Positions 1-64,000 of a stretch of 64,000 nt of DNA are shown here, piece after piece. Source of the DNA: Desulfobacula sp. (GTDB lineage Bacteria > Desulfobacterota > Desulfobacteria > Desulfobacterales > Desulfobacteraceae); contig JAWSVH010000116.1 in the NCBI GenBank assembly GCA_033852015.1, positions 2,356 to 66,355 of the forward strand. The letters are read 5' to 3'. The notes under the pieces were generated by a model. It was not told the origin of the DNA. It worked only from the letters and a program-made list of their open reading frames with translations, and did not search any database. The translations under genes were made by a program, and so were the position numbers. How positions within the stretch are numbered: position 1 is the first letter of the stretch; each line of letters starts with the position of its first letter.

Positions 1-1453
1 CTTTTACACAAAAAAGGGCAATAATGGTCAGGGTCAACAACCAGGAGCCGATAAGAGCAAAAGAAACCACAACAAAAATATTCCCCATAATTTCACCCAT
101 GACTGATTCTGCAAGGAAAAAGGCCATAAAGGCAGCAGAAGTGGTAATGGAAGACGTTAACAACGGCAGGGACAACTCTTTTGCCGATTCAATGGCAGAA
201 TCATAGGCTTTTATACCATTTTCCATTTTCACCATTATGGATTCAGACATGACAATAGCGTTGTCCACCAGCATACCCAGTGCAATAATGAGGGAAGCCA
301 GGGTCACCTGATTTAGCCCTGTTCCTGAAATAGACATCAAAAGTAAAGTCAAAATAATGGCAGTAGGAATCAGGGAAGCTACAATGGCACCTGTCCTGAT
401 TCCTAAGAAAACAAACATGACAACCAGAACCACCACAACGGCCTGGACCAGGTTACCTAAAAAGTCATTTACGGATTTTTCCACGACTAAATCCTGGGAT
501 GCAATTCTTTCAAACTCAACACCGTAAGGATAGATCTGTTTGAGTTTTGCAATCTTTTGATCCACCTGCCTGCCAAGGTTTATAATATTGCCATCTTTTT
601 TAAGATTGACAGCGATTGAAACACCAGGGTTCCCATTTATTCTAACCAATCTTTTCTGGGGTTCTTCATATCCGCGCCGGATATTTGCAACATCTTTAAG
701 ACGCAAAATCCGGCCGCTTTTTGATGAAATTATGATATTTCCAATATCGTTTACCTGTTCAAAATTTCCTGTGGGTTCGAGGATAATCCTCTGATCTCCT
801 ACTTTAATCTCTCCACCGGGAATAATAATATTAGTTTTGGAAATAAGTTCATTCAGTTTCGTTTTTGTCAGTCCGATATCAGCAAATTTTGCATCATTAA
901 ACTCTACATAAATTATTTCTTTCTGATAACCGTTGATTTCTACTTTTGCGGCTTCTGGCAGCTTGATGAGTTCGTCCCTTACGTCATCGGCAATTTCTTT
1001 TATTTCAGCATCGGAATATCCTTGGGCTGTCAGACCGACAATGATACCAAACACATCGCCGACTTCGTCATCAATATTTACGATGGCACCGTCCGGCAAT
1101 TCAGACTGGATACTTTCAACCTTTCGGCGCAGCCGATCAAATATCGGTTGAAGTTCAAAGATGCTTTCTTTAAGGGAGATACTGACAATGGAAATACCGG
1201 TTCTGGACTCACTGGTAATATAGTCCACTTCTGGAACTTCCTGGGTCACTTTTTCTATTTTATCTGAAATCAGATTTTCGATGCGCTCAGGGCTTGCACC
1301 GGGATAGCTTGTCACCACAGACATATATCTGATCAAAAACGACGGCATATCATCCCTTGGCATGGAATCAAAAACCGAGATTCCGCTCAAAATAAGGACA
1401 ACAAGAATAGACAGGGTCAATACATTATTTTTTATTGAAAATTTAGTGAGCAT
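1..1453 (-). CDS. Efflux RND transporter permease (AcrB/HAE1-like), N-terminal ~484 aa; the gene continues past the window start
   Basis: Not in the ORF track because it is open at the edge. My minus-strand translation from ATG at 1453 gives MLTKFSIKNNVLTLSILVVLILSGISVFDSMPRDDMPSFLIRYMSVVTSYPGASPERIENLISDKIEKV..., a typical RND N-terminus. It lies 21 nt downstream of the adaptor gene. Confidence 0.85.
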   Translation of the reverse strand, partial: MLTKFSIKNNVLTLSILVVLILSGISVFDSMPRDDMPSFLIRYMSVVTSYPGASPERIENLISDKIEKVTQEVPEVDYITSESRTGISIVSISLKESIFELQPIFDRLRRKVESIQSELPDGAIVNIDDEVGDVFGIIVGLTAQGYSDAEIKEIADDVRDELIKLPEAAKVEINGYQKEIIYVEFNDAKFADIGLTKTKLNELISKTNIIIPGGEIKVGDQRIILEPTGNFEQVNDIGNIIISSKSGRILRLKDVANIRRGYEEPQKRLVRINGNPGVSIAVNLKKDGNIINLGRQVDQKIAKLKQIYPYGVEFERIASQDLVVEKSVNDFLGNLVQAVVVVLVVMFVFLGIRTGAIVASLIPTAIILTLLLMSISGTGLNQVTLASLIIALGMLVDNAIVMSESIMVKMENGIKAYDSAIESAKELSLPLLTSSITTSAAFMAFFLAESVMGEIMGNIFVVVSFALIGSWLLTLTIIALFCVK

Positions 1454-1474
1454 GGCTTTTCCTTATAAAAAATC

Positions 1475-2563
1475 TTATTTGATCCTGACTTCAAGTTTGT
1501 TTGAAAGATGGGAGATACCCGCAGTTACAACCAGATCTCCGGTTTGTATTCCTTTGAGTACTTCAAATCCACTGCTTGTCATCTTCCCAATATCGACGGT
1601 CATTTTTTCTACCACTCCCAGGCCTTGGCCGGTTTTTTTTACCAAGTATACAAAATGTCCTGTATTGTCCTTTCCCACGGCATGTACAGGAACCATCAGG
1701 ACTTTCTTTGCGTCTTTGTTTCCAAAATCAAACAATAGTGTGGCCGGCATGCCCGGGCGTATTGCATCCGATGGATTTAAAATCCGGATGGTGACAGGAT
1801 ATGTGGAAGAATCTGCATCAATATTATAGGACACCTCAGTGATTCTCCCATTGAACTTTTGACCTCCAAGGGGGCTGAATGATAATGTTACCGGGTCATT
1901 TTTTTTAATTCCAGAGATATAAGAATCCGGTATTCCGGCCTGTACCTCCATCTCATCCATTGTTAGAATTTCCAGGATCACCTCGCCGGCTGATACATTT
2001 TCTCCTTCTTCAACAACCACCCCTGAGATCATGCCGGATATCGGTGCGTAAACCTTAAAATACCCCAGTTCTTTTTTCTTTAAATTTAGGGATTTTTTAT
2101 CGGTCATATACGAGGCTTTGGCATTAGCCAGTTTTTCCTTGGCAGCCTCGTATTCGTTTAAAGGCACATTGTTATTTTCATACAAGCTTTTTATACGCGA
2201 CAGATTGGATATTGCCGTATCCATATAGACCTTTGATTTATTTACTGCTGATTGTGTTTTTTCATATTGCAGCACGGCATCGGAATGATCCAAAGACGCA
2301 ATCAACGCCTTTTTTTGTATCCTATCGCCTTCTTTTTGAAAGATTTTTTCAAGTTTGCCGCTCACCCTGAAACTGACACGGGATATACTGCCCGCCTTTG
2401 ATACCCCGGAAAAGGAACGGATCTTATTCGCTTTGTCGGCAGATACGATAATATATTTGACAGATCTTATAATCTTTTGGGGTGATTTTTGTGCTTCATC
2501 ACCGCAGGACACCATCATTAAAAACGCAAGTGATATTAATACTAATCTGAAACAAACAGCCAT
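1475..2563 (-). CDS. Efflux RND transporter periplasmic adaptor (HlyD/MFP family), lipoprotein
   Basis: Lipobox-like LMMVSCG near the N-terminus, coiled-coil hairpin region and beta-barrel C-terminus typical of MFPs. GGAGAAGG RBS before the ATG. Sits between the OMP and RND genes. Confidence 0.9.
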   Translation of the reverse strand: MAVCFRLVLISLAFLMMVSCGDEAQKSPQKIIRSVKYIIVSADKANKIRSFSGVSKAGSISRVSFRVSGKLEKIFQKEGDRIQKKALIASLDHSDAVLQYEKTQSAVNKSKVYMDTAISNLSRIKSLYENNNVPLNEYEAAKEKLANAKASYMTDKKSLNLKKKELGYFKVYAPISGMISGVVVEEGENVSAGEVILEILTMDEMEVQAGIPDSYISGIKKNDPVTLSFSPLGGQKFNGRITEVSYNIDADSSTYPVTIRILNPSDAIRPGMPATLLFDFGNKDAKKVLMVPVHAVGKDNTGHFVYLVKKTGQGLGVVEKMTVDIGKMTSSGFEVLKGIQTGDLVVTAGISHLSNKLEVRIK

Positions 2564-2578
2564 TTTGAACCTTCTCCC

Positions 2579-4930
2579 TTATTTTTGTTTTAAATCCATA
2601 TATGTTTTTAAACTGTTCGAATAATCCAGATCTTCCTGTTCTGTTGAAAAAAGTCTGTACCTGCTTGCTGTTCTTTCAAGATTGAATACAGACAATAAAT
2701 ATTCATAGACAGATGTCAGTGCCCCGAGTTTTGTATTCAAGGCATCACTTTGAGCATTAATCAGTTCAGTAATTGAAACCTTGCCTTTTGCATAGGATTC
2801 TTGCACAAGATCAAGGCTTTTTTTAGCATAGTGATTAGATTCTTTGGAAGATTCAAGATTAATATATTTATTAATAACATTGAGTGCGGCTGACCTGACG
2901 TTTTCCTCTAAATTGATAACCAGGTTATCAGTCTTTTTTTTAAGCTGATTCATTTGCTTTTGTGCTTTTATCTGATTTATCCGGGTGGAACCGCCTGTAA
3001 AAATGGGCCAGGAAAGATTGACGGCCACTGTCCACTGGTCATCTTCAACACTGACTCCCGATACATCCGATCCCTTGCCATCCCGGTTAAAAATATGTGT
3101 GGTATCGCCGGTTAACGCTGCTGTAGGAAAATAGCGTTTACGTTCATAATTAAGATATTGCCTTTGAATCACCGCCATATTGGCCTCAAGTTCTTTTACT
3201 TCCGGTGAGTAGTGAAGTGCCTGGATTACTAAAAAATCAACCAATTTCTCAAAAGTTGCCGGATTATCGATATATTCATATGTCCTGATATTGGAATATG
3301 TTTTAAACAAATCTCCAGTCAAGGATTCATCCTTAACTGCAAGATCGCTATCCAGAGGGCGGTGCATTAATTTATTCAAACTTATTATACTCAATTTATA
3401 TGCATTCATTGCCTCAAAAAGGCCGGATGTCGCTGTTGCAATTGAGCTTTGCCATCGATATACATCCGATGCGCCCGAATACCCGGCCACTTGACGCTGT
3501 TTGGCGATTGCCAGATACCGCTTGGTTAATTCAAGGTCTTTCTTTTGTATCATGGCACGAGTTTTTGCCTTCAATAGACCAAAGTAAGCTTCAAGTGCAT
3601 TATAAATGGTATCCAGATAAAGGGCTTTATGGGATTCTTTCCTGGCTGTTAATACATTGTCATTCACTTGCACACTGGTGTTCAAATCATCAGAAAATAA
3701 CACTTGTTCAAGTTTCATATTCCCGGATGTGGTTCTCTGGGCCTGCTGCCCGCCTGAATTTTGGGCACGGTCTTCATCAATAATGGTCTGGGTGGCATTG
3801 GCGGAAAGGGAAGGATAATAGCCTGATTTTGCCAAATTTAAATCTTCAGCAACCAAATCCATATCATCCTCTGAAATCTTAAGATCGAGATTCTCTTTAA
3901 GCGTTTCACTAACCACTTGCTCAAGTGTCATCATTTCTGTATTCGAATCAACCAGTTCATTTACGACGTGGGCACGTGCCAGGATAGAAAATTTGGGTGA
4001 AAAATCAATTTTTTTGGCCGCTTGAATATTAATAGTCAATTTTTCTTCGAAATCAAGATGTAACGGCAAGGTAGAAAAATTTTCCCCATTTATTGATGCC
4101 TCGATATTCAGTGCAATCCGCCTAACTATTTTCACAAGGCTTTCTTCCGGTGATATCGATGCCAGTACGCCTGCATCAATATCTTTTAATGATGAACCGA
4201 ATGAAGGGATTTTTTTCTTTGCCAGATGCGCAATAAGCTCTTTTTTGGGTGCGCCTTCAAACCGGCCCATATTGCCGAGAAAAGCAGCATCAAATTCATG
4301 CGTTTTTTTAAGAGCATCATCAATGCCATCCTTTAGGCCGATAATGGAAAATTGTGCATTGTTCCCGTGAACCAGACGCTGAATGGGATCGGTGTTTTTT
4401 ACAACAGCCGCGATAATATTCTCATCTGCTATGATGGCCACTTTTTTGTATGGGTATACTTCTTTAAAAACTTGAAGATCTCTTTTTAACGACTGATTAA
4501 ATAATATATAGGTCAGATTATGAACATTGGATTGATTGTTGGGCTGTATTTTAAGTCCCTGGATTTCCGGTTCTATAATACCCACTGCAATGGTCGGTTT
4601 TTTAAAGCGCTTATTTTCAATAACAGCGCCGCTGGACAAGACTCCGAATGCAATGATCAGGTTGACATTTAGATGTTTTTCAAGAAACGCATAATGATCC
4701 TTGGCTTTTTGAAATTGCCCGTCTGAAGATAAAATTAATTGATCTGAAAATTGAACCTTACCCGGCAGTAATGCATGGATTTCCTTTTGCAAATCCTGAA
4801 TCAATCCTGCTGAATCAAAGCGTGTATCATCCAGAATGATACCCGGTTTTATGATTGTTGTCCCTGAATATGCACAAATTGGAATAAATATTATATAAAA
4901 AATAACAATAACCAATTTTATTAATTTCAT
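2579..4930 (-). CDS. TolC-family outer membrane efflux protein with an N-terminal ABC-substrate-binding-like (PF04392-type) domain, 783 aa
   Basis: The C-terminal ~440 aa has the TolC/OEP repeat character (..LNLAKSGYYPSLSANA.., ..WPIFTGGSTRINQIKAQKQ..). The N-terminal ~335 aa resembles ABC_sub_bind periplasmic binding proteins (..KKVAIIADEN.., ..KKIPSFGSS..DAGVLASISPEE.., ..LTINIQAAKKIDFSPKFSILARAHVV). AGGAGA RBS. Confidence 0.8.
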   Translation of the reverse strand: MKLIKLVIVIFYIIFIPICAYSGTTIIKPGIILDDTRFDSAGLIQDLQKEIHALLPGKVQFSDQLILSSDGQFQKAKDHYAFLEKHLNVNLIIAFGVLSSGAVIENKRFKKPTIAVGIIEPEIQGLKIQPNNQSNVHNLTYILFNQSLKRDLQVFKEVYPYKKVAIIADENIIAAVVKNTDPIQRLVHGNNAQFSIIGLKDGIDDALKKTHEFDAAFLGNMGRFEGAPKKELIAHLAKKKIPSFGSSLKDIDAGVLASISPEESLVKIVRRIALNIEASINGENFSTLPLHLDFEEKLTINIQAAKKIDFSPKFSILARAHVVNELVDSNTEMMTLEQVVSETLKENLDLKISEDDMDLVAEDLNLAKSGYYPSLSANATQTIIDEDRAQNSGGQQAQRTTSGNMKLEQVLFSDDLNTSVQVNDNVLTARKESHKALYLDTIYNALEAYFGLLKAKTRAMIQKKDLELTKRYLAIAKQRQVAGYSGASDVYRWQSSIATATSGLFEAMNAYKLSIISLNKLMHRPLDSDLAVKDESLTGDLFKTYSNIRTYEYIDNPATFEKLVDFLVIQALHYSPEVKELEANMAVIQRQYLNYERKRYFPTAALTGDTTHIFNRDGKGSDVSGVSVEDDQWTVAVNLSWPIFTGGSTRINQIKAQKQMNQLKKKTDNLVINLEENVRSAALNVINKYINLESSKESNHYAKKSLDLVQESYAKGKVSITELINAQSDALNTKLGALTSVYEYLLSVFNLERTASRYRLFSTEQEDLDYSNSLKTYMDLKQK

Positions 4931-5872
4931 GAATTCTCCTAAAATTTATCAGAAAAGGATAAAATGAAATAATAACTATTCTTTGGTCGATTGTAAATGT
5001 AATACGGCAAAAAAGCTACGGGCAATTGATTCCAAAAATTATTTACCTGCCAGGTGAAAGTTAAGTACACACCGAACTTCTTCAATGGCAATGATAAAAG
5101 GCATTGTCATATCTGATGGTGGTAGTATAACCGATTAAGTTAATATCGGGAGTAGATCATTCAGGCACAGCCTTCTGACGATGGTTACACCCACAAGACG
5201 TGGTTTTTTATTCATAATAAAAGTCACTTTTTAAAATATTGAAGGCTTTATAGAAATGGATAGATATTTCTAACGTTCATTATTATCGAAAGCGAATATA
5301 ATGGTATAAGTACACGGTAAATTCAGGCGAAAAATACTAAGCACTTTGTCTATCTATCCGCTGGGTTGACCAGTATTTTAAAGGTATTAACTATTATAAA
5401 ATTCTTGGGTTTTCTGAATATTAGTAAGGCACCACATGTTGTCGTCAATGGAAATTTTATTCATCACACCGATAATCAACTTTTTAATAAGTAGATCATA
5501 TTTCAGAAAATTCCTTCTCGGGATCTGAACAAAAACAAAGTTAGAATTATACATCAAAAAAAATGGACACTTTTTTTCTACCAGATCACCGTAAAGCCTT
5601 TCAGTTCATACCATTTATGCCCGCTATTAATTTATTGTATATTTGACTCAGAATTGTTTTCATCAAATACATAGTGTATAGTAGTGAACATTCCGTTCCC
5701 TTGACGATATGAATAGCTGTCATTGTTATACGATCTAATGAGCGTGAAATAGAGACTTCCCTTAAAATTAAAAATTTGGATCATCTCATGTCTAAAAACA
5801 AAGCGAATCAAGGTCTGAAAAATTGAATTCATTTTGTAACTTATAAGATTTTCATAAAAAAAGGAGGGGATA

Positions 5873-6565
5873 ATGCGTTACTTATTTTTAGTCTTCCTGA
5901 TTACAGCCTTAATAATTTCATGTTCTTCTGGATTAGTCTTTAGCGGGGAATTCGAAAATGTTTTGGAGAAGGCTGAGCAAGGGAATTCTACTGCTCAAAA
6001 TTACCTTGGGTTAATGTATGTTAAGGGTCAAGGAGTCAATCAGGATTACAGAAAAGCAATTCAGTGGTTTGAAAAAGCGGCTGAGCAGGGAAATCCTTCA
6101 GCCCATAATAGTCTTGGTTTGATGTATTATAAAGGCAAAGGAGTCTCCAAAAATTATAATAAGGCCATTCACTGGTTCACTAAAGCATCCAAGTTGGGAT
6201 ATGCTGGTGCTCAGTATAACCTTGGAATGATGTACTATATAGGTCGCAATGATCCATTTGACGGCAATGGAGTTGCTCAAGATTATCAAGAGGCCTTTCA
6301 TTGGTTTAAAAAGGCAGCTGATCAGGGGAATCCTTCGGCTCATAATAGTCTTGGGATTATGTATTATAAAGGCCACGGTGTTGAGCAAAATTATATAACC
6401 TCATACATTTGGAATTATAAGTCCATCAAATTGGGTAATCAGAATGCAATTCAATTTAGAAAGAAAATATTAAAGAAATTAACACAGGAACAGATTGCAG
6501 AAACTGAGGCTGAAATTACTAAGTTAAAAGAAAAAGCCGACGCTTCAAAAGAAGAAAAAAAATAG
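5873..6565 (+). CDS. Sel1-like repeat (SLR/TPR) protein, probable lipoprotein
   Basis: Repeated motif GNxxAQxNLGxMYxxGxGVxQDYxKAxxWFxKAAxQG occurs at least 4 times. Signal peptide with ISCSS lipobox. AGGAGGGG RBS. Confidence 0.9.
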   Translation: MRYLFLVFLITALIISCSSGLVFSGEFENVLEKAEQGNSTAQNYLGLMYVKGQGVNQDYRKAIQWFEKAAEQGNPSAHNSLGLMYYKGKGVSKNYNKAIHWFTKASKLGYAGAQYNLGMMYYIGRNDPFDGNGVAQDYQEAFHWFKKAADQGNPSAHNSLGIMYYKGHGVEQNYITSYIWNYKSIKLGNQNAIQFRKKILKKLTQEQIAETEAEITKLKEKADASKEEKK

Positions 6566-6582
6566 TAATGTGATTCTCTATT

Positions 6583-7371
6583 ATGAAATATATATTTATA
6601 AGTATATTAGTATTAAATAGTCTGGTAACCTTTTGTCACGCAGAAATACAATTGTCTAATTCAGACGCTCTAATTTTGGCCAACAAGATATGGCGAAACG
6701 AAGGGGATGGGAAAAATCAGTATTTAACTCATTGGAATGAAGGAGAAACGTTTGCTTCACTTGGAATGGGGCATTTTATTTGGTATCCGGCAAATATTAG
6801 TGACCGCCCCTATCGTGAATCTTTTACCCAATTATTAACCTACCTACGAGAAAATGATATAAAATTACCCGATGGCATCACACCAAACACACCATGTTTT
6901 TGGCCCAATCGAACAGCTTTTTATAAGAATTTTGATTCTCCCAAAATGCATGAACTCCGACAAATACTGAAAACAACCTTTTTAGAACAGACACAATTTA
7001 TGGTTTTACGTTTGAATCAATCTTTGCCCAAGATCATTGAAGCAGCCTCAAAAAAAAATCAACCTCATATCAAAAAACAATTGGAAATTATCACACAAAC
7101 CCCTAACGGAATTTATACTTTAACGGATTATGTCAATTTTAAGGGTGAGGGTGTTTTCAACAAAGAATGCTACCAAGGCTATGGGTGGGGACTTCTGCAG
7201 GTCTTGGATGCAATGCCTGAGAACAGTAAAAACAATGTTCTTGTTGATTTTGTTAACGCAGCTGATTTTGTATTAACAAGGCGTGTAAAGTATGCACCAA
7301 AAGACGAAAGCCAATGGTTAGCAGGCTGGCGGAAAAGATTGCAAACATATTTAGTACAGGAGAGCAACTGA
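6583..7371 (+). CDS. Secreted hypothetical protein
   Basis: N-terminal signal peptide (ILVLNSLVTFCHA-EI) and a 262-aa ORF 17 nt after the Sel1 gene. The weak NEG...GYGWGLLQV pattern is only loosely reminiscent of lysozyme-like folds, so no function is assigned. Confidence 0.6.
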   Translation: MKYIFISILVLNSLVTFCHAEIQLSNSDALILANKIWRNEGDGKNQYLTHWNEGETFASLGMGHFIWYPANISDRPYRESFTQLLTYLRENDIKLPDGITPNTPCFWPNRTAFYKNFDSPKMHELRQILKTTFLEQTQFMVLRLNQSLPKIIEAASKKNQPHIKKQLEIITQTPNGIYTLTDYVNFKGEGVFNKECYQGYGWGLLQVLDAMPENSKNNVLVDFVNAADFVLTRRVKYAPKDESQWLAGWRKRLQTYLVQESN

Positions 7372-7818
7372 CGTATAATCTCGGTACTATTAATAAGATA
7401 GTATTTTTGTGTCTTTTAGAATTTCAATATCTGGAAAACTGGCAATTCAACGTTCTACATTATAAATATATACTTCTTGCCATATACAAAACCATCTCAA
7501 TGCTTCGTCAGGATTCAAGTGAAGTATACTTTTGATACCCATAACAATATCGATTTTTGAAAATTCCCGACAGGAATAAACATCCTTAAATTCAAATACA
7601 TATATAAATTTGAATTTTCCCCAATTTTATGTATTCTTTTTCCAAATTTATTTTACTATATCCATAGATATATGATATAGTAACAAATATCGAATACTTT
7701 CTGACCAGATTCAGGCTTTTTTTAAGAACGATTTTCATGCACTCGCAATCTTTTTGTTTCGTCAGCATATAGTTATTTGACCATAATTTTTATATTTACG
7801 AAATTGAGGCAATTTATT

Positions 7819-9054
7819 ATGTCAAGAATCATTACGATCACCAGTGGTAAAGGCGGCGTGGGCAAAACCAGTATCAGCCTTAATCTGTCTTTATCTCTTG
7901 CATCTAAAGGCTTTAGTGTTTGCCTATTTGATGCAGACTTAGGGCTTGCAAATGTTAATATACTAACCGGGATCCACCCAAAGCAAGACCTTGAATCTGT
8001 AATTTCCGGACAACGAAGCCTGGACGAAATCATGATCAAGAATTTCCAGGGTATCGATATTATCCCGGGCAGTTCCGGGATTGAAAAAATCGCAAATTTG
8101 ACAAAGACCCAAACCGCCACCCTTATTAGCAACTTTTTGGATCTTAAAGATTATGATTATTTTATTTTTGATACCTCTGCCGGAATATCCTCTCAAGTAC
8201 TTTCCTTTTGTTTAACTTCCCAGGAAATTGTCCTTGTTGTGACAGATGAGCCTACATCTTTGACAGATGCCTATGCCATGCTCAAAATTTTATCAAAACA
8301 TAAATACAACTATCCGATAAAAGTAGTGGTGAATCGCGTGATAGAAAGCAAAACTGCAAAAAAAGCATATCTGCAATTAAAAAAAACAGCGAATAAATTT
8401 CTTAGTATTAACATAGAGCCGTTGGGTATTATCGCTGCAGATCCCTCTGTTCAAAAAGCGGTTATTTCCCAAACACCCTTTTTTATTTCATCTCCCCAAA
8501 CCGTTGCTTCAAAATGTATTAAAAATATAACAGACAAATTAATCAGAGAATATGGAAAAGTTGATGATCTGCCCCTAGAGCTTTTCTGGGGAAGATGCCT
8601 GGCATTCTTTGACAAGCATGCAAAAACAAAAACAGAAGAAACACCGATCCAGGAAAATACAGTTATAAGAGAAAAGACAAACATAGATACTGAAAAATAT
8701 TTAGGTTTTGATACGCGACTGCTGAGCGTTGAATCTAAACTCTCCGATCTTATCAAGGAGATTCAAGAACTCAAAAATATCGTCAAAGACCAATCTGTAG
8801 AACCTAAAAATAAAGCCAATGAAATTAAGATTGAATCCTGGGCCGATACAAAACGGATTACCTTAGAAGATGAACCAGACATAATGCCACAGAACAACTC
8901 AGAACCCATTGTTCTTCATAAAACAAAAAAAGACCAGAAGCCCATTGTCCGGGGGCAGTTAAGAAATCCAACCCGTGAAGAACTGGCAAGCTGGAATGGA
9001 ACAAATAGCCCTGTTGTTATAGCCGATGATATGCAAAAACGAAGATACCGCTAA
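7819..9054 (+). CDS. MinD/ParA/FlhG-family P-loop ATPase with a ~150-aa non-homologous C-terminal extension
   Basis: Deviant Walker A in ITITSGKGGVGKTSISLNL, then DADLGLANVN and the Walker B-like YFIFDTSAG. Start moved to ATG 7819 (MSRIITITSGKGG), which is preceded by GAGG. The C-terminal third is charged, coiled-coil-like and low in complexity. Confidence 0.8.
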   Translation: MSRIITITSGKGGVGKTSISLNLSLSLASKGFSVCLFDADLGLANVNILTGIHPKQDLESVISGQRSLDEIMIKNFQGIDIIPGSSGIEKIANLTKTQTATLISNFLDLKDYDYFIFDTSAGISSQVLSFCLTSQEIVLVVTDEPTSLTDAYAMLKILSKHKYNYPIKVVVNRVIESKTAKKAYLQLKKTANKFLSINIEPLGIIAADPSVQKAVISQTPFFISSPQTVASKCIKNITDKLIREYGKVDDLPLELFWGRCLAFFDKHAKTKTEETPIQENTVIREKTNIDTEKYLGFDTRLLSVESKLSDLIKEIQELKNIVKDQSVEPKNKANEIKIESWADTKRITLEDEPDIMPQNNSEPIVLHKTKKDQKPIVRGQLRNPTREELASWNGTNSPVVIADDMQKRRYR

Positions 9055-9101
9055 CAAATTCTCATTTGTTTATGCAATTTCTTTCTTAAATAAATGTTGA
9101 G

Positions 9102-9281
9102 TTAAAATGGAGTGAAGACTTCTTTTCCATCCCTTGCGTCAAACAAAATCTGGGAGACTTTTCGAGTCGCAAGTGTATCATTGTAATTTTTTAAATTTCC
9201 AGGATGTTTAGGTTTTGAGCCTGACTGACATTTTTTTATGTATTTTCTAACCTGAGCGCGGTTCCTTTCCGAAAGATACAT
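9102..9281 (-). CDS. Small hypothetical protein (59 aa), below the ORF-track cutoff
   Basis: My translation: MYLSERNRAQVRKYIKKCQSGSKPKHPGNLKNYNDTLATRKVSQILFDARDGKEVFTPF. GGAG lies 5 nt upstream of the ATG, and the ORF starts 25 nt downstream of the PilZ stop on the same strand. Confidence 0.35.
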   Translation of the reverse strand: MYLSERNRAQVRKYIKKCQSGSKPKHPGNLKNYNDTLATRKVSQILFDARDGKEVFTPF

Positions 9282-9306
9282 ACAATCTCCTTTTGAAAGT
9301 GGATGT

Positions 9307-9774
9307 TTAACAATGAAACAAAAAATATTTTCCTAGATCATCATAATGTTCTGAATTCGAAAATTCACAACCAATTTTCATATCAGATATAATCTTTTTT
9401 ACTTTAACCTGGCGCACTATTTTTGAATGATGATGATCATCCAGAATAAATTCAAGTTCTATCTTCTGTCCGATTTCGAAAGAAAGTTTCTGAACTAGAC
9501 AAACCTTCATACCATGCTGAGAAATATCTTCAACTACGATCTCATGTTTTCCAGTATCCGACTTCATGTATCCAGACAGACATACATTTTTTCTTATCGA
9601 ACGTCGCCGCTCAAGGTCCACAGAAAAAGCGTGGCCACACCGACATTTATATTTCAATCTTATCTTTGACTTGTGTCCAATAAACTTTGATACATCTTTG
9701 TTCTCTGACTTCCCACATTCAGAACAGGGAAATACTGCTGTCACTTTTGATGTTACATACACTTTTAAAGCCAT
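9307..9774 (-). CDS. PilZ-domain protein with N-terminal Cys4 zinc-ribbon-like motif
   Basis: CSEC...CRC pairs at the N-terminus. PilZ signatures RRRSIR (RxxxR) and DISQHG (D/NxSxxG). AAGGAA RBS. Confidence 0.8.
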   Translation of the reverse strand: MALKVYVTSKVTAVFPCSECGKSENKDVSKFIGHKSKIRLKYKCRCGHAFSVDLERRRSIRKNVCLSGYMKSDTGKHEIVVEDISQHGMKVCLVQKLSFEIGQKIELEFILDDHHHSKIVRQVKVKKIISDMKIGCEFSNSEHYDDLGKYFLFHC

Positions 9775-9940
9775 GACACTAAGTTCCTTTTCAACAGAAT
9801 AACGCTTGCATCTCTTATAAGATATCTATATCGAAAAAAACAAGTCTTAAAAGAGAAAGGATGACTTTTTTTGATTTATATCAATGTTATCTATATAAGA
9901 GGTATGATAACATGAGAGTAAAAAAAGGAAATATCATATA

Positions 9941-11158
9941 ATGATTGACATAAAAGAGCTCAAAGATTCAAACGAATTTTTAAATATATTAATGCAGAAT
10001 ATTGACACGGCCGTTTTTATTGCAGATGAAAATCTGCGCATACACCAATTTAACGACAGCTTTCTAACTTTGTTTAATCAATCAACTTCAACGTCAAATC
10101 TTGTGGACATCACTTTTGGATCTGCATCTGGATGTATTAACGCAGTAAAAGAGAACCTACCATGTGGTGAAACCTCCGCTTGCCAATTTTGTGTTATTAA
10201 ACAATCTCTTATAAATACGTTAGCAACACAAGAGCCACATGAAAAAAAGTTTCTCGAACGTATTTTCTATGTTGAAGGCAGTCCTGTAAAAAAATATCTA
10301 GAATTTACATCCCGCCCCATCACCTTTAGGGATAAAAAAATGATTCTGGTCTTTGTATATGATGTCACCAAAATCGAATTATCAAAAATTCAACTCGAAG
10401 AAAAGCAAAAACAAATTGATATTGATCTGGAAAAAGCCGGTGAAATACAAAAACATCTTTTGCCCAAAAATGTTCCAAATATCCCATCCATAAGAGCAGA
10501 CTGGTTCTTTGAACCCTGTCTCGCTGTTGGAGGAGATATCTTCCATATTTACAAAGAAGATGAAACCCATGTCAGCGCCTATATGCTGGACGTCTGCGGA
10601 CATGGTGTCTCTGCCGCCCTGATCGCGGTCACGGCAAAGCAATTTTTAGATCAATTGCATGCCCAGGCCCTTGAACAGGGATATCCTTTCCCTCCGGAGA
10701 AAATATTAAATGCCCTGGAAGAGGAGTTCCCATTTGAACGATTTGATTGCTATTTCACTATTGCTTATGTCTTGCTTAATGTAAAAACCGGAAAGATAAT
10801 TTATGGCTGTGCCGGCCATGTACCCCCGCTTATTATCGGGCCGAATGATCACTTTGAGGTTTTGGACAAGCATGGTACGATTATCGGGTTAGGTCAGGAT
10901 CCACCTCTATCACAATATGAAGCCCAATTAAATCACGGAGACAAGATAATCCTCTACACAGATGGTTTAATCGATTACTTTGGAGAAAAAGGTGCCGTAG
11001 GAAATAAAGACAATTTTTATGCTGCTTTACAACGCATGGCTAACAAGCCTGCATACCAGATCGTCGACAGCATCATAGCAGAACAAAAAAAATTCCAGGA
11101 CAAACAACACACAGATGATGACATCACACTTCTGATAATTGAGTACACTGGAATTTAA
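9941..11158 (+). CDS. PP2C-type (SpoIIE/RsbU family) serine phosphatase with N-terminal PAS-like sensor carrying a Cys cluster
   Basis: C-terminal GGDIFHIY...YMLDVCGHGVSAAL...LYTDGL...DDITLLIIE motifs are typical of SpoIIE/PPM phosphatases. The N-terminal PAS-like region contains C-x9-C-x5-C-x2-C. Confidence 0.85.
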   Translation: MIDIKELKDSNEFLNILMQNIDTAVFIADENLRIHQFNDSFLTLFNQSTSTSNLVDITFGSASGCINAVKENLPCGETSACQFCVIKQSLINTLATQEPHEKKFLERIFYVEGSPVKKYLEFTSRPITFRDKKMILVFVYDVTKIELSKIQLEEKQKQIDIDLEKAGEIQKHLLPKNVPNIPSIRADWFFEPCLAVGGDIFHIYKEDETHVSAYMLDVCGHGVSAALIAVTAKQFLDQLHAQALEQGYPFPPEKILNALEEEFPFERFDCYFTIAYVLLNVKTGKIIYGCAGHVPPLIIGPNDHFEVLDKHGTIIGLGQDPPLSQYEAQLNHGDKIILYTDGLIDYFGEKGAVGNKDNFYAALQRMANKPAYQIVDSIIAEQKKFQDKQHTDDDITLLIIEYTGI

Positions 11159-11256
11159 AGAGAATCATTTATATTTTTTTATAAACTTTTTTGTAGAATT
11201 TTGTTAGTAAGTGATACAATGAATAAAAAATTCAACCAAAAATGGAATAAAAAAAT

Positions 11257-13047
11257 ATGACCTCCAAAGATCTTAAGAAAAAAAATTTGATCTCTCAATG
11301 GGCATTTGATACTCGCCCAATTCTCGGCAGACTGCATTTATGGATTGAAGATGTAGATATTAAATGGCTCAAAGGAAAGATGGACGATGAATTAAACGAC
11401 TCCATCTCCTTTACCGATGATAGAACCGAAAGAATGCTGGCAATGACATCGGCGGTTACCGCTCTTGGTACCAAATTATTTGGACGGTATGGCCAAGGCA
11501 AAGGCCTGGACAAAGATGCACTCAACCTGGTAAAAAAAGATGCAGACGCTATTTCTGCTTACACCATGAGCGAAAGCCTCTGGTATCTTTCTCGAACATT
11601 GCCAGAAAATCATGCCATCATGGTTTGCTTAGGCGAAGGCCTTATGCCAAAAGCGGGTGAATCTGCAGAAATGGGAGCCAATCCACTTCTAGGGTTTGGA
11701 CGAATCTATGCAAGACCCCAGGTTGCAAAATTCCTTGAAAGATGTGTCCGGAAAATGATCAATGACAAATCATATTTATGGGAAGATTTCAAAAAAGCTA
11801 TTGCACGCAAAGGCATTACTGTCTGGGGTGCAGCCATTGATACTTTAGAAAATACCTCACGATTTGCCAAAGGGGAAAAAACGGGTCCAATGAGCCTTTT
11901 TCATCTTTTTGATCAACCTTTGGCCATCACGGATCAATATGAAGGATACGTTGGGACACTTGTCTTACCCAAAGCCGTTGTAGAAACTGCCGCCTTAGAC
12001 TCTTTACTTGTCAATTATTTTACCCCCAGACAAAAAGTAGTCATCGCCATTAAAATGACCTATCCTGAAATTAAATCTGAACATATCCATGTATGGACCC
12101 TGCGGGGAAAACGTCGTGCACCCCGGATCGGAAAAATTTGGGCCGAATGGGAGTCTGCCGGAGCACATCTGGTGGATGAGAGCTGGACGCTTCCGACTGG
12201 GTTTGCTCCGTTCACAGATGCCGGAACATATGCCCCAACCTTTGCTGTTAAAACCTGGACCGATGAGAATAGTGACCTCCACCTATTCGTAGTGGATGGT
12301 TATGCAGCGTCGGCAGAAGCGATACAAGCAGCCAGTCTTGCCACCGTTCTTGATATTGATGTGTCCTTAGCCGTATTTTCCAGTAAATTTGCGCTCAGAT
12401 TTGATAAAGATGCAGCGAGTATGAAGTTAGACCCATATGCAGAAAACTTTTCCCAACAACTTAAAGAAAAACTTTTTGAAAAAGAGATTGATGATGACCT
12501 TGTAGAAACATACCGCCAAAGCATCATTCTGGCCAAAAATGCCGGTATCCCTCTTGAAAAAAGGACCATTACAGCAGATGATTTAATTTCTGAAAAAAAG
12601 TGGCAGACACTGGCCACATCCGGTTATATGCTTCCTGATCCTTATTCTGGATCAAACGGCGTCACTCAAACATCGAAGGATACATATTCAGTAACGGTAA
12701 GAATGTCTACCCGGAAGGCCGATAAATTAATCACCTTTAGCTTACGACTTATTAAAACATTTGAAGAGAGTAAACTTGTTTTTTCTCCACTTTTAAACCG
12801 CTTTTTAAAAGGAGAAGATTTTAAAACACGCGCCGTTAAAATCTCTGATTCTGGAAGAATTCGAAACGAGCTTCAAACCCTATGCACAGATGCTTTAGAA
12901 CACTTTGGAGACTCAATAATTTTACACCTTTCACAAATACCCAAAGCCACTATCGGTCAGGCAGAACAAAAAAACCTTAAGGCCATTTTAACCTGGTATA
13001 AAGAGAATTATCCTGTCTGGTTTGAATGGCTGGAACTCAAAAACTAA
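11257..13047 (+). CDS. Large conserved-looking hypothetical protein; possible divergent class II fructose-bisphosphatase (GlpX)-like fold with insertions
   Basis: 596-aa ORF. By-eye matches to E. coli GlpX blocks in the same order: VCLGEGL (GEGE), AIDTLENTSRFAKG (VDPIEGTRMTAMG), VWTLRGKRRAPRI..AGAHLVDE (ILAKPRH..GVRV..DGD), VVDGYAASAEAIQAASLA (GIGGAPEGVVSAAV), ITADDL..ATSG (GDM..ATGIT). The functional call is tentative. Confidence 0.6.
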   Translation: MTSKDLKKKNLISQWAFDTRPILGRLHLWIEDVDIKWLKGKMDDELNDSISFTDDRTERMLAMTSAVTALGTKLFGRYGQGKGLDKDALNLVKKDADAISAYTMSESLWYLSRTLPENHAIMVCLGEGLMPKAGESAEMGANPLLGFGRIYARPQVAKFLERCVRKMINDKSYLWEDFKKAIARKGITVWGAAIDTLENTSRFAKGEKTGPMSLFHLFDQPLAITDQYEGYVGTLVLPKAVVETAALDSLLVNYFTPRQKVVIAIKMTYPEIKSEHIHVWTLRGKRRAPRIGKIWAEWESAGAHLVDESWTLPTGFAPFTDAGTYAPTFAVKTWTDENSDLHLFVVDGYAASAEAIQAASLATVLDIDVSLAVFSSKFALRFDKDAASMKLDPYAENFSQQLKEKLFEKEIDDDLVETYRQSIILAKNAGIPLEKRTITADDLISEKKWQTLATSGYMLPDPYSGSNGVTQTSKDTYSVTVRMSTRKADKLITFSLRLIKTFEESKLVFSPLLNRFLKGEDFKTRAVKISDSGRIRNELQTLCTDALEHFGDSIILHLSQIPKATIGQAEQKNLKAILTWYKENYPVWFEWLELKN

Positions 13048-13059
13048 TGGAGCATAATA

Positions 13060-13464
13060 ATGAGTGAATATAAAGTAAGTTTTCCAGGGAATAAGAAAGT
13101 GGATGTTGCTTATAAGAACTTTGAAATCAAAACGGATCAACTAAAGGAAAACCACGGAGATGAAACAGCTCCCGAACCTTTTGCCTTGTTCTTGTCATCG
13201 ATAGCAGCTTGCGCGGGAATATTTGCAAAGTCTTTTTGTGATGTCCGAAAAATTGACACAAACGGCATGCATCTCGTTTTAGAACCGATATTCAAAGAAA
13301 AACAAAAACTTATAGAACAGATCAATATCACGCTTCATGTTAACCAACAATTTCCGGAAAAATATATCAAAGCTGTGATAAAGGCTATGGATGGGTGTGC
13401 GGTGAAAAACCAGCTGCATCCAGATATTAAAACCCATACGGCGATCGCTTATCTGAACACTTAG
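13060..13464 (+). CDS. OsmC/Ohr-family protein
   Basis: 134 aa with PEPFALFLSSIAACAGIF and a second Cys region (MDGCAV), typical of the OsmC fold. GGAG RBS. Starts 12 nt after the preceding gene. Confidence 0.85.
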   Translation: MSEYKVSFPGNKKVDVAYKNFEIKTDQLKENHGDETAPEPFALFLSSIAACAGIFAKSFCDVRKIDTNGMHLVLEPIFKEKQKLIEQINITLHVNQQFPEKYIKAVIKAMDGCAVKNQLHPDIKTHTAIAYLNT

Positions 13465-13492
13465 TTGTTCATTTACGCTTGTCCGATATCGA

Positions 13493-13663
13493 TTATCCGG
13501 TCGTCCTTAAAAAACTATCCAACGCCTCGATTAAGATATTAGACAATGACGTCTCTTTTTCCTGGGCAATTTTCACCACCCTTTCAGCCATGGCACAGGG
13601 AAGTTCTATTGTGATACTCTTTGTTGGATCGGTACATTCATTTAAGATCTGATCATCATTCAT
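13493..13663 (-). CDS. Small ribbon-helix-helix (CopG/Arc-like) protein, 56 aa, below the ORF-track cutoff
   Basis: My translation: MNDDQILNECTDPTKSITIELPCAMAERVVKIAQEKETSLSNILIEALDSFLRTTG. The beta-strand then helix-turn-helix pattern (ITIELP..A..V...A......S.S.IL.EAL..FL) is typical of RHH. AAGGAAA upstream. Confidence 0.4.
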   Translation of the reverse strand: MNDDQILNECTDPTKSITIELPCAMAERVVKIAQEKETSLSNILIEALDSFLRTTG

Positions 13664-13840
13664 CTTTTTAATATTTCCTTTTTTATAAAAATATTAAATA
13701 CCCCAAGCCTTTTGTAAAAGCAATTTATAAAAATAAGAACCCTTTTTTTAAGACAGTGCAAACATAAGACACATATGATAAAATAATAGCCATATCCATC
13801 AGAACATATTGAGTTCCATTTTCAAATGCGGGGAGGAAAA

Positions 13841-14956
13841 ATGGCACTGTCATTTATGGAAGGAAACGAAGCCCTGGCCAGAGGAGCCATAAAAGCGGGA
13901 TGTAATTTCTTTGCAGGCTACCCAATTACACCGGCAACCACCATCTTCAATAAAATGCTCGAGTACCTCCCCCCAGATGGCGGCATTTGTCTCCAGGGGG
14001 AAGACGAAATCGCATCGATGGGATATTGCCTTGGTGCCTCCATGGCAGGCAAAAAAGCATTGACCGCAACCAGTGGCCCGGGAATCAGTCTTTACAGTGA
14101 ACAGATTTCTTTTGCCATTGGCAGCGAAATTCCAATCGTCATCGTTGATGTACAGCGCCTTGGCCCTTCAACCGGCTCTGCAACCCGGGGAGCAGATAGT
14201 GACATTCAATTTTTAAGATGGGGCAACACCGGCGGAGTTCCCGTGATTGTACTCGCCCCCACGGATGCACTGGACTGCTATATTCTTGCAATTCATGCCT
14301 TTAATTTTGCAGAGGAATTCAGATGCCCTGTTTTTATTGCCTCCAACAAAGAGATCGGCCTGACAAAAGAGAGCATTGATCTTGAGTCTATTACACTTCC
14401 TGCAATTGTTGAGAGAAAACAGGCCGCACAGGCAAACTTTTTACCCTTTAACGCTAAAAAAGATGCTGCCCCTCCCTTTCTTCCCATTGGCGGAAAAACA
14501 CTTGTCAGGCAGACGTCATCTACCCATGGCCCGGATGGCTATATTACCATTGATCCGGATATAATTTCATCAAACCAAAACCGACTACGAAATAAAATTC
14601 ATTCAGCACAAGATCGAATTACCCTATTTGAAGAACAGATTTACCCCGATTCTGATGCACTGATCATCTGCTATGGCGTCACTTCCCGGACAGTGAAAGA
14701 CGCTGCAAAACAGCTTAGAAAAAAAGGAAAAATAATTTCTACTCTTACTTTAAAAACCTTGTGGCCAATTCCCATGAATCTTCTAAACCAGACGGCAAAA
14801 CCCTTTAAACGTATCATTGTCATTGAGATGAACCTGGGTCAATATGTTAATGAAATCAGACGGGTTCTTTGCGGAAAAAAAATTGAATTTTATGGCCAGA
14901 TGAACGGATTACTGATCCCACCGTCTAAGATCATGGAGGTTGTTGAAAATGGATAA
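13841..14956 (+). CDS. 2-oxoacid:ferredoxin oxidoreductase, alpha subunit
   Basis: GNEALARGAIKAGCNFFAGYPITPAT and TATSGPGISL motifs. Start set at ATG 13841, directly after GGGGAGGAAAA. Confidence 0.9.
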   Translation: MALSFMEGNEALARGAIKAGCNFFAGYPITPATTIFNKMLEYLPPDGGICLQGEDEIASMGYCLGASMAGKKALTATSGPGISLYSEQISFAIGSEIPIVIVDVQRLGPSTGSATRGADSDIQFLRWGNTGGVPVIVLAPTDALDCYILAIHAFNFAEEFRCPVFIASNKEIGLTKESIDLESITLPAIVERKQAAQANFLPFNAKKDAAPPFLPIGGKTLVRQTSSTHGPDGYITIDPDIISSNQNRLRNKIHSAQDRITLFEEQIYPDSDALIICYGVTSRTVKDAAKQLRKKGKIISTLTLKTLWPIPMNLLNQTAKPFKRIIVIEMNLGQYVNEIRRVLCGKKIEFYGQMNGLLIPPSKIMEVVENG

Positions 14957-16250
14957 CTTCTTGAACAAAACCAGACCGCCGGTATATTGTCCCGGATGTA
15001 CCCATGAAAAAATAACCAATGGCCTTGATCAGGCATTTGGACGATTAAAACTTTCTGCTGATCAAATTGTCATAGTTACGGATATTGGGTGTTCCGGCCT
15101 TTTTGACACCTTTTTTAATGTCCATGCCCTCCATGGAACACATGGCCGGGCATTAACCTATGCTGCGGGAATAAAACTTGCCAATCCAGGTTTAAAGGTA
15201 ATTGTCACCATGGGGGATGGTGGTTTAGGGATCGGTGGTGCACACGTGTTATCCGCCTGTAGACGCAACCTTGATCTTACTTTGATTATTCTCAATAATT
15301 TTAACTTCGGAATGACTGGCGGGCAATATTCAGCTACGACACCCACAGATGCTGTTACAAGCTCTGGATTCTTAAACCAGGCTGAGATCCCCTTAGATAT
15401 CTGTGCAATCGCTAAAAGTGCCGGAGCCACCTATATTGACAGATGTTCAGGCTTTGATACAAATCTGAGCCACAAACTGGCCAATGCAATAAACCATAGT
15501 GGATTTTCAATCATTGAAACCCTTGGCATGTGTACAGGCCGATATACAAAAAAGAATCGACTCACCCCTAAAACAATTGATCAAATGCTGATCAAAATGC
15601 CGAAATCCCCAGGCATAATAGAAGAGAACATACGCCCCGAATACGGCGAACAATATCGCAAGTTTGCTAAACAAACCCCTCCGGTTTCGCCCCCCATTGC
15701 AATTAAAAAAAAGGTGACTATAAAAAACTACCTGCGACAAGAGGTCGTTATCCTTGGCAGTGCCGGCATGCGAATTATAACTGCGGGTGATATTGTCGGC
15801 TATGCAGGGCTTTTTGCCGGCCTAAATGTATCTGTAAAAAATGATTATAATATTACCGTTCTGAGGGGACCATCCGTGAGCGAAATTATAATTTCGCCTC
15901 AAAAGATTGAATATCCAGGGATAAAAGCGCCTGATGTTATTGTCGCTATAAGCAATGAGGGCGTTATGCGTCGAAAAGAAATATTTAAATCCCTTACAAA
16001 AAGCACATTAATTCTAAAAGAAAAAAATGTATCCATTCCTGAAACAATCGCAAATACTATTGAGATTGATTTTAAGATATTCGATATTAAAAAAATAGAC
16101 TGGGCACTGGCATGCCTTGGGATAATCGCCCAAAAAAACGAAACGATTAACAGCGAAATATTAACATATGCCTTACACGCTCGACTTGATCCATCCCACC
16201 TGAATAAAACAATGGAACTCATTGAAAAAACAAGGCTTTTAGATTTATAA
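14949..16250 (+). CDS. 2-oxoacid:ferredoxin oxidoreductase, beta (TPP-binding) subunit fused to a gamma-type domain
   Basis: YCPGCTHE and GDGGLGIGGAH...NNFNFGMTGGQ (TPP motif) in the first ~250 aa. The C-terminal ~170 aa (VVILGSAGMRIITAGDIVGYAG..) resembles the POR/KOR gamma subunit. ATG 14949 overlaps the alpha stop and follows GGAGG. Confidence 0.88.
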   Translation: MDNFLNKTRPPVYCPGCTHEKITNGLDQAFGRLKLSADQIVIVTDIGCSGLFDTFFNVHALHGTHGRALTYAAGIKLANPGLKVIVTMGDGGLGIGGAHVLSACRRNLDLTLIILNNFNFGMTGGQYSATTPTDAVTSSGFLNQAEIPLDICAIAKSAGATYIDRCSGFDTNLSHKLANAINHSGFSIIETLGMCTGRYTKKNRLTPKTIDQMLIKMPKSPGIIEENIRPEYGEQYRKFAKQTPPVSPPIAIKKKVTIKNYLRQEVVILGSAGMRIITAGDIVGYAGLFAGLNVSVKNDYNITVLRGPSVSEIIISPQKIEYPGIKAPDVIVAISNEGVMRRKEIFKSLTKSTLILKEKNVSIPETIANTIEIDFKIFDIKKIDWALACLGIIAQKNETINSEILTYALHARLDPSHLNKTMELIEKTRLLDL

Positions 16251-16466
16251 ATATCATATGAAAAAAAATACCTATGTTCAAAAACGTGAAACCCCTATTG
16301 TAAATATACACACCAACGGCCCAAATAAAATTGGTAAGTTTTTACACCAAAAATATGTAAAAAATTTCCTAAAATGATTATGAATCTTTTTCACTATATT
16401 TGGTTTTTTTATTTAAATATAGTAAAAACAGAAGGTTCTAATATTTATAAAAGTTATCTCCATTAC

Positions 16467-16482
16467 TGGCACGAAAATCGCT
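16467..16482 (+). promoter_or_regulatory. Candidate sigma-54 promoter (TGGCAC-N5-TCGCT)
   Basis: TGGCACGAAAATCGCT matches the -24 GG / -12 GC spacing of the consensus TGGCAC-N5-TTGCW. Lies 93 nt upstream of the 16575 ATG. Confidence 0.35.
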
Positions 16483-16574
16483 TTATAATTTTGAAATTCT
16501 TCAGGCATTGTGCAGAAAATTTACATATCGTTTTTTTAACATGAATCTAAAACTCTTGGAAGGAAACCTGTAGT

Positions 16575-16970
16575 ATGAACGATTTTTTACAAAGCCTTCG
16601 CAACGGCAATCCTCAAACACAAAGACCTGGAATGACACGTAAAACATATGACCACACGTATCATTCTACCAATCAACAATTTCAATATTATAATAAGCAG
16701 CATAGCAACAATACCAATCAAGGAGACCAAGGTTCTTCTGATCGGCAGAGCGTCTCACAAGAAGGAAGTGATGCTTCTTCTTCTTTACTTTTATATACCA
16801 TTCAAAATTTATCACAACAGATTGAAACACTGGCTTCAAATCAGGACCAACTAATCAAAATACAAGAGAAAACAACCAATGTCATAGAAAGACAAACAAA
16901 CGCAATTGAAAAGATCATAAAACATCTGGAATTGTCTCCCAAACCATTGGCCAAAAAACAAAAGAAATAG
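16575..16970 (+). CDS. Hypothetical Q/N/S-rich protein with C-terminal coiled-coil
   Basis: 131-aa ORF with GGAAGGAAA RBS. Low-complexity N-terminal half, heptad-like C-terminal half (LSQQIETLASNQDQLIKIQEKTTNVIERQTNAIEKIIKHL). Confidence 0.55.
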   Translation: MNDFLQSLRNGNPQTQRPGMTRKTYDHTYHSTNQQFQYYNKQHSNNTNQGDQGSSDRQSVSQEGSDASSSLLLYTIQNLSQQIETLASNQDQLIKIQEKTTNVIERQTNAIEKIIKHLELSPKPLAKKQKK

Positions 16971-16978
16971 TATTTTAA

Positions 16979-18043
16979 TCAGCCGACCTTATTAATTATC
17001 TGATCTGCAAGCTTAATAAGATTTTTCACCCGTAAATCCCAAGATTCAAATCTTTTGTCCTGGGTTTGGCCATGAAAAAATCTATAATAAATCTGTTGAA
17101 CAATAGCAGCCAGACGAAACACACCGAATGTATGATAGAAGCTGAAATTATCTATTTTACGGCCACAAAGCTGTTCATAGTGTCTGACCATCTCCTCTCG
17201 GGTCAAAGCACCTGGCACATTTGAAGGCACATCTCGCCAGGTGTTGAGCATATCAGGATCACCGGATTGGACCCAATATCCCAACGATGCACCAAAGTCC
17301 ATTAAGGGATCACCGATGGTCGCCATCTCCCAATCCAAAACACCAACAACTCTAAATGGATTTTGGGGATCTAAAATAACATTATCAAATTTAAAGTCAT
17401 TGTGAATGATCGCACCTGGGCCTGACTTTTTTGGCATATTGTCCAGCAGCCAGGTTATAACTTTTTTTGCGCCCGGCGCACCAGGGGTTAAAGCTTTCTG
17501 ATATCGATAAGCCCACCCTTCCACCTGGCGCTTAACATATCCTTCAGGTTTCCCAAAGTCTTCCAGACCAATTTCTTTATAATCAATGGCATGAAGGTCA
17601 TATTGCACTTTAAGAACGGTTTCAAACAATCGGGTAACATTTTGGGGAGACATATTCAGTTCTTTTGGAAAACTCTTCCGAATGATAATACCACTGATCC
17701 GCTCCATTAAATAAAACGGGCAACCTAAAATACTCTCGTCCTCTGTATATAATAATGGTCTAGGACAATAGGGATAAACATCCTTTAACGCACTGAGTAT
17801 CCGATATTCACGACCCATATCATGTGCAGATTTTGCTTTTGTACCATGCGGTGGGCATCGAAGTACCATTTGTTTTTCACCGATACAAACCAAATAGGTA
17901 AGATTAGAATGTCCACTGGGAAACTGATGAATTGTAACAGACCCCTCAAGCCCTTTAATTTCATCACGGATAAAAGACTCAATTTTTTTTAAAGGTAATT
18001 CTTCACCTTCCCGAATATTAGATGCCTTATCAATCAACGCCAT
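16979..18043 (-). CDS. Phosphotransferase-family kinase of the ACAD10/ACAD11 N-terminal (APH-like) type
   Basis: HQFPSGHSNLTYLV, catalytic IHNDFKFDNVILD and VLDWEMATIGDPLMDF motifs, plus GYVKRQVEGW, characteristic of the ACAD10/11-like and LvaA-like branch of APH kinases. AAGGAAA RBS. Confidence 0.88.
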   Translation of the reverse strand: MALIDKASNIREGEELPLKKIESFIRDEIKGLEGSVTIHQFPSGHSNLTYLVCIGEKQMVLRCPPHGTKAKSAHDMGREYRILSALKDVYPYCPRPLLYTEDESILGCPFYLMERISGIIIRKSFPKELNMSPQNVTRLFETVLKVQYDLHAIDYKEIGLEDFGKPEGYVKRQVEGWAYRYQKALTPGAPGAKKVITWLLDNMPKKSGPGAIIHNDFKFDNVILDPQNPFRVVGVLDWEMATIGDPLMDFGASLGYWVQSGDPDMLNTWRDVPSNVPGALTREEMVRHYEQLCGRKIDNFSFYHTFGVFRLAAIVQQIYYRFFHGQTQDKRFESWDLRVKNLIKLADQIINKVG

Positions 18044-18150
18044 GAAAATTTCCTTTTTTGCTTATTTGAGTTTATACCACCAACCCGATGTTAAATATCT
18101 TAAAATCTGTCGGTATCATGAATAAAATTTATATTAATAATATCATTCAT

Positions 18151-18185
18151 GTCAATAAAAAATAACGTACGTTCGTTTTTTCAAA
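18151..18185 (-). promoter_or_regulatory. Copy a of the conserved palindromic promoter/operator element (upstream of the kinase gene)
   Basis: Gene-direction sequence TTTGAAAAAACGAACGTACGTTATTTTTTATTGAC, then A completing TTGACA, then 16 nt, then TATAAA. Shares the 13-nt core AAAAAACGAACGT with three other sites. Confidence 0.55.
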
Positions 18186-18739
18186 TGGATCTTCTTCATT
18201 GACTTTAAAGTCATATCTTTTATGTCCCACCATATGAAACAAAATCAAAGAGACCGTTGATATTGGCAAATTTGGCAGGGGTACATTTACCGGCGTGAAA
18301 ACAAATAGCAAAACCTAAAAATCGTTTTTTTTCAATTCACAGACACCTCTTATTTAATTTAAATTCATTCAGAAAAGCTTCTATTTTAATAGATATAATG
18401 ATCTGTTTTTCCCTGTTCGATAAGAATGCTCATTTCATAAAATTATAAAATATTTATTGACATGCATATTGTCTCCAATTATAAACTATTTCAGTGATTC
18501 GGTTAATTAAATTAGGATTTGTCCAATAAATGATTACACATAATAATATACTATTCATTGGGATGTAACTTTAAATTATTAAATAATTAGGAAACTATTT
18601 TAATCAGACAATCTGATTAATTAAAATATACTTTTACACATTATTTTTTCCTGAAACGAGCGTGCATTCTGGTGATAAAAAATTCACCACATAGAATAAT
18701 CACTCTATAATTTTAACTTTTTTATTTTGGAGATGCACT

Positions 18740-19117
18740 ATGAAGTCAGCACAAATCAAACTATCCTTAAAAATCATTATCATGGCCCTGTTTTTAACTG
18801 CCACACTGGTCATTTCTGCAAATGCTTCAGATGCTGACATGACCGGGATATGGAACATGGATGTTACAACACCCAATGGAACCGGCACACCTGTCTTTAC
18901 CTTAAAACAAGAAGGACAGAAACTTTCCGGTACTTACAAAGGAAAATTTGGTGAAGCACCGGTTACAGGAATGGTAAAAGGAAATACATTTGAAATAAAT
19001 TATGATTCGTCTGGAGTACCCATCAAATACAGCGGTACTATTGACGGTAACAATGTCATGGGAGATGTGGATTTCTCATCATATGGAGGTGGCTCTTTTA
19101 CTGGGGAAAAAGAATAA
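18740..19117 (+). CDS. Small secreted hypothetical protein
   Basis: Signal peptide (IIIMALFLTATLVISANA-SD), GGAG RBS, beta-rich mature part, followed by a clean terminator. Confidence 0.65.
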   Translation: MKSAQIKLSLKIIIMALFLTATLVISANASDADMTGIWNMDVTTPNGTGTPVFTLKQEGQKLSGTYKGKFGEAPVTGMVKGNTFEINYDSSGVPIKYSGTIDGNNVMGDVDFSSYGGGSFTGEKE

Positions 19118-19144
19118 CATCACATATAAAACTATTTTTTAAAG

Positions 19145-19175
19145 GGCTGAAATCTAATAATTTCAGCCTTTTTTT
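19145..19175 (+). terminator. Rho-independent terminator
   Basis: GGCTGAAAT / ATTTCAGCC 9-bp stem, 6-nt loop, followed by 7 T. Confidence 0.75.
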
Positions 19176-19287
19176 ATGTCCACCGTCTCAAACCCTAAAT
19201 CCCCTATCAAATAATCACCACAGGGTGGTATCTTCACTTTTCATGTTTACCTTATATTTCATGACTACAAAATAAGGAGGCCTTTCT

Positions 19288-20739
19288 ATGACAATACGAA
19301 CTTCTGATGAATATAAACAAAGTCTTCGTGACGATCGAAAAGTGTATATCCGTGGAGAAAAGATTGATGATATCACCCAAAATCCAATCCTTGGAGTTTG
19401 CACAGATACGGTTGCAGCGGCATATGACCTAACCAACTCAAAAGATCCTGAAATAAAAGATCTTTTTGTTGCTCCCCATCCAGAAACCGGTGAACCGGTA
19501 AACCGCTTTTTTATAACCCCTAAAAATCGAGAAGATCTGGCGCTTAGAACAAAAATGATTGGCCGATCCATGGAACTAATAGGGGATCTGCCCTTTGGTC
19601 GTGATATTGGAACAGATTGCCTTAATGCCGCCATTGTTGTCGCCGGCAAAATGGGCAATACTCAATACTTAAAAAATGCTAAAAATTTTCTTGAGCATTT
19701 ACGGAAAAACGATTTATTTACGTGTGGCGCAGTCACCTGCGTAAAGGGCGATCGGTCCAAGGAACCTGCTCAGCAAAAACACCCGGACTATTATGTCCAT
19801 GTCGTAGGCTCCAATGAAGAGGGCATTATTGTCAAAGGAGCCAAGGCCCATATCACGAATGCACCCATGGCAAATGAAATCATTGTAATTCCCACAAGAC
19901 AAATGCGTGAGAATGAAGCAGAGTACGCCGTTGCCTTTGCCATCCCGTCAAATACCAAAGGCATCAGCTTTATCTGCCGCAGCGGCCGGGGCGCATGGTC
20001 TGAAAATGAATTTCACCCGGACAACCCCCTAAGAGAATTAACCGAGGCACTAATTATATTTGATAATGTTCTCGTACCATGGGACAGGGTTTTTATGAAT
20101 GGTGAATGGAAATATTCGATGCTTTTAGCCTATACTTTCGCTACCTTCCATCGGTTTACAGCCATCAGCTATAAATTATCTCTGGTAGAAGTTATGGCAG
20201 GCTGTGCTGTTGCCATGTCTAAATACAATGGTTTGGAAAAAGTGGGCCATATCCGGGGGAAACTTGCCGATATTGCAGCCTATGTAGAAACACTTCGGGC
20301 ACTAACCAATGCTGCAGCACAAGCCCCGGTTATGTATGGAGACATTGCAGTACCCAACCCTCTAATTGCCAACATGGCCAAACTGCATTTTTCCAGCAAG
20401 TATCATAATTTTATTCAACTCATCCAGGATATTGGTGGTGGAATCATTGGTACCGCACCAGATAAAAAAGATTGGGACCACCCGGATATTCATGAATATC
20501 TGGACCATTACCTAGGAGGCAGTGCAGAATACAGCACCCTTGAGCGCATGAAGATGATCCATGAAACCATGCGTCAGGTCTGCTCCCAGGAATCGGCTTT
20601 TCATGAGCTGATCACCGTACATGCAGAAGGTTCCATGGAAGCACAGAAAATGATGATTTTAAATGAATCACCTCTTGACCGGTATGAGAAATTGGCAAAG
20701 AGAAAAGCTGGAATCATACCCTGGGATGAGAGAATATAA
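19288..20739 (+). CDS. 4-hydroxybutyryl-CoA dehydratase / HpaB-family protein, divergent paralog lacking the Fe-S cluster cysteines
   Basis: Full-length similarity to the two other paralogs and to the AbfD layout (..IVKGAKAHITNA.., ..YAVAFAIPS..). Aligned cluster ligands are replaced: PFGRD instead of CFQRC, and FHRFTAISY instead of YHRQSYxxC. AGGAGG RBS. Confidence 0.85.
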   Translation: MTIRTSDEYKQSLRDDRKVYIRGEKIDDITQNPILGVCTDTVAAAYDLTNSKDPEIKDLFVAPHPETGEPVNRFFITPKNREDLALRTKMIGRSMELIGDLPFGRDIGTDCLNAAIVVAGKMGNTQYLKNAKNFLEHLRKNDLFTCGAVTCVKGDRSKEPAQQKHPDYYVHVVGSNEEGIIVKGAKAHITNAPMANEIIVIPTRQMRENEAEYAVAFAIPSNTKGISFICRSGRGAWSENEFHPDNPLRELTEALIIFDNVLVPWDRVFMNGEWKYSMLLAYTFATFHRFTAISYKLSLVEVMAGCAVAMSKYNGLEKVGHIRGKLADIAAYVETLRALTNAAAQAPVMYGDIAVPNPLIANMAKLHFSSKYHNFIQLIQDIGGGIIGTAPDKKDWDHPDIHEYLDHYLGGSAEYSTLERMKMIHETMRQVCSQESAFHELITVHAEGSMEAQKMMILNESPLDRYEKLAKRKAGIIPWDERI

Positions 20740-20760
20740 ATATTCTAAAATTTGATTAAT

Positions 20761-20806
20761 AAAAAAATCCCGATGAGCATTATAAAACAGCTCACCGGGA
20801 TTTTTT
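20761..20806. terminator. Bidirectional rho-independent terminator between convergent AbfD-family genes
   Basis: ATCCCGATGAGC / GCTCACCGGGAT 12-bp stem with one mismatch, flanked by an A-run upstream and a T-run downstream. Confidence 0.7.
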
Positions 20807-20852
20807 ATCGCTTATCTAAAATATCTATCTAAACTTTTGATAGATTCCTAAA

Positions 20853-22337
20853 CTATTTTTTCTTTTTCTTCTCGTCCAATTCCATACCAGCAATGTTCTT
20901 AACAATATCTTTACAACTATTAATATCATACTGACCATAGATAGCAATCTGCTCCATAATAGGAGATCCTCCACCGTGCATACTTCCGTAAGCGATTGCA
21001 CCGGTAATTCCGGAGTTAGTATAATCATGGAACAACATCCAGAATTTTTTCTGGTCTTCTACCGTCATCTCCTGGTTACGTGTAATATATTTTTCCAAAA
21101 GTTCTTTTGTTTCAGGATTTGCAAAGTCGCCTTCATGGGGAAAAGTTGATGGCATTCCACCCGCAATCTCACACAAGATCTGTTGTTCTTTAAATACAGA
21201 CTCACCTGTCAGGTAACGACCCACATTGGCATAGATTGAATCAGGGATCATAGAACCTGGTCCATAAGGCATCTTACCAACACCTGGAATATAAACCTTG
21301 GCTTCACCCTTTGCAGATGCAGTAAATCCTGCAGCATAACCAAGTTCTGCAATCGTAATTAATTCTGCGATCTTCTCTCGCACATGGGGTGCCTTATCGA
21401 TTCCGTTCACTTCTGCAGCAAGCGCTGAAAATCCAATCAACATATCACCAACAGCAGGTTTACATCCAGAATATGAGTGCCTGTGAAACAGTGCAAACAA
21501 CAGGGCACAAATACCACCATGCTGAGTCTCTCCACAAAGGAATACTCTTTCCCAGGGCACAAATACATCATCAAAAATTACGTAAGAATCAACAAAGCCA
21601 AAATCAAATCCACGGGGGGTATCGACTCTATTAGGCATGTTATGGGGAGAAAGCACCTGTTTAATCTGGGGATGATCCGCCTCAATGGCAAAAGCCACTG
21701 CATATTCAGACTCATCTTTTCCAAGGGCACGGGTCGGCAACACAAGAATCTCATCTGCAACAGAAGCAAATGTAATATGAACCTTACAACCTCGAACCAC
21801 TATGCCTTTATCATTTTTTTCTACCACTCGAAGATATTGATCAGGATCGGGTTGCTCTGCCGGACGTTTCATGCGAAGTCCTTTTACATCTGTCTGAGCA
21901 CAGGAACCCACCAGGTCCTCTTTCTGAAAATTTTCAAGCCATTTCAGAAAATTTTCATGATATTTGCTTTCACCTTTATTCATCTTATCGGCTTCAAAAG
22001 AAACTGAATTCAAAGCATTTAGCGCATCAACACCCATGCATCTTCCAATACACTGGCTTACTTTCTGGACATACATCCGGGTCATGTCCTGTTTTTTATG
22101 CAGATCATCTATGGTCTGGTGTACATGGTTGAATCTATTAATGGTATCGCCAGTGATATGACTGGTTGCAGTAGTAATATCCTGCACGTCTGAATCCTCG
22201 GCCAAATCAAAGCTGACGCCAATAACATTGGCAGCAGCAACGAGTGCTTTATGATCCCTGGGAACCTTTTCTCCATCAAGGTACAGATTACTATTCTTTG
22301 TTAACAAACTGTCTAAATATTGTTGTTTTGTACGCAT
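20853..22337 (-). CDS. 4-hydroxybutyryl-CoA dehydratase/vinylacetyl-CoA isomerase family protein (paralog 2, cluster ligands present)
   Basis: QCIGRCMGVDALNAL (C-x3-C) and FHRHSYSGCK (His + Cys) align with the AbfD [4Fe-4S] ligands. IVVRGCKVHIT and YAVAFAI blocks. AGGAGAAAG RBS. Confidence 0.88.
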   Translation of the reverse strand: MRTKQQYLDSLLTKNSNLYLDGEKVPRDHKALVAAANVIGVSFDLAEDSDVQDITTATSHITGDTINRFNHVHQTIDDLHKKQDMTRMYVQKVSQCIGRCMGVDALNALNSVSFEADKMNKGESKYHENFLKWLENFQKEDLVGSCAQTDVKGLRMKRPAEQPDPDQYLRVVEKNDKGIVVRGCKVHITFASVADEILVLPTRALGKDESEYAVAFAIEADHPQIKQVLSPHNMPNRVDTPRGFDFGFVDSYVIFDDVFVPWERVFLCGETQHGGICALLFALFHRHSYSGCKPAVGDMLIGFSALAAEVNGIDKAPHVREKIAELITIAELGYAAGFTASAKGEAKVYIPGVGKMPYGPGSMIPDSIYANVGRYLTGESVFKEQQILCEIAGGMPSTFPHEGDFANPETKELLEKYITRNQEMTVEDQKKFWMLFHDYTNSGITGAIAYGSMHGGGSPIMEQIAIYGQYDINSCKDIVKNIAGMELDEKKKKK

Positions 22338-22439
22338 TCACTTTCTCCTAATTAAAAAATTAAAACCGCTTTTTTTTAATGTTATATGTTTCATTAAGGC
22401 CCAATCAATTCATACAACATCGTTTTATATAATATCTTT

Positions 22440-23321
22440 TTATATTAAGGCTTGTCCTGTATCAGGATCATACCTGTAAAAACCCTCATTCGTTTTTCGT
22501 CCCAACTTTCCTTTGGCTACCATATCCTCGACCAACGTGCTCTCAGAAAAAAGATACGTCTCGTTCATAGATTTCATGGATCTATTAATTCGTCCCACTG
22601 TATCCAATCCTGCATTATCGACGATTTCAAAGGGTCCTTTATTCCATCCATATCCCAATCGCATACCCGCATCAATATCTTCAGGACTTGCAATACCCTT
22701 TGCAACCAGTTCCTGACATTCTCTGAAGGCGGCAGAAAAAACCCGATTCATGACAAAGCCTGGAATATCTTTTTGAACACCCACCGGATGTTTGCCTATG
22801 TTTTTGATAAATTCAATTCCAGAAGCATATACATCATCCGAGGTTTGCTCTCCTTTAACGACCTCTACAAGACCCATAAATGGCACTGGTCCAAAAAAGT
22901 GCAGTCCTACAAATCGCTCCGGTTTAGTTAAAAAAGAAGCCAGTTGACTCACCGGAATAGAAGAGGTGTTTGTGGCAATAATGGTCTCTTTCCCAACCTG
23001 TGGTTCCAGCTCTTCAAGCAAGCTTTTTTTCAAATCCAAATCTTCAAACACCGCTTCTACAACCAAAAACAAATTCGCACCTGTTTTAGCATCCACTTTT
23101 ATACCTTCAACAAGCTCAAGACGTTCGAGCACAACATCGACCGACTCCTTTATTTTACCTTTTTGATTCAACTTCTCTAAAGACCAGATGATATTTTTCT
23201 TTGCTCGTTCAAGCATTGTTTTTTCAACATCACTTAAAATTACTTGATAACCACATTGGATACATACCTGGGCAATACCCGAACCCATAAACCCAGCCCC
23301 AATTACCATTATTTTTTTCAT
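22440..23321 (-). CDS. 3-hydroxyacyl-CoA (3-hydroxybutyryl-CoA) dehydrogenase
   Basis: N-terminal Rossmann motif IMVIGAGFMGSGIAQV, then ..HFFGPVPFMGLVEVV.. and C-terminal ..GRKTNEGFYRY. Start overlaps the TetR stop by 4 nt. Confidence 0.9.
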   Translation of the reverse strand: MKKIMVIGAGFMGSGIAQVCIQCGYQVILSDVEKTMLERAKKNIIWSLEKLNQKGKIKESVDVVLERLELVEGIKVDAKTGANLFLVVEAVFEDLDLKKSLLEELEPQVGKETIIATNTSSIPVSQLASFLTKPERFVGLHFFGPVPFMGLVEVVKGEQTSDDVYASGIEFIKNIGKHPVGVQKDIPGFVMNRVFSAAFRECQELVAKGIASPEDIDAGMRLGYGWNKGPFEIVDNAGLDTVGRINRSMKSMNETYLFSESTLVEDMVAKGKLGRKTNEGFYRYDPDTGQALI

Positions 23322-24034
23322 AAAGCCTCTCCCTGGGGTATAAGTTCACTATTTTCAACACCCAAATAATTTTCCATGAATTCAATAACAAAATCAGCAT
23401 ATTCATCGACAGAGACACCCCTGGATCTAAATTTTGATCGTTTTAAATACCAATTGGCAAACAAGGCTTTTACGACTTCCGCTGTAAGCGTGATATTTCG
23501 TTCAACGAACAACTCCTGGTCCTGTCCTTCTTCTAATATAGATTCTAAAAGTGTTTCTGTGGCAAGGTCCCCTTCGATGGCTTTCTTTCTTTCTTTTAAA
23601 TTTAAATTCTTAGCTTCCATAAAAGAGAAATAAAACCAAGGCTGCATGAGTTCACTCGAAAAAACATGGGCTTGAACCAAAGCTCTTAACTGATCCACAG
23701 GATTATCCTGTTCATTAATCTCATGGTTAATAATACGACCAACCACCTCTCTGAACTGATATTGCAGCATACTCAAAAGGTCGTCTTTACTGCTAAAATA
23801 CGCATAAAGTGCCCCAAGACTGATGCCGGTTTCCTGTCGCAAATCCCGCATACTCATTACTTGAAAGCCTTTTTTATTACTTATTTTCAAGGCCGCTTTA
23901 AAAATTATGTCCAGATTCTTCATGACAGTTTTTTCTTTTTTAATTCGAATACTACCGCGATTTTCTGCAATAGTTTCTAAAAAAATCTCCTGCTCTACAA
24001 CCACCATCATTTTTTTAAATTGCTTGTAATCCAT
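23318..24034 (-). CDS. TetR/AcrR-family transcriptional regulator (TetR-1)
   Basis: HTH region KGFQVMSMRDLRQETGISLGALYAYFSSKDDLL. Clear paralog of the 28294..28974 regulator. First gene of a tetR-hbd-abfD unit. Confidence 0.88.
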   Translation of the reverse strand: MDYKQFKKMMVVVEQEIFLETIAENRGSIRIKKEKTVMKNLDIIFKAALKISNKKGFQVMSMRDLRQETGISLGALYAYFSSKDDLLSMLQYQFREVVGRIINHEINEQDNPVDQLRALVQAHVFSSELMQPWFYFSFMEAKNLNLKERKKAIEGDLATETLLESILEEGQDQELFVERNITLTAEVVKALFANWYLKRSKFRSRGVSVDEYADFVIEFMENYLGVENSELIPQGEAL

Positions 24035-24122
24035 AGTTTAAGCCGATCAATCGTTTTTAATAAAATTAAAAGATATGAGTGATGTATTCATGGCTATAAA
24101 ATTACACGAACAAATTAAGCCT

Positions 24123-24162
24123 GTCAACAAAAAAAATAACGTACGTTCGTTTTTTATTGATC
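24123..24162 (-). promoter_or_regulatory. Copy b of the conserved palindromic promoter/operator element (upstream of TetR-1)
   Basis: Gene-direction GATCAATAAAAAACGAACGTACGTTATTTTTTTTGTTGAC, then A (TTGACA), 17 nt, TAATTT. Confidence 0.55.
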
Positions 24163-24231
24163 GAAACAAATAGGCTATCGATCATCATATTGGGGTATTA
24201 GAAAACAAAAGAACAAGGTGGGAGAAATAAA

Positions 24232-24271
24232 AATCCCCCGGGCGATTAAACAAGTTTAACGCCCGGGGGAT
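24232..24271 (-). terminator. Rho-independent terminator after the crotonase gene
   Basis: AATCCCCCGGGCG / CGCCCGGGGGATT 13-bp GC-rich stem, followed on the minus strand by TTTTTATTT. Confidence 0.8.
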
Positions 24272-24296
24272 TAAAAGATACCAGTATATTTACTAC

Positions 24297-25076
24297 TTAT
24301 TTACCAGTAAATTTGGCTTTACGTTTTTGAAGAAATGCTGCCATTCCTTCCTTTTGATCTGCAGTTCCAAACAGCATACCGAACAAATCCTGTTCGATAC
24401 AGATGCCATCTTTCAAGGAGACATTCAACCCCTTTCGCATGGCAGTCTTAACTGCACGAAGTGCAATCGGTGGTCTTGCCATAAGTTGATTGGCAAATTT
24501 AACGACGGCATCTTTAAGCTCTTCCTGAGGAACAACGCGATTCAAAATCCCTACTTGATGAGCTCTCTCAGCTTTCATCATGCCACCCAGCATAAGCATT
24601 TCTGCAGCAATGGAATAGTTGATCAAACGTGGTAGTCTCTGGGTTCCGCCGCCACCAGGAATAATCCCCAGTGTGATTTCAGGCAAACCGACAACCACGT
24701 TATCTGCAGCAATTCTAAAATCACAGCAAAGAGCGGTCTCAAGACCGCCACCAAGGGCATATCCAGACATCATAGCGATGGTTGGCTTTCCAAGATCAGC
24801 AAGACGCTCGGTAACCGGTATGATTTCATCTGAAAACTTATATGCATCTGCAATATCACCAGTGGACATCTGTTCAATGTCTGCACCTGCCGCAAATACT
24901 TTGTCACCACCGGTAATAACCAGCACACGGACCTCATCGTCACCCGCAACTTCATCTACCACTCTTCCAATATCACCAAATACATCTGAGTTCAATGCAT
25001 TCAGTTTAGTCGGACGGTTAAGCTGGGCCCATGCAATGCCATCTTCTTTAGTGTAAATTATAGTTTTAAGATTCAT
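24297..25076 (-). CDS. Enoyl-CoA hydratase (crotonase family)
   Basis: ..VLVITGGDKVFAAGADI.., ..GYALGGGLETALCCDFRIA.. and the C-terminal ..EGMAAFLQKRKAKFTGK are typical crotonase motifs. AGGAGA RBS. Confidence 0.92.
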   Translation of the reverse strand: MNLKTIIYTKEDGIAWAQLNRPTKLNALNSDVFGDIGRVVDEVAGDDEVRVLVITGGDKVFAAGADIEQMSTGDIADAYKFSDEIIPVTERLADLGKPTIAMMSGYALGGGLETALCCDFRIAADNVVVGLPEITLGIIPGGGGTQRLPRLINYSIAAEMLMLGGMMKAERAHQVGILNRVVPQEELKDAVVKFANQLMARPPIALRAVKTAMRKGLNVSLKDGICIEQDLFGMLFGTADQKEGMAAFLQKRKAKFTGK

Positions 25077-25097
25077 TAAAAATCTCCTTTTAGAATC

Positions 25098-25970
25098 TTA
25101 TTTTTTGCTATAGTCGTACCAGCCTTTTCCTGTTTTCTGACCATATTCGCCGTTTGTGTATTTTTCAACGACACAAGGGCTTGGACAATCAATTGGATCA
25201 CCACTTTCTCTGAAAGCTTCCATTCCCATAATGTAAGCAAGATCGATACCTGTCAGATCCATGAGAGTGAAGGGACCCATTGGGTGTCCTGCGCCAAATA
25301 CACATGCCTTATCAATATCTTCAACAGATGCAACACCCATATCCAATATCCATTGTGCTTCTTTTCCAATCACTTTGAAGATCCGGTTCAACAAGAAACC
25401 TGGCACTTCTTTTTTAACGTGAACGGGTACTTTGCCCAGTTTTTTACAAAGATCCATGGAGATCTGTGCAGTTTCATCAGAAACATGCGGTCCCTGAACA
25501 ACTTCAACAAGCTTCATAACCAGTGCAGGATTGAAAAAATGAAGGTTACATACTTTATCTGGACGATTGGTAACATCCGCAATTTTTGAAGACACGATAA
25601 AAGAGCTGTTGGTAGCAAGAATAGCATGTTTAGGAGCAAATTTATCCAGATCAGCAAACAGCTGACGTTTAATATGCATAACTTCAATGGCAGCTTCAAT
25701 AACGTAATCTGCTTCTTTTACACACTCTTCCAGATTATTGGTAAAGCTAATACGGCCACGGACTGCCTTAGCTTCGTCTTCAGTCATTTTGCCTTTAGCA
25801 ACACGACCGGGAAGATATTTATCAACAAATGCATCAGCTTTGTCCAGCATGTCCTGACTGATGTCAGAACATTTGACATTATAACCGATAATTGCACAGT
25901 GAAGGCTGATCTGATGACCCATGTTGCCAGCACCGATGATAGAAATATTTTTGATATCATCAATATTCAT
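25098..25970 (-). CDS. 3-hydroxyacyl-CoA dehydrogenase (second paralog)
   Basis: ISIIGAGNMGHQISL Rossmann motif, HFFNPALVMKLVEVV, C-terminal GQKTGKGWYDY. AAGGAGAA RBS. Confidence 0.92.
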   Translation of the reverse strand: MNIDDIKNISIIGAGNMGHQISLHCAIIGYNVKCSDISQDMLDKADAFVDKYLPGRVAKGKMTEDEAKAVRGRISFTNNLEECVKEADYVIEAAIEVMHIKRQLFADLDKFAPKHAILATNSSFIVSSKIADVTNRPDKVCNLHFFNPALVMKLVEVVQGPHVSDETAQISMDLCKKLGKVPVHVKKEVPGFLLNRIFKVIGKEAQWILDMGVASVEDIDKACVFGAGHPMGPFTLMDLTGIDLAYIMGMEAFRESGDPIDCPSPCVVEKYTNGEYGQKTGKGWYDYSKK

Positions 25971-25996
25971 TTTTCTTTTCTCCTTAATTATTAAAT

Positions 25997-27202
25997 TTAA
26001 CGCTGAAGGTTCTCAATAACAGTGGCAACACCCAGTCCACCACCACAGCAGGAACCGAACACGCCATAACGACCGCCTTTACGGATCATATCACGCATGG
26101 TGAACATGCAAAGCCTTGCTCCGGAAGCACCATTGGGATGACCAAATGAAATCGCTCCACCCATTGGATTCCATTTTTCCATATCCACTTTTTCGCCAGT
26201 GATTTTTTCCATTTCTTTAATAACAGCAAGGTTCTGTACAGCGAATGCTTCGTTACATTCCATCGTATCCATATCAGACAATTTAAGTCCAGCACGTTCA
26301 ATGGCCTGGGGCATTGCAACGGCAGGTCCGATACCCATAATTTTGGGATCACATCCACAATCTGCACCGGACAACCATTTAGCCATTGGAGTATATCCCA
26401 GCTCTTTGGCTTTGTCCGCACTCATCATCAAAACAAATGCAGCACCATCATTCTGACCAGAAGCATTACCAGCAGTTACAGTACCGTCTTTTTTAAATAC
26501 CGGTCGAAGTTTCGCAAGACCTTCAAGAGTAGTCTGGGCACGAGGATGCTCATCCACATCAAATACAACTTCAGGAGTTCTTTTGGTAGCAGGGGTAACC
26601 ACAGGAATAATTTCATCATCAAAGTATCCAGCATCTTGAGCTGCTTTTGCTCTCATCTGGCTGTTATATGCAAACTGATCCTGATCTTCTCTGGAAATAT
26701 CATATTGTACCTGCAGATTTTCAGCAGTAAAACCCATTCCGATCTGTTCAGCAGGAACCGGAGAGTTCTGTTGCATAATAGGCATTGGGGGAATCAATTT
26801 GTGAGCTGGAGTTGATGAAGGAAACTTAAACGCCATCTGGCTGTAAGATTCCATACCACCGGCAATAACAATATCCGCCTGGTTAGCAAGAATCTTCCAA
26901 GCTGCATGGTTGATCGCATCAATCGCGCTACCACACTGCATTTCAACATAAGATGCAGATGTAGTCTGTGGCAAATCTGTACATAACATAGCATGACGTG
27001 CAGGATTCAGCGCAGAAGAACACCCCGTTGCAGAACCCAAAAACACACTATCGACATGTGCTTTTTCATGAATTTTTGTTTTGTCCAAAAGACCCTGAAT
27101 ACCGATACCGCCAAGTTTTGATGCAAAAAGATCCTTCAAAGAACCGCCCATACGTCCAAACGGTGTTCTAGCACCATCAATAAATACTACTTCTCTACTC
27201 AT
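25997..27202 (-). CDS. Acetyl-CoA C-acetyltransferase / thiolase
   Basis: EVVFIDGARTPFGR N-terminus, ..NEAFAVQ.., ..GGAISFGHPNGASGARL.. and CCGGGLGVA C-terminal thiolase signatures. AAGGAGAA RBS. Confidence 0.93.
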   Translation of the reverse strand: MSREVVFIDGARTPFGRMGGSLKDLFASKLGGIGIQGLLDKTKIHEKAHVDSVFLGSATGCSSALNPARHAMLCTDLPQTTSASYVEMQCGSAIDAINHAAWKILANQADIVIAGGMESYSQMAFKFPSSTPAHKLIPPMPIMQQNSPVPAEQIGMGFTAENLQVQYDISREDQDQFAYNSQMRAKAAQDAGYFDDEIIPVVTPATKRTPEVVFDVDEHPRAQTTLEGLAKLRPVFKKDGTVTAGNASGQNDGAAFVLMMSADKAKELGYTPMAKWLSGADCGCDPKIMGIGPAVAMPQAIERAGLKLSDMDTMECNEAFAVQNLAVIKEMEKITGEKVDMEKWNPMGGAISFGHPNGASGARLCMFTMRDMIRKGGRYGVFGSCCGGGLGVATVIENLQR

Positions 27203-27410
27203 ATTAATTTCTCCTTAATTAAACAATTATGTTTCTTAAGATTAAAGCCGCACCCCACATAGTAATCTTCCCTTAGGAGCTGGCACACTATATTCAAAAA
27301 ATACTATTTTGAAATCGATTACTTCATGAGATATAAACTCTTATTATACCAAACATATAGCCTTTGTATCAATATCAAAAACATTTAAATTACATGATCA
27401 TATATTTCCT

Positions 27411-27449
27411 GTCAATTATAAAATAACGTACGTTCGTTTTTTAATTGAC
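27411..27449 (-). promoter_or_regulatory. Copy c of the conserved palindromic promoter/operator element (upstream of the thiolase-hbd-crotonase operon)
   Basis: Gene-direction GTCAATTAAAAAACGAACGTACGTTATTTTATAATTGAC, then A (TTGACA), 17 nt, TAATTT. GTCAAT/ATTGAC outer arms. Confidence 0.55.
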
Positions 27450-27484
27450 GACAAAATCCTATTCAGCTTCTATGGCAAATTCAT

Positions 27485-28246
27485 TTATGCCAACGCACCG
27501 CCATCACAGGTCAAACAAATCCCAGTCGTAAAGCTTGAAGCATCCGAAGCCAAATAAAGAGCGGCTCCTGACATTTCATCCGGAACGGCATGTCGGCCTA
27601 AAGGAATACTTTTATAGACTTCGTTTACCAGGTCATCATTTTCCATTAACGCTGCAGAAAACTTTGTTTTTGTAAGTCCCGGCAAAAGTGCATTCACACG
27701 AATATTTTTTAATCCCAACTCTTTTGCAAGACCCTTTGTCATCGAAATCATTGCTGCTTTAGTAATCGAGTAGACGCCCTGCATGGGAGCCGGACGTTTA
27801 CCATTAATGGAACTGACATTGATCACAGATGCTTTTCCTGATGCTGCGAGCAATTCAATGGACCGTTGGATCAGAAAAAATGGCCCTTTAAGATTTACAG
27901 AAAATGTTTTATCCCATCGACCTTCATCAATTCCATCCATATTGCCAAAATAGGGATTTGTTGCAGCATTGTTCACGATAATATCAAGCTTACCAAATTT
28001 CTCTTTAACATAAGAAACAAGACCGTCAATCTGTTCAATGTCGCCCACATTACAGGCAAAGGCATCTGCACTTCCACCCGCCTTTTTAATATCTGCCACC
28101 ACACCTTCTAAACCATCAATTTTTCTACTAACCAGAATACAGTGCGCTCCATTTTGTGCATATGTATGGGCAATGGCCTCACCAATTCCACGGCTTGCAC
28201 CGGTTATAACGGCTACTCTTCCTTTTAAAGAAAACATATTTTCCAT
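27485..28246 (-). CDS. SDR-family oxidoreductase (3-oxoacyl reductase-like)
   Basis: VAVITGASRGIGEAIA (TGxxxGxG), NNAA, and the catalytic YSITKAA (YxxxK). Confidence 0.9.
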   Translation of the reverse strand: MENMFSLKGRVAVITGASRGIGEAIAHTYAQNGAHCILVSRKIDGLEGVVADIKKAGGSADAFACNVGDIEQIDGLVSYVKEKFGKLDIIVNNAATNPYFGNMDGIDEGRWDKTFSVNLKGPFFLIQRSIELLAASGKASVINVSSINGKRPAPMQGVYSITKAAMISMTKGLAKELGLKNIRVNALLPGLTKTKFSAALMENDDLVNEVYKSIPLGRHAVPDEMSGAALYLASDASSFTTGICLTCDGGALA

Positions 28247-28293
28247 TTTTCTATCCTTCTTTCTATATTTCTATTTTTTTAAATTCACACTTT

Positions 28294-28974
28294 TCATACG
28301 AGATAAAACGATTTTATAAACGTCAGAAGAAACTGTGCGTATTGATCAACATCGATTTTCCTTCTTGAATACTTTCCCCGTTTTAAATACCAGTCCTGGA
28401 GCATGGATTTTATAACACTGGCACCCAGAGTATGGTCACCTGGTTTAAACACTCCTTTTTCATATCCTTCAACCAGGATATCTGCAATAATTTTTTCCGT
28501 ATACAACTCGCTTTGGACAGATCTTTCCATTTCTTCGGGGTTTAAATTTTTAGCTTCCATATACGAAAAATAGAACCACTGGTGCATTTTCTCAGTCAAA
28601 AAAAGATGAACTTCTATAACTATTTCTAACTTCTCAAGAGGCGTCTTCTCTTTTATTAAAAATTCTTCAAACACCTGCTTAATGATTTTACGACCCTGAC
28701 CTAAATAAACCGTTAAAATCTCATCTTTGCTTGAAAAATAAGAATAAAGAGCCCCCATACTCAGGCCGGAGCCACTGCTCAGGTCCCGCATAGTCATAGC
28801 CTGAAAGCCTTTTGAAATACCAATTTTTAAAGTAGTATCAAAAATCTTTTCTAAATTTTTTATAACCACTGCCTCTTTTTTAATCTGGATTTTTTCTTTG
28901 TGCTCCAAAAAAGCAGCCCTACAGATATCAATTTTTGAATCAGGAATAATTTTTACAAATTCACTATATTTCAT
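28294..28974 (-). CDS. TetR/AcrR-family transcriptional regulator (TetR-2, paralog of TetR-1)
   Basis: KGFQAMTMRDLSSGSGLSMGALYSYFSSKDEIL. Start moved to the internal ATG at 28974 (MKYSEF..) because it aligns with the MDYKQF.. start of TetR-1. Confidence 0.85.
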   Translation of the reverse strand: MKYSEFVKIIPDSKIDICRAAFLEHKEKIQIKKEAVVIKNLEKIFDTTLKIGISKGFQAMTMRDLSSGSGLSMGALYSYFSSKDEILTVYLGQGRKIIKQVFEEFLIKEKTPLEKLEIVIEVHLFLTEKMHQWFYFSYMEAKNLNPEEMERSVQSELYTEKIIADILVEGYEKGVFKPGDHTLGASVIKSMLQDWYLKRGKYSRRKIDVDQYAQFLLTFIKSFYLV

Positions 28975-29091
28975 TGCAAGTCGTGTTTCCCTTCTGAAGC
29001 TATTGGGTACAATTTGCGATATATCGAGCAAAAGTTCCCAATGCTTTAAAGTTTAGTAGATCGAATAAAAAAGCCATTAGCCTATCATTGT

Positions 29092-29802
29092 TCATCTATA
29101 TGTCAAAATTGTTTTATCACCGGTTAATTCCAAGTGAGTTATGTCATTAAATCCAGACAAACTGACCTGCCCTAAACCATATCTTAACCGTGTAACAGAT
29201 GCATTAACCACCTGCCAGGATGTTTCAATGGCTTTAAAATCACTTAAGTCCATTGCCAATTGAACTGCTGCACAGATTGGCCCTCCCGAAGAAAAAACAG
29301 CAATTTTTTTTGATGGTCCTTCTCGGTCCATTATCGCCTTTAAACCACTGACAACCTGCCGTTTAAAATCGCTCCAAATCACATCACCATCTGAATCATA
29401 TTCTCCGGACACCCATCGACGAACAACTTTGGAAAATACTTTTTGGAACGCAGTATTATTTAAGGGATCTTTGTTAAGTGTCTCTAAAAGATCAGGAGTC
29501 TGTTTTAGCATTCCACTTATCTGTGCCTCCCATACTGCATCTGAATCATACTCATTAAAACGTTTATCAACCACAGGTTCAGGAACAAACAATCCTTTGG
29601 CCTGATATGCATCTATCATACCTTTGGCTGTTTTTTGCTGACGATCCATCTGTCCAAAATAAATTGCATCAAATTTTATATCAAGCCCCGCAAGGTGTTG
29701 ACCCAGGATCGCAGCCTGTTTCACCCCTGTATCGGAAAGCCTGTCATAATTTTTCGCCCCAAAGGATGCCTGACCATGCCGAATAAGATAAATTTCACTC
29801 AT
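29092..29802 (-). CDS. Histidine phosphatase (phosphoglycerate mutase) superfamily protein
   Basis: IYLIRHGQASFG catalytic RHG motif. Start set to ATG 29802 (MSEIYLIRHGQ), 1 nt after the upstream stop. Confidence 0.85.
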   Translation of the reverse strand: MSEIYLIRHGQASFGAKNYDRLSDTGVKQAAILGQHLAGLDIKFDAIYFGQMDRQQKTAKGMIDAYQAKGLFVPEPVVDKRFNEYDSDAVWEAQISGMLKQTPDLLETLNKDPLNNTAFQKVFSKVVRRWVSGEYDSDGDVIWSDFKRQVVSGLKAIMDREGPSKKIAVFSSGGPICAAVQLAMDLSDFKAIETSWQVVNASVTRLRYGLGQVSLSGFNDITHLELTGDKTILTYR

Positions 29803-29803
29803 T

Positions 29804-30103
29804 TTAACGTTTAATTCTACTAACTTCTTTATACATTTCAATCTGAGGTTTTTCGGCAACAAAAGCTGCTGTTTCTTTCATTGCTGCTGTAAAATAATCT
29901 GTCTTACCATGATGATCCAGAGCCGCTTTGTCTTTATACACCTCAAAAACCATAAAAGTACATGGATCACTCAAGGACACATTCAAAACATATTCAAGCG
30001 TTCCTTCTTCTGCCTCAACTTTTTTGACCAAAGCACTTAATGCCGCTTCGAGATCGGCTTCGCTACCCTTTTTAGCCTTAATTTTTGCCATCAAAGTAAT
30101 CAT
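29804..30103 (-). CDS. Antibiotic-biosynthesis-monooxygenase (ABM/Dabb) domain protein
   Basis: 99 aa. ITLMAKIKAKKG...YVLNVS..DPCTFMVFEVYKDKAALDHH pattern is typical of the ferredoxin-like ABM fold. AAGGAGAG RBS. Confidence 0.8.
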   Translation of the reverse strand: MITLMAKIKAKKGSEADLEAALSALVKKVEAEEGTLEYVLNVSLSDPCTFMVFEVYKDKAALDHHGKTDYFTAAMKETAAFVAEKPQIEMYKEVSRIKR

Positions 30104-30169
30104 ATTCTCTCCTTTTTTAAATGAACATTATACATATAAAGATTTACCTTACAGACGAGAGAATAAAGT

Positions 30170-30207
30170 GTCAAGAAAAAACGAACGTTTGTTCTATTTT
30201 TCTTGAC
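30170..30207 (+). promoter_or_regulatory. Copy d of the conserved palindromic promoter/operator element (divergent ABM operon / etfBA region)
   Basis: GTCAAGAAAAAACGAACGTTTGTTCTATTTTTCTTGAC with perfect 11-bp outer arms (GTCAAGAAAAA/TTTTTCTTGAC). Each arm reads TTGACA toward its flanking gene. On the plus side it is followed by 17 nt and TAAATA. Confidence 0.55.
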
Positions 30208-30342
30208 ACTTGTTAGAAAGGGCTTTAAATAAAGATTATTATCAAGTTTTTAGATTCTATTGATCATTTTATTAATCATGATAAACTAAGCCATTAAAGT
30301 GTTTAAAATTACATGTTTAAAAAAAACTTCGGGATACAAAAA

Positions 30343-31119
30343 ATGAAAATTCTGGTTTGTATAAAACAGGTCATGGAATCTGGTTCACCAATTAAGATTG
30401 ACCCCTCCGGAAAATGGCTGCAATATTCACAGTCCACTCGATTTGAAATAAACAAATACGATGAATATGCCATTGAAGAAGCCATCCAAATAAAAGAAAA
30501 TTTTAAAGATACACAGATTGATGTCATTACGGTAGGCCCCTCCCATGCATCTGATGTTTTACGCAGAGCCCTTGGAATGGGTGCAGATGAAGCGATCCAT
30601 ATCTTAGATGAAGCAAAGGGATATCGCCCTCCAGCGATTACAGCTGAATGGATTACAGCTTTTGTAAAAAAAGAGACCTATGACCTGATCTTTACGGGAA
30701 TCATGTCCGATGATGAAATGAATGCCCAGACCGGCGTGATGATTAGCCAGATTCTTGACTGGCCATGCGCTACGGCTGTCATCAAAGAAGAGATTTCAAA
30801 TGACCGAAAGAAAATGCGTATCGAACGAGAGATAGAGGGCGGTGCAAAAGACATATTTGACATCACACTGCCATGTGTGTTGACCATCCAAACCGGTATC
30901 AACACCCCCAGATACCCTTCTCTATCAAAAGTTTTGAGAGCAAAGAAAAAAACGCTTCAAATAATCCCGGCGAAAACACTAAAAACAGCGGAACAAATAC
31001 CCAGCCTTGAAACCATTCAATTCCCTGAAAAAACAACCCGGGGTATTGTATTAAAAGGAAGTAGCCAAGATAAAGCCAAAGCGCTTTTGAACATATTGGC
31101 TTCAAAAACACTGGTATAA
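30343..31119 (+). CDS. etfB: Electron transfer flavoprotein, beta subunit
   Basis: MKILVCIKQV... start (ATG 30343), ..NKYDEYAIEEA.., ..DLIFTG..SDD.. are typical EtfB blocks. Confidence 0.9.
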   Translation: MKILVCIKQVMESGSPIKIDPSGKWLQYSQSTRFEINKYDEYAIEEAIQIKENFKDTQIDVITVGPSHASDVLRRALGMGADEAIHILDEAKGYRPPAITAEWITAFVKKETYDLIFTGIMSDDEMNAQTGVMISQILDWPCATAVIKEEISNDRKKMRIEREIEGGAKDIFDITLPCVLTIQTGINTPRYPSLSKVLRAKKKTLQIIPAKTLKTAEQIPSLETIQFPEKTTRGIVLKGSSQDKAKALLNILASKTLV

Positions 31120-31133
31120 GCAAAGGCAGACCT

Positions 31134-32138
31134 ATGACAAAAAAAATCACAATTATAGCAGACCATGACGGAAAAAATATAAAACCCATCACCTGGGAAT
31201 TATTTGCCTTTGCAAAAAAAATACAAGCGCATGAAAAAGCAGATATCTATTTTTTCATTATTGGAGAAAACACCAAAGAACTTGCCCAGGATATAAGCAT
31301 TCATTCCGGATGCAAAACATATGCGATGGATGTCTTGGGCACCAATAATTATCATGGCCAAATCTATAAAAAAATACTGATACCGTTTTTAACAAAAAAC
31401 CCCGCTGACTATATTCTGGTTCCACACACCACATCGGGAATGGATTATGCGCCCGCCCTTTCCATTGCCCTTAAAGGTTCCTGCATCACTGCAGTAGAAG
31501 GGATACATAATAAAGATAATGTGCTACATTTTGTCCGTGCCATGTTTGGCAGAAAAATCCAGGCAGATCTTTCAAACAAAAATCTTGGTGCATCCTCCCC
31601 CCAGGTCCTTACACTTCAAGCGGGTTCGTTTAAACCATTTAAGCTTGACCAAAATGACATTAAAAATATCAATATCATCCATGAAGCATTCGACTGTCTT
31701 GAAAAAGAGATGATATATAAAGGATGTCAGCCTTCGCCTTCCAAAGGATCAAATCTTGCCAAGGCTGAGGTGATTGTTTCAGGGGGCAGAGGAATTGAAG
31801 AGGAAGAAAATTATAAATACATTGAAATGTTAGCAGACATCTTTCCCAGGTCTGCCACAGGCGCATCCCGGCCAATCTGTGACTATGGATGGGCCAAATA
31901 CAGTCAGCAAGTCGGGGCCACAGGAACAATAATCTCCCCAAAACTCTACATTGCCTGCGGTATTTCCGGTGCAACCCAACATCTTGAAGGAATAAGAGAT
32001 TCACAATTTATTGTTGCCATAAACTCAGACCCAGATGCACCCATCTTTCAAGTCGCTGATATCTGTATTATTGAAGACCTAACCGATTTCATACCCATTA
32101 TAGTCGAGACCGCAAAAAAAAAGCGCCCGACAAATTAA
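31134..32138 (+). CDS. etfA: Electron transfer flavoprotein, alpha subunit
   Basis: C-terminal FAD-binding block VSGGRGI...GASRP..D.GW....QVG.TG..I.PKLYIACGISGATQHL.G......IVAIN.D..APIF..AD. Confidence 0.92.
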   Translation: MTKKITIIADHDGKNIKPITWELFAFAKKIQAHEKADIYFFIIGENTKELAQDISIHSGCKTYAMDVLGTNNYHGQIYKKILIPFLTKNPADYILVPHTTSGMDYAPALSIALKGSCITAVEGIHNKDNVLHFVRAMFGRKIQADLSNKNLGASSPQVLTLQAGSFKPFKLDQNDIKNINIIHEAFDCLEKEMIYKGCQPSPSKGSNLAKAEVIVSGGRGIEEEENYKYIEMLADIFPRSATGASRPICDYGWAKYSQQVGATGTIISPKLYIACGISGATQHLEGIRDSQFIVAINSDPDAPIFQVADICIIEDLTDFIPIIVETAKKKRPTN

Positions 32139-32150
32139 TATCGGGCGCTT
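32114..32150 (-). terminator. Rho-independent terminator for the convergent ACAD gene, overlapping the last etfA codons
   Basis: AAGCGCCCGA / TCGGGCGCTT 10-bp stem followed on the minus strand by a 9-T run. The etfA stop codon (32136-32138) lies in the loop. Confidence 0.7.
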
Positions 32151-32197
32151 TATATCTTTCAAACCGTTAATTTAAAATTATCGGCTGATATGGCTGA

Positions 32198-34012
32198 TTA
32201 TAATCCGCCAAAACCTGCATCATCAATATCAAGAGCAGCAGTTGAGCCAGCAATAATTGCAGCGATCTTACCCATGGTAACAGGAACTTCTGTCTGGATA
32301 AAGAACTGAGCAGTTTTAATCTCACCATTATAAAATGCAATGTCTTTTTTCTTGCATTTTCCAGTCAGTTTCTCAGTAGCTGTAACAGAACGCCATAGAA
32401 GCATCCATGCCACAATCGTATCACCCATGGCATGCAAGAAAGGCAATGAATGAGCGAAAGCCGCCTTCAATTCACCTGCACCCAATTTATTACCCAATGT
32501 GCCGGCAGCTTTTGCCAATTCGTTGGCAACTGCTTCAACCTGGGCAGCTACGTCAGCAAGGCCTTCAATTTCTTTGGCTTTAGCTACGGTTGCCATAATA
32601 TCGCCAATAAATTTAGCAAATGCCTGGCCTTTCATTGCACCCATTTTTCTACCCACAAGGTCCTGAGCCTGGATACCAGAGGTACCTTCATAGATAGTAC
32701 AAATCTTACAATCACGGGCATACTGATCTGCCAAGTAATCTGTTGTATAACCCGCACCGCCTAGAACCTGCATGGACTCGATACAGACGTCATGACCGAT
32801 TTTAGAAATGTATTCTTTGATAATCGGAGTCATCAAGTCAAAGTACGCACCTTCAAGTTTATCATGTGTATCGGACAGGTATTCATTTTTTTCACCGATC
32901 ATAGTAGACCAGTAGAAAAAGCTTCTCATGCCGGAAACATATGCTTTCATTCTCAAAAGGTTACGACGCACATCAGGGTGATTAAGAATGGGAACCCCTT
33001 TGGCTTCACGGTTAGCAAAATCGTTTAGATCTCTACCCTGAATTCTGTCCTTGGCATAATTAAGAGCCAGAAGATATGAAGCAGATGCATAGGCAAGTCC
33101 CTGAAGACCTGTACCCAGTCGAGCTTCGTTCATCATCATAAACATGATCTTCATACCATCTTTTTCTTCACCGAGGAGCCATCCTTTACAGTCTCCTTTT
33201 GCGCCCATGGTCATGGTACAAGTTGCACTGGCCTTAATACCGTGTTTATGTTCAGTACCGGTACACCAGATATCATTTCTATCACCCAGGCTGCCATCTT
33301 CATTTACAAAATATTTAGGTACGATAAAGATAGAGATACCTTTGGTTCCCGCAGGGTCTCCTTCAATTCTTGCAAGTACAGGATGGATAATATTTTCAGT
33401 TAGATTATGTTCACCATTGGTGATAAAAATCTTATTACCGGTAATAGAGTAAGAACCATCATCATTTCTGGTCGCCACTGTATCTAAAGCACCAACGTCT
33501 GATCCGGCGTCTGATTCAGTCAGAAGCATTGTTCCGCCCCAATCCGCAGCAGTAATTTTTTTAACATACATGTCTTGCTGCTCTTTAGTTCCAAAGGTCT
33601 GAATCATCCAAGCGGCACCATTACCCATATGCGCATAGCAGTTAATGGGCCAGTTGGCAGACATGAAATATTCAGAACAAGCAACTCCCACGGCCTGTGG
33701 AGCGCCCTGCCCACCCATTTCTGGTGGTACTCTCAACCCGGGCCATTCGCCTTCTTTCAACAAATTAAAAGGTCTCGCAAATTCTTCAGGGACGGTGACC
33801 ACACCATCTTTGAGTACAACACCTTTTTCATCACCAACCGCCATTGTAGGAAGGATTTCTTTAATTGCCAACGTTCTGGCTTCTTTTATGATCAGATCAC
33901 ATGTTTTTTTATTGAATTCTTCATATTTTTCATGCTTGATGGTTTCTTCATTCTCAAGCTGTTCCCAGATAACAAACTCTATATCTCGTAAATCTGCTAA
34001 TTGTTGTGCCAT
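32198..34012 (-). CDS. Long-form acyl-CoA dehydrogenase (~600 aa, with N- and C-terminal extension domains)
   Basis: ..GGTMLLTESDAGSDVG.., ..GNKIFITNGEH.., ..LGGAGYTTDY..ARDCKICTIYEGTSGIQ.. ACAD motifs plus a ~150-aa C-terminal helical extension. AAGGAGAA RBS. Confidence 0.92.
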   Translation of the reverse strand: MAQQLADLRDIEFVIWEQLENEETIKHEKYEEFNKKTCDLIIKEARTLAIKEILPTMAVGDEKGVVLKDGVVTVPEEFARPFNLLKEGEWPGLRVPPEMGGQGAPQAVGVACSEYFMSANWPINCYAHMGNGAAWMIQTFGTKEQQDMYVKKITAADWGGTMLLTESDAGSDVGALDTVATRNDDGSYSITGNKIFITNGEHNLTENIIHPVLARIEGDPAGTKGISIFIVPKYFVNEDGSLGDRNDIWCTGTEHKHGIKASATCTMTMGAKGDCKGWLLGEEKDGMKIMFMMMNEARLGTGLQGLAYASASYLLALNYAKDRIQGRDLNDFANREAKGVPILNHPDVRRNLLRMKAYVSGMRSFFYWSTMIGEKNEYLSDTHDKLEGAYFDLMTPIIKEYISKIGHDVCIESMQVLGGAGYTTDYLADQYARDCKICTIYEGTSGIQAQDLVGRKMGAMKGQAFAKFIGDIMATVAKAKEIEGLADVAAQVEAVANELAKAAGTLGNKLGAGELKAAFAHSLPFLHAMGDTIVAWMLLWRSVTATEKLTGKCKKKDIAFYNGEIKTAQFFIQTEVPVTMGKIAAIIAGSTAALDIDDAGFGGL

Positions 34013-34222
34013 TTTTTTTACATTCTCCTTAAATTTCTTTTTGTTTTATCAAATTCTATAAATCAAAATTTAACCTAAATATATACACATAAATTTTAAA
34101 TATCCTAACAGGTTAAATTGTTTTTATCATTTTTTCAAACTCTTTCTAATGATTTCAATCTAAAAAACCCCACCCATAAAATGAATGAGCATCAAGGCCT
34201 TCACCGCATGCTTTTCTGTACT

Positions 34223-35671
34223 TTAGTCGTCGGATTTAATGCCTGCTAATTTTTTAGCATATTTCTGTTTTTTGGCCATATCCACCAAACGGGAAATCAT
34301 AATTCGTTGAGCCTGGGGTGAACCGGCTCCATGCATGGACTCTGTCAGATATCCCACTGCAGCAGTACCAAAACAGATATTTTCAATTAAACGCAAAATC
34401 CGCCTTCTATCTTCGGTCGGTGTTTTTTCGTTCCCTTTAAAATATTTATCCAGCCACTTACCCACTTCTTTGGAATTAAAATCATCTTCAGAAGGAAGGG
34501 TCACCATCAAACCACCGGCAATATCCTGGGCAAGGCGAGCAATCTCATAAGGAAATCGAGTGACATTTTGTTTACAGACATTTGCCAGCAATGTATTTAC
34601 GAGAAATGTTCCACTGGGTTGTGCAGCACCCTTACAGGCACAGGATACAGAACCGCAATAAAGCGTCTCATTCAAATGGTTCATCTCAATAATTTTATCT
34701 TTAATATGGGAGGCTTTTTGCACACCATTATATTCAGCAATCGTTTGAGTAGCACCGATCATAACATCACCCACACCAGTTTTACATGCATAGCTCTGGC
34801 GATGATAAGAAGCAAATTGCTCAACCAGGGCTCCTGCAAATTCGTATTCTTTATACATGAATACGCGATCCCAGGGGACAAAGACATCATCAAAAACAAC
34901 CAGGGCTTCATGACCGCCATACGTTGCATTACCACAGTCGATACTGCCTTTCTCAAGTTTTCTGGTATCACAGGACTGACGACCCATAATATAGGTAATG
35001 CCTTTGGCATCACTGGGAAGTGCAAAAGAGATAGCATAGTCTTTATCTTCTTCACGCATGGAAATGGTCGGCATAATAATAATCTCATGGGAATTCACCG
35101 CGCCGGTCTGATGTGCCTTTGCGCCTCTTACAACAATCCCATCTTCTTTCTCTTCAACCACGTGCATGAACATATCCGGATCCGGCTGTTTGTGAGGAGG
35201 CAGTCCCCTGTCTCCTTTGGGATCTGTCATGGCACCATCACAAACCAAATCGCCTTCCTGGACAAATTCCAAGTATTCCAAGAAATTCTTATTATATTTA
35301 GTGCCATGTTTTTGATCAATATCATAGGTCGTAATGGACAAAGCATTTAGTGAGTCCATCCCCACGCAGCGTTGGAAGCAGCTACCGGTCATTCCACCCA
35401 TAAATCTTCCCATATCTGTCTTTTTTATCAGATCTTCTGTGCTCTGGTGGATGTGGCAAAACCGGTTGATTTTTTTCCCGGTAATATGGGAAGTCGCCGT
35501 CATCAGATCTTCATGTTCAGGATCATTCGCCAGTTCATAGGTCATGGCGACAGCATTCATTGAAGGCCTGATAATAGGATCATCCACAACATTTTCAATT
35601 CGTTTGCCAAACTGGTATACAATAAGATTTAATTTTCTTAGACTATCTTCATATTCTTTTGCTGTCATCAT
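34223..35671 (-). CDS. abfD: 4-hydroxybutyryl-CoA dehydratase / vinylacetyl-CoA delta-isomerase (closest to canonical AbfD)
   Basis: Long near-identical blocks to Clostridium aminobutyricum AbfD as I recall it: SCFQRCVGMD (Cys99/Cys103 equivalents), YHRQSYACK (His292/Cys299 equivalents), DGAMTDPKGDRGL, IVVRGAKAHQTG, ESMHGAGSPQAQRIMI. GGAGAGAG RBS. Confidence 0.92.
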   Translation of the reverse strand: MMTAKEYEDSLRKLNLIVYQFGKRIENVVDDPIIRPSMNAVAMTYELANDPEHEDLMTATSHITGKKINRFCHIHQSTEDLIKKTDMGRFMGGMTGSCFQRCVGMDSLNALSITTYDIDQKHGTKYNKNFLEYLEFVQEGDLVCDGAMTDPKGDRGLPPHKQPDPDMFMHVVEEKEDGIVVRGAKAHQTGAVNSHEIIIMPTISMREEDKDYAISFALPSDAKGITYIMGRQSCDTRKLEKGSIDCGNATYGGHEALVVFDDVFVPWDRVFMYKEYEFAGALVEQFASYHRQSYACKTGVGDVMIGATQTIAEYNGVQKASHIKDKIIEMNHLNETLYCGSVSCACKGAAQPSGTFLVNTLLANVCKQNVTRFPYEIARLAQDIAGGLMVTLPSEDDFNSKEVGKWLDKYFKGNEKTPTEDRRRILRLIENICFGTAAVGYLTESMHGAGSPQAQRIMISRLVDMAKKQKYAKKLAGIKSDD

Positions 35672-35797
35672 AGCGTTTATCTCTCTCCTGTTTTCTTAAT
35701 ACTCATTTTTGTTGCCTTTAAATATGAGACCTGCACACCCCTTCTTTATTCCAGAGGTACGGACATAGCCATCATCTTTTAACACGGCATACATATA

Positions 35798-35872
35798 TTA
35801 CTTTTTATAGTCGTAAAATCCTTTGCCACTTTTTTCATCTATTACATATCTTCGTATTTTGTATTTATATTA
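35798..35872 (-). pseudogene. Possible 3' relic of a 3-hydroxyacyl-CoA dehydrogenase gene
   Basis: Directly after the TetR-3 double stop, the minus strand reads ..YVIDEKSGKGFYDYKK*, the conserved C-terminal tail of Hbd-type enzymes (compare GQKTGKGWYDYSKK* in the 25098 gene). It occupies the position where hbd sits in the tetR-hbd-abfD unit at 20853-24034. Confidence 0.25.
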
Positions 35873-36487
35873 TTAACTTTTATAGCCCAATGCTTTTAAA
35901 GCAAATAAAAACAAACAGTCAATAATTTCGTCAACTGACTTTTCACCACCGGACTTATACCATATTCTTGCACGAGCGATAATTGAAGCAATAGCAAATG
36001 CCGCCATTTTCACATCTGTTGATTCAAAAATCCCAGCATCAATCCCTCTGTGGATGACGATTCTCAGAATTTGATCATATTCATCTCGTTTTTCAATGAT
36101 TATCCTCTGGTGCTTCTTGCTCAGACTTCTTAAACTGGCATCAAACAATACTTTTGAGGTTCGCATCTTTCCCAAAGTCACTTTCCCATGGGATTCGAAA
36201 ATCAATCTTAATTGAGTCACAGGATCTGTTTTATCATCATCTCGTATCTGTTTTATAGCAGAAAGAATGCCTTCCATTTCCAGACTTAAAATTTCAAACA
36301 AAATATCTTCTTTGCTTGAGAAAAAATTATAAATATTGGCCGCTTCACACCCACAAGCAAGAGCGATATCTTTAACGGTTGTATTCTGATAACCCTTTTT
36401 ACCAAAGAGTGTTCTGGCCCGGGACATAATTTTGCTACGAACAGGACTTTGTTTTTTTGGTTTGTTTTTTTTTATATTTTTTGCCAC
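35873..36487 (-). CDS. TetR/AcrR-family transcriptional regulator (TetR-3, different subfamily)
   Basis: HTH region KGYQNTTVKDIALACGCEAANIYNFFSSKEDILF. The ORF-track start is TTG at 36496, immediately abutting AGAGG. GTG at 36487 gives 9-nt spacing, and ATG (MSRARTLF) further in is also possible, so the start is uncertain. Confidence 0.8.
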   Translation of the reverse strand: MAKNIKKNKPKKQSPVRSKIMSRARTLFGKKGYQNTTVKDIALACGCEAANIYNFFSSKEDILFEILSLEMEGILSAIKQIRDDDKTDPVTQLRLIFESHGKVTLGKMRTSKVLFDASLRSLSKKHQRIIIEKRDEYDQILRIVIHRGIDAGIFESTDVKMAAFAIASIIARARIWYKSGGEKSVDEIIDCLFLFALKALGYKS

Positions 36488-36666
36488 GTATTTCAACCTC
36501 TTTTGAGATTACCAACGGTTCTAATATACTACCTATCAAACCCATAAAATCCTGTTACTATACAGGAAAATTCATAATAGGTCCACAAATGCTACTCATA
36601 TTTTCATATGAATAGCATTTTTTTTCTGCATCAACTTCAACAATATCCAATCGAACAATATTTAAA

Positions 36667-36714
36667 CAAAAAAAAAGCTGGAAAGATTCTTATGTACAAA
36701 GAATCTTTCCAGCT
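36667..36714 (-). terminator. Rho-independent terminator after hcp
   Basis: AGCTGGAAAGATTCTT / AAGAATCTTTCCAGCT 16-bp perfect stem, 7-nt loop, followed on the minus strand by a 9-10 T run. Confidence 0.8.
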
Positions 36715-36742
36715 TTATAGTCAAGTTTTATTTCTTAGATTA

Positions 36743-38500
36743 CTATCCCAAAATTTTCTTCAAATCACCCTCTGGTGTTCCAATAGGAGTTAGATTATAA
36801 TTTTTCACCAATATATTCAATACATTTGGCGTAACAAAGGCTGGCAAAGATGGTCCCAAATGGATATCTTTGATACCAAGCTTAAGCAGACTATAAAGAA
36901 TAGCGACAGCTTTTTGCTCATACCAGGAAATAATGAAAGATAAAGGAAGTCCATTGACATCAGTATCAAATGCTTTGGTCAATGCCACTGCAATTTGAAC
37001 TGCAGAATGAGCATCATTACACTGTCCCACATCCAAAAGTCTTGGGATACCGTTGATATCACCCAACTGGTGTCTAAAAAATTTATATTTTCCACAAGCC
37101 AGCGTCAGAACGATACTATTGTCCGGTGTTTTCTCAACAAATTCAGTATAATAATTACGAGATTTTTTAACGCCATCACATCCACCAACCAGAAAGAAAT
37201 GCCCGATGGAACCGTCTTTTACACCGGCCACAATTTTATCGGCCACACCAAGAACTGCTTTATGCCCGAAGCCTGTCAAAACTTCCATGTCTTTTTTATC
37301 TTCTGCATAACCAGGCAATTCTAACGCTCTTTCAATCAGCGGCCCAAGATTATTTTTGTTCAGATGGGTAAGTCCTGGCATTCCGACAGTACCTGAGGTA
37401 AAAACATTTTTCTTATAAGATTGTTTTGGTTTCTGAATACAATTGGAAGTCATCAGAATGGCGCCTGGGAAATTAGCAAATTCTTTTTTCTGATTTTGCC
37501 AGGCAGTGCCATAATGACCATAAAAATGAGGGAACTGTGCTTTTAATTTTGGATACCCATGCGCCGGAAGCATCTCACCATGTGTATACACAAAAATGCC
37601 CTTGCCCGCACTGGCTTTCAAAACAGCCGCAAGATCAATATAATCATGACCGGAAACCAAAATTGCTTTCCCTTTCTTGACACCTAAAGGAACTTTTGTG
37701 GGCACAGGATCACCATACGCCCCACTATTACCAAGGCTTAAAAGCTCCATGGCCCGAAGGTTTTTCTCACCACACTCTAAAACCAAACCAAGATAATCAT
37801 TTGCGCCCAATTTTCTATCTTCAAGGGCAGCAAGACCCCGATGAACAAATTCATAATTACCTTCATCTTCCTGGCCGTGCTCTGCAGCATGATCCGTATA
37901 AGCTGCCATCCCTTTGATACCAAAAAGAAGCATATGCTGAAGAGACTTTAAATCTGGATCGATTGCAGGACCAGACATAAGACCATATTGTTTGCCTTGT
38001 TTAATCATACCCTCTAAAGAAGGCTTAAGTTTTAAAGTCAAACTGTCACTATCTGATGAGATAGTACCACCAGCCGCTTTTACACGTTTGATCATCTTAT
38101 CTCTAAGAGCTACAGATTCCTGAAGAAGATCTTCAAATCTATAGGGGTCAAATTCTACATTGGTCAACGTTGAGAACATGGCCATACAGGTAAACTGGTT
38201 GGTTTGAGAATCACTTATCTTTACCTTTCTTCCGGCAACAGCAGCAATAGAAAGCCCTTTAAGGGTATGAATTAAAAAGTCTTGAAGCGCTGCAACATCA
38301 GGTGTTTTCCCGCAAACACCAATCCGGGTACATCCTTTACCACCCATGGTCTGCTCGCACTGGTAACAAAACATTGCTTTTTTATCAGTAGCAGCAAAGG
38401 CTTTGTTGGCTGTCAATATGGAAGGTAGCAAAGCCGATGCAGCAAGCCCCATTGTACTGTTTTTAATGAATTTTCTTCTTGATACGCTTTTCTTTTTCAT
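36743..38500 (-). CDS. hcp: Hybrid cluster protein (hydroxylamine reductase) with an N-terminal twin-arginine (Tat) signal peptide
   Basis: Mature part begins ..MFCYQCEQTMGGKGCTRIGVCGK (Cx2Cx8Cx5C) and the length is typical of Hcp. It is preceded by MKKKSVSRRKFIKNSTMGLAASALLPSILTANKAFA-AT (SRRxFIK, hydrophobic core, AxA). Start at ATG 38500 follows GGAG. Confidence 0.9.
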   Translation of the reverse strand: MKKKSVSRRKFIKNSTMGLAASALLPSILTANKAFAATDKKAMFCYQCEQTMGGKGCTRIGVCGKTPDVAALQDFLIHTLKGLSIAAVAGRKVKISDSQTNQFTCMAMFSTLTNVEFDPYRFEDLLQESVALRDKMIKRVKAAGGTISSDSDSLTLKLKPSLEGMIKQGKQYGLMSGPAIDPDLKSLQHMLLFGIKGMAAYTDHAAEHGQEDEGNYEFVHRGLAALEDRKLGANDYLGLVLECGEKNLRAMELLSLGNSGAYGDPVPTKVPLGVKKGKAILVSGHDYIDLAAVLKASAGKGIFVYTHGEMLPAHGYPKLKAQFPHFYGHYGTAWQNQKKEFANFPGAILMTSNCIQKPKQSYKKNVFTSGTVGMPGLTHLNKNNLGPLIERALELPGYAEDKKDMEVLTGFGHKAVLGVADKIVAGVKDGSIGHFFLVGGCDGVKKSRNYYTEFVEKTPDNSIVLTLACGKYKFFRHQLGDINGIPRLLDVGQCNDAHSAVQIAVALTKAFDTDVNGLPLSFIISWYEQKAVAILYSLLKLGIKDIHLGPSLPAFVTPNVLNILVKNYNLTPIGTPEGDLKKILG

Positions 38501-38587
38501 TTCAAAACTCCTAATGTTAAATGATAAGCGCCCCATCTTGAGGCATTTGTTTAAAAACCACTATGCAAGAAAAAAAGAATAGTTTCA

Positions 38588-38601
38588 TTGATCTAAATCA
38601 A
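38588..38601. promoter_or_regulatory. Perfect FNR/CRP-family (HcpR-type) palindrome TTGATCTAAATCAA upstream of hcp
   Basis: Exact match to the FNR consensus TTGAT-N4-ATCAA, centred ~94 nt upstream of the hcp ATG. A CATAGT -10-like hexamer lies ~31 nt downstream on the minus strand, as expected for a class II site. Confidence 0.55.
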
Positions 38602-38873
38602 GTTTTATATTCTTTTTATAAAAAATAAATAATCTGCCGGACCTAATAGAAATAACCTAAGACGAACCTTCCTTGCGATTCTATGCTCCTTGAGCGAAGA
38701 GAATTAGAATCGCATAATTAATTCACAAATATTATACGAAAAATACAAAATTCACAACCGTTTGTACAATTTTCTCCACAACAAACAGTCTTATTATTAC
38801 CTTGAAATCATTTCCATGTTTTTCTATAACCTTATTAACCAACAGAGATTGTGATAAAAGAGGACTCAAATTC

Positions 38874-41800
38874 ATGAATGTGTTGCATTCAAAACTCCAG
38901 ACACCCAAGCGATACGATATTCTCCAACGGGGACGGCTCATTCAATATTTTGATAATATTCATCAAAAGAAACTGACAACTGTAACTGCCGGGGCAGGTT
39001 ATGGAAAAACCACCCTGGTCATGGATGCGCTGGCAAGTCATGAGTTTGCTTCTATATGGTACAGACTGGATGAACAAGATACAGACTTTTTAGTGTTTAT
39101 TTCTTACCTGTATTCTGCAATCGGACAAACAATTCCCAAATCAAATTTAACAAAACAAACCGATACCCTGCTTGAATGGCTCTGCCTTCTGGAAAAAACA
39201 ATCCTACACCAGACTGTCATTATTTTCGATGATTATCATCTGGTCCAGGACAACCAGCAGATCAATCAAGCCATTGAATTTATCCTTGATCGTCTACCGG
39301 CTCATATTCATCTGGTCATCATCGGTCGAAAAAATCTGAACTTGAAATTATCCGTTCTCAGAACACGAGAACTTTTAATGGAAATCAGCGAAACTGATCT
39401 GACTTTTACTCCCGAAGAAATCAAACTTTTTTTTACAAACTCACAGGTTTTAAATAATACACACATACAAGACATCCATTCAAGTACCGGGGGTTGGGTG
39501 GCCAGTCTGGTCCTCTTAAAATATACGTTTAATAAAAAAATACCCGGGGCTGTTTCCAAAAATCTAAAATTAATTAAACAGACCCCGGAATATGTTTTTT
39601 CATATCTGAAAGAAACCATTTTTGACACCCAGCCAGATCACATAAAAACATTCATGATGAAGGCTGCCCTTCTTACAGAAATAGATACCGGTTACTGCAA
39701 TAAAATTTTTGACATGGACAATGCACAATCCATATCAAACCAAATGATCCAGGATCATCTGATGATCTTCCCAGTGGATGAATCCGGGACCTTGTTTTAT
39801 CTGCACCATTTGTTCAAAGATTTTTTGATCACCCAACTTGAAAAAACCTTTTCATCATCTCAGATCCAACAATTGCATTGCAAAATTGCACAACAAATAG
39901 AAGCAGACGATATTTTTCAGGCGCTGCACCATTACATTGAAGGCCACGCCTTTGATGACGCTATCCAACTTGTTAAAACCCATGAAATGAAAATTTTATT
40001 GGAAGGTAAAATGAATTTTTTCAGCCAATGTCTGAAAAAAATACCCAAAGCAGTTATTGAACAAAATCCACAATTGCTGCTGGCCCAGGCAAGACTCTAT
40101 TCCAATTTTGGCGATCCCCGGCAGGCCATGGAAAAACTGACCCGGGCACACCTGTTGTTCAAAAAACAAAACGCCAAAGAAAACATGGTCACCTGCCTGA
40201 TTGAATTGGGCACCCAATATTATCTTACCGGACACCTTAAAGAAGCTAAACTCCTTATGGAACAGGTATTAGATGATATAAAACCGACATCCAGCACCTA
40301 TATTATCACCATGACCTTTCTAACCTTTTTATCCGCAGTTTTAGGCGAGTATAAGACTGCAGAATCACACTTTAACGCTGCCTGGGAACAGATCGAAAAC
40401 TTCCCTGATTTTGAACGCAGATTTTCAACGGCAGCGATCAACACGTCTTACTCTCATACCCTTTATTTTAAAGGAGAATTTGAAACATCTCAAAAATTTA
40501 ATGCCAAACTGCTCAAATCAGTGCTTGAACTTAATTTTGAACTGTGCCTACCGCTTGTCTACTATCAAATCAGCGCCACCAGTTTCTACTCAGGCAAATT
40601 TGAAAAAGGATTTGATGCCGGACAAAAAGGAATTGAAATCTGCGAAAAATTATCTCTTTTAGATAGCAGAAAAGCCTGGAATTATCTGGCCTGGGCCCAG
40701 AACTGTATAGGACTTGGAAAACTGGAACACGCCGCAGAATTGATAGACAACAGCATAGAACTGTTTGAAGATCCGGGCAATCGCTGGGGCATGGCAAGTG
40801 CCTTGGAATGCCAGCATTTGATTTACCTGGCCCAGGGCAAACCTGCTCCGGCCCGAAAAATTTTAAATCGTGCAATTGATATCATCGATGGCTATGGACT
40901 GCTGCCAACCGAAGGCATGCTTGAAAACAGCCTTGCCAATCTTTTGATCATCAACAAAGAGCATGCTGCTGCCCTGAACTGTCTTAAAAATGCCCGGCCA
41001 AAACTTGACGGAACCCAATATCACCTGTTCAACAATCATCTACTCACCGCCAAAACCCTTTTTGAGCTTGATCAAAGACAACGTGCAACAGACCATCTGT
41101 CAAGCGCACTAACTCTCGCACAAAACAACACCTATGATCGGTTTGTTATCAAAGAAAAAGAATGGCTGATCCCTATTATAAAAGACCTGCTGTCCAAAAA
41201 AACAGCACAAAATAAAATCCCCATACCCTATATCAAAACCCTTTTTCAAGATGATCTGGCAAACCCACCCGCTCTATTAAAAATCAAATTGCTAGGCCAA
41301 TTTAAATTAACCATCGATAACCAAAATATCCCCTTATCCCAATGGAAAAGTTCAAAAGCCCTGATGATTTTAAAGTATCTTGCTGCCAATCGGCAAAAAG
41401 GCTTTATCCCCCGAGAGGTCTTGATAGAAATGCTCTGGCCCGAACAGGACATGCAAAAAACCAGCAGTCGCTTTAACATGGCCATGAGTGCATTGCGAAA
41501 GACGCTGGAACCTCAACTTGCCCCAAAAGCACCTTCTTTATATATTGAACGCAAAAAAGATATGTATGCGCTTTACCAGGATACAAGAATTAACATCGAC
41601 GTTGAAGTTTTTGCCCAAACCATTGCAATCGCACAAAAAGAAGAAAGCACCTCTAAAAAAGGGCTTGCAACCTACCTTACCGCCCTATCCATTTATAAGG
41701 GAAAGTTTCTTGCAGAAGACCTCTACGAGGAGTGGTGTATTCAGCAACGGGAACAATTTTCCACCGACTATTTAAAGATGCTCAAAGAAATCATCGCAAT

Positions 41801-42032
41801 CTACGAGGCCCAAAAGGACCTTGAAAAATCGATTTTCTATACAAAAGAAATATTAACTGCCAATCCTTATGATGAAGGAGCCTTTAAAAGACTAATGATC
41901 TTCTTCTCTCAATCAGGCAACCTGTCCCGGCTCAAGCAAACTTATTCTGACTATAAAAAAATGACCCGACAAATCGATTGCCCGATCAGTGATGAAATAA
42001 AAAATATGTACCATGATCTGACCTCAATTTAG
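38874..42032 (+). CDS. STAND (MalT-like) NTPase - TPR-like helical repeats - C-terminal SARP-type winged helix + BTAD transcriptional regulator
   Basis: MalT-like N-terminus MNVLHSKLQTPKRYDILQRGRL..TAGAGYGKTT (Walker A), VIIFDDYH (Walker B), long helical repeat middle. C-terminus LLGQFKL...WKSSKALMILKYLA..REVLIEMLWPE...ALRKTLEP (OmpR/SARP wHTH) plus YKGKFLAEDLYEEWCIQQRE...ANPYDEGAFKRLMIFFSQSGNLSRLKQTY (BTAD). Start ATG 38874 after AGAGGA. Confidence 0.85.
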   Translation: MNVLHSKLQTPKRYDILQRGRLIQYFDNIHQKKLTTVTAGAGYGKTTLVMDALASHEFASIWYRLDEQDTDFLVFISYLYSAIGQTIPKSNLTKQTDTLLEWLCLLEKTILHQTVIIFDDYHLVQDNQQINQAIEFILDRLPAHIHLVIIGRKNLNLKLSVLRTRELLMEISETDLTFTPEEIKLFFTNSQVLNNTHIQDIHSSTGGWVASLVLLKYTFNKKIPGAVSKNLKLIKQTPEYVFSYLKETIFDTQPDHIKTFMMKAALLTEIDTGYCNKIFDMDNAQSISNQMIQDHLMIFPVDESGTLFYLHHLFKDFLITQLEKTFSSSQIQQLHCKIAQQIEADDIFQALHHYIEGHAFDDAIQLVKTHEMKILLEGKMNFFSQCLKKIPKAVIEQNPQLLLAQARLYSNFGDPRQAMEKLTRAHLLFKKQNAKENMVTCLIELGTQYYLTGHLKEAKLLMEQVLDDIKPTSSTYIITMTFLTFLSAVLGEYKTAESHFNAAWEQIENFPDFERRFSTAAINTSYSHTLYFKGEFETSQKFNAKLLKSVLELNFELCLPLVYYQISATSFYSGKFEKGFDAGQKGIEICEKLSLLDSRKAWNYLAWAQNCIGLGKLEHAAELIDNSIELFEDPGNRWGMASALECQHLIYLAQGKPAPARKILNRAIDIIDGYGLLPTEGMLENSLANLLIINKEHAAALNCLKNARPKLDGTQYHLFNNHLLTAKTLFELDQRQRATDHLSSALTLAQNNTYDRFVIKEKEWLIPIIKDLLSKKTAQNKIPIPYIKTLFQDDLANPPALLKIKLLGQFKLTIDNQNIPLSQWKSSKALMILKYLAANRQKGFIPREVLIEMLWPEQDMQKTSSRFNMAMSALRKTLEPQLAPKAPSLYIERKKDMYALYQDTRINIDVEVFAQTIAIAQKEESTSKKGLATYLTALSIYKGKFLAEDLYEEWCIQQREQFSTDYLKMLKEIIAIYEAQKDLEKSIFYTKEILTANPYDEGAFKRLMIFFSQSGNLSRLKQTYSDYKKMTRQIDCPISDEIKNMYHDLTSI

Positions 42033-42106
42033 TCAAAATTTAGTCGTATAAAATATACTCCTGTTATTATAAGTTTCATTGACCAGACAAAAAGAGGAAA
42101 AAGACC

Positions 42107-43273
42107 ATGCTTGAACTTGCCCTGAAAGGGAACAGGACTTATTGGATATGGATTGGAGGATTACTGGCTGTGATACTGGCAGGCGCACTGTTTTATGCAG
42201 ATCAACTCAGCTATGGATTGATGGTTACCGGACAAAGCCGGGACGTATCCTGGGGATTTTATACTGCCCAGATGACCTATTTTGTCGGTGTGGCTGCAGG
42301 TGGAGTAATGCTTGTATTGCCCTATTATCTACACAATTATAAAGAATTTGGAAAGATCACCATTCTGGGCGAATTTTTAGCTGTCGCCTCGATTGTCATG
42401 TGCCTGCTCTATCTTCTGGTTCACCTGGGCCAGCCCATGCGGGCGTTAAATGTCTTTCTTCATCCAACCCCCGGCTCTATGCTCTTCTGGGATGGCAATG
42501 TCCTGTTTAGCTATCTAATTTTAAATATCATTATCGGATGGAATATCTTAGAAGCTGAACGAAACGGTGTCTCCCCTCAATTCTGGATCAAGCCATTAAT
42601 CTATTTATCTATTCCCATGGCCTTTTCGATCCATACCATCACTGCATTTGTTTATTGCGGCATGCCCGGCAGAGGATTCTGGCTGACAGCTGTTCTAGCC
42701 CCAAGGTTTCTGGCCTCGGCATTTGCAGCAGGCCCTGCCATCTTAATTATCCTGTGCATGTTCATCAAGAAAATGACCCAATTTGATCCTGGGAAAAAGG
42801 CCATCCAGACGCTTGCCATCATCGTTGCCTATGGCCTTATCGCCAATGTGTTTTTCCTGGTTTGCGAAGTCTTCGTTGTTTTTTATTCCGGCATCCCCTC
42901 CCACATAGCTCACATCAAATATCTTTATGCAGGCTTAAATGGTCAAGGTGTGCTTGTTCCCTGGATGTGGACATCAGTCTTCTGCATGATGCTTGCCATT
43001 ATTCTTCTGATCATACCCATGACAAGAAAAAACAATCTTATACTGCTTTTTTCCTGCATACTTGTCTTTGTAGGCACTTGGATTGATAAAGGTCTTGGCA
43101 TGATTGCCGGCGGATTTATACCCTCTGCCCTGCATCATGTTACAGAATATGTCCCCACTTTACATGAGTTGGTAATCTCAGCCGGGATAACTGCCATTGG
43201 CTTGTTGATTTTAACCATACTGTTCAAAATCACCATCAGCATCAAGGAGTATAACCAATCCGGGACTGTTTGA
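42107..43273 (+). CDS. NrfD/PsrC-family polytopic membrane protein (quinol-interacting subunit type), without adjacent partner subunits
   Basis: 388 aa, about 10 predicted TM helices. N-terminal pattern YWIWIGGLLAVILAGALFYADQLSYGLMVTGQSRDVSWGFYTAQMTYFVGVAAGG resembles NrfD-like anchors. AGAGGA RBS. Confidence 0.8.
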   Translation: MLELALKGNRTYWIWIGGLLAVILAGALFYADQLSYGLMVTGQSRDVSWGFYTAQMTYFVGVAAGGVMLVLPYYLHNYKEFGKITILGEFLAVASIVMCLLYLLVHLGQPMRALNVFLHPTPGSMLFWDGNVLFSYLILNIIIGWNILEAERNGVSPQFWIKPLIYLSIPMAFSIHTITAFVYCGMPGRGFWLTAVLAPRFLASAFAAGPAILIILCMFIKKMTQFDPGKKAIQTLAIIVAYGLIANVFFLVCEVFVVFYSGIPSHIAHIKYLYAGLNGQGVLVPWMWTSVFCMMLAIILLIIPMTRKNNLILLFSCILVFVGTWIDKGLGMIAGGFIPSALHHVTEYVPTLHELVISAGITAIGLLILTILFKITISIKEYNQSGTV

Positions 43274-43410
43274 CCTTACAATCATCAATAACCTAATTCC
43301 AAAAACCAACTATTACTTTAGCAAAAGGATATTCTTTACAATTGGACAATAAATCTTTGGGAAGAAAGAGTGAGAGCTCTTTGTTATGAACAATGAAATA
43401 TTATGCGTTG

Positions 43411-43491
43411 TCAAATTTCTTTGTCCACTATAAATTTTGGCCTTGCCTTAACCTCCTGATATATTTTCCCAATATATTCAGTTTCGCAATG
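43411..43491 (-). pseudogene. Possible 3' relic of a family-2 (polyprenol-phosphate) glycosyltransferase gene
   Basis: The last ~25 aa of the 72-aa ORF read ..TEYIGKIYQEVKARPKFIVDKEI*, matching the conserved GEYIGRIYxEVKxRPxYIV tail of GtrB/ArnC-type GT2 enzymes. The upstream part has no GT2 or TM character. Confidence 0.3.
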
Positions 43492-43657
43492 TTTAGTATT
43501 ACTGAAATGTTTCCTCCTTTGAAAAAATAATGGTTGATTCTCATATATCCTTTTGATAACAGTGATGAAATATTTACTTAACTCATTTTTCACAGTCAGC
43601 ATGCTCAGTAAAATTTTGTGAAATTTCAACCCAGTATTTTATTAGAAGAGAGACGAC

Positions 43658-44209
43658 ATGAGACCAAAACGTATTTTGATTCTTTCGGCACTATTGTTGA
43701 TAGTTATTGGATTAACCTCCTGCAGCCATAAACTACCACTTCCATCCTCCAGAGAGGAAGGGATCCTTGTCATTGCTCACGAAGCTTTAAACAATACGGA
43801 AAGAAATTGGTACGCTTTTAGATATCTTTTATCCCATTCTCCTGGAACAGATCAGAAAATTAAGATTTGGCCGGAAGCTAACAGTTTGTTTATATATAAA
43901 AATTTCCCGGTCGGGAAATATCAAATAGATGCGATAACCCTATTCCCAATTCAACATCGTTCCATTAGAGTTCTTCAAGGAGTTCAGACATACCCACTTT
44001 ACGGCCCTTCTACTACTTCTTTTGAAATCAAACCCAACCATATCACTCTATTAGATAAAAAATTTATCGTATCTAAAGACGGGACTGATCCGAATTACTT
44101 TTCGCAACGTCATAAATTTAAAACACTCAATGAACAAGACAAAAAGAAAATCATAAAAAAACTAGCAGAATATGAGAATGCAGATTCATGGATTTTACCT
44201 AAACCATAG
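43658..44209 (+). CDS. Hypothetical lipoprotein
   Basis: Signal peptide with lipobox LTSC. 183-aa ORF with no recognisable domain. Confidence 0.65.
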   Translation: MRPKRILILSALLLIVIGLTSCSHKLPLPSSREEGILVIAHEALNNTERNWYAFRYLLSHSPGTDQKIKIWPEANSLFIYKNFPVGKYQIDAITLFPIQHRSIRVLQGVQTYPLYGPSTTSFEIKPNHITLLDKKFIVSKDGTDPNYFSQRHKFKTLNEQDKKKIIKKLAEYENADSWILPKP

Positions 44210-44420
44210 AAGGCGCAAAGTTTTAAAAGAAAGAATCTTCAGATACTATATTTTGTGCTCTATTCATTTCGAGTGTTCTGATCTTAAATTCAGTCGTGTA
44301 GATTTCAAGAAAACAGTATTATAAAAAAGGTATTCATTTTCACATTGTTGTATGAATAAAAAGGAGTCTTTTTTTAGATTTTCCCCTGAAACAAAAAGTT
44401 ATGATAGTTTTATGAAGTTT

Positions 44421-44470
44421 TCCGGGGATGCAGAAAGTATCAATCATCCCCGGATGTTTTCTTTTTTTCT
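44421..44470 (+). terminator. Hairpin plus T-tract (candidate terminator)
   Basis: TCCGGGGATG / CATCCCCGGA 10-bp stem with 14-nt loop, followed by TGTTTTCTTTTTTT. Lies between the lipoprotein gene and the convergent 44478 gene. Confidence 0.5.
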
Positions 44471-44477
44471 CAGGATC

Positions 44478-44873
44478 TTAAGAGCATTTTTTATCAGAAG
44501 TTGCACACTGTTTTATCTGGGGAAATCTGTCAGGGTCAGCCCATTCTGTGATATTATTTCCAAAATGCACGTAAAGACCGTCACTGTCTTCAACAGGAAT
44601 CCAGTATCCATCCATGACTCCTCTGCCATCGTAAAAACTGACCAGCCTTTGTGCCTTGCCTTCTTTGCGCATCAGGGGTGCTTTGCAATGTCTGCACATC
44701 CGGTCTGTCTGGTTCAGGGAAAAACAATTTATGCCAGGCTCGATACCGAGCTCTTCGGCGAACTTGTTTACGGCCACAATAATATGATTCTTGTCCAAGA
44801 GCATGACAAATTCCGGATAATTACCCCACATCTGTTTAAAAGACTGAATAAAGGTTTCGTTTTGAGCTTCCAT
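44478..44873 (-). CDS. Stand-alone PAS-like protein with Cys motif (C-x9-C-x2-C)
   Basis: AGAGG RBS. VMLLDKNHIIVAVNKFAEELGIEPG is PAS-like. The Cys pattern resembles the sensor of the 9941 phosphatase. Preferred over the antisense 214-aa + ORF. Confidence 0.6.
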   Translation of the reverse strand: MEAQNETFIQSFKQMWGNYPEFVMLLDKNHIIVAVNKFAEELGIEPGINCFSLNQTDRMCRHCKAPLMRKEGKAQRLVSFYDGRGVMDGYWIPVEDSDGLYVHFGNNITEWADPDRFPQIKQCATSDKKCS

Positions 44874-45007
44874 TTTTTTACCTCTTATAATTGTTGCTTG
44901 ATTAATTATTGTTTTGGGTATATTTTTTTTACTAAAAACACACTAACAAAAAGGTTTTTATTTAGTCTTGCCTTATTGGCTATAAATATTATCTGATTGG
45001 ATAAATA

Positions 45008-45802
45008 ATGTACTGGAGTATGACACTGACTCTTGAAGAGTCTTCAGGATGGCATTCCCATGAAGTATATGAACTTTTATACTGCAGGAAAGGGAATGGA
45101 AATATAATTCTCGACAATCGGGATATCGAATTTCAAGGCGGACGTTTCATCCTCATAAAGCCAGGGGCCAGGCACAGATTTCTTTTTAGACAGGGAGAAT
45201 CAGCAGATTTAAAGATTCTCTGTCTCACTACAGCGGATACTGCTATTCACCTTTCTTCTGCATTATCAATTTGGCTGAGAGCTATTAAAAACTCTAATGC
45301 AGTTTTTTCTGACCATGAAAAAAACGGGGAGCTGTCAGATATAGTGGATAGGATTCCAGACTCCCTTGGGGAGACTGAAAAAAGAGCCCTTGACATTATC
45401 TGGAGCAGAATTGGGCTTATACTGGCACTCCATTTTAAAAGCCAAGGGCACACAGACATAGAAAATCAGGGACGCCATTCAGACAATGTAAGTAATATCT
45501 GCACCTGGATAGACAGTCATTTGGAAGAACATCTGGATCTTGATACAATTGCATCAGAATTTGGAATGTCGAGAAGTCTTCTTACCAAAGAATTCAGGAA
45601 ATATACAAATACAAGTGTTGTTGAATACATGAATATAAGAAGACTTCAGAAGGCAGGCTCCATACTTTCAGAAACGAAGAAGAGCATTACAGAAGCTGCA
45701 TTCGAGAGCGGATTTCCAAGCATTGGTAACTTCTATCGTAAATTCAGGGAGTTGTATGGGGTTACTCCGGCAGAATTTAGAAAAAAACTTACCATGTCGT
45801 GA
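45008..45802 (+). CDS. AraC-family transcriptional regulator with N-terminal cupin-like domain
   Basis: C-terminal dual HTH (..LDTIASEFGMSRSLLTKEFRKYTNTSVVEYMNIRRLQKAG..ITEAAFESGFPSIGNFYRKFRELYGVTPAEFR). Start position uncertain (no clear RBS). Confidence 0.88.
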   Translation: MYWSMTLTLEESSGWHSHEVYELLYCRKGNGNIILDNRDIEFQGGRFILIKPGARHRFLFRQGESADLKILCLTTADTAIHLSSALSIWLRAIKNSNAVFSDHEKNGELSDIVDRIPDSLGETEKRALDIIWSRIGLILALHFKSQGHTDIENQGRHSDNVSNICTWIDSHLEEHLDLDTIASEFGMSRSLLTKEFRKYTNTSVVEYMNIRRLQKAGSILSETKKSITEAAFESGFPSIGNFYRKFRELYGVTPAEFRKKLTMS

Positions 45803-45878
45803 TAAGACCTGTTGTCACCTATATATCACCTGAAAATAAAAAAGGTCTTCAGCAAAAGCCAAAAACCATTGATATTAG

Positions 45879-45955
45879 TGGTACGCCCGGCAGGATTCGA
45901 ACCTGCGACCTATGGATTCGAAGTCCAGCGCTCTATCCAGCTGAGCTACGGGCGC
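45879..45955 (-). tRNA. tRNA-Arg (anticodon TCG), CCA encoded
   Basis: Minus strand GCGCCCGTAGCTCAGCTGGATAGAGCGCTGGACTTCGAATCCATAGGTCGCAGGTTCGAATCCTGCCGGGCGTACCA folds by hand into a 77-nt cloverleaf (7-bp acceptor, GCTC/GAGC D stem, CTTCGAA anticodon loop, GCAGG/CCTGC T stem). Confidence 0.9.
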
Positions 45956-46043
45956 ACATAGTCACAAAACGATATTTTAATAGCACAATGCCATCTATTC
46001 TGCAATGGGGTACTTGATTTTAAAAAACTCCTTTAAGTAAAAC

Positions 46044-46343
46044 TTACATTTTTAATACCATAAAAATGTAATCACCCTGGTTGAAATTTATCGTCAAGTT
46101 TGCACCACGGCCTTCAGCATACCTGATCCAGAATGGACGATCAGTTATCCCACATTCATAATCCGGATATGACTCACCGGTTATTCCATTCTTCCAGGAA
46201 AGAATCATAGGGTTCTCGCAAATCTCAAGTGCTTTATCTTTTGCCATTTGTTTTGCTTGTAACAAATCAAAGGCCGGATCATTTATATTTATATCCAGGA
46301 CTTGTTCTTCCTGATTTTGAGTTGTCGTAAATATTTGTGTCAT
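46044..46343 (-). CDS. Small hypothetical protein (99 aa)
   Basis: Start moved to ATG 46343 (MTQIFTTTQ..), preceded by GGAGGTG. The longer track ORF adds an implausible hydrophobic leader that overlaps the mtgA start region. Confidence 0.6.
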   Translation of the reverse strand: MTQIFTTTQNQEEQVLDININDPAFDLLQAKQMAKDKALEICENPMILSWKNGITGESYPDYECGITDRPFWIRYAEGRGANLTINFNQGDYIFMVLKM

Positions 46344-46441
46344 TGTATTCACCTCCGCTTTTTGGAGTATTGTTTCCTTTATTGTAAGGCTTGTTTTACA
46401 ATTGACAACACAGATGATTATAAGTAGAACCCAATTTAGAA

Positions 46442-47143
46442 ATGAAAAAATCCAAAACAAAAACAATCTTTGCCTGGATCTGGAAAACATCGCTAAAAAT
46501 AATAATCGCCGTGTTTTTCTTTACGATTATCCAGGTTATGACATTAAGATATATTAATCCGCCGCTGACCCCCAATGTGGCATGGGAATGGGCTGAATCC
46601 ATAATAACAGACCAACCGGGAAAACGGCCTGCATATCATTTCATAAAAATTTCAGATATCTCTGTGCATCTTCGACGGGCGGTTCTTTCTGCTGAGGACC
46701 AGCGATTTTTAGTACATAATGGGTTTGATATCAAAGAGATCAAACACGCCTTAAAAACATTTGTAAAGACCAAAAAATTAAGGGGTGCCAGTACCATCAG
46801 TATGCAAACAGCCAGAAGCGTATTTTTATTATCCAGCAAGAGCGGATTCAGAAAAATTGCTGAAATGTATTATACGATATTAATTGAACTGTTGTGGGAT
46901 AAACAAAGAATTCTGGAAATGTATTTAAACACGGTTGATTGGGGCACAGGTGTCACAGGGGCCCAGGCTGCATCGCAAAAATATTTTTCTAAAAATGCAA
47001 AACATTTAAACCCGTCCCAGGCCGCATTAATGACCGCAGTACTGCCTAACCCACATAAATGGTCGGTGAAACATCCAACACCTTACATCCATCTTCGCCA
47101 GATGCAGATCTTAAAAGATATGTATAAGATGCCGCTGCTTTAA
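46442..47143 (+). CDS. mtgA: Monofunctional biosynthetic peptidoglycan transglycosylase
   Basis: GT51 motifs RAVLSAEDQRFLVHNGFD, GASTISMQTARSVFL and RKIAEMYYTILIE, with a single N-terminal TM helix. Confidence 0.9.
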   Translation: MKKSKTKTIFAWIWKTSLKIIIAVFFFTIIQVMTLRYINPPLTPNVAWEWAESIITDQPGKRPAYHFIKISDISVHLRRAVLSAEDQRFLVHNGFDIKEIKHALKTFVKTKKLRGASTISMQTARSVFLLSSKSGFRKIAEMYYTILIELLWDKQRILEMYLNTVDWGTGVTGAQAASQKYFSKNAKHLNPSQAALMTAVLPNPHKWSVKHPTPYIHLRQMQILKDMYKMPLL

Positions 47144-47152
47144 AAAAAAACC

Positions 47153-48166
47153 TTATTGAAAATCAATCAGCTCCACTTCAAAAATCAAATCTGATTTAGG
47201 GGGAATGGCTCCCGGATATCCTTTTTCTCCATACGCAAGCGTATAAGGAATCAACAGCGTTCTTTTCTCACCCTTTTTCATGGTCAACAATGCCAGATCC
47301 CATCCTTTAATTACTTTCCCCATGCCCACATTAAACTCAAAGGGCTCATTTCGTTTTACAGAAGAATCAAAGACCTGTTTATTTTTGAACATGCCTGTAT
47401 AATGGACCGTCACACGAGTTCCAGGTTTTGGAGTTTGGCCCTCTCCTTTTTTATTTACCACATACATCAGACCTGAATCTGTAGAAACTGCATTCGGGTA
47501 ACGGATCTGCATTTCACTTTGAAACCTGGCCAAAGATTTTTTATTTTTATTTTTTTTGGCAGCATCAAAACTTTGCTCGTCTGCTTTAAAAGCCTGGGCA
47601 TCTTTACCAATTCTCAAAATGGTGAGCGTTTGAATCTTATCGCCCTTTCTGATTTTATTCACCACATCCAGACCCTTAACCACTTTACCAAAAACAGTAT
47701 GTAGATTGTCCAGATGCGGAGTCGCTTTATGGGTAATAAAAAATTGGCTTCCGTTGGTATTGGGCCCTGCATTGGCCATGGAAAGGATACCGGCAGAATC
47801 ATGTTTTAATTCTTTGACAAATTCATCGCCAAACTTATACCCAGGACCGCCCCGACCAGTTCCTGTGGGGTCACCACCCTGAATCATAAAATTATCAACT
47901 ACCCGATGGAAAATTAAACCGTCATAGTATTTTTTTGAAGCCCCCTGGTTAGAAGGAAGCGTTCCCTGGGCAAGACCTGCAAAATTAATACAGGTCATGG
48001 GTACCTGTTTATAATACAATTTAACAACCATTTGACCTTTATTCGTGTCAAACTGTGCATACAGACCATCTTCAAGTTCACTGGAAAAAGCCGTCGCAGT
48101 CCATAAGAAAAAAGAAAAACCGATAATGACCATAATTTTTGTACAAACTTTTGAAAATGAAAACAT
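47153..48166 (-). CDS. Secreted dual-domain peptidyl-prolyl isomerase (cyclophilin-type N-domain + FKBP-type C-domain)
   Basis: Cyclophilin block [47 protein letters not shown] block [46 protein letters not shown]. Signal peptide and AAGGAGA RBS. Confidence 0.9.
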
Positions 48167-48209
48167 TTAGATGTCTCCTTGCGTTTCAGGGGTTTTAAGT
48201 TGCCGAAAA

Positions 48210-48246
48210 TCAAAAAACCCGGCACTCATTGAGTTGAGGCCGGGTT
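48210..48246 (-). terminator. Rho-independent terminator downstream of tRNA-His
   Basis: AACCCGGC / GCCGGGTT stem, followed on the minus strand by TTTTTTG. Confidence 0.65.
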
Positions 48247-48265
48247 AAAATTTAAAAGGAAAAAA

Positions 48266-48342
<77 letters not shown>

Positions 48343-48535
48343 TCAAAAAACTTATACTAACTACCAGAACCTGATAAATTTTTCAATAGTTTTTTAATTG
48401 CAACCACAGCAATTGCACTATTTAATACTTTTGCGTTTGTAAGGCACCTATCCTGAAAAGCCATAATTAACATTGACCTTAAAGGGTTGTTTGACTATTA
48501 TCCTGCCTATAAATTATTATAAAAAGGATGTAGCT

Positions 48536-48709
48536 ATGAATGCTCTGTTAATATTTAGTGTCCGTCTTATCTTAGGCATTGTTTTCGGCCTGGTTATTAT
48601 ACGACTGTTCCGACCGGAATGGGGTGTTTTCCATGGTGTTGGCACAGGACTTCTCCTTGTTGCCGGCGCTTATGCCATGCAACTTTTTCGAAAAAAGAAA
48701 CAAGAATAG
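48536..48709 (+). CDS. Small membrane protein (57 aa, two hydrophobic helices)
   Basis: ATG 48536 follows AAGGATG. MNALLIFSVRLILGIVFGLVIIRLF...GVGTGLLLVAGAYAMQLFRKKKQE. A TTGACT-18-TATTAT promoter-like pair lies at 48491-48520. Confidence 0.5.
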   Translation: MNALLIFSVRLILGIVFGLVIIRLFRPEWGVFHGVGTGLLLVAGAYAMQLFRKKKQE

Positions 48710-48729
48710 AACCCAAAGGTTTTTATACA

Positions 48730-50646
48730 GTGGAAAAAAATATCATCTTAGGCACTGCAGGACACATTGATCATGGGAAAACCAGCCTCGTTAGAGCATT
48801 AACCGGCATTGAAACAGACCGTTTAAAAGAAGAAAAAGAACGAGGTATTACCATTGAACTTGGGTTTGCATCTTTAGAGCTACCCAACGGCCAGCATGTT
48901 GGGATTGTAGACATGCCAGGTCATGAAAAGTTCGTAAAAAATATGGTCGCCGGTTCCAGCGGGATTGATGTGGTCACCATGGTCATTGCAGCAGACGAAG
49001 GTGTCATGCCCCAGACAAGAGAACATATGGAGATTTGCAATCTCATGGGGATCGAACACGGGATAATTGCACTGACCAAAATTGACATGGTGGATGAAGA
49101 TCTTTTAGAACTTGCCATGGATGACATCAATGATTTTGTTCAAGGAACTTTTCTTGAAGACAAACCGATTGTTCCCGTCTCATCCACCACCAATAAAGGC
49201 ATTGATCTATTTGTCTCAACCCTTGAAAATATTTGTAAAAGCCTCCCCCAAAGAAAATTTTCTCCCATATTCAGGCTACCGGTGGACCGGGTCTTTTCCA
49301 TGAAAGGATTTGGTACTGTTATTACAGGAACACTCATGTCTGGAAAAATTGATGTGGGAAGTGATATCATGGTCTATCCCAAACAAATTATCTCTAAAGT
49401 ACGAGGTATCCAGGTGCATAGCGATGGTGTTGAAACTGCCGGGCCAGGCACGCGAACAGCCATCAATTTCCAGGGACTGGACAAAGAATTGATCAACCGT
49501 GGAGATATTTTATCCACACCAGACACATTAATCGAAAGCTATATGGTCGATGCCCATTTCCAATATTTAAAAAGCAATGCAAAACCAGCTAAAGCCAGGA
49601 CACGGATAAGATTTCATTCAGGAACCAGTGAAATCCTAGGGTATATGGTTCTATTAGATAGAAAAGAACTGTTTGCCGGAGACGAGGCCTGTGTGCAGTT
49701 TAGGCTTGAATCACCGGTCTGTTGCATCAAAGATGATCGATATGTTATCCGAAGCTATTCACCGGTAAAAACCATTGGCGGTGGAACCATACTGAATCCG
49801 GCCTCTCAGAAACACAAACTGTTTGACGAAAAAGTAACGATGGGACTTGAAAATCTTTTACTTGATGATATGGAACAGACCATTTCTTTTTTTCTATCTT
49901 TAAAAGGATATCAGGGACTAACTTTTTTCCAGTTAAGAGTCATGACCAATATCCCGGATAAAAAACTTGCCGCAACCTTACAAAAAATGCTGGCCAAACA
50001 AAAAGTAATTCAGACAGACAAAGAAAAACAATTGTATATTATTGGCCGTTTTTTTGATGAATTCAAAGAAAAATTAGTTTTGCAATTAGAAGCTTATCAT
50101 ACCAACAATCCTTTAAAAGAAGGTATGCCCACCCAGGAACTGAAATCCAAATTCCAGTATATTGATGACGCTAAATTTTTTAATATTCTTTTTACCAAAC
50201 TTGCCAAAGAAAACCTTATTGTTCTGGACAAAAATATCATTAAGCTGGCCACCCACACGGTAGCGCTCCAGGTCGACCAAAGTGAAGTCAAAGAAAAAAT
50301 TAAAAAAATATACCAGGAATCTGATTTGACTCCGCCCTTTTTCAGGACAATCTGTGCGGACCTCAATTTAGACAAGAAAAATGCTACAGATGTTTTACAC
50401 ATGCTCATCAATGAAAAATCCATTATCAAAACAAAAGATGATTTATATTTTGATGCCAAGAGGATAGATGATCTTGGTCAGGAACTGACCACATTTCTTA
50501 AAGAAAACGAAACCATCACCACGCCCCAGTTCAAAGACATTGTAAATGTTTCCAGAAAATTTGTTATTCCATTGATTGAGTATTTTGATTCAATTAATTT
50601 GACTATCCGGGTAGGAGATACCCGGCAATTGAGAAGAAAATCTTAA
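48730..50646 (+). CDS. selB: Selenocysteine-specific translation elongation factor SelB
   Basis: G-domain [48 protein letters not shown], plus long C-terminal winged-helix repeats, ~638 aa. Start placed at GTG 48730, because the upstream track extension is Cys/Trp/Arg-rich and overlaps the small membrane ORF. Confidence 0.9.
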
Positions 50647-50651
50647 ACAAA

Positions 50652-51857
50652 CTAATCTGATAATATTTTTTGGGCAAATGCTTCGACAATACTGTCCAGT
50701 CTGATTTTACCCTCTAAGGTAAGAAAAAAACAATTCTCTTCAATTTTTCCTAAAGATTCGGTTTCGACCTGGGCAATGATCGATTCAAATTCCTTTTTAA
50801 AAGACAGGTCAAACAGGGTTTGAAATTTTTCAAGGTTAAGGCCTTCAAGGGTGCGAAGTCTGAGCATGATCATCTCCAGCATCTTTTGTTCAATACTGAG
50901 CGTCTCCACCTGATCCACAGCCAGTTGGCCTTCTTTAATATTTTCCATGTAAATATCTATATCAGAATAATTCCATGATCTGTTCTCACCATCAAAAGAG
51001 TGTGCTGCCGGCCCAAACCCAGAATAAGGAATCATCTCCCAATATCTTGAGTTGTGTTTAGATCTATTACAAGTGCTATCATCGGTGCAATTCTGGCCAT
51101 TGTTCTTTTTAGTCCTAGCAAAATTAGAAATCTCATAATGTTCATACCCGGATTCAATCAGAATAGTTGAAGTTTCTTCAAATAATCTGAACATCATATC
51201 TTGATTTAGCGGCTCTATCTGATTTTTTTCTACTTTTTCATCCAAAGGGGTGCCCGGCTCAATGGTGAGCATATAACAAGATAGGTGGGACGGCATGATT
51301 TCTAACGCTGTTTTTAGATCCTGCTGCCACATTTTTTCATCTTCAAAAGGCAGCCCGTAAATCAGATCCAGGCCGATATTCTCAAACCCTGCCTTTTGAG
51401 CATGTTCGATGGCTTCAAAGCTTTGCTTGACTGTATGAATTCGATTTAAAAAAAGCAGTTTTTTTGTACTAAAAGATTGGACGCCAAGACTGAGTCGATT
51501 AATTCCAATAGCTTTTAACTGAACCAGATAATCTTCATCAATGGTTCCGGGATTAACTTCAAAGGTTATTTCAGTATCCTGGGACACGTCAAAATTTCTC
51601 TGGATACCCTGCAATATTGTTTCAATCTGATGAATTTTTAAGATAGACGGGGTTCCACCGCCAAAATAGATGGTATCCACATGGCTTTTATCATGATGAC
51701 ATTTGCCCATACGACCCGCACGCATATCCATCTCTTTGACCAGACATTGAATATACTCTGACGCCAGTGACAAACGTGTATCTGAATAAAAGTCACAATA
51801 GGCACATTTTTTAACACAAAATGGAACATGAATATAAATTGATTTTTTTTCAGACAA
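50652..51857 (-). CDS. hemW: Radical SAM heme chaperone HemW (coproporphyrinogen III oxidase-like)
   Basis: IYIHVPFCVKKCAYCDFYS (CxxxCxxC), ..IYFGGGTPS.., C-terminal HemN_C-like region. Confidence 0.9.
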   Translation of the reverse strand: MSEKKSIYIHVPFCVKKCAYCDFYSDTRLSLASEYIQCLVKEMDMRAGRMGKCHHDKSHVDTIYFGGGTPSILKIHQIETILQGIQRNFDVSQDTEITFEVNPGTIDEDYLVQLKAIGINRLSLGVQSFSTKKLLFLNRIHTVKQSFEAIEHAQKAGFENIGLDLIYGLPFEDEKMWQQDLKTALEIMPSHLSCYMLTIEPGTPLDEKVEKNQIEPLNQDMMFRLFEETSTILIESGYEHYEISNFARTKKNNGQNCTDDSTCNRSKHNSRYWEMIPYSGFGPAAHSFDGENRSWNYSDIDIYMENIKEGQLAVDQVETLSIEQKMLEMIMLRLRTLEGLNLEKFQTLFDLSFKKEFESIIAQVETESLGKIEENCFFLTLEGKIRLDSIVEAFAQKILSD

Positions 51858-53010
51858 AGCGTTTCATCAACTCATCAATGACGATATCAACATTTTCAGG
51901 GGTCACTCCATATTGTTTACATGCCTCTTTTACCTGTGTAAGATGGGGACTGTTTTCCATATCATCAGGCCCACGGAAAAATCCCATCCGCCGTCCGATC
52001 TGATATAAAACCCTTTTCTCTGGCTCAAGCTCAAAAAACCGATCAATAATACCAATAAGCTTTTCTTTGTCTTCAGGCATTTTCCCATTGATGGTCTCAA
52101 ACAAATTCAGTATATGATCACTTTTGATATATGAATCAACCCCATCAAGACTTTCCAAAAGCAAGCGCAGTTCCTTTGCCATCATGGCATCTGTGGGTTT
52201 ATCAAATTCACCCTTTTCTACCTGCATGGATAACTCAGTACCATCGGTCACAGCCAGGGTCCTGATCCGTATAAATTCAGGGTTGATACTGTTCAGAGCA
52301 GACGCTGTTTCCAAGGCATGCTCAATGGAATATTCAATACCGCCAAGACCTGGCATAATATATTCGGACAACTGAATGCCGGCTTCTTTCACTTTTAATC
52401 CAGCCTTAATATGTACTTGCTTGGTGGTTCCTTTTTTAATCTTTTTTAATACCGCGTCTGATCCGGATTCCATACCGATATGAATTCGATTAAGTCCGGC
52501 ATCCGCCATACGATTCAAATCTGCCTGTTTAATGCGGACAATGGTATGGCTTCTGGCATAGGAGGTGATCCGCTTTATATTAGGAAAACAAGACTTAATA
52601 TGTTCAAGAATAGATACCAGATCATCAGGCTTCATAATCATAGAATCAGCATCCTGTAAAAATAAGGACTCCATTCCGGATTCATACCAGTTCATCGCAG
52701 CATTAAAAGCCACCCGATCTTTTTCCTCAAAACTATTATACAAGGTATTTATCACATCATTGTCTTCAAGACCGCCAGGCTTAACAACCTGCCGCATTCG
52801 ATCAACATACGTATGGATAAGATCAATATCCTTTATAATATTTTCTTTTGATCTAAATGAAAAAGATTCTTTCTTATATACCCGGCAAAATGTACACATA
52901 TTCCAGGGACAATTTCTTGTCAAACGGATTAAAAGACTGTATGCCTCACTGGGAGGGCGTATTGGTCCTTGTTCAAAACCCTGATATTTATCAATATTTT
53001 TCTTTTCCAT
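51850..53010 (-). CDS. Radical SAM-like protein of uncharacterised family with CX4CX2C motif
   Basis: GPIRPPSEAYSLLIRLTRNCPWNMCTFCRVYKK near the N-terminus, with TIM-barrel-like blocks (LFLQDADS, RIHIGMESGSD). Overlaps the hemW start by 8 nt. Confidence 0.85.
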   Translation of the reverse strand: MEKKNIDKYQGFEQGPIRPPSEAYSLLIRLTRNCPWNMCTFCRVYKKESFSFRSKENIIKDIDLIHTYVDRMRQVVKPGGLEDNDVINTLYNSFEEKDRVAFNAAMNWYESGMESLFLQDADSMIMKPDDLVSILEHIKSCFPNIKRITSYARSHTIVRIKQADLNRMADAGLNRIHIGMESGSDAVLKKIKKGTTKQVHIKAGLKVKEAGIQLSEYIMPGLGGIEYSIEHALETASALNSINPEFIRIRTLAVTDGTELSMQVEKGEFDKPTDAMMAKELRLLLESLDGVDSYIKSDHILNLFETINGKMPEDKEKLIGIIDRFFELEPEKRVLYQIGRRMGFFRGPDDMENSPHLTQVKEACKQYGVTPENVDIVIDELMKRFV

Positions 53011-53202
53011 AACGTATATTTACACCTGTATTGTTTGTTTTTCTATGATATATCGCTTTCTTCATATTAATACCTGAGCACTTAAAGTCAATTGATTTGA
53101 TCCGGCCATTTTGTTGAGGGTCTTTTATTTAACCAGAGCTTGAAACTTGATGGTTTTTTATGATACTTATCCAGCATTTGAAATTTAAGATTTGTGACTT
53201 AA

Positions 53203-55525
<2,323 letters not shown>

Positions 55526-55535
55526 AGAAACTGAC

Positions 55536-56261
55536 ATGACCATTGCTATAATCCCATCCAGGTATAGATCAAGCAGACTTGAAGGCAAACCTCTGGCGCT
55601 TGTTGCAGGTAAATCCATGATACAACGCGTGTATGAGCAGGCTCAAAAATCCGAGGCGATAGACAAAACGATTGTGGCCACAGATGATGAACGCATTATA
55701 AATGCCGTTGAAGCCTTTGGAGGAACAGCTGTCATGACCTCCGATGAATGTCGATCCGGAACCGACCGGGTGGCCCAGACTGCTGAAATGTTAAAACTTG
55801 GCCCCGATGACATTATTGTTAATATCCAAGGGGATCAGCCCATATTCAACCCTTTAACCATTGATGAGCTGATTGCACCATTTGCCGATGACCCGGATCT
55901 TGTCATGTCCACCCTTGCCTTTAAGATTCAAGACAAAAGAGAAATTACGGACCCTAAAGATGTCAAGGTGACCTTTGACAACAACGGGTTTGCCATGTAT
56001 TTTTCCAGAGCCCAGATCCCCTACCCCAGAGACGAACAGACAAACACTGACTTTTATAAACATTTGGGATTTTATGCCTATAAAAAAAGTTTCCTGGACA
56101 AACTGATAACCCTTCCCACAGGAACCTGTGAAAACATTGAAAAGCTTGAACAACTAAGAGTTCTCGAATTTGGATACAAAATCAAGGTGGTTGTGACCCC
56201 CTTTGATTCACCGGAAATTGATCTGCCCGAAGATATTGAACGGGTTGAAGCAAAACTTTAA
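55536..56261 (+). CDS. kdsB: 3-deoxy-manno-octulosonate cytidylyltransferase (CMP-Kdo synthetase)
   Basis: IAIIPSRYRSSRLEGKPL, ..VATDD.RI..., ..VNIQGDQP.., ..EQLRVLE.G KdsB motifs. Confidence 0.92.
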   Translation: MTIAIIPSRYRSSRLEGKPLALVAGKSMIQRVYEQAQKSEAIDKTIVATDDERIINAVEAFGGTAVMTSDECRSGTDRVAQTAEMLKLGPDDIIVNIQGDQPIFNPLTIDELIAPFADDPDLVMSTLAFKIQDKREITDPKDVKVTFDNNGFAMYFSRAQIPYPRDEQTNTDFYKHLGFYAYKKSFLDKLITLPTGTCENIEKLEQLRVLEFGYKIKVVVTPFDSPEIDLPEDIERVEAKL

Positions 56262-56277
56262 TAGACGAAACCTTTAT

Positions 56278-57432
56278 ATGAGATCTCTATATAAAATACT
56301 TCACACCACCTGCCACACAGGTTGGGGTGGTCTTGAAAAACGCATTTTTAATGAATCGGTGTGGATGAGAGAAAAAGGCCACTCGATCATCATTGCAGCC
56401 CCCAAGGGCACCCCTTTGTTTTTAAAAGCAAAAGATGCCGGATTCCAGGTCTACCCAATCGCTTTTAAGCGTCTGACCATTGTAAAAGATTATCGATTTT
56501 TAAAGCGCATCTGTTATAATGAAAATCCAGACATTATCAATACCCATGGTAACAAGGATTCCAAATTGGCTCTTTTTGCTGCTAAAAAAGCCAATGTCCC
56601 TTGTCGGATTCTTTCTCGCCACATCAGTGCGCATGTAAGAAATTCCTTGTATAACAGGCGACTTTACAAGAAACTGTGCCACTATATTTTCACCACTGCC
56701 GACTACACGACCCACCATCTTAAACGAGTGTTCAAGCTAAAAGATATGCAGATCTTTTCCATGCCAAGCGGTATTATAGAACCTGCTACACTCATGGAAA
56801 AAGACGAAGCAAGAATAGCCCTGGCAACATCATTGGGCCTTGAGCCAGATACCCGATTCATAGGCTTTGTAGGGCGAGTATCAAAGGACAAGGGGATTGA
56901 TACGCTTTTACACGCCTTTAAAAACATTCGCCATAAACTGCCAGGGTATAAGGTTGCCCTTGTGGGGGATGGAACAAAAGAATACATAAAACATCTTAAA
57001 ATCCTGGCAAAAAAACTGCAGATCGAAAAGTATATTCATTTTACAGGATTCAAAGAAGATGTCTGGCCCTATTACCGGGCACTAGACTGCAAAATTCTTC
57101 CATCCATAAATATAAAGGGCGTCCCGTTTGAAGGCGTTCCCCAGGCTCTTTTAGAAGCCATGATCTGCGAATGCCCTGTTGTCGGATCAGACAGCGGTGG
57201 TATTGTAAATATTATTAACCATGAAAAAACTGGCCTGATATTTAAATCGTCTGATTCCAATGATCTTTCAAATAAAATATTACAGACACTGCAAAACAAA
57301 GATGCTGCCAATCAGCGTGTCAAGACCGCATGCACGTTGGTCAAAAAACATCATACCATTGACGCCATGGGAAGAAATGTCATCCGAATATATCGGCTAC
57401 ATCAAGTCAAACTGGACCGGACGCCTTATTAA
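56278..57432 (+). CDS. Glycosyltransferase family 4 (GT-B, LPS core type)
   Basis: Start at ATG 56278 (MRSLYKILH..GWGGLEKR). C-terminal FEGVPQALLEAMICECPVVGSDSGG (E-x7-E). Confidence 0.88.
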   Translation: MRSLYKILHTTCHTGWGGLEKRIFNESVWMREKGHSIIIAAPKGTPLFLKAKDAGFQVYPIAFKRLTIVKDYRFLKRICYNENPDIINTHGNKDSKLALFAAKKANVPCRILSRHISAHVRNSLYNRRLYKKLCHYIFTTADYTTHHLKRVFKLKDMQIFSMPSGIIEPATLMEKDEARIALATSLGLEPDTRFIGFVGRVSKDKGIDTLLHAFKNIRHKLPGYKVALVGDGTKEYIKHLKILAKKLQIEKYIHFTGFKEDVWPYYRALDCKILPSINIKGVPFEGVPQALLEAMICECPVVGSDSGGIVNIINHEKTGLIFKSSDSNDLSNKILQTLQNKDAANQRVKTACTLVKKHHTIDAMGRNVIRIYRLHQVKLDRTPY

Positions 57433-57453
57433 AACATATTCGGGATACTATTT

Positions 57454-58512
57454 ATGATACCAAATTCATTTCGATTCCAAAAACATATACCAACTATAAT
57501 GTTTATTCTAAGACCTGTTCTTTTTATATTGGATATCATTTTAATCCCCTTTGTTTTCTTAAGCGGCATCCTATTTTATATTATCCGCCTCATTGATATC
57601 AATCATCTGGAAAATATGAAGATTACAAAAAAAATCCTTTTATGGATTGGAGTATATCCCGTTTTAGACCATTTCTATGACCCGTTAACCCACCCTAAAT
57701 CCCTAAAGCACCCCCTCAACAAAGCAAGAAATCTGCCCGGTTTTGATTTAAACGATAAAATACAATTAGAGATATTGGACCAATTTGATTTCAATGAAGA
57801 GTTTGAAAACTTTCCTTTAAACTTTCAAGGCAAATTGGAATATTTTTACATTAATTTTTCATTTTTGCCGGTTGATGCTCAATATTTATACAACACCATT
57901 CGGCATAATAAACCTAAACGATTCATTGAAATAGGCTGTGGATTTTCAACTCTTGTCTCGGCAAAAGCACTTGAAATGAACCAAAAAGAGAATAGTGAAC
58001 ATAAAAACCAACATATCTGCATTGAACCTTACAGGTACGACTGGATAAGCAATTTAAATATTCAGTTAATGAAACAACCGGTAGAAAGCTTAGATAAAAG
58101 TATTTTTGAACAATTAGAAGCCAATGATATCCTTTTTATTGATTCTTCCCATATGATAAAACCCCAGGGAGATGTCTTGTGTGAATACCTCGAGATTCTA
58201 CCCATCTTAAAGCCTGGAGTGATTGTTCATATCCATGATATTTACACACCCAAAGATTACCCTGAAAAATGCATTATTAATCAGATTAAATTTTGGAATG
58301 AACAATATTTATTAGAAGCATTCTTATCGTCTAATGTTGATTTTGAAATTATTGGTGCTGTAAATTACTTGAAAGACAATTATTTTGAAGCTTTGGCTTC
58401 TAAATGTCCTGCACTAAAAGATGAAAGAATCATTAAGAAATCAGAAGAAAAATTAGCGGGTTCCTCTTTACATTTTCTGGAAACCAGTTCTTTTTGGATC
58501 AGAAGAAAATAA
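57454..58512 (+). CDS. Membrane-anchored class I SAM-dependent methyltransferase-like protein
   Basis: N-terminal TM helix. FIEIGCGFSTL (motif I) and ILFIDSSHM blocks resemble the Methyltransf_24/CmcI-like families. Confidence 0.75.
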   Translation: MIPNSFRFQKHIPTIMFILRPVLFILDIILIPFVFLSGILFYIIRLIDINHLENMKITKKILLWIGVYPVLDHFYDPLTHPKSLKHPLNKARNLPGFDLNDKIQLEILDQFDFNEEFENFPLNFQGKLEYFYINFSFLPVDAQYLYNTIRHNKPKRFIEIGCGFSTLVSAKALEMNQKENSEHKNQHICIEPYRYDWISNLNIQLMKQPVESLDKSIFEQLEANDILFIDSSHMIKPQGDVLCEYLEILPILKPGVIVHIHDIYTPKDYPEKCIINQIKFWNEQYLLEAFLSSNVDFEIIGAVNYLKDNYFEALASKCPALKDERIIKKSEEKLAGSSLHFLETSSFWIRRK

Positions 58513-58516
58513 TATT

Positions 58517-59206
58517 TCAAGACCCGCTAAACTCAGTATCCTTTTTAAAAATAACCAGACCCTGGGTAAACACGATGGGCCAAATAATTTTATAGTCCAG
58601 CAGTTGGCCATATTTAGAAGCTGTTTTTAAAACCTCTTCAATTTTTAGAGGTCTTTCATCGTGGAAGATCCAAAGCCCCATTTTTTCGGTAATAAAACGG
58701 GCAAGCCTGTATAAAAATGTCGGAGTTGGAAATGTAATTACTACATACCCACCATTTTTCAAAAGATCGAAATGAGCCTTGATTGCTTTTTGAGTACCCT
58801 CGCTATCAAAATGTTCTATCAAACCAACGCTCAACACCAAATCTGATGATTGTGTCTCCAGTTTCCCATTTAAAATATCTTGATTTAACAAAACCACATT
58901 ATCATCTTTGGTAATTCTATCTTTTGTCTTCTCAAGCCCGGTAGAATTACTATCGATGATGACATACTTTGAAGGTTTTAATTCACTGATTAACAGCTCC
59001 AAAAATGTGCTGTTGGCACCCCCAAGTTCTGTCAATATAAATCCTTTTGTTTCTCCAATATGTTTTTTTATTGTCTCTATCAGAGTGCGTCCGGTGATTT
59101 TCCGGGTAAAGGTCGCAGTTTTATAAGGAGAATCATAATATTTAGTCCAGTCTGTTTTTTCCAAATCATTAATCCTTTCGTTTAAAAACAAACTCTTTTT
59201 GTACAA
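58517..59206 (-). CDS. Class I SAM-dependent methyltransferase
   Basis: ILTELGGANSTF (motif I-like), YVIIDSN, GGYVVITFPTP. Confidence 0.8.
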   Translation of the reverse strand: MYKKSLFLNERINDLEKTDWTKYYDSPYKTATFTRKITGRTLIETIKKHIGETKGFILTELGGANSTFLELLISELKPSKYVIIDSNSTGLEKTKDRITKDDNVVLLNQDILNGKLETQSSDLVLSVGLIEHFDSEGTQKAIKAHFDLLKNGGYVVITFPTPTFLYRLARFITEKMGLWIFHDERPLKIEEVLKTASKYGQLLDYKIIWPIVFTQGLVIFKKDTEFSGS

Positions 59207-60197
59207 TAAAAATTACAAAATAAAATAATAGCTCTGCAAACATTTTAGAGAACACAATATTGAGATTTAGCTGCTCATTAAAATATTGAGTTGCCATGGA
59301 AGAAACAAAACCTGAAACAATCACAATTGACAAATATTTTAGACCAATGATGAATATTTTCTCTTTTGAGTGGAACACAAATCTTTTTAAAAGAATAAAA
59401 TTTACAAAAAGAGCTATCAGTCGTGCTATATAGGTACACAAAAAAATCTTTGGAGAAATGGCATAGCTGGTAAAAAAAACGGCATAATCGACAGCTGCTG
59501 TTGCCAAGGAAGCCAGAATATAACGGAACATAACAAAATAAATTTTGGCTGAATCTACAATTGGATTGAATGAAGATGCTGCATTATCATTTTCATAAAT
59601 CGTATCCACTTCAATTTCTTCAAATTGATACCCATTTTTTTTTGCAACCATCAGCATTTCTATTTCAAATTCATATCGGCTAAATCGAATATCCAATAAT
59701 TCAGGCAACAAAGAATTCGGGATAGCTCTCAATCCACTTTGAGTATCACTTAACTTGATCCTAAAAAAGAGCTGCATGATCATCCGGGTCATTTTATTAC
59801 CAAAATGACTTCGCAAAGGAACGTTAGAATCAAATGTCCGACTTCCAATGGTCAGGTTTTGGGGCCCGGATTCCAAGGCCTGCGCGGTTGCAAGGATATC
59901 CTTCATAGAATGCTGTCCATCTGCATCTGCAGTGACAACACCTATGCAATTCTCTATATTTTCTAATACGTATGAAAATCCAGTTTTAAGAGCGGCACCT
60001 TTACCCTGATTATGCCCATGCTCTATAATCTTAATGTTCTCAATCTTAGCCAACTGCTCAAAGATAGCATCATACACAGGGCCGCTTCCGTCGTTAATCA
60101 CCAGAATCTGGCTGAAAACATCTTTGGGAAGTTTTTTTAAAAGCGGTACAATTATTTCTTCGGGATTATATGCTGGAACCAGTAATACTTTATTCAT
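59169..60197 (-). CDS. Bifunctional GT2 (GtrB/polyprenol-phosphate glycosyltransferase-like) + GtrA-like membrane domain protein
   Basis: LVPAYNPEE, VINDGS, TADADGQH, then 4 TM helices ending ..FVFKRK as in GtrA-family proteins. Confidence 0.88.
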   Translation of the reverse strand: MNKVLLVPAYNPEEIIVPLLKKLPKDVFSQILVINDGSGPVYDAIFEQLAKIENIKIIEHGHNQGKGAALKTGFSYVLENIENCIGVVTADADGQHSMKDILATAQALESGPQNLTIGSRTFDSNVPLRSHFGNKMTRMIMQLFFRIKLSDTQSGLRAIPNSLLPELLDIRFSRYEFEIEMLMVAKKNGYQFEEIEVDTIYENDNAASSFNPIVDSAKIYFVMFRYILASLATAAVDYAVFFTSYAISPKIFLCTYIARLIALFVNFILLKRFVFHSKEKIFIIGLKYLSIVIVSGFVSSMATQYFNEQLNLNIVFSKMFAELLFYFVIFIVQKEFVFKRKD

Positions 60198-60208
60198 ATA
60201 AACTCCTC

Positions 60209-62017
60209 TTAAAGAGGCACCCTTTCAAGTAAATGTTTTTTTATAAGACTATTTTCAAGATTATCGCTGCGAACTCGCAACAAAGTCACTGGATTCATCT
60301 CAATTTTTTTATCCATATAAGATTCTAACCACTCAAAAATATTGGGAGCAGGATTATAAAAGATAATATAATCATGCTGCCGGACATACTCTATCAAAGC
60401 AACTCCATTTTCAAATATTCTTGGACTATAATCCACTTTATTGGGCAGAAGATAAAATAAAAACTGCAGATTGGCAAGATTATCTCTTTTTTTTGTTACA
60501 ATCCCAATAGAATAAATGTCTTTATTGATTTTACTGGCAATCTGTTGTGATACTTTTTGGATATGGACATCCTGCTTTTCTCTATGCAAATAAACCTCTG
60601 CTCGTGAAGCAGACAAGACCAGAAGAACAATGACTATGATAGAGATACAAACCCTGCGGCTTATTTCCCGTCTAACAAAAACAACACGATGAACAAAACT
60701 GAGCACAACAATAAAGACTATAGGAGAAAACACAATATTCAGGTACCGGGAAAATCCCAAGGTTTCTTGAGAAGAAGTTCCAACACCAAAAATTATGATC
60801 TGCATACAATATAATAAAAACAGATAAAGCAAAAAGGAGAGCAAAAGCATTCCGGAAAACAAAAAGAATCTTACGTTATTTTTTTGAAAATTCTCTTTAA
60901 ATATTTTATACCCTAAAAAGGCAATGATACTATACCAGAGCACATAAGGAAGGTTTAACCGGTCTGCCGATCCAATAAAGATATCTTTTGCAAAAATTAT
61001 AAATCCATTCTGAACCTGTTTATCCGTAAAAATATACAACGTTTTTTTAACCGATTCCAAGTTAATCGCATTATGAAACTGGACAAACTCCATGCCAGCA
61101 ACATGGCTGATCCAAAGTTTTTTAAGTACAAACACACAACCGCCAATCAGGAGAATAAGTGCTGCGGATTTAATCTTGTCATTCTTTTCCACATGGCGAT
61201 CCACCAGAACATCGCACAAAATAATTCCCAGAATAAGCAGCCCCAGAACAAATCCAATTTCTTTGATAAGAAAAAGAAAGCATATTGGCATGGACACCAC
61301 CAAAAGCCTGCTAAAAATATTTTTCTCGTTGTAATACATCCAAAAGGTTGAAAAACAGATGATAGACAGCAGGTAATCTACCTGGAGTTTGGTAAAAACA
61401 CTTCCGGCAAAAATAATCATCAACAAAACCAAAGCACAGAGATAACCGATTGATTTCTTGATGTTTTCTTTGTCCACAACAACAAATAATGCACTGATCA
61501 ATATAATATTCTGTGCGAAATAAGATGCATCCACACTATATTTTTGGGGGATTAAATAAAAAAGATAGTGAATAAGTGCTGTCCCGGGAGTATATGCCAG
61601 AATTCTTGAGTCCAGAGGGTTACCCGTTACCGGAAGGTGATCATAAATTGACAGGTATTTACCAATAATTCCCCAGTAAACATAATCGTCAATCACGGTA
61701 AAGGCCATATTAAGCGTCAAAAGAAAAGAGACTATCATTAAAGAGCCAAACACCCAGGCAAGTTTTTTTACAGCAATATTTTCTTTGGATTTGCTTTTAA
61801 AAAAAACAATCACGAAAAATATGGCAAACAGACCTCCTGCGACAATCAGGCCCCATGCTCCAGTCTTTAAACAACCTGACACCGCAAAAAGATACAGCAG
61901 AATACCAATGAACGAGACCGTAAACAACGGACTATACGATAGTTTGATCCCAAGCCAGTGATGAACAGCAAAAACCAACCCCAAAAAACACAATACTGTA
62001 AAAAAAAGACCAACCAT
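60209..62017 (-). CDS. Large polytopic membrane protein, probable GT-C-type (ArnT/GtrC-like) glycosyltransferase
   Basis: 602 aa, at least 12 hydrophobic segments plus a C-terminal soluble ~120 aa. Directly upstream of the GT2-GtrA fusion. The function is inferred from context only. Confidence 0.7.
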   Translation of the reverse strand: MVGLFFTVLCFLGLVFAVHHWLGIKLSYSPLFTVSFIGILLYLFAVSGCLKTGAWGLIVAGGLFAIFFVIVFFKSKSKENIAVKKLAWVFGSLMIVSFLLTLNMAFTVIDDYVYWGIIGKYLSIYDHLPVTGNPLDSRILAYTPGTALIHYLFYLIPQKYSVDASYFAQNIILISALFVVVDKENIKKSIGYLCALVLLMIIFAGSVFTKLQVDYLLSIICFSTFWMYYNEKNIFSRLLVVSMPICFLFLIKEIGFVLGLLILGIILCDVLVDRHVEKNDKIKSAALILLIGGCVFVLKKLWISHVAGMEFVQFHNAINLESVKKTLYIFTDKQVQNGFIIFAKDIFIGSADRLNLPYVLWYSIIAFLGYKIFKENFQKNNVRFFLFSGMLLLSFLLYLFLLYCMQIIIFGVGTSSQETLGFSRYLNIVFSPIVFIVVLSFVHRVVFVRREISRRVCISIIVIVLLVLSASRAEVYLHREKQDVHIQKVSQQIASKINKDIYSIGIVTKKRDNLANLQFLFYLLPNKVDYSPRIFENGVALIEYVRQHDYIIFYNPAPNIFEWLESYMDKKIEMNPVTLLRVRSDNLENSLIKKHLLERVPL

Positions 62018-62021
62018 ATCT

Positions 62022-62813
62022 CTACTTTTCTGGAAATTTTGTATTTAAAAATGAATCCAGGCCCTTTTGCTTTAAATGTAATTTGGCATATTTATAAAAC
62101 GTGCCTTCAAAGTTACCAAAAGCAATCATAAATCCGGGCCACCCATCTAAAAAACCCAGTTTGAATACATACATGGTAAATGCCGCCCAGAATCCATGGG
62201 TTATGGCCGTGAACATACCGGCTGTTTTCTTTGCTTTAAAAAGTTTTGTGGCCCCAAGCGTAGAGTATCGATTGGCTTTATGAATAAGCTCTTCAAGATT
62301 TTTAAACGGAACCTGATTGATAAATGCCTTAAAATACCCACACTCTTTTTTGCTGATCACTTCATAGCGTTCATGAACCGCATCATGCTTAAACTTTAAT
62401 GCGCCTTTTTTAAACAATTGTGGCTGCCGAAAGTCTGGATAAAACCCAGAACGTTTTATCCACTTACCCATAAAATAATTTCTTCTCGGAACATAATAGG
62501 CATCCAGGCTGTCTTTGGCATTTATAATACTCAACATTTCTTCTTTGGCCTGCACAGTGCATCGCTCATCTGAATCCAGACTGAATATCCAGTCATGGCT
62601 GCATGCTGAAATGGCTTCATTTCTCAATTGTCCAAAACCATTAAAAGGAATTTGAACAACCTTTGCACCATACTTTTGTGCTATTTTTGCTGTATTGTCT
62701 GTACTGGCAGAATCCGCCACAATAATTTCGTCTGCCCATTGGACACTTTCAAGGGCGGCACCAATTTTATCTTCTTCATTAAACGTAATAATATAAACAG
62801 ATAATTTATTCAT
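62022..62813 (-). CDS. Glycosyltransferase family 2 (LPS core, WaaE/KdtX-like)
   Basis: LSVYIITFNEEDKIGAALESV.WADEIIVADSASTDNT, ..SLDSDE... Confidence 0.88.
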   Translation of the reverse strand: MNKLSVYIITFNEEDKIGAALESVQWADEIIVADSASTDNTAKIAQKYGAKVVQIPFNGFGQLRNEAISACSHDWIFSLDSDERCTVQAKEEMLSIINAKDSLDAYYVPRRNYFMGKWIKRSGFYPDFRQPQLFKKGALKFKHDAVHERYEVISKKECGYFKAFINQVPFKNLEELIHKANRYSTLGATKLFKAKKTAGMFTAITHGFWAAFTMYVFKLGFLDGWPGFMIAFGNFEGTFYKYAKLHLKQKGLDSFLNTKFPEK

Positions 62814-63597
62814 TTTGTTTTATTCCTGCCTCGCAATAATAATTGTCCGATGACATGGCTTGTTCAAGGAGTTGATCATTTTGTTCAATGGATTTTCGAG
62901 TATTTTCTTTGTGCCAGAGATGATAACAAATGGCCCGGAAAGGATGTTCTTTTCTCTTAATTCCATATTTATACAACCGGACAACAATTTCTGAGTCCTC
63001 TCGCCCCCATCCTTTAAATGCTTCGTTAAACCCATTCACAGCCAGCAAATCATCTTTAAAAAATCCCATGTTACATCCCCGGATACCAGACAATTTAACA
63101 GTGGTAAAAGCTGGGAAAAAAGGAATTCTAATAATATGATGCGCATTTGAAACCGCCGAGGTCACCGCATGCTTTAACAACCGAATGGTAGAGTTTGTAT
63201 CAAAACAGGTAAACGTATCGCTGGCTTTTTGACTGACAATCACCCTTTTGCCCTGAAAGAAAAAACCTTTTTGGGCCAAAAACAGATGATCCTGAACATA
63301 GTGATTTTGAGGGATACAATCCCCATCCAGAAACACCAGATAATCAGATGAAGATTTAAGGATCGCCTTGTTACGTATCCTGGCCAGTTGGAAACCATCG
63401 TCTTTCTGCCAGACATGTTTTATCTGAACCTTATTGTTTTTCAAATAAGGCAAAAGCATGGTTTTTGTTTCATCGGAAGAACCATCATCGGCAACAATGA
63501 TTTCATCAGGAAGTCGGTTCTGAGCCAAAAGACCATCCAAAACTTTTTTGAGCGTATCCGGTCGATTATACGTGGAAACAATAACGGATATTTTCAT
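62806..63597 (-). CDS. Glycosyltransferase family 2
   Basis: ISVIVSTYNRPDTLKKVLDGL, ADDGSSDET, FLDGDCIP, and a C-terminal GWGREDSE motif as in GT2 enzymes with a galactosyltransferase-like C-domain. Confidence 0.85.
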   Translation of the reverse strand: MKISVIVSTYNRPDTLKKVLDGLLAQNRLPDEIIVADDGSSDETKTMLLPYLKNNKVQIKHVWQKDDGFQLARIRNKAILKSSSDYLVFLDGDCIPQNHYVQDHLFLAQKGFFFQGKRVIVSQKASDTFTCFDTNSTIRLLKHAVTSAVSNAHHIIRIPFFPAFTTVKLSGIRGCNMGFFKDDLLAVNGFNEAFKGWGREDSEIVVRLYKYGIKRKEHPFRAICYHLWHKENTRKSIEQNDQLLEQAMSSDNYYCEAGIKQNE

Positions 63598-64000
63598 ATC
63601 TTGCTTGCCTTGACATTGATGATATTAAGAACCTTTTCAACACTGATATTATTCATACATTTAAAATGATCGCAGGGATATTTTGCGTAACACGGAGAAC
63701 AATCCAGTTTTTCCTGAATCACGGTATGAATAGAGCCGTAAGGGCCCGTACGAATGGGGTTAGCCGGACCAAAAATAGCAAATACCGGGATATTTAAAGC
63801 TGCAGCAATATGCATGGGACCTGTGTCATTGCAAACAAAAAATGATGCTTTTTCAATCAGGGCAACCAGATCTTTAAGTCCTGTTTTCCCCGCAATAGAG
63901 ATGGCTTTTCCATTACTGCTGGCAACCACCTGTTGGGCAATATCTGCTTCGGCACGACTTGCAATCACCACTGTGGGCAAATCTAACTGGACTGCAAGCT
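63594..64000 (-). CDS. Glycosyltransferase family 9 (LPS heptosyltransferase), C-terminal part; the gene starts beyond the window end
   Basis: ..FVCNDTGPMHIAAALNIPVFAIFGPANPIRTGPYG.. is the GT9 signature. The frame stays open to position 64000 (the track 'M' is a TTG). Confidence 0.85.
   Translation of the reverse strand, partial: LAVQLDLPTVVIASRAEADIAQQVVASSNGKAISIAGKTGLKDLVALIEKASFFVCNDTGPMHIAAALNIPVFAIFGPANPIRTGPYGSIHTVIQEKLDCSPCYAKYPCDHFKCMNNISVEKVLNIINVKASKI

Follow-up and report, generated by a model that had tools for sequence, protein, structure and literature searches.

A composite, putatively TetR-controlled gene cluster combining an ACAD10/ACAD11-type kinase with an AbfD paralogue in a Desulfobacteraceae-like anaerobe

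In a 64,000-nucleotide stretch of a Desulfobacula sp. contig (JAWSVH010000116.1; here called the window), a kinase of the type that animals use for burning 4-hydroxy fatty acids appears to be co-regulated with beta-oxidation genes and with a relative of an iron-sulfur dehydratase. How do the kinase and the dehydratase relative fit into one pathway, and is either route encoded in full? A preliminary description of the locus had proposed 4-hydroxyacyl-CoA catabolism by both routes, a reading that our analysis partly supports.

A Pfam search of the window placed all the genes named in that description at their coordinates and in their families, including the short-chain dehydrogenase (SDR), the long acyl-CoA dehydrogenase (ACAD), EtfBA, the histidine phosphatase (HisPhos), three HpaB/AbfD-family genes and a beta-oxidation set of two Hbd genes, Crt and Thl (Table 1). 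Its remark that acyl-CoA synthetases and CoA transferases are absent also holds: a domain search of window ORFs of at least 150 aa found no AMP-binding ligase or CoA-transferase domain. One gene had been overlooked, the ABM gene that opens the ABM-HisPhos-TetR2-SDR unit; its orthologues occupy the same position in related loci L081 and L087. The kinase module was compared with 80 loci from other genomes, and a palindrome found before several of the units was counted in 93 loci.

We prefer to explain the locus as a composite catabolic cluster under TetR control, by which an anaerobic, Desulfobacteraceae-like bacterium would channel 4-oxo- and 4-hydroxy-acyl-CoA thioesters into beta-oxidation. 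To this explanation as a whole we give a probability of roughly 0.55.

Table 1. Features of the cluster, in window coordinates
Feature	Coordinates	Strand	Basis or remark
ACAD10/ACAD11-type (LvaA-like) small-molecule kinase, stand-alone, 354 aa	16979..18043	-	Pfam APH 2e-47
Putative operator copy 1 (AATAACGTACGTTCGTTTTT)	18161..18180	.	118 bp upstream of kinase start
AbfD2, predicted cluster-less HpaB/AbfD-family protein	19288..20739	+	Ligand substitutions
AbfD3, divergent [4Fe-4S]-ligand-bearing AbfD paralogue	20853..22337	-	PDB 1u8v 1e-87, 37% identity
Hbd1, 3-hydroxyacyl-CoA dehydrogenase	22440..23321	-	Pfam 3HCDH_N and 3HCDH
TetR1, paralogue of kinase-module TetR	23318..24034	-	Pfam TetR_N/TetR_C_24
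Putative operator copy 2	24135..24154	.	101 bp upstream of TetR1
Beta-oxidation unit: Thl 25997-27202, Hbd2 25098-25970, Crt 24297-25076	24297..27202	-	Pfam
Putative operator copy 3	27422..27441	.	Upstream of Thl
SDR, PRK07035 type	27485..28246	-	NCBIfam NF005446 369 bits
TetR2, orthologue of module TetR	28294..28974	-	Pfam; ORF to 29031, probable start 28974
HisPhos, histidine-phosphatase-family protein	29092..29802	-	Pfam His_Phos_1 2e-17; ORF to 29862, probable ATG 29802
ABM-domain protein, 99 aa	29804..30103	-	Pfam ABM 8e-18
Putative operator copy 4 (AACGAACGTTTGTT), related site	30180..30193	.	Divergent ABM/EtfB promoter region
EtfB 30313-31119, EtfA 31134-32138	30313..32138	+	Pfam ETF and ETF_alpha
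FadE5/FadE1-type long ACAD, 604 aa	32198..34012	-	PDB 6ijc, 8png, 6ks9; IYEGT
AbfD1, predicted canonical 4-hydroxybutyryl-CoA dehydratase/vinylacetyl-CoA isomerase	34223..35671	-	PDB 1u8v 9e-211, 65% identity
TetR3, different TetR	35873..36496	-	Pfam; 23% identical to module TetR

The kinase and the eliminase family

The kinase is assigned to the ACAD10/ACAD11 kinase family, apart from antibiotic kinases, as had been proposed. Its PDB matches include 9o56 (9e-98), 3dxp (3e-51) and the mouse ACAD11 kinase domain (2e-49), against only 1.5e-4 for macrolide and viomycin kinases, and NCBIfam gave nothing but sub-threshold thiamine-kinase and LxmK matches. We take 9o56, the closest solved relative, to be the C. 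thermarum kinase structure of a 2026 preprint considered below. The APH/protein-kinase-like fold features (H-x-D-x-K loop, metal-binding Asn, DWE) are present. Conserved residues include the catalytic pair D216/N221, DWE and the KRQV Arg. In alignments, IHNDFKFDN and LDWE correspond to HYDYKLNN and FDWE in 9o56 and to GDFKLDN in ACAD11 (for the roles of these motifs see PMC13596139). R172, within KRQV, aligns with the CoA-contacting R176 of ACAD11, and R78-E79 aligns with the ACAD11 Arg beside the alpha-C Glu, the R86 numbering being not exactly matched (CoA-contacting arginines are named in PMC12440821). We judge the gene intact; it is under purifying selection in the AbfD3-linked lineages (dN 0.17-0.25, dS saturated).

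Mammalian ACAD10/ACAD11 and their stand-alone bacterial counterparts, such as the Burkholderia pseudomallei kinase and ACAD (PDB entries for the whole group: 3dxp, 9o56, 2wbi, 8v3v), resemble the window in the kinase domain (2e-49 to 9e-98), and ACAD10, with its HAD domain, resembles it in that a phosphatase-fold protein accompanies the kinase. Unlike the mammalian proteins, the genes here are split rather than fused, the phosphatase fold is of the histidine-phosphatase and not the HAD kind, and the putatively co-regulated neighbour in the window is an AbfD paralogue instead of an ACAD11-type partner. In Burkholderia, separate kinase and ACAD proteins take the place of the ACAD10 domains, and the stand-alone kinase homologues phosphorylate 4-hydroxyhexanoyl-CoA (PMC11342911).

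The preliminary description had paired the kinase with the 604-aa ACAD, as an LvaC/ACAD10/11-type enzyme, and had both routes encoded in the window; neither claim survives. The ACAD matches mycobacterial FadE5 and Pseudomonas FadE1-FadE2 over its full length (6ks9, 8png, 8pns, 6ijc; about 1e-104 to 4e-131, with 6ijc at 4e-131, 8png at 4e-113 and 6ks9 at 6e-104). With FadE5/FadE1 it has in common the IYEGT base and, at its C-terminus, the PF12806 domain, with no notable difference, and its 60 best PDB matches do not include ACAD11. The marks of the eliminases are an Asp replacing the ACAD Glu (DG[AP]DEVH) and the R626/H634/R637 helix RLGPGRIHHCMR (PMC12440821). The 604-aa protein has the canonical Glu in IYEGT, where the ACAD11 type has Asp, and neither the GPGRIH motif nor the R/H/R helix was found in it. 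On these grounds it was ruled out as an LvaC/ACAD11-type phosphate eliminase; being an ordinary FadE5-type dehydrogenase it cannot stand in for LvaC, and the proposed pairing fails.

A true member of the eliminase family is encoded at L009:8037-9281: this protein of ~400 aa matches human and mouse ACAD11 at 1.5e-85 (2wbi) and keeps both the helix and the DG(A/P)DEVH Asp. With a query of this type from a related locus, no match was obtained in any of the six frames of the window, even at E<=1, so that the window does not encode the complete kinase route. Our guess is that the eliminase is encoded elsewhere in the genome.

The P. putida lva operon encodes the LvaA kinase with LvaB, the ACAD-family eliminase LvaC, the reductase LvaD and the ligase LvaE (pathway summarised in PMC9399607). 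The window resembles it in broad family, having an APH-fold kinase that most relatives encode beside an SDR, and would share the logic by which 4-oxoacyl-CoA becomes 4-hydroxyacyl-CoA and then, as enoyl- or 3-hydroxyacyl-CoA, enters beta-oxidation (PMC9399607). From the lva-like set the window has kinase and SDR and is without an LvaC-type eliminase or a ligase. It further differs in having TetR repressors and a palindromic putative operator, where lva has the activator LvaR, and in its anaerobic host. The SDR, the usual downstream neighbour of the kinase, may have an LvaD-like role; its orthologues (about 49-65% identity) are among the SDR matches of 51 of the 80 kinase loci.

Three AbfD-family genes

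Three radical dehydratases had been claimed for this cluster. Three AbfD-family genes stand, but they appear to comprise one canonical, one divergent and one cluster-less protein. Only AbfD1 is predicted to be a canonical 4-hydroxybutyryl-CoA dehydratase: 12 of 12 checked residues, including T190, E257, Y296 and E455, are conserved with respect to the Clostridium aminobutyricum enzyme (1u8v), and all four [4Fe-4S] ligands are in place. Unlike in C. aminobutyricum, genes for an AbfT-type CoA transferase and a 4-hydroxybutyrate dehydrogenase are not adjacent in the window.

AbfD3, the final gene of the TetR1-Hbd1-AbfD3 unit, keeps the [4Fe-4S] ligands C99, C103, H292 and C299 (as listed in bioRxiv 10.1101/2020.02.05.935528), as well as Y296, K300 and T190, and the four ligands are present throughout its family. 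It differs from the C. aminobutyricum enzyme in the family-wide changes E257D, E455G (G or A in the family), Q101G and A460G, and is best classed as a separate subfamily without E455. Both E257 and E455 are reported to be important for AbfD dehydratase activity (bioRxiv 10.1101/2020.02.05.935528). Since E455 is missing and E257 is changed to Asp, AbfD3 may catalyse a reaction other than 4-hydroxyacyl-CoA dehydration.

AbfD2 has the substitutions C99P, C103D, C299Y, Y296A and E455I, of which the three Cys replacements are common to it and six relatives. C99P, C103D, C299Y and Y296A should leave it unable to bind the cluster, and from its sequence it is not a dehydratase of the AbfD type. It has its own promoter region, 3' of a terminator at 19141-19172; members of its family are monocistronic in unrelated gene contexts, and the gene is absent at syntenic loci L081 and L093. 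Though inside the interval, AbfD2 looks like an unrelated insertion outside the regulon.

A shared palindrome and the related loci

Variants of the palindrome AACGAACGTTCGTT, a putative operator, lie before four units: the kinase; TetR1-Hbd1-AbfD3; Thl-Hbd2-Crt; and ABM-HisPhos-TetR2-SDR with EtfBA. Copies 1, 2 and 3 are an identical 20-mer (0.00 expected by chance). No copy was found upstream of AbfD1, the 604-aa ACAD or AbfD2, so that the earlier placement of both enzyme types behind one operator is borne out for the kinase and AbfD3 units and falls for those three genes; AbfD3, not the canonical AbfD1, is the one paralogue that shares the site with the kinase. A minus-strand TTGACA box (18150-18155) adjoins copy 1, and the putative operator is positioned upstream of the best -35 box without overlapping it. 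L081 and L087 retain sites orthologous to copies 2 and 3. Of the 93 loci, 32 carry the palindrome, versus 3.75 in shuffles, mostly in the Etf/HisPhos spacer, and copy 4 lies where most related loci carry it.

TetR1 and TetR2 are 43% and 48% identical, respectively, to the module TetR of L009, the latter alignment beginning at the probable TetR2 start. Hbd1 overlaps the stop of TetR1 by 4 bp. TetR3 is the probable regulator of AbfD1 and the ACAD, and the TetR3-AbfD1-ACAD order is conserved in L088.

The standard partners of the kinase across the 80 loci are HisPhos (53), SDR (51), TetR (36) and EtfB (27, with EtfA in 23), the Etf genes being divergent from the module in most. HisPhos keeps RHG, while its second His is replaced (FSSGG), likewise in all orthologues. 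In 43 of the 80, the 4 kb upstream of the kinase contain a same-strand gene for an ACAD11-type ACAD. Leaving aside the Pseudomonas-type arrangement, every locus with over 1 kb of upstream sequence is among these 43, L023 excepted. The Pseudomonas-type loci (n=32) have HisPhos-kinase-SDR and no ACAD11-type gene within 10 kb.

Sister locus L087 has the gene order of the window (68-88% identity), with an ACAD11-type gene between HisPhos and TetR2 and with AbfD3, and is without the kinase. In L093 and L081 AbfD3 directly precedes the kinase, and the Thl-Hbd2-Crt order is repeated in L081 and L087 (83-89% identity). AbfD3-like genes of L095-L098 and L088 lie beside a module-type SDR and Hbd, without kinase or ACAD11-type gene, and distant members of the family have no kinase nearby and sometimes a TetR as sole neighbour. 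A common SDR/beta-oxidation core is thus combined, in close relatives, with differing sets of kinase, ACAD11-type gene and AbfD3. This reshuffling fits two alternative chemistries for one pathway step, and here the idea of two routes in one pathway finds support.

Proposed working and alternatives

In the scheme we favour, whose substrates, flux direction and enzyme activities are all inferred, the backbone would derive by rearrangement from a 'split ACAD10/11' module that is widespread in bacteria. That module normally has Etf genes facing HisPhos, ACAD11-type ACAD, TetR, kinase, SDR and Hbd, behind the palindrome. In the window lineage it would have fused with Thl-Hbd-Crt and TetR1-Hbd1-AbfD3, the operator would have spread to four promoters, and the ACAD11-type phosphate eliminase would have been lost from the HisPhos-TetR2 gap; the kinase would now stand by itself, 3' of AbfD3, behind a separate copy of the operator. 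The SDR would interconvert 4-oxoacyl-CoA and 4-hydroxyacyl-CoA; the latter would be converted to 2-enoyl-CoA in cis by the Fe-S paralogue AbfD3 or, for a C4 substrate, by canonical AbfD1 under its separate regulation. Breakdown would be completed by Crt, Hbd and Thl, and the FadE5-type ACAD with EtfBA would handle saturated acyl-CoAs. The kinase would still phosphorylate 4-hydroxyacyl-CoAs, to yield a product for an ACAD11-type enzyme most likely encoded elsewhere in the genome. Weighing against the scheme are the changes at E257 and E455 of AbfD3, the AbfD3-family genes that have no kinase nearby, the 1-O-alkylglycerol activity reported for homologues of the kinase, and the position of the putative operator relative to the best -35 box.

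The alternative that survives best, though we consider it unlikely, is an island for short-/medium-chain acyl-CoA beta-oxidation or fermentation in general, with butyrate or crotonate as example substrates, in which the AbfD paralogues would be mainly vinylacetyl-CoA/3-enoyl-CoA isomerases and kinase, HisPhos and SDR would serve as damage control for side products. AbfD enzymes are also isomerases, by the PDB names of 1u8v and 6vjr, and the loss of E455 from AbfD3 and of the second catalytic His from the HisPhos family would suit this reading, as would the finding that the ACAD10 HAD domain is a brake and not a phosphatase (PMC11342911) and the lack of an encoded hydroxy-acid activating enzyme in the window. 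However, AbfD1 retains every dehydratase residue, and the kinase-SDR-ACAD11 module is conserved across phyla as an operon of its own under TetR control, which speaks for a specific substrate.

Slightly less likely again is that the kinase phosphorylates 1-O-alkylglycerols or another lipid alcohol in ether-lipid salvage, its acyl-CoA gene neighbourhood being an evolutionary leftover. Several prokaryotic homologues of the kinase, including the C. thermarum protein crystallised in the preprint and taken here to be 9o56, are reported to phosphorylate 1-O-alkylglycerols, an activity that acetyl-CoA stimulates (PMC13596139). The 32 Pseudomonas-type loci and the eliminase missing from the window point the same way. 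Against this, the kinase shares one operon with ACAD11-type ACAD, TetR, SDR and Hbd in the 43 loci, the putative operator before it in the window also precedes the units with thiolase, crotonase and Hbd, it keeps the arginines through which ACAD11 contacts CoA (PMC12440821), the Burkholderia homologues act on an acyl-CoA, and the window domain search found no ether-lipid genes nearby.

We give a little less credence still to a hybrid pathway in which the kinase phosphorylates 4-hydroxyacyl-CoA and AbfD3, with its Fe-S/FAD chemistry, eliminates phosphate rather than water, replacing the ACAD11-type eliminase. In L093 (192-bp gap), L081 and the window, AbfD3 precedes the kinase in the same orientation, at the usual place of the ACAD11-type gene, and in the window the kinase has acquired its own copy of the putative operator found before the AbfD3 unit. 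The kinase is under purifying selection though no ACAD11-type gene lies in the ~10 kb flanks (L081) or the available sequence (window, L093), and family Gly residues at Q101, E455 and A460 would presumably enlarge the AbfD3 pocket. On the other side, AbfD3 and an ACAD11-type gene coexist in L087, a locus that lacks the kinase; for most AbfD3-family genes the surrounding 10 kb contain no kinase; and in L093 a terminator lies between AbfD3 and the kinase. The eliminase gene may also just lie elsewhere. We also know of no precedent for an AbfD-family enzyme acting on a phosphate ester.

That kinase and 604-aa ACAD form an LvaA/LvaC-like pair, with both routes complete in the window behind one operator, is very improbable and already fails at the level of sequence: they do lie in one 19-kb cluster with EtfBA, but the ACAD is of the FadE5/FadE1 type by PDB matches, catalytic Glu and missing helix, it has no operator, the ACAD10/11 reaction proceeds without an electron acceptor (PMC11342911), and in L088 this ACAD type travels with TetR3-AbfD1 and not with the kinase.

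Genes of the window

Pfam annotation recovered every gene that the preliminary description, a reading of the sequence alone, had listed, each where it had been placed (see the table below), including three TetR regulators. An ABM-domain ORF of 99 aa had been overlooked. It heads the HisPhos-TetR2-SDR operon, its stop falling one base ahead of the probable ATG of HisPhos, the histidine-phosphatase-family gene; ABM orthologues head the corresponding operon in the related loci L081 and L087, and not in remoter loci. A domain search of all window ORFs of at least 150 aa found no AMP-binding ligase or CoA-transferase domain, bearing out the earlier statement that no activating enzyme is present. 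Other window genes encode SelB, NrfD, hybrid-cluster protein, a 2-oxoacid:ferredoxin oxidoreductase and radical-SAM enzymes, and this remaining gene content points to an anaerobic, Desulfobacterota-like host.

The HisPhos-family protein keeps the RHG motif and has (F)TSGG or FSSGG instead of the branch-1 SHGG. Every one of the 55 orthologues examined (L001-L092 range) has another residue in place of the second catalytic His; likewise, the HAD domain of ACAD10 is reported to be a brake on the kinase, not a phosphatase (PMC11342911).

Features of the window and the basis of their annotation
Feature	Position	Strand	Basis
2-Oxoacid:ferredoxin oxidoreductase, two subunits	13826-16250	+	
Q/N/S-rich ORF, 131 aa	16575-16970	+	no significant Pfam match
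APH-fold kinase	16979-18043	-	Pfam
20-mer AATAACGTACGTTCGTTTTT, three identical copies	18161, 24135, 27422		
Small signal-peptide protein	18740-19117	+	
Strong terminator 3' of the signal-peptide gene	19141-19172		
AbfD2 (HpaB/AbfD family)	19288-20739	+	Pfam
AbfD3 (HpaB/AbfD family)	20853-22337	-	Pfam
Two 3-hydroxyacyl-CoA dehydrogenases (Hbd1, Hbd2), crotonase (Crt), thiolase (Thl)	22440-27202	-	Pfam
TetR1	23318-24034	-	Pfam
SDR	27485-28246	-	Pfam
TetR2	28294-28974	-	Pfam
HisPhos	29092-29862 (ORF; probable start 29802)	-	Pfam
ABM-domain ORF	29804-30103	-	
Related site AACGAACGTTTGTT	30180-30193		
EtfB/EtfA	30313-32138	+	Pfam
604-aa ACAD	32198-34012	-	Pfam
AbfD1 (HpaB/AbfD family)	34223-35671	-	Pfam
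TetR3	35873-36496	-	Pfam

The kinase, its usual module and a candidate operator

Among solved structures, the kinase is closest to PDB 9o56 (9e-98), followed by 3dxp (3e-51) and the mouse ACAD11 kinase domain (2e-49); its matches to macrolide and viomycin kinases reach only 1.5e-4. It keeps the catalytic loop IHNDFKFDN (D216/N221), the DWE motif and, in KRQV, the arginine that contacts CoA in ACAD11 (residues from PMC12440821 and PMC13596139). On these scores and motifs, therefore, the kinase does not group with aminoglycoside or choline kinases, a placement that the preliminary description had held would count against its reading, and by every sequence criterion tried it belongs to the ACAD10/11 kinase family.

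A genome scan gave 80 loci whose kinases share 50-62% identity with that of the window. A tblastn census of their flanks revealed a recurrent module of Etf (divergent in most loci), HisPhos, a gene of ~1.2 kb, TetR, kinase, SDR and an Hbd-like gene, with HisPhos in 53 of the loci, SDR in 51, TetR in 36 and EtfB in 27, and an AbfD-family gene in none of the 80. The ~1.2-kb gene (e.g. L009:8037-9281, in the canonical module locus) scores 1.5e-85 against human and mouse ACAD11 and has the RLGPGRIHHCMR helix and the Asp-bearing DG(A/P)DEVH motif, marks of ACAD10/11/LvaC. In 43 of the 80 loci this candidate phosphate eliminase, here called the ACAD11-type gene, precedes the kinase on the same strand at a distance of no more than 4 kb. 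Outside the Pseudomonas-type loci, every locus whose upstream sequence exceeds 1 kb has it, except L023. The Pseudomonas-type arrangement, HisPhos-kinase-SDR, accounts for 32 loci, none with an ACAD11-type gene within 10 kb. Those loci (L037-L080, n=32) come from Pseudomonas, Stutzerimonas and related Gammaproteobacteria, and are a second setting of the kinase without an adjoining eliminase. After its Hbd-like gene, L009 has at 12864-16520 genes for a CCG/4Fe-4S protein, an FAD-linked oxidase and a second CCG protein, which resemble an electron module of the heterodisulfide-reductase or lactate/glycolate-oxidase kind.

The three identical 20-mers of the window (0.00 expected by chance) each adjoin a minus-strand TTGACA box and precede the kinase, TetR1-Hbd1-AbfD3 and Thl-Hbd2-Crt; the related site lies in the divergent ABM/EtfB region. 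The 14-bp perfect palindrome that underlies these sites, AACGAACGTTCGTT, occurs with at most two mismatches in 32 of 93 related loci (3.75 in shuffles), in several phyla and almost always in the Etf/HisPhos spacer, directly upstream of the HisPhos-ACAD11-type-TetR-kinase operon. We regard it as a conserved, undescribed candidate TetR operator. TetR1 and TetR2 are orthologues of the module TetR (43-48% identity); TetR3 is not (23%). From the palindrome in related loci and this orthology we infer that the operator originally governed the kinase/ACAD11 module and later spread to the beta-oxidation and AbfD3 units in the window lineage. The window variant also stands ahead of Thl and TetR1 in L081 and L087; none was found upstream of the kinase in L081. 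Nor does a copy lie upstream of AbfD1, the 604-aa ACAD or AbfD2, and TetR3-AbfD1-ACAD forms a separate unit, kept as such in L088. The operator that had been proposed to stand before both enzyme types is thus shared by the kinase, AbfD3 and beta-oxidation units, with a related site in the ABM/EtfB region, but not by these three genes. The copy that the window kinase has to itself speaks for its continued co-regulation with the units of AbfD3 and beta-oxidation. Its dN is 0.17-0.25 in AbfD3-linked lineages, where dS is saturated in most pairs, so that only dN and two dN/dS ratios (0.085 and 0.104) are usable; low dN against saturated dS indicates that the kinase is intact there.

The eliminase and the AbfD-family genes

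No match to the ACAD11-type gene was found in any frame of the 64-kb window (tblastn, E<=1), and the same search found no remnant near the kinase or between HisPhos and TetR2, a gap of only ~117 bp. By gene order, ABM-HisPhos-TetR2-SDR is the usual module minus the ACAD11-type gene and the kinase. The 604-aa ACAD is an ordinary FadE5/FadE1-type enzyme (PDB 6ijc, 4e-131; 8png, 4e-113; 6ks9, 6e-104), with the canonical IYEGT catalytic glutamate and no ACAD11 among its 60 best PDB matches, and was rejected on sequence as an LvaC analogue. Together with the type of this ACAD, the absence of an ACAD11-type gene indicates that the kinase route is incomplete as encoded here; with neither eliminase nor ligase inside the window, the cluster falls outside the lva/ACAD10/11 system.

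The three AbfD-family members of the preliminary description are not equivalent. AbfD1 is an ordinary AbfD, 65% identical to that of C. aminobutyricum (9e-211) and keeping 12 of 12 checked residues (residue roles from bioRxiv 10.1101/2020.02.05.935528). AbfD3 (37% identity to the same protein) keeps the four cluster ligands, Y296, K300 and T190, and carries E257D, E455G, Q101G and A460G; because seven relatives (D. baarsii, D. tiedjei, Smithella and others) have the same pattern, we place it in a separate subfamily, whose reaction may differ from that of AbfD. In L083/L084 (16569-18212), L124, L125 and L132 there are two or three AbfD3-like paralogues in tandem or close to one another, and some of these genomes also have an SDR, alpha/beta hydrolases and a reductase of the old-yellow-enzyme type; paralogues and neighbours suggest a broader substrate range for the subfamily.

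AbfD2 carries C99P, C103D, C299Y and Y296A, with which it is predicted to be unable to bind the cluster. Members of its family, 72-84% conserved, are encoded as single-gene units amid unrelated housekeeping genes in Desulfobacterota and Syntrophales (L089-L091), and are annotated at NCBI as 'hypothetical'. In the window AbfD2 is preceded by a small secreted-protein gene and then a terminator, and the syntenic loci L081 and L093 lack it; we treat it as an insertion outside the system. It faces away from the kinase and was rejected as the missing eliminase on its monocistronic family, its absence from those loci and its lack of an operator. A literature search returned nothing relevant on characterised AbfD paralogues in sulfate reducers or on anaerobic levulinate/4-hydroxyvalerate pathways.

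Five close-relative loci, with proteins 59-89% identical to those of the window, hold the same parts in different combinations.

Gene combinations in close relatives of the window
Locus	Gene order	Remarks
L087	Etf / ABM-HisPhos-X-TetR2-SDR-Thl-Hbd2-Crt-TetR1-Hbd1-AbfD3	window's exact order; X, ACAD11-type gene; no kinase in the 2.8 kb after AbfD3
L081	ABM-TetR2-SDR-Thl-Hbd2-Crt-TetR1-AbfD3, then kinase	no HisPhos, no ACAD11-type gene
L093	AbfD3, kinase	192-bp gap with terminator
L092	HisPhos-ACAD11-type-Crt-TetR1-kinase-Hbd1	classical; no AbfD3
L088	TetR3-AbfD1-ACAD-AbfD3-SDR-Thl-Hbd2-Crt	no kinase, no ACAD11-type gene

The terminator in L093 is strong, and co-transcription of AbfD3 and kinase there was rejected. 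In four remoter metagenome loci (L095-L098) an AbfD3-like gene adjoins an SDR of the module type (57-64% identity), and three of the four also have a module-type Hbd beside it (56-71%); kinase and ACAD11-type gene are absent from all four. Linkage of AbfD3 and kinase is restricted to the window's close relatives: as a general rule it was rejected, with no kinase in 80 metagenome loci of AbfD3 relatives (<=64% identical), nor in the AbfD3-relative loci of D. baarsii, D. tiedjei and others. Judged from gene order, the reshuffling matches what would be expected were kinase plus eliminase, on one side, and an AbfD3-type enzyme, on the other, alternatives for one pathway step, which is the core idea of the preliminary description.

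Proposed working and its alternatives

Two unrelated chemistries are known by which an acyl-CoA loses its C4 substituent: phosphorylation followed by flavin-assisted elimination of phosphate (ACAD10/11, LvaAC), and ketyl-radical dehydration (AbfD). Here the genes of both are swapped around a conserved SDR/beta-oxidation core, with one conserved candidate TetR operator, in anaerobes. In the working that we favour, with a probability of about 0.55 for the whole picture, AbfD3 would convert 4-hydroxyacyl-CoA to 2-enoyl-CoA, the separately regulated AbfD1 would do the same for the C4 substrate, and Crt, Hbd1/2 and Thl would finish beta-oxidation. The FadE5-type ACAD and EtfBA would act on saturated acyl-CoAs; the kinase would phosphorylate 4-hydroxyacyl-CoAs, giving a product that needs an ACAD11-type eliminase encoded beyond the window. 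The SDR would take the part that LvaD has in the lva pathway (PMC9399607), interconverting 4-oxo- and 4-hydroxyacyl-CoA. Modular pathway evolution explains the present findings adequately, and if this ordinary reading holds, the cluster is a tidy case of it, not new biochemistry.

The cluster might instead be a general short-chain acyl-CoA island whose AbfD paralogues are mainly isomerases; the lack of E455 in AbfD3 and of an activating enzyme in the window would suit it, the complete set of dehydratase residues in AbfD1 less so, and we think it unlikely. It is also rather improbable that the substrate of the kinase is an alkylglycerol or another lipid alcohol. What the family does is at present in dispute, the contending substrates being 4-hydroxyacyl-CoAs and alkylglycerols: a 2026 preprint describes prokaryotic homologues, including a crystallised C. 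thermarum protein that we take to be PDB 9o56, as acetyl-CoA-stimulated 1-O-alkylglycerol kinases (PMC13596139), and stand-alone Burkholderia homologues phosphorylate 4-hydroxyhexanoyl-CoA and can substitute for the ACAD10 kinase domain (PMC11342911). More doubtful still, AbfD3, with its Fe-S/FAD chemistry, might in this Desulfobacteraceae-like lineage have replaced the ACAD11-type eliminase and expel phosphate from the 4-phosphoacyl-CoA of the co-regulated kinase, which would be a hybrid of both known acyl-CoA gamma-elimination chemistries and a new AbfD-family reaction; the shared operator favours it, the kinase-free loci of AbfD3 relatives do not. Pairing of the kinase with the long ACAD, as first proposed, fails on the FadE5/FadE1 type and IYEGT glutamate of that enzyme and is scarcely credible.

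Apparently undescribed so far are the form that the split ACAD10/11 operon takes in anaerobes, widespread and with a conserved palindromic operator; the E455-less AbfD3 subfamily; and the mix-and-match of parts in one lineage, including a kinase beside AbfD3 with no nearby eliminase. The chief value of these findings lies in natural test cases for the disputed kinase substrate. They offer three handles: the split operon with its defined operator, for learning what such kinases phosphorylate; the distinct AbfD3 subfamily; and the genomes that retain the kinase with no nearby eliminase, as a place to learn whether the eliminase is dispensable or replaced.

Around the kinase, the Q/N/S-rich ORF and the 2-oxoacid:ferredoxin oxidoreductase keep their kinase-adjacent position in L081 and L093 (49-81% identity), and in L081 a 40%-identical copy of the small signal-peptide protein is encoded between AbfD3 and kinase.

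Follow-up and report, generated by a model that had tools for sequence, protein, structure and literature searches.

A palindromic promoter element joins butyrate-type beta-oxidation, ETF and kinase genes of a Desulfobacula sp. in a predicted TetR regulon

The stretch of DNA analysed here (hereafter the window; 64 kb from a Desulfobacula sp.) holds four copies of a palindromic element, each adjoining a promoter. Pfam confirmed all the gene assignments made in an initial annotation of this DNA, and the coordinates and strands which that annotation gave for the four sites are likewise correct. The genes, the predicted promoters and the candidate operators (scored with the position weight matrix, PWM, described below) are as follows.

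16979-18043, minus strand: APH-family kinase gene (putative 4-hydroxyacyl-CoA kinase; Pfam APH, 2e-47)
18126-18155, minus strand: predicted kinase promoter (-35 TTGACA 18155-18150; -10 TATAAA(TT) 18133-18126)
18154-18183, minus strand: candidate operator copy a (AAAAAACGAACGTACGTTATTTTTT core), upstream of the APH kinase gene; 35.5 bits
20853-24034, minus strand: tetR1 (23318-24034), hbd (22440-23321) and AbfD-type dehydratase gene (20853-22337); Pfam
24099-24127, minus strand: predicted tetR1 promoter (-35 TTGACA 24127-24122; 17-nt spacer; -10 TAATTT 24104-24099)
24128-24157, minus strand: candidate operator copy b, upstream of tetR1-hbd-abfD; 37.6 bits
24297-27202, minus strand: genes for thiolase (25997-27202), 3-hydroxybutyryl-CoA dehydrogenase (25098-25970) and crotonase (24297-25076); Pfam
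27387-27415, minus strand: predicted thiolase-operon promoter (-35 TTGACA 27415-27410; 17-nt spacer; -10 TAATTT 27392-27387)
27415-27444, minus strand: candidate operator copy c, upstream of thiolase-hbd-crotonase; 31.1 bits
27485-30103, minus strand: genes for ABM (29804-30103), histidine phosphatase (29092-29862), tetR2 (28294-28974) and SDR (27485-28246); Pfam
30146-30174, minus strand: predicted ABM-operon promoter (-35 TTGACA 30174-30169; -10 TAAGGT 30151-30146)
30174-30203, plus strand: candidate operator copy d (CGAACGTTTGTTC variant), common to two divergent promoters; 33.4 bits
30203-30231, plus strand: predicted etfBA promoter (-35 TTGACA 30203-30208; -10 TAAATA 30226-30231)
30313-32138, plus strand: etfB (30313-31119) and etfA (31134-32138); Pfam

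The thiolase operon has a further promoter-like site at 27372-27343.

All four copies share, as had been noted, an exact 13-nt core (AAAAACGAACGTWYGTT), for which the chance expectation in the window is 0.07 at up to 2 mismatches, and the perfect palindrome AACGTACGTT is indeed present in three of them. An unbiased repeat search of the window returned the four copies as its top-ranked family (D1). A 30-bp PWM was derived from 26 Desulfobacterales sites, among which are the four of the window; on it these four score 31-38 bits, no other position in the 64 kb scores above 12 bits and none of the shuffled windows scores 20 bits. No copy is thus expected in the window by chance, and weaker copies were not found there. 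The scan also bore out the earlier observation that AbfD paralog 1 and tetR3-abfD3-acad have no copy upstream, and the inverted repeat that tetR3 possesses (36591-36614) does differ from the operator.

The conserved unit is a palindrome of about 24-30 bp, A5-6-N-GARCG-NN-YGYTM-N-T5, laid out as an A-tract, GARCG, two central bases, YGYTM and a T-tract; the AACG periodicity makes the position of its dyad axis uncertain by 2 bp. The sites are intergenic, and the start codon follows 85-230 bp downstream. At every copy TTGACA is followed 16-17 nt later by an AT-rich hexamer, as the initial annotation had it: the -35 box begins 12-15 bp from the palindrome centre and 1-3 bp from the operator end, and a TAnnnT -10 box comes after a further 16-17 bp, the promoter being of the sigma-70 type (TTGACA, 16-17 nt, TAnnnT). 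The operator is centred at about -50 and spans about -63 to -37, where an UP element would lie; its core palindrome (about -56 to -44) overlaps neither the -35 nor the -10 hexamer. The inverted (G)TCAA...TTGAC arms that were said to frame each copy are present on the TTGACA side, but the left arm of site a reads TTTGA, and relatives do not keep the left arm at their orthologs of sites b and c. We therefore regard the arms as -35 boxes lying outside the palindrome: the divergent site d has a pair of them, every other site a single one; the distance from arm to core varies by 1-3 bp.

The view of the element as a promoter/operator is supported by its conservation. Four genomes (the window, L001, L047/L128 and L122(/L130)) have unchanged operator, -35 and -10 sequences at the same promoters, and the spacers diverge, the coding DNA of these relatives being 75-81% identical to that of the window. 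Site b is invariant in L001, L047, L122 and L130, its hexamers kept and its spacer diverged (alignment A1), site c is kept in L001, L047/L128, L122 and L129, and the layout of the thiolase-operon promoter is identical in L001. The orthologs of site d in L001, L047, L122 and L123 retain its TTTG variant, and ACCTTAC and GTGTCAAG are kept on the ABM side (alignment A2). Across about 302 kb of Desulfobacterales sequence, window included, 37 sites score at least 20 bits, all of them intergenic; 35 directly flank recognised genes of the set (the exceptions are in L005 and L050), and nearly all 37 have a TTGAC, 12-15 bp away from their centre, on a side that faces a downstream gene.

TetR1 and TetR2, which the initial annotation had put forward as candidate binders, each combine an N-terminal helix-turn-helix (HTH) with a C-terminal ligand domain, the architecture of the TetR family (PF00440, TetR_N, 3.6e-11 for TetR1 and 1.2e-09 for TetR2; PF17932, TetR_C_24, 8e-07 and 9.4e-12, respectively). 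They are 40% identical to each other over 223 aa, and copies of the palindrome precede both tetR1 and the operon with tetR2. Most site-bearing Desulfobacterales loci hold a TetR1/2 homolog, the remainder being short or incomplete stretches, and the site is conserved together with the regulator across L001, L047/L128, L122 and L123. As an independent test, five loci chosen by TetR homology alone (L001, L122, L123, L125 and L127) were scanned over 97.5 kb in total: 8 sites reach 20 bits or more, versus 0 in 200 shuffles, and all 8 are at promoters of etfB/ABM/HisPhos, thiolase or tetR1. The nearest solved structures include a named fatty-acid regulator, FadR (3whb), as well as 3vpr, 5gp9, 1vi0 and 3ang, which we take to be FadR/PfmR-type chains. 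TetR1 and TetR2 are not FadR equivalogs but only related to them, scoring 45.9 and 40.2 with their best model, that of the Bacillus-type FadR equivalog (NCBIfam NF053878), against a cutoff of 200 bits.

The association of the palindrome with TetR genes extends to several other phyla, where a TetR gene is adjacent in 29 of the 53 matches listed for the perfect-palindrome variant, versus 1 of the 50 listed for the other motif variants (Fisher p = 5e-10 for TetR adjacency among the matches listed). In the Anaerolineae and other phyla the same AAAAACGAACGTTCGTTC(A/T)TTTT palindrome stands directly upstream of autoregulated TetR genes, whose neighbours at the Anaerolineae loci inspected resemble, by eye, an ABC-2 permease and in some cases a divergent transporter; the similarity of these TetRs to TetR1 and TetR2 is confined to the HTH. 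The candidacy of TetR1 and TetR2 thus gains indirect support from the homologs at most site loci and from the TetR-adjacent palindrome across phyla. Judging from sequence, we consider it probable (roughly 0.8) that a FadR-like TetR regulator, be it TetR1, TetR2 or both, uses every copy as its operator.

The same TetRs might instead serve as activators or dual regulators that recruit RNA polymerase from about -50, in the manner of LuxR/HapR or FasR. An operator core that lies upstream of the -35 hexamer without overlapping it would also suit an activator, and the -10 boxes TAATTT, TAAGGT and TAAATA are weak; the -35 boxes, however, are perfect TTGACA at the optimal 17-nt spacing, so these promoters should need little help. 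Activation would moreover place both tetR genes under positive autoregulation. Those of the nearest solved relatives that are named as fatty-acid regulators are known as ligand-released repressors, and at the Anaerolineae loci inspected a -10-like TAAAAT precedes the palindrome and the ribosome-binding site of the TetR gene follows it, which is the position of a repressor. We therefore judge activation improbable. Less probable again is the binding of the element by another transcription factor, for example of the LexA type, with the TetR genes as mere targets. Site d (CGAACGTTTGTTCT) is similar to the Cheo box CGAAC-N4-GTTCG, and the Staphylococcus matches listed for the pattern, which lie upstream of a parE-like gene, resemble SOS boxes. 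We rejected a LexA Cheo-box operator, since only site d nears that consensus (sites a-c read GTTA or GTTT, not GTTC) and the targets, all in acyl-CoA metabolism, include no SOS genes of the lexA, recA or uvr type. More generally, the presence of a TetR1/2 homolog in most site-bearing Desulfobacterales loci, the strong tie between the perfect palindrome and adjacent TetR genes among the matches listed in other phyla, and the different inverted repeat of TetR3, the only other regulator of the cluster, all argue against a different factor. Finally, a REP- or MITE-like dispersed palindrome, or an RNA hairpin or terminator, without specific regulatory role is hardly credible. In its favour are the palindromic form of the copies, the position of sites b and c between genes that run in one direction, and the folding of site d at -22.9 kcal/mol (z = -6.9). 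Against it, the 64 kb hold no copies beyond the four, each at a promoter of a single gene set, 35 of the 37 Desulfobacterales sites flank genes of that set, orthologous promoters retain their sites though the flanks have diverged, folding is weak at sites a-c (between -3.7 and -9.6 kcal/mol, with z not significant), no GC-rich stem followed by a T-run is present, a terminator scan reports none of the four sites, and site d, upstream of both -35 boxes, would for that reason be untranscribed on the promoter model. No Rfam family matches the element.

The proposal that the kinase gene belongs to one regulon with the others is supported by the sites at the same promoters in relatives and by the kinase site itself, which is kept in L128 (1916-1945); TTGACATG and ATTAATATAAATTTT of the kinase promoter are unchanged there (alignment A3). 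The kinase gene of the closest relative, L001, has a promoter without the operator site. In more distant relatives the kinase gene directly follows the TetR gene, TetR and APH being adjacent in seven such loci (L007, L062, L069, L119, L123, L125 and L127). In L069, L119, L123 and L125 a site that faces etfBA precedes the TetR-APH pair, which is downstream of it on the same strand, and in L007 and L062 a site is likewise upstream of the cluster; the pair in L127 has no site in the 20 kb examined, its operon starting beyond that locus. By its sequence the kinase is homologous to the kinase domain of ACAD11 (PDB 8v3v, ACAD11, 2e-49; 9o56, 9e-98). ACAD10 and ACAD11 phosphorylate 4-hydroxyacyl-CoA and then eliminate the phosphate to give 2-enoyl-CoA (PMC12440821; PMC11342911). 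The window kinase shares this domain with the mammalian ACAD10/ACAD11 kinase/lyase, its activity being putative, but here the domains are separate genes: relatives have a separate ACAD gene matching the ACAD11 dehydrogenase domain (6e-85) beside a phosphatase gene, and no ACAD11-type dehydrogenase was found within the 64-kb window.

In its gene content the predicted regulon recalls that of FadP, a TetR-family regulator predicted to control fatty-acid degradation in Ralstonia, Burkholderia and the Comamonadaceae (Kazakov et al., 2009, as summarised in PMC5343134). According to that summary and its supplement the FadP regulon comprises etfAB, ACADs, thiolase, hbd and ech, and the supplement adds a 'phosphotransferase enzyme family' member (BPSL1235) and a 'phosphoglycerate mutase' family member (BPSL1236). 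The window and its relatives together hold the content so described, kinase and phosphatase included, and in both cases the TetR regulator belongs to its own regulon. Unlike the FadP system of the Betaproteobacteria, which are of a different phylum, the window has two paralogous regulators and AbfD-type dehydratases. In Acidovorax (Comamonadaceae) a TetR gene is immediately preceded by the motif AAAAACGAACGTTCGTTCTATTTT, and in L032 and L099 it is followed by genes resembling those for ACAD and hbd; we infer that this TetR is FadP. TetR1 and TetR2 align with the Acidovorax TetR (L032) in the HTH alone (32% over 43 aa, E = 9e-6) and are therefore not its orthologs.

FadR (YsiA) of Bacillus and FadR/PfmR of Thermus are acyl-CoA-responsive TetR repressors of beta-oxidation genes, with palindromic operators at beta-oxidation and etf promoters, autoregulation and release by acyl-CoA. 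Their logic matches that of the predicted window regulon, and they provide the closest structures and the best NCBIfam model. Their known operator sequences differ from that of the window, TetR1 and TetR2 carry an additional N-terminal extension of roughly 40 aa, and the window operator is upstream of the -35 box and not over the core promoter. As a regulon the set is genuine and conserved, though its type is one that is already familiar.

The element most likely marks a TetR regulon, predicted here from DNA and protein sequence, of butyrate-type beta-oxidation, ETF and the putative 4-hydroxyacyl-CoA kinase gene. Without ligand, one or more TetR dimers would sit on the operator and bar RNA polymerase from the -35 box and UP-element region; a pathway acyl-CoA intermediate would then bind the TetR_C_24 domain and release TetR, de-repressing etfBA, ABM-phosphatase-tetR2-SDR, thiolase-hbd-crotonase, tetR1-hbd-AbfD and the ACAD11-type kinase gene. 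At site d a single operator would serve two divergent promoters. Both tetR genes are encoded inside the controlled set and would therefore be autoregulated.

In relatives with a single TetR, one operator separates etfBA from a long operon to which the TetR and kinase genes belong, and this arrangement seems likely to be the older state. If so, the window lineage would have duplicated the regulator and gained internal operator-promoter modules, among them that of the relocated kinase. The etfBA/ABM site reads GARCR-TT-TGYTC in the four two-TetR genomes, and the thiolase, tetR1 and kinase sites of two-TetR genomes read GARCG-TA-CGYTW, with the perfect AACGTACGTT as their core. Because site d keeps its distinct variant in all four of these genomes, the genes may form either one regulon or two sub-regulons. 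One can tentatively imagine, although we think it rather unlikely, that the duplicated TetRs split the regulon by the two operator variants, one responding to short-chain acyl-CoA and the other to 4-hydroxyacyl-CoA or 4-phosphoacyl-CoA, the latter ligand being linked to the ACAD11-type kinase as its product. Such a split, if true, would amount to a two-tier switch through which sulfate reducers connect beta-oxidation with AbfD and with a split, bacterial ACAD11 pathway.

The four operator copies described in the initial annotation (a before the APH-family kinase gene, b before tetR1-hbd-abfD, c before thiolase-hbd-crotonase and d between the ABM operon and etfBA) are real, and the earlier reading of them holds for the most part, the element being a FadR/FadP-like TetR operator-promoter module of a kind already known. 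The window sequence carries all four quoted sequences at the coordinates and on the strands assigned to them, and Pfam confirmed all the gene assignments. The 17-mer AAAAACGAACGTWYGTT has four exact matches in the window, where 0.07 would be expected even with up to two mismatches, and sites a-d make up the first-ranked family (D1) of an unbiased repeat search of the window. Scored with a symmetric 30-bp position weight matrix (PWM) from 26 Desulfobacterales sites, the window's four included, they reach 31-38 bits; no shuffle reaches 20. The next best window position scores only 12 bits, so the PWM scan of the 64-kb window shows no weaker copy upstream of AbfD paralog 1, the 604-aa acyl-CoA dehydrogenase (ACAD) or tetR3, and the absence of a copy previously reported for AbfD paralog 1 and tetR3 holds.

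The unit that is conserved runs A5-6, N, GARCG, NN, YGYTM, N, T5. At sites a-c it reads GAACG-TA-CGTTA and contains the perfect AACGTACGTT; at site d it reads GAACG-TT-TGTTC. The repeated AACG makes the dyad axis ambiguous, since the perfect-palindrome variant is fitted equally well when the dyad is moved by 2 bp (halves AACGAAC and GTTCGTT). TTGACA starts 12-15 bp from the operator centre and TAnnnT follows 16-17 nt further on, which bears out the promoter hexamers proposed for the window sites. It had also been claimed that inverted arms frame every site; the TTGACA arm on the promoter side stands, but site a has no left arm and the arms lie outside the palindrome. We rejected them as part of it, given that their spacing to the core varies (1-3 bp) and that unidirectional sites do not keep the left arm, that of b and c being missing at the orthologous sites of the related loci L001, L047 and L122; for the same reasons we read the arms as -35 boxes. 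A box on both sides is found only at divergent site d, one toward etfBA and one toward the ABM operon. A generic promoter scan was barely above background (71 versus 57 in shuffles) and alone supports only site a. In the relatives, the tetR1 ATG falls only 7-8 nt past the -10 box (L001:10070-10085, L047:7105-7120, L122:9995-10010), so their tetR1 mRNA is probably leaderless. Two further features of the window lie near these promoters:

24047-24091, minus strand: about 58 extra nt after the tetR1 -10 box compared with the relatives, forming a 14-codon ORF that runs from the ancestral ATG position to a stop 12 nt short of the tetR1 start; no Shine-Dalgarno sequence precedes that start.
27343-27372, minus strand: an additional promoter-like site with a better score (TTGATA, 18 nt, TG-n-TATAAT; 11/12), within the 227 nt that separate operator c from the thiolase start.

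Homologs of TetR1 occur in Desulfobacterales (Desulfobacula, Desulfonema, Desulfatitalea). Four of five loci chosen by TetR homology alone (L001, L122, L123, L125 and L127) contain sites, with eight scoring 20 bits or more in 97.5 kb versus none in 200 shuffles; the fifth, L127, begins inside its operon and has no site. A pattern scan of genome contigs returned at least 120 stretches, of which at least 17 are additional loci of Desulfobacterales and related MAGs. Over the approximately 302 kb of the window and the loci compared there are 37 sites scoring 20 bits or more, nearly all with TTGAC on the side of the downstream gene, and all but two are directly flanked by genes of the set:

Flanking genes: etfB; ABM or histidine phosphatase; ACAD11-like dehydrogenase; 604-aa-type ACAD with crotonase; thiolase; TetR gene; kinase.

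Searching metagenomes with a stricter pattern of the a-c type yielded just three loci, all known relatives, one of which supplied the kinase site of L128. In the alignments of orthologous promoters (A1, tetR1; A2, ABM/etfB; A3, kinase), the operator, -35 and -10 boxes are invariant or nearly so, and spacers and flanks diverge. The coding DNA of the aligned genomes is only 75-81% identical to that of the window, and these promoter footprints kept amid diverged flanks are the main evidence supporting a functional role for the element and its promoters.

The kinase, closely homologous to the kinase domain of ACAD11 (8v3v, 2e-49), had been placed in the same regulon, and this link held up. In L128, from the same organism as L047 (99.98% identity), AbfD is followed by the kinase with an orthologous operator and promoter, AAAAAAAACGAGCGTACGCTATTTTAATTGACATG, and the kinase gene comes directly after a TetR gene in seven loci (L123, L125, L127, L007, L062, L069 and L119). 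In L069, L119, L123 and L125 a site that faces etfBA has this pair downstream of it on the same strand, and a site is likewise upstream of the TetR-kinase cluster in L007 and L062. The same operons contain a histidine phosphatase and an ACAD matching the ACAD11 dehydrogenase domain (6e-85). Against the link, the closest relative, L001, has a promoter before the kinase but no site. ACAD10/11 phosphorylate 4-hydroxyacyl-CoA and then eliminate phosphate to give enoyl-CoA (PMC12440821, PMC11342911), and we read the operons with kinase and ACAD11-type ACAD, from their sequence, as a split ACAD11. In the relatives (L122:4001-5194; also L007, L055, L059, L062, L069, L071, L119, L123 and L125) the histidine phosphatase precedes the ACAD11-type ACAD, and at several loci a TetR gene follows, with the ACAD11-type kinase next in line. 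The window has kinase and phosphatase; a search across its 64 kb found no ACAD11-type dehydrogenase, which likewise counts against the link of the kinase to the set. One unit parts the kinase from the tetR1-hbd-AbfD operon and looks like an insertion, since the kinase directly follows AbfD in L128:

18740-20739, plus strand: opposite-strand unit without operator, comprising a 125-aa protein (signal-peptide-like N-terminus, no Pfam match), a terminator-like hairpin (19141-19172) and AbfD paralog 1.

TetR1 and TetR2, which share 40% identity and the Pfam domains TetR_N and TetR_C_24, are by association the candidate binders of the four sites. The solved structures most closely related to them include FadR (3whb), a named fatty-acid regulator, together with 3vpr, 5gp9, 1vi0 and 3ang, which we take to be FadR/PfmR-type TetRs; the best NCBIfam model is Bacillus FadR, with a score far below cutoff. 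All four two-TetR genomes have TT-TGYTC at the etfBA/ABM site and TA-CGYTW at the thiolase, tetR1 and kinase sites, and since these variants are conserved position by position, they hint that the paralogs may have divided the sites between them. Counting against such a division, single-TetR relatives with a TetR1-like regulator (L123, L125) use the TTTG variant. The third regulator gene, tetR3, was rightly said to have a different inverted repeat, unlike the four-copy motif:

36583-36614, minus strand: inverted repeat AATGCTATTCATATG-AAA-ATATGAGTAGCATT, between a Prismane-gene terminator (36674-36716) and tetR3 (35873-36496); probably the TetR3 operator, unrelated to the four-copy motif.

The genome-contig scan also returned at least 103 matches outside the Desulfobacterales set, its chance-level part. 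The perfect-palindrome variant CGAACGTTCGTT accounts for 53 of the 103 such matches listed (about 13 expected), and 29 of these 53, versus 1 of the 50 other variants, lie no more than 400 bp from the start of a TetR-like gene that is oriented away from them (Fisher p = 5e-10 among the matches listed). As the perfect palindrome is so strongly tied to adjacent TetR genes, we regard the motif class as a TetR operator in several phyla, which independently supports TetR proteins as the binders; the palindrome looks like an operator signature common to a TetR subgroup, the TetRs of other phyla resembling TetR1/2 in the HTH alone. Many listed matches are from Anaerolineae, where the adjoining TetR gene is followed by an ABC-2 permease-like gene, and in Acidovorax ACAD- and hbd-like genes lie downstream of the TetR gene. 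The form AAAAACGAACGTTCGTTC(A/T)TTTT stands directly before a TetR gene, presumably autoregulated, in Anaerolineae/Chloroflexi (L004, L014, L025, L031, L035, L039, L042, L046, L063, L072, L073, L084, L093, L097, L111 and others), in Acidovorax (L032, L079, L099) and in L019, L022 and L044; at the Anaerolineae loci inspected an ABC-2 permease-like gene is among the neighbours, and some also have a divergent transporter-like gene. At four Staphylococcus loci (L024, L048, L057, L121), AAAAACGAACGTAYGTTTGTAGGAGG-form matches stand just before a parE-like topoisomerase IV gene; they match because LexA SOS boxes, which they most likely are, resemble the search pattern.

FadP is a TetR-family regulator predicted for fatty-acid degradation in Ralstonia, Burkholderia and Comamonadaceae, with a listed regulon of fadP, etfA, etfB, ACADs, thiolase, hbd and ech, plus a "phosphotransferase enzyme family" gene and a "phosphoglycerate mutase" gene (PMC5343134); its gene content is the same as that of the window set. 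Our literature search gave nothing specific on the FadP motif, which the Acidovorax matches suggest may be the same palindrome, and found no account of this regulon, or of a TetR fatty-acid regulon, in Desulfobacteraceae.

In the most likely reading the operator, which adjoins the -35 box and would cover the UP-element region, mediates ligand-released repression, and both tetR genes are autoregulated; we infer repression and an acyl-CoA ligand from the FadR-type relatives. That the TetR proteins instead act as activators at the same sites is conceivable because the operator core does not overlap the -35 and -10 hexamers, and we consider it improbable. An RNA hairpin or terminator was rejected, as a-c fold weakly, d would be untranscribed on the promoter model and an Rfam search gave no match; a LexA box was rejected because the targets are not SOS genes, and so was a REP element as the reading of the four copies, since no more than these four, each at a promoter, lie in the 64-kb window.

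These findings leave the accepted view of how TetR regulons work unchanged. Desulfobacterales are major carbon oxidisers in marine sediment, and for their uncultured members our analysis provides a concrete predicted regulon that covers the catabolism of short-chain and 4-hydroxy acyl-CoAs, with operator, promoters and candidate regulators. Of some interest, besides the possible division of sites between paralogs, are the bacterial split ACAD11 kinase/dehydrogenase, joined to beta-oxidation and ETF via shared control and conserved gene order, and the near-identical operator beside TetR genes in distant phyla, by which sites could be attributed to one subgroup of a regulator family that is very large and mostly uncharacterised.

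Follow-up and report, generated by a model that had tools for sequence, protein, structure and literature searches.

Models of nitrosative-stress defence place the hybrid cluster protein (Hcp) in the cytoplasm. Does the genome of a sulfate reducer, a Desulfobacula, also encode one that is sent to the periplasm? The question is raised by an hcp gene on the minus strand (36743-38500, 585 aa) of a window of 64,000 nucleotides, the whole stretch of DNA analysed here, whose product had been predicted from sequence to carry a twin-arginine (Tat) signal peptide. The reading that we favour, with a probability of about two in three, is a Tat-exported, soluble, periplasmic class I Hcp, transcribed from an HcpR-type FNR-box promoter and fed by a periplasmic redox pool. 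Hcps are widespread in anaerobes, and both their physiological role and the electron donor of class I are still debated (PMC10210160).

Start codon and limits of the gene

The longest open reading frame around hcp (36743-38536, minus strand) would encode 597 aa. The start was placed at the ATG at 38500, as in the original prediction of a 585-aa product, because AGGAG lies 7 nt ahead of it and because the homologues in an alignment all begin at the residue equivalent to the MKKK of that product. GGAG-type sites precede the upstream ATG in 27/27 orthologues. No GGAG-like site precedes the internal ATG (Met43) here, where the sequence is ACTGATAAAAAAGCAATG, so that the claim of a Shine-Dalgarno sequence at the upstream ATG only holds good. 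The extension ahead of the Met of MFCYQCEQT was counted at 42 residues, not the 44 first given. Because an intrinsic terminator follows 27 nt after the stop codon, hcp is read as monocistronic (Table 1). An assembly artefact or chimera was rejected, as more than 100 independent sequences have the same arrangement.

The NCBI pipeline starts several orthologues at the internal Met, giving products of 543 aa (e.g. MCK5204961.1, MCF8089439.1). These are homology-based start choices and no evidence for an internal start. There is a lesson for annotation here, since several database entries for the clade hide the signal by beginning at that Met.

Table 1. Features of the hcp locus in window coordinates.
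Feature	Position	Strand	Basis or remark
FNR/HcpR-type palindrome TTGATCTAAATCAA	38588..38601	.	reads TTGATTTAGATCAA on the hcp strand
-10-like hexamer CATAGT	38560..38565	-	22 nt downstream of the box
Shine-Dalgarno sequence AGGAG	38508..38512	-	7-nt spacer to the ATG at 38500
Twin-arginine signal peptide, codons 1-42	38375..38500	-	TIGR01409 match, conservation, codon pattern
Mature class I Hcp domain, Met43-Gly585	36746..38374	-	family models and structure alignment
Stop codon	36743..36745	-	reading of the open reading frame
Intrinsic terminator	36674..36716	-	18-pair stem then T run, 27 nt past the stop codon

The Tat signal peptide

The 42 residues ahead of the Hcp domain (MKKKSVSRRKFIKNSTMGLAASALLPSILTANKAFAATDKKA) match the NCBIfam model TIGR01409 (TAT_signal_seq) at 24.5 bits (cut-off 16.7, E = 2.3e-5); the Pfam Tat-signal model gave no match to the extension, and only the NCBIfam model scored. 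The twin-arginine motif, S7-R-R-K-F-I-K13, fits the S/T-R-R-x-F-L-K consensus and lies in a positively charged n-region (MKKKSVSRRKFIK; R8 and R9 at 38474-38479). By inspection, there follow a moderately hydrophobic h-region (STMGLAASALLPSIL), a c-region, TANKAFA, with the basic K33, and a predicted signal peptidase I site, AFA-A, after residue 36 (38393). The same pattern of h-region, c-region and small-x-small site is, again by inspection, kept across the signal-bearing clade. The combination of [ST]RRxF[IL]K with a hydrophobic core and a small-x-small site recurs in approximately 105 of the 120 closest homologues, which are 66-91% identical, and among 36 diverse members R8, R9 and F11 are invariant, with S7 and K13 at least 90% conserved.

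The extension varies in length from 41 to 45 codons among members, with all differences in frame, and substitutions within it fall at codon positions 1, 2 and 3 in the numbers 5475, 2913 and 8340. This excess at third positions, together with length changes that are in frame only, indicates that the extension is translated. An AlphaFold model gives pLDDT <50 for residues 1-40 and a folded domain from about residue 43. These patterns, with the tree described below, show a genuine signal peptide that is translated, conserved and of one origin, which upholds the consensus Tat signal (SRRKFIK, hydrophobic core, AFA-A) that had been read at this site. Because the twin-arginine export signal is conserved, this copy of Hcp is probably sent to the periplasm; the cytoplasmic location expected of an Hcp is not what is predicted for a domain with such a signal ahead of it. 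The genome encodes the export machinery (TatC at C137:9322-9960, 245 bits), in keeping with the export reading of the original prediction. It has 14 strict Tat-motif ORFs including Hcp. Among the 13 others are a hydrogenase small subunit-like ORF and large ORFs of molybdopterin-oxidoreductase size, assigned by sequence reading.

A quite unlikely variant is that the protein is exported by Tat but keeps its signal, uncleaved, as a membrane anchor at the N-terminus, in the manner of Rieske proteins, which would place Hcp on the periplasmic face of the membrane beside a membrane-bound donor. Some members depart from a strict AxA in the c-region (ARAK, ADAK, VAAE, VSAK), the first cluster cysteine follows the predicted cut by only 6-9 residues, and no soluble partner gene lies near hcp. 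However, most members are small at -1 and -3 (AFA, VFA, AFG, SFA), A36 is at least 90% conserved, and the hydrophobic core resembles that of typical cleaved Tat signals in being short (~15 residues) and rich in Gly, Ser and Thr.

The Hcp domain

The usual Hcp N-terminus, MFCxQCEQT, is internal, as had been noted: the Hcp models match only from residue 43 onwards. NF003658 (743.5 bits, cut-off 367), TIGR01703 (700.5 bits, cut-off 360.8) and PF03063 (508 bits) all cover residues 43-584, which gives full-length membership of the Hcp/hydroxylamine reductase family above curated cut-offs. The protein aligns end to end with the Hcp of D. desulfuricans (1gn9, E = 1.2e-143). The [4Fe-4S] ligands are C45, C48, C57 and C63 (positions 3, 6, 15 and 21 of the mature domain), and their spacing, C-x2-C-x8-C-x5-C, is that of class I, without the four-residue insertion of class II (classes as defined in PMC10210160). 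Ligands of the [4Fe-2S-2O] hybrid cluster are H285, E309, C354, C441, C469, C494 and E528 (one His, two Glu and four Cys), the Cys ligands of this cluster including a persulfide Cys. H285, E309 and C354 align with H240, E264 and C308 of 1gn9, and the later ligands align likewise. As 11/11 ligand columns are invariant across 26 signal-bearing Hcps and 79 signal-less relatives, the catalytic residues are, by alignment, intact.

Met43 is invariant among the 36 diverse members, so that translation may also start there and yield a cytoplasmic form. The equivalent Met is also internal in D. desulfuricans Hcp, suggesting a structural reason for the invariance. Thirty-six positions are specific to the signal-bearing clade, some of them just after the persulfide cysteine, with no net charge shift. 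Adaptation of the mature domain to another compartment was rejected (pI 6.8 vs 6.3 in signal-less sisters, net charge not significantly different). Signal-bearing Hcps have fewer cysteines (10.5 vs 12.1), a difference that is suggestive only given the shared ancestry in the comparison.

Distribution of signal-bearing Hcps

In a maximum-likelihood tree built from mature domains only, signal-bearing Hcps formed one clade (SH-aLRT 100), requiring one change. The identity between this clade and the signal-less Hcps nearest to it does not exceed 65%. An intact signal-bearing Hcp was found in 22/401 genomes of the class and fragments in three more. The carriers are mostly Desulfobacula and Desulfotignum and include a cultured species, Desulfotignum balticum (WP_156887692.1). 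A phylum sample of 401 genomes yielded only one other genome with a signal-bearing Hcp, and the Tat signal was absent from the best 150 of 5881 family-wide cluster representatives. Signal-like matches in other orders (genomes G652, G773 and G664) proved to be read-through of non-coding DNA with stop codons. No published description of Tat-signal Hcps was found in the literature. On this tree and sampling, signal-bearing Hcps are one narrow clade, and not the common, already described class that would have undone the original prediction. Oil-field and wastewater metagenomes, from settings in which nitrate and nitrite are used against sulfate reducers, commonly contain close copies.

Promoter and putative regulator

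The palindrome ahead of hcp is separated from the ATG by 87 nt and is centred about 94 nt upstream, where it had been placed. Such palindromes number 2 in the window, against 0.44 expected, and 33 in the genome, where base composition predicts roughly 12. By itself the palindrome is not rare, and its significance comes from conservation. Allowing at most one mismatch, the same type of box was found in 24 of 27 distinct orthologous promoters, 73-105 nt upstream of the signal-peptide ATG, two of them at 169-178 nt. A TATGAT, TATAGT or CATAGT hexamer occurs at the same 22-nt offset in nearly all of these promoters. That spacing is the geometry of a class II FNR-type promoter. It puts the centre of the box near -41.5 and predicts a transcription start near 38553. 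Both the geometry and the conservation fit the FNR/HcpR control first proposed.

It had also been observed that no CRP/FNR-family gene lies in the window. This stands, and a regulator is encoded on another contig, beside a signal-less hcp. The only clear CRP/FNR regulator of the genome, an ORF at C82 about 31010-31703, is divergent from that gene. It has cNMP_binding and HTH_Crp_2 domains, no cysteines and a recognition helix, TPETVSR, of the FNR type (E--SR). It is thus of HcpR type, with a CRP/FNR fold, without the FNR cysteine cluster, and linked to hcp. This regulator is probably the activator of the signal-bearing hcp. A box identical to that of hcp lies ahead of a flavodiiron protein gene elsewhere in the genome, and similar boxes lie ahead of genes for a flavodiiron protein and a hemerythrin protein and ahead of the second, signal-less hcp. 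By its boxes, the set matches the HcpR regulon of PMC1274295.

Genomic context and transcription

The second Hcp of the genome is signal-less and encoded in an operon of hcp, an HD protein, a ferredoxin and a NIR_SIR-ferredoxin. The signal-bearing hcp is flanked in the window by genes for a TetR regulator, a 4-hydroxybutyryl-CoA dehydratase-like protein, an acyl-CoA dehydrogenase, ETF and a MalT/BTAD regulator, and by an orphan NrfD-like gene without an Fe-S or cytochrome neighbour. Neighbours differ between genomes, and a conserved partner gene was rejected on account of these unlike flanks. Neither a Tat proofreading chaperone nor a redox partner is encoded near hcp, in the window or in the flanks of relatives. 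The genome contains 16 matches to the cytochrome c3 family, which are candidate donors.

For the D. balticum orthologue, two studies provide metatranscriptome contigs that begin 27-29 nt ahead of the signal ATG. They span the signal-coding part without a break and extend into the body of the gene, and almost nothing covers the sequence further upstream. Environmental RNA contigs of this orthologue stop just past its stop codon. This RNA evidence consists of assembled contigs of relatives, from libraries of a kind that can contain DNA, and it indicates that close orthologues are transcribed in nature, signal-coding part included. The runs containing the window are two DNA runs of a plastisphere metagenome, with no RNA run for this genome.

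Proposed mechanism and alternative roles

In the mechanism that we propose, the Hcp apoprotein would gain its [4Fe-4S] and [4Fe-2S-2O] clusters and fold in the cytoplasm. The Tat translocase would then recognise SRRKFIK and export it, and signal peptidase I would probably cleave after AFA36 to leave a soluble periplasmic Hcp. There it would most likely reduce NO to N2O and/or hydroxylamine to ammonium, as Hcp does elsewhere, with electrons from a periplasmic redox pool of c3-type cytochromes fed by a Tat-exported hydrogenase and formate dehydrogenase. Transcription would proceed from the class II FNR-type promoter, probably under the cysteine-free HcpR-type regulator encoded beside the cytoplasmic hcp, and one nitrosative-stress regulon would then protect both compartments. 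We infer the export, cleavage, electron donor, substrate and inducer of the signal-bearing Hcp from sequence. The oxygen sensitivity of the hybrid cluster counts against a periplasmic Hcp, the periplasm being the more exposed compartment.

An exported Hcp could have a role other than NO or hydroxylamine detoxification, acting as a peroxidase, on another small oxidant, or in clearing intermediates released by NrfA. NrfA was found in 11/22 genomes with a signal-bearing Hcp and 9/55 without (Fisher p = 0.004, kinship not accounted for), and in Desulfotignum it is encoded 17-22 kb from the signal-bearing hcp on the same contig. AhpC, Ni-SOD and rubrerythrin are among the hcp neighbours in relatives, and some of the clade-specific positions come right after the persulfide cysteine. 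However, NrfA is absent from this genome (93% complete) and from half of the carriers, so an obligatory link was rejected. The cluster ligands are all unchanged, and the regulon to which the promoter belongs, shared with the other hcp and the flavodiiron protein gene, points to NO stress. We hold such another role to be of low probability.

It is improbable that the protein is cytoplasmic, whether by starting mainly at Met43, by using the extension for a cytoplasmic job (a cofactor-insertion checkpoint or membrane association) or by dual localisation: the invariance of Met43, the 543-aa annotations and the cytoplasmic location of all characterised Hcps (PMC10210160) speak for it, but the conserved Shine-Dalgarno sequence is at Met1 and not Met43, and purifying selection acts on the hydrophobic core and on the RR, F and K positions. 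Without export, a consensus Tat motif that scores above the curated cut-off would be difficult to maintain, and the cytoplasm is already served by the second Hcp, which is encoded with ferredoxin partners of its own.

If the Hcp is exported, as we favour, some sulfate reducers would also defend, or respire in, the periplasm, which in these organisms is the site of hydrogenases, formate dehydrogenases and cytochromes. Export would limit the donors to periplasmic carriers and so make the donor question testable, and the gene is present in the cultured D. balticum. A more far-reaching idea, which we regard as unlikely, is that the exported Hcp goes beyond stress defence and is a periplasmic terminal reductase linking the oxidation of H2 or formate, through the cytochrome c3 pool, to the reduction of external NO or hydroxylamine. 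Were it true, some Desulfobacteraceae (Desulfobacula, Desulfotignum) could consume NO or hydroxylamine where oxic and anoxic zones meet, in biofilms on marine plastic and in oil reservoirs treated with nitrate, and would be an unrecognised source of N2O or ammonium. A physiological electron donor would also, for the first time, be known for a class I Hcp.

Comparison with known systems

The Tat-exported Fe-S enzymes of sulfate reducers ([NiFe] hydrogenase small subunit, formate dehydrogenase, HybA-type ferredoxins) share with the signal-bearing Hcp the S/T-R-R-x-F-L-K signal on a cofactor-loaded Fe-S protein, and substrates of this type are also found in the same genome. Such enzymes are usually accompanied by partner subunits and by proteins for maturation or escort, whereas the signal-bearing Hcp stands alone. 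The class II Hcp-Hcr system of E. coli (PDB 7de4), a high-affinity cytoplasmic NO reductase, belongs to the same family, probably has the same chemistry, and is induced by nitrosative stress as predicted for the signal-bearing hcp. E. coli hcp is controlled by FNR/NsrR and not HcpR, and hcr, the partner gene in E. coli, was not seen at the hcp locus here. Closest in domain are the class I Hcps of D. desulfuricans and D. vulgaris (PDB 1gn9, 1e2u/1w9m) and of Methanothermococcus thermolithotrophicus (8cnr), which match over the full length (E = 1e-143 to 1e-132). These begin at the Cys motif and are cytoplasmic, unlike the protein described here with its conserved 42-residue Tat signal and separate clade. 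That characterised Hcps are cytoplasmic, as the original prediction stated, agrees with PMC10210160.

The HcpR regulon of delta-proteobacteria has the published consensus wyTTGACnnnnGTCAArw upstream of hcp paralogues and other redox genes (PMC1274295). In the system described here, too, hcp and a ferredoxin gene are divergent from the gene for a regulator of the CRP/FNR family that lacks the FNR cysteines. The half-sites here differ from the consensus, being mostly TTGAT/ATCAA or TTGAT/GTCAA. Signal peptides are not mentioned in the HcpR paper (PMC1274295), and, unlike the regulon of Rodionov et al. 2005, the one described here has a member that is predicted to be exported.

A translated and conserved Tat signal

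The 585-aa protein P0001 was taken as the product of hcp, since its ATG is preceded by a Shine-Dalgarno site and all homologues in a database comparison start at the equivalent of its MKKK. A complete Hcp domain spans residues 43-584 (NCBIfam and Pfam models NF003658, 743 bits; TIGR01703, 700 bits; PF03063, 508 bits), and the terminator after the stop codon indicates that hcp stands alone.

Coordinates of hcp and its predicted control elements within the window
Feature	Position	Strand	Remark
Longest ORF of hcp	36743-38536	minus	597 aa
Start codon ATG of hcp	38500	minus	AGGAG 7 nt upstream
FNR-type palindrome	38588-38601		ends 87 nt before hcp ATG
Predicted -10 element	38565-38560	minus	from class-II geometry
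Predicted transcription start	near 38553	minus	from class-II geometry
Terminator hairpin	36716-36674	minus	18-pair, after hcp stop codon

Residues 1-42 of P0001 read MKKKSVSRRKFIKNSTMGLAASALLPSILTANKAFAATDKKA. They score 24.5 bits (E 2.3e-5) against TIGR01409, a curated model of twin-arginine signals whose cut-off is 16.7; a Pfam search of the N-terminus gave no Tat match. Of the 120 database proteins nearest to P0001 (66-91% identical), about 105 have a comparable N-terminus, the remaining 15 or so being mostly cut at a contig end or called from the internal methionine. Internal starts of this kind (543 aa, Tat signal lost) occur in several NCBI annotations of metagenome-assembled genomes (MAGs) from the clade: MCK5204961.1, MCF8089439.1/MCF8137385.1 (P0279, P0306), and also P0033, P0090 and P0101. 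The Desulfotignum balticum RefSeq entry retains the signal (586 aa).

Alignment of 36 diverse members revealed that M1, R8, R9 and F11 are invariant, with S7, K13, P26 and A36 at least 90% conserved. The extension varies from 41 to 45 codons among 27 distinct genomic copies, always by in-frame changes; pairwise nucleotide differences at codon positions 1, 2 and 3 number 5475, 2913 and 8340, a pattern showing that the extension is translated and under purifying selection. A GGAG-type site precedes the upstream ATG in all 27 copies, and none was found before Met43 in the window. Both the Tat signal and the ribosome-binding site at the upstream ATG only, as read in the original prediction, were thereby borne out. 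In an AlphaFold2 model built from the 36-sequence alignment (mean pLDDT 79, pTM 0.81), residues 1-40 fall below pLDDT 50 and a confident fold begins at about residue 43.

Distribution and a single origin

A survey of Hcp homologues for Tat signals, proposed as a check with the original prediction, returned one narrow clade. Among 1.84 billion cluster representatives searched with HMMER, 5881 belonged to the Hcp family, and none of the best 150 carried a Tat signal; N-terminally extended members among these resemble eukaryotic targeting peptides or flavodoxin fusions. One distant representative, P0224 (544 aa), has MKVNFIIFLFFISLSLFPSFNS... ahead of MFCFQC, a stretch resembling a signal of Sec or ER type, and judging from this N-terminus Hcp may also have been relocated by other routes.

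Hcp is present in 353 of 401 genomes of the window's class. Only 22 contain a full-length match (residues 1-585, 66-100% identity); the next best matches lack the signal, reach no more than 65% identity and start aligning at about residue 40. Carriers belong mostly to the window's own family (4 genera), together with three genomes of other families. Three further class genomes contain fragments or a stop-containing copy, the gene being split in two, TGA-containing or cut at a contig end (G237:C31:4140-5877; G294:C5:455956-456960; G119:C35:36955-37929); either gene decay in certain lineages or problems of assembly could explain them. Across a phylum sample of 401 genomes from 255 genera there was only one other signal-bearing Hcp; it lies on a contig of 4.5 kb, in a MAG that is 6% contaminated. 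Named records are MAGs of Desulfobacula, Desulfotignum, Desulfobacter and Desulfobacterium, and WP_156887692.1 from the cultured species D. balticum.

In a maximum-likelihood tree of 114 mature domains, the signal-bearing proteins form a single clade (SH-aLRT 100, stem length 0.27) nested among class-I Hcps that lack a signal and come from Thermodesulfobacteriota and other anaerobes. The trait is explained by one change, and therefore by one gain of the signal. The distribution of the gene is patchy, with for example 6 intact copies in 29 genomes of the window's genus.

Promoter, transcription and a candidate regulon

By itself the palindrome upstream of hcp is weak evidence: the window contains 2 matches where 0.44 would be expected, and the genome 33 where base composition predicts roughly 12. 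Nonetheless, 24 of 27 orthologues keep the predicted FNR-type box, differing at no more than one position, in front of the ATG of the signal peptide. The distance is 73-105 nt in most of them, and by a rough estimate a 250-nt region would contain about 0.02 boxes of this kind by chance. When the alignment is anchored on the box, a TATGAT/CATAGT/TATAGT hexamer lies exactly 22 nt after it in nearly all orthologous promoters, an arrangement that by sequence is of class-II FNR-type geometry.

No RNA runs were found with this genome, the window occurring in DNA runs of a plastisphere metagenome only. At the D. balticum orthologue locus (L021; signal ATG at 1501, mature Met at 1630, stop codon at 3259), metatranscriptome contigs from a salt-lake and a sediment study begin at 1472 and 1474 and extend across the signal codons into the body of the gene. 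Contig depth rises from about 0-3 before position 1428 to 100-260 across the gene, and coverage stops near 3267-3288, shortly past the stop codon. This fits a monocistronic mRNA with its 5′ end upstream of the signal-peptide ATG, the evidence being contigs assembled from near relatives (90-99% alike) in libraries that may hold DNA. Many metagenomes from oil fields, wastewater and sludge contain copies nearly identical to the Desulfotignum gene (runs X9-X23).

Elsewhere in the same genome (contigs prefixed C), a signal-less hcp (C82) has the box TTGATCCAAGTCAA 85 nt upstream, and a flavodiiron protein gene (C11:6835-8070) is preceded by a box identical to that of the signal-bearing hcp. Similar boxes precede a hemerythrin-domain gene (C19:2680-3243), a COX2-like cupredoxin and large Fer4_5 membrane protein pair (C29:27063-29493), an AhpD-like gene and a USP gene. 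This set resembles the HcpR regulon of Rodionov et al. (PMC1274295). The second perfect palindrome in the window, TTGATTTATATCAA (9871-9884), is flanked by genes for a PilZ-domain protein (minus strand, 9307-9774) and a PAS-SpoIIE phosphatase (plus strand, 9941-11158), and may belong to the same regulon as hcp.

The signal-less Hcp (C82:29206-30849, 547 aa) is about 42% identical to P0001. Within the region C82:26798-31703, its gene is followed by those of a Zn-ribbon/HD-domain protein, a 4Fe-4S protein and a protein of NIR_SIR/ferredoxin type. Divergent from it, on the upstream side, is the only clear CRP/FNR-family regulator of the genome, which is without cysteines and has an FNR-type E--SR recognition helix (TPETVSR).

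Predicted export, electron supply and function

The genome (4.47 Mb, 93% complete) encodes TatC and 14 ORFs in which a hydrophobic stretch comes after a strict Tat motif; read off the sequences without family models, one is putatively hydrogenase small subunit-like and two (771 and 862 aa) are molybdopterin-oxidoreductase-sized. Matches to the cytochrome c3 family number 16, spread over about ten ORFs, so both an export machinery and electron carriers of the periplasm are available. One cytochrome c3-family ORF directly adjoins tatC (C137:8555-9960).

No conserved gene was found beside the signal-bearing hcp in the flanks of the window and its relatives. A 1076-aa regulator of AAA/MalT-TPR/BTAD type is encoded divergently from hcp (within 38802-43273), and after it comes an orphan membrane protein of the NrfD family (42107-43273) without an adjacent Fe-S or cytochrome subunit. 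NrfA is present in 11/22 carriers versus 9/55 non-carriers of the sample (p = 0.004, a statistic that ignores shared ancestry). It lies 17-22 kb from the signal-bearing hcp in Desulfotignum and was not found in the 93% complete genome studied here. The most economical reading is that the chemistry of the family (NO to N2O, or NH2OH to NH4+) has moved to the periplasm, and we infer that such an Hcp would be fed electrons from the general cytochrome pool.

Comparison with known Hcps

Full-text literature searches, whose scope did not extend to reviews behind a subscription (Hagen 2022 and van Lis 2020, for example), returned no description of a periplasmic, Tat or signal-peptide Hcp; papers mentioning both terms treat Hcp as cytoplasmic. 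Overall, the observation of an Hcp with a Tat signal is confirmed and its interpretation supported. On the sequence evidence, the signal-bearing Hcp is a conserved and clade-restricted variant of a known enzyme, and one that can be tested in a cultured strain.

The cubane cysteines (C45, C48, C57, C63, in class-I spacing) and the hybrid-cluster ligands (H285, E309, C354, C441, C469, C494, E528) show no variation among the relatives compared, of which 26 bear the signal and 79 lack it. Compared with their signal-less sisters, signal-bearing mature domains have no clear charge shift and slightly fewer cysteines (10.5 vs 12.1). The closest solved structures are the class-I Hcps 1gn9 (E 1.2e-143), 8cnr and 1e2u; P0001 also matches the class II Hcp 7de4, and all four begin at the Cys motif.
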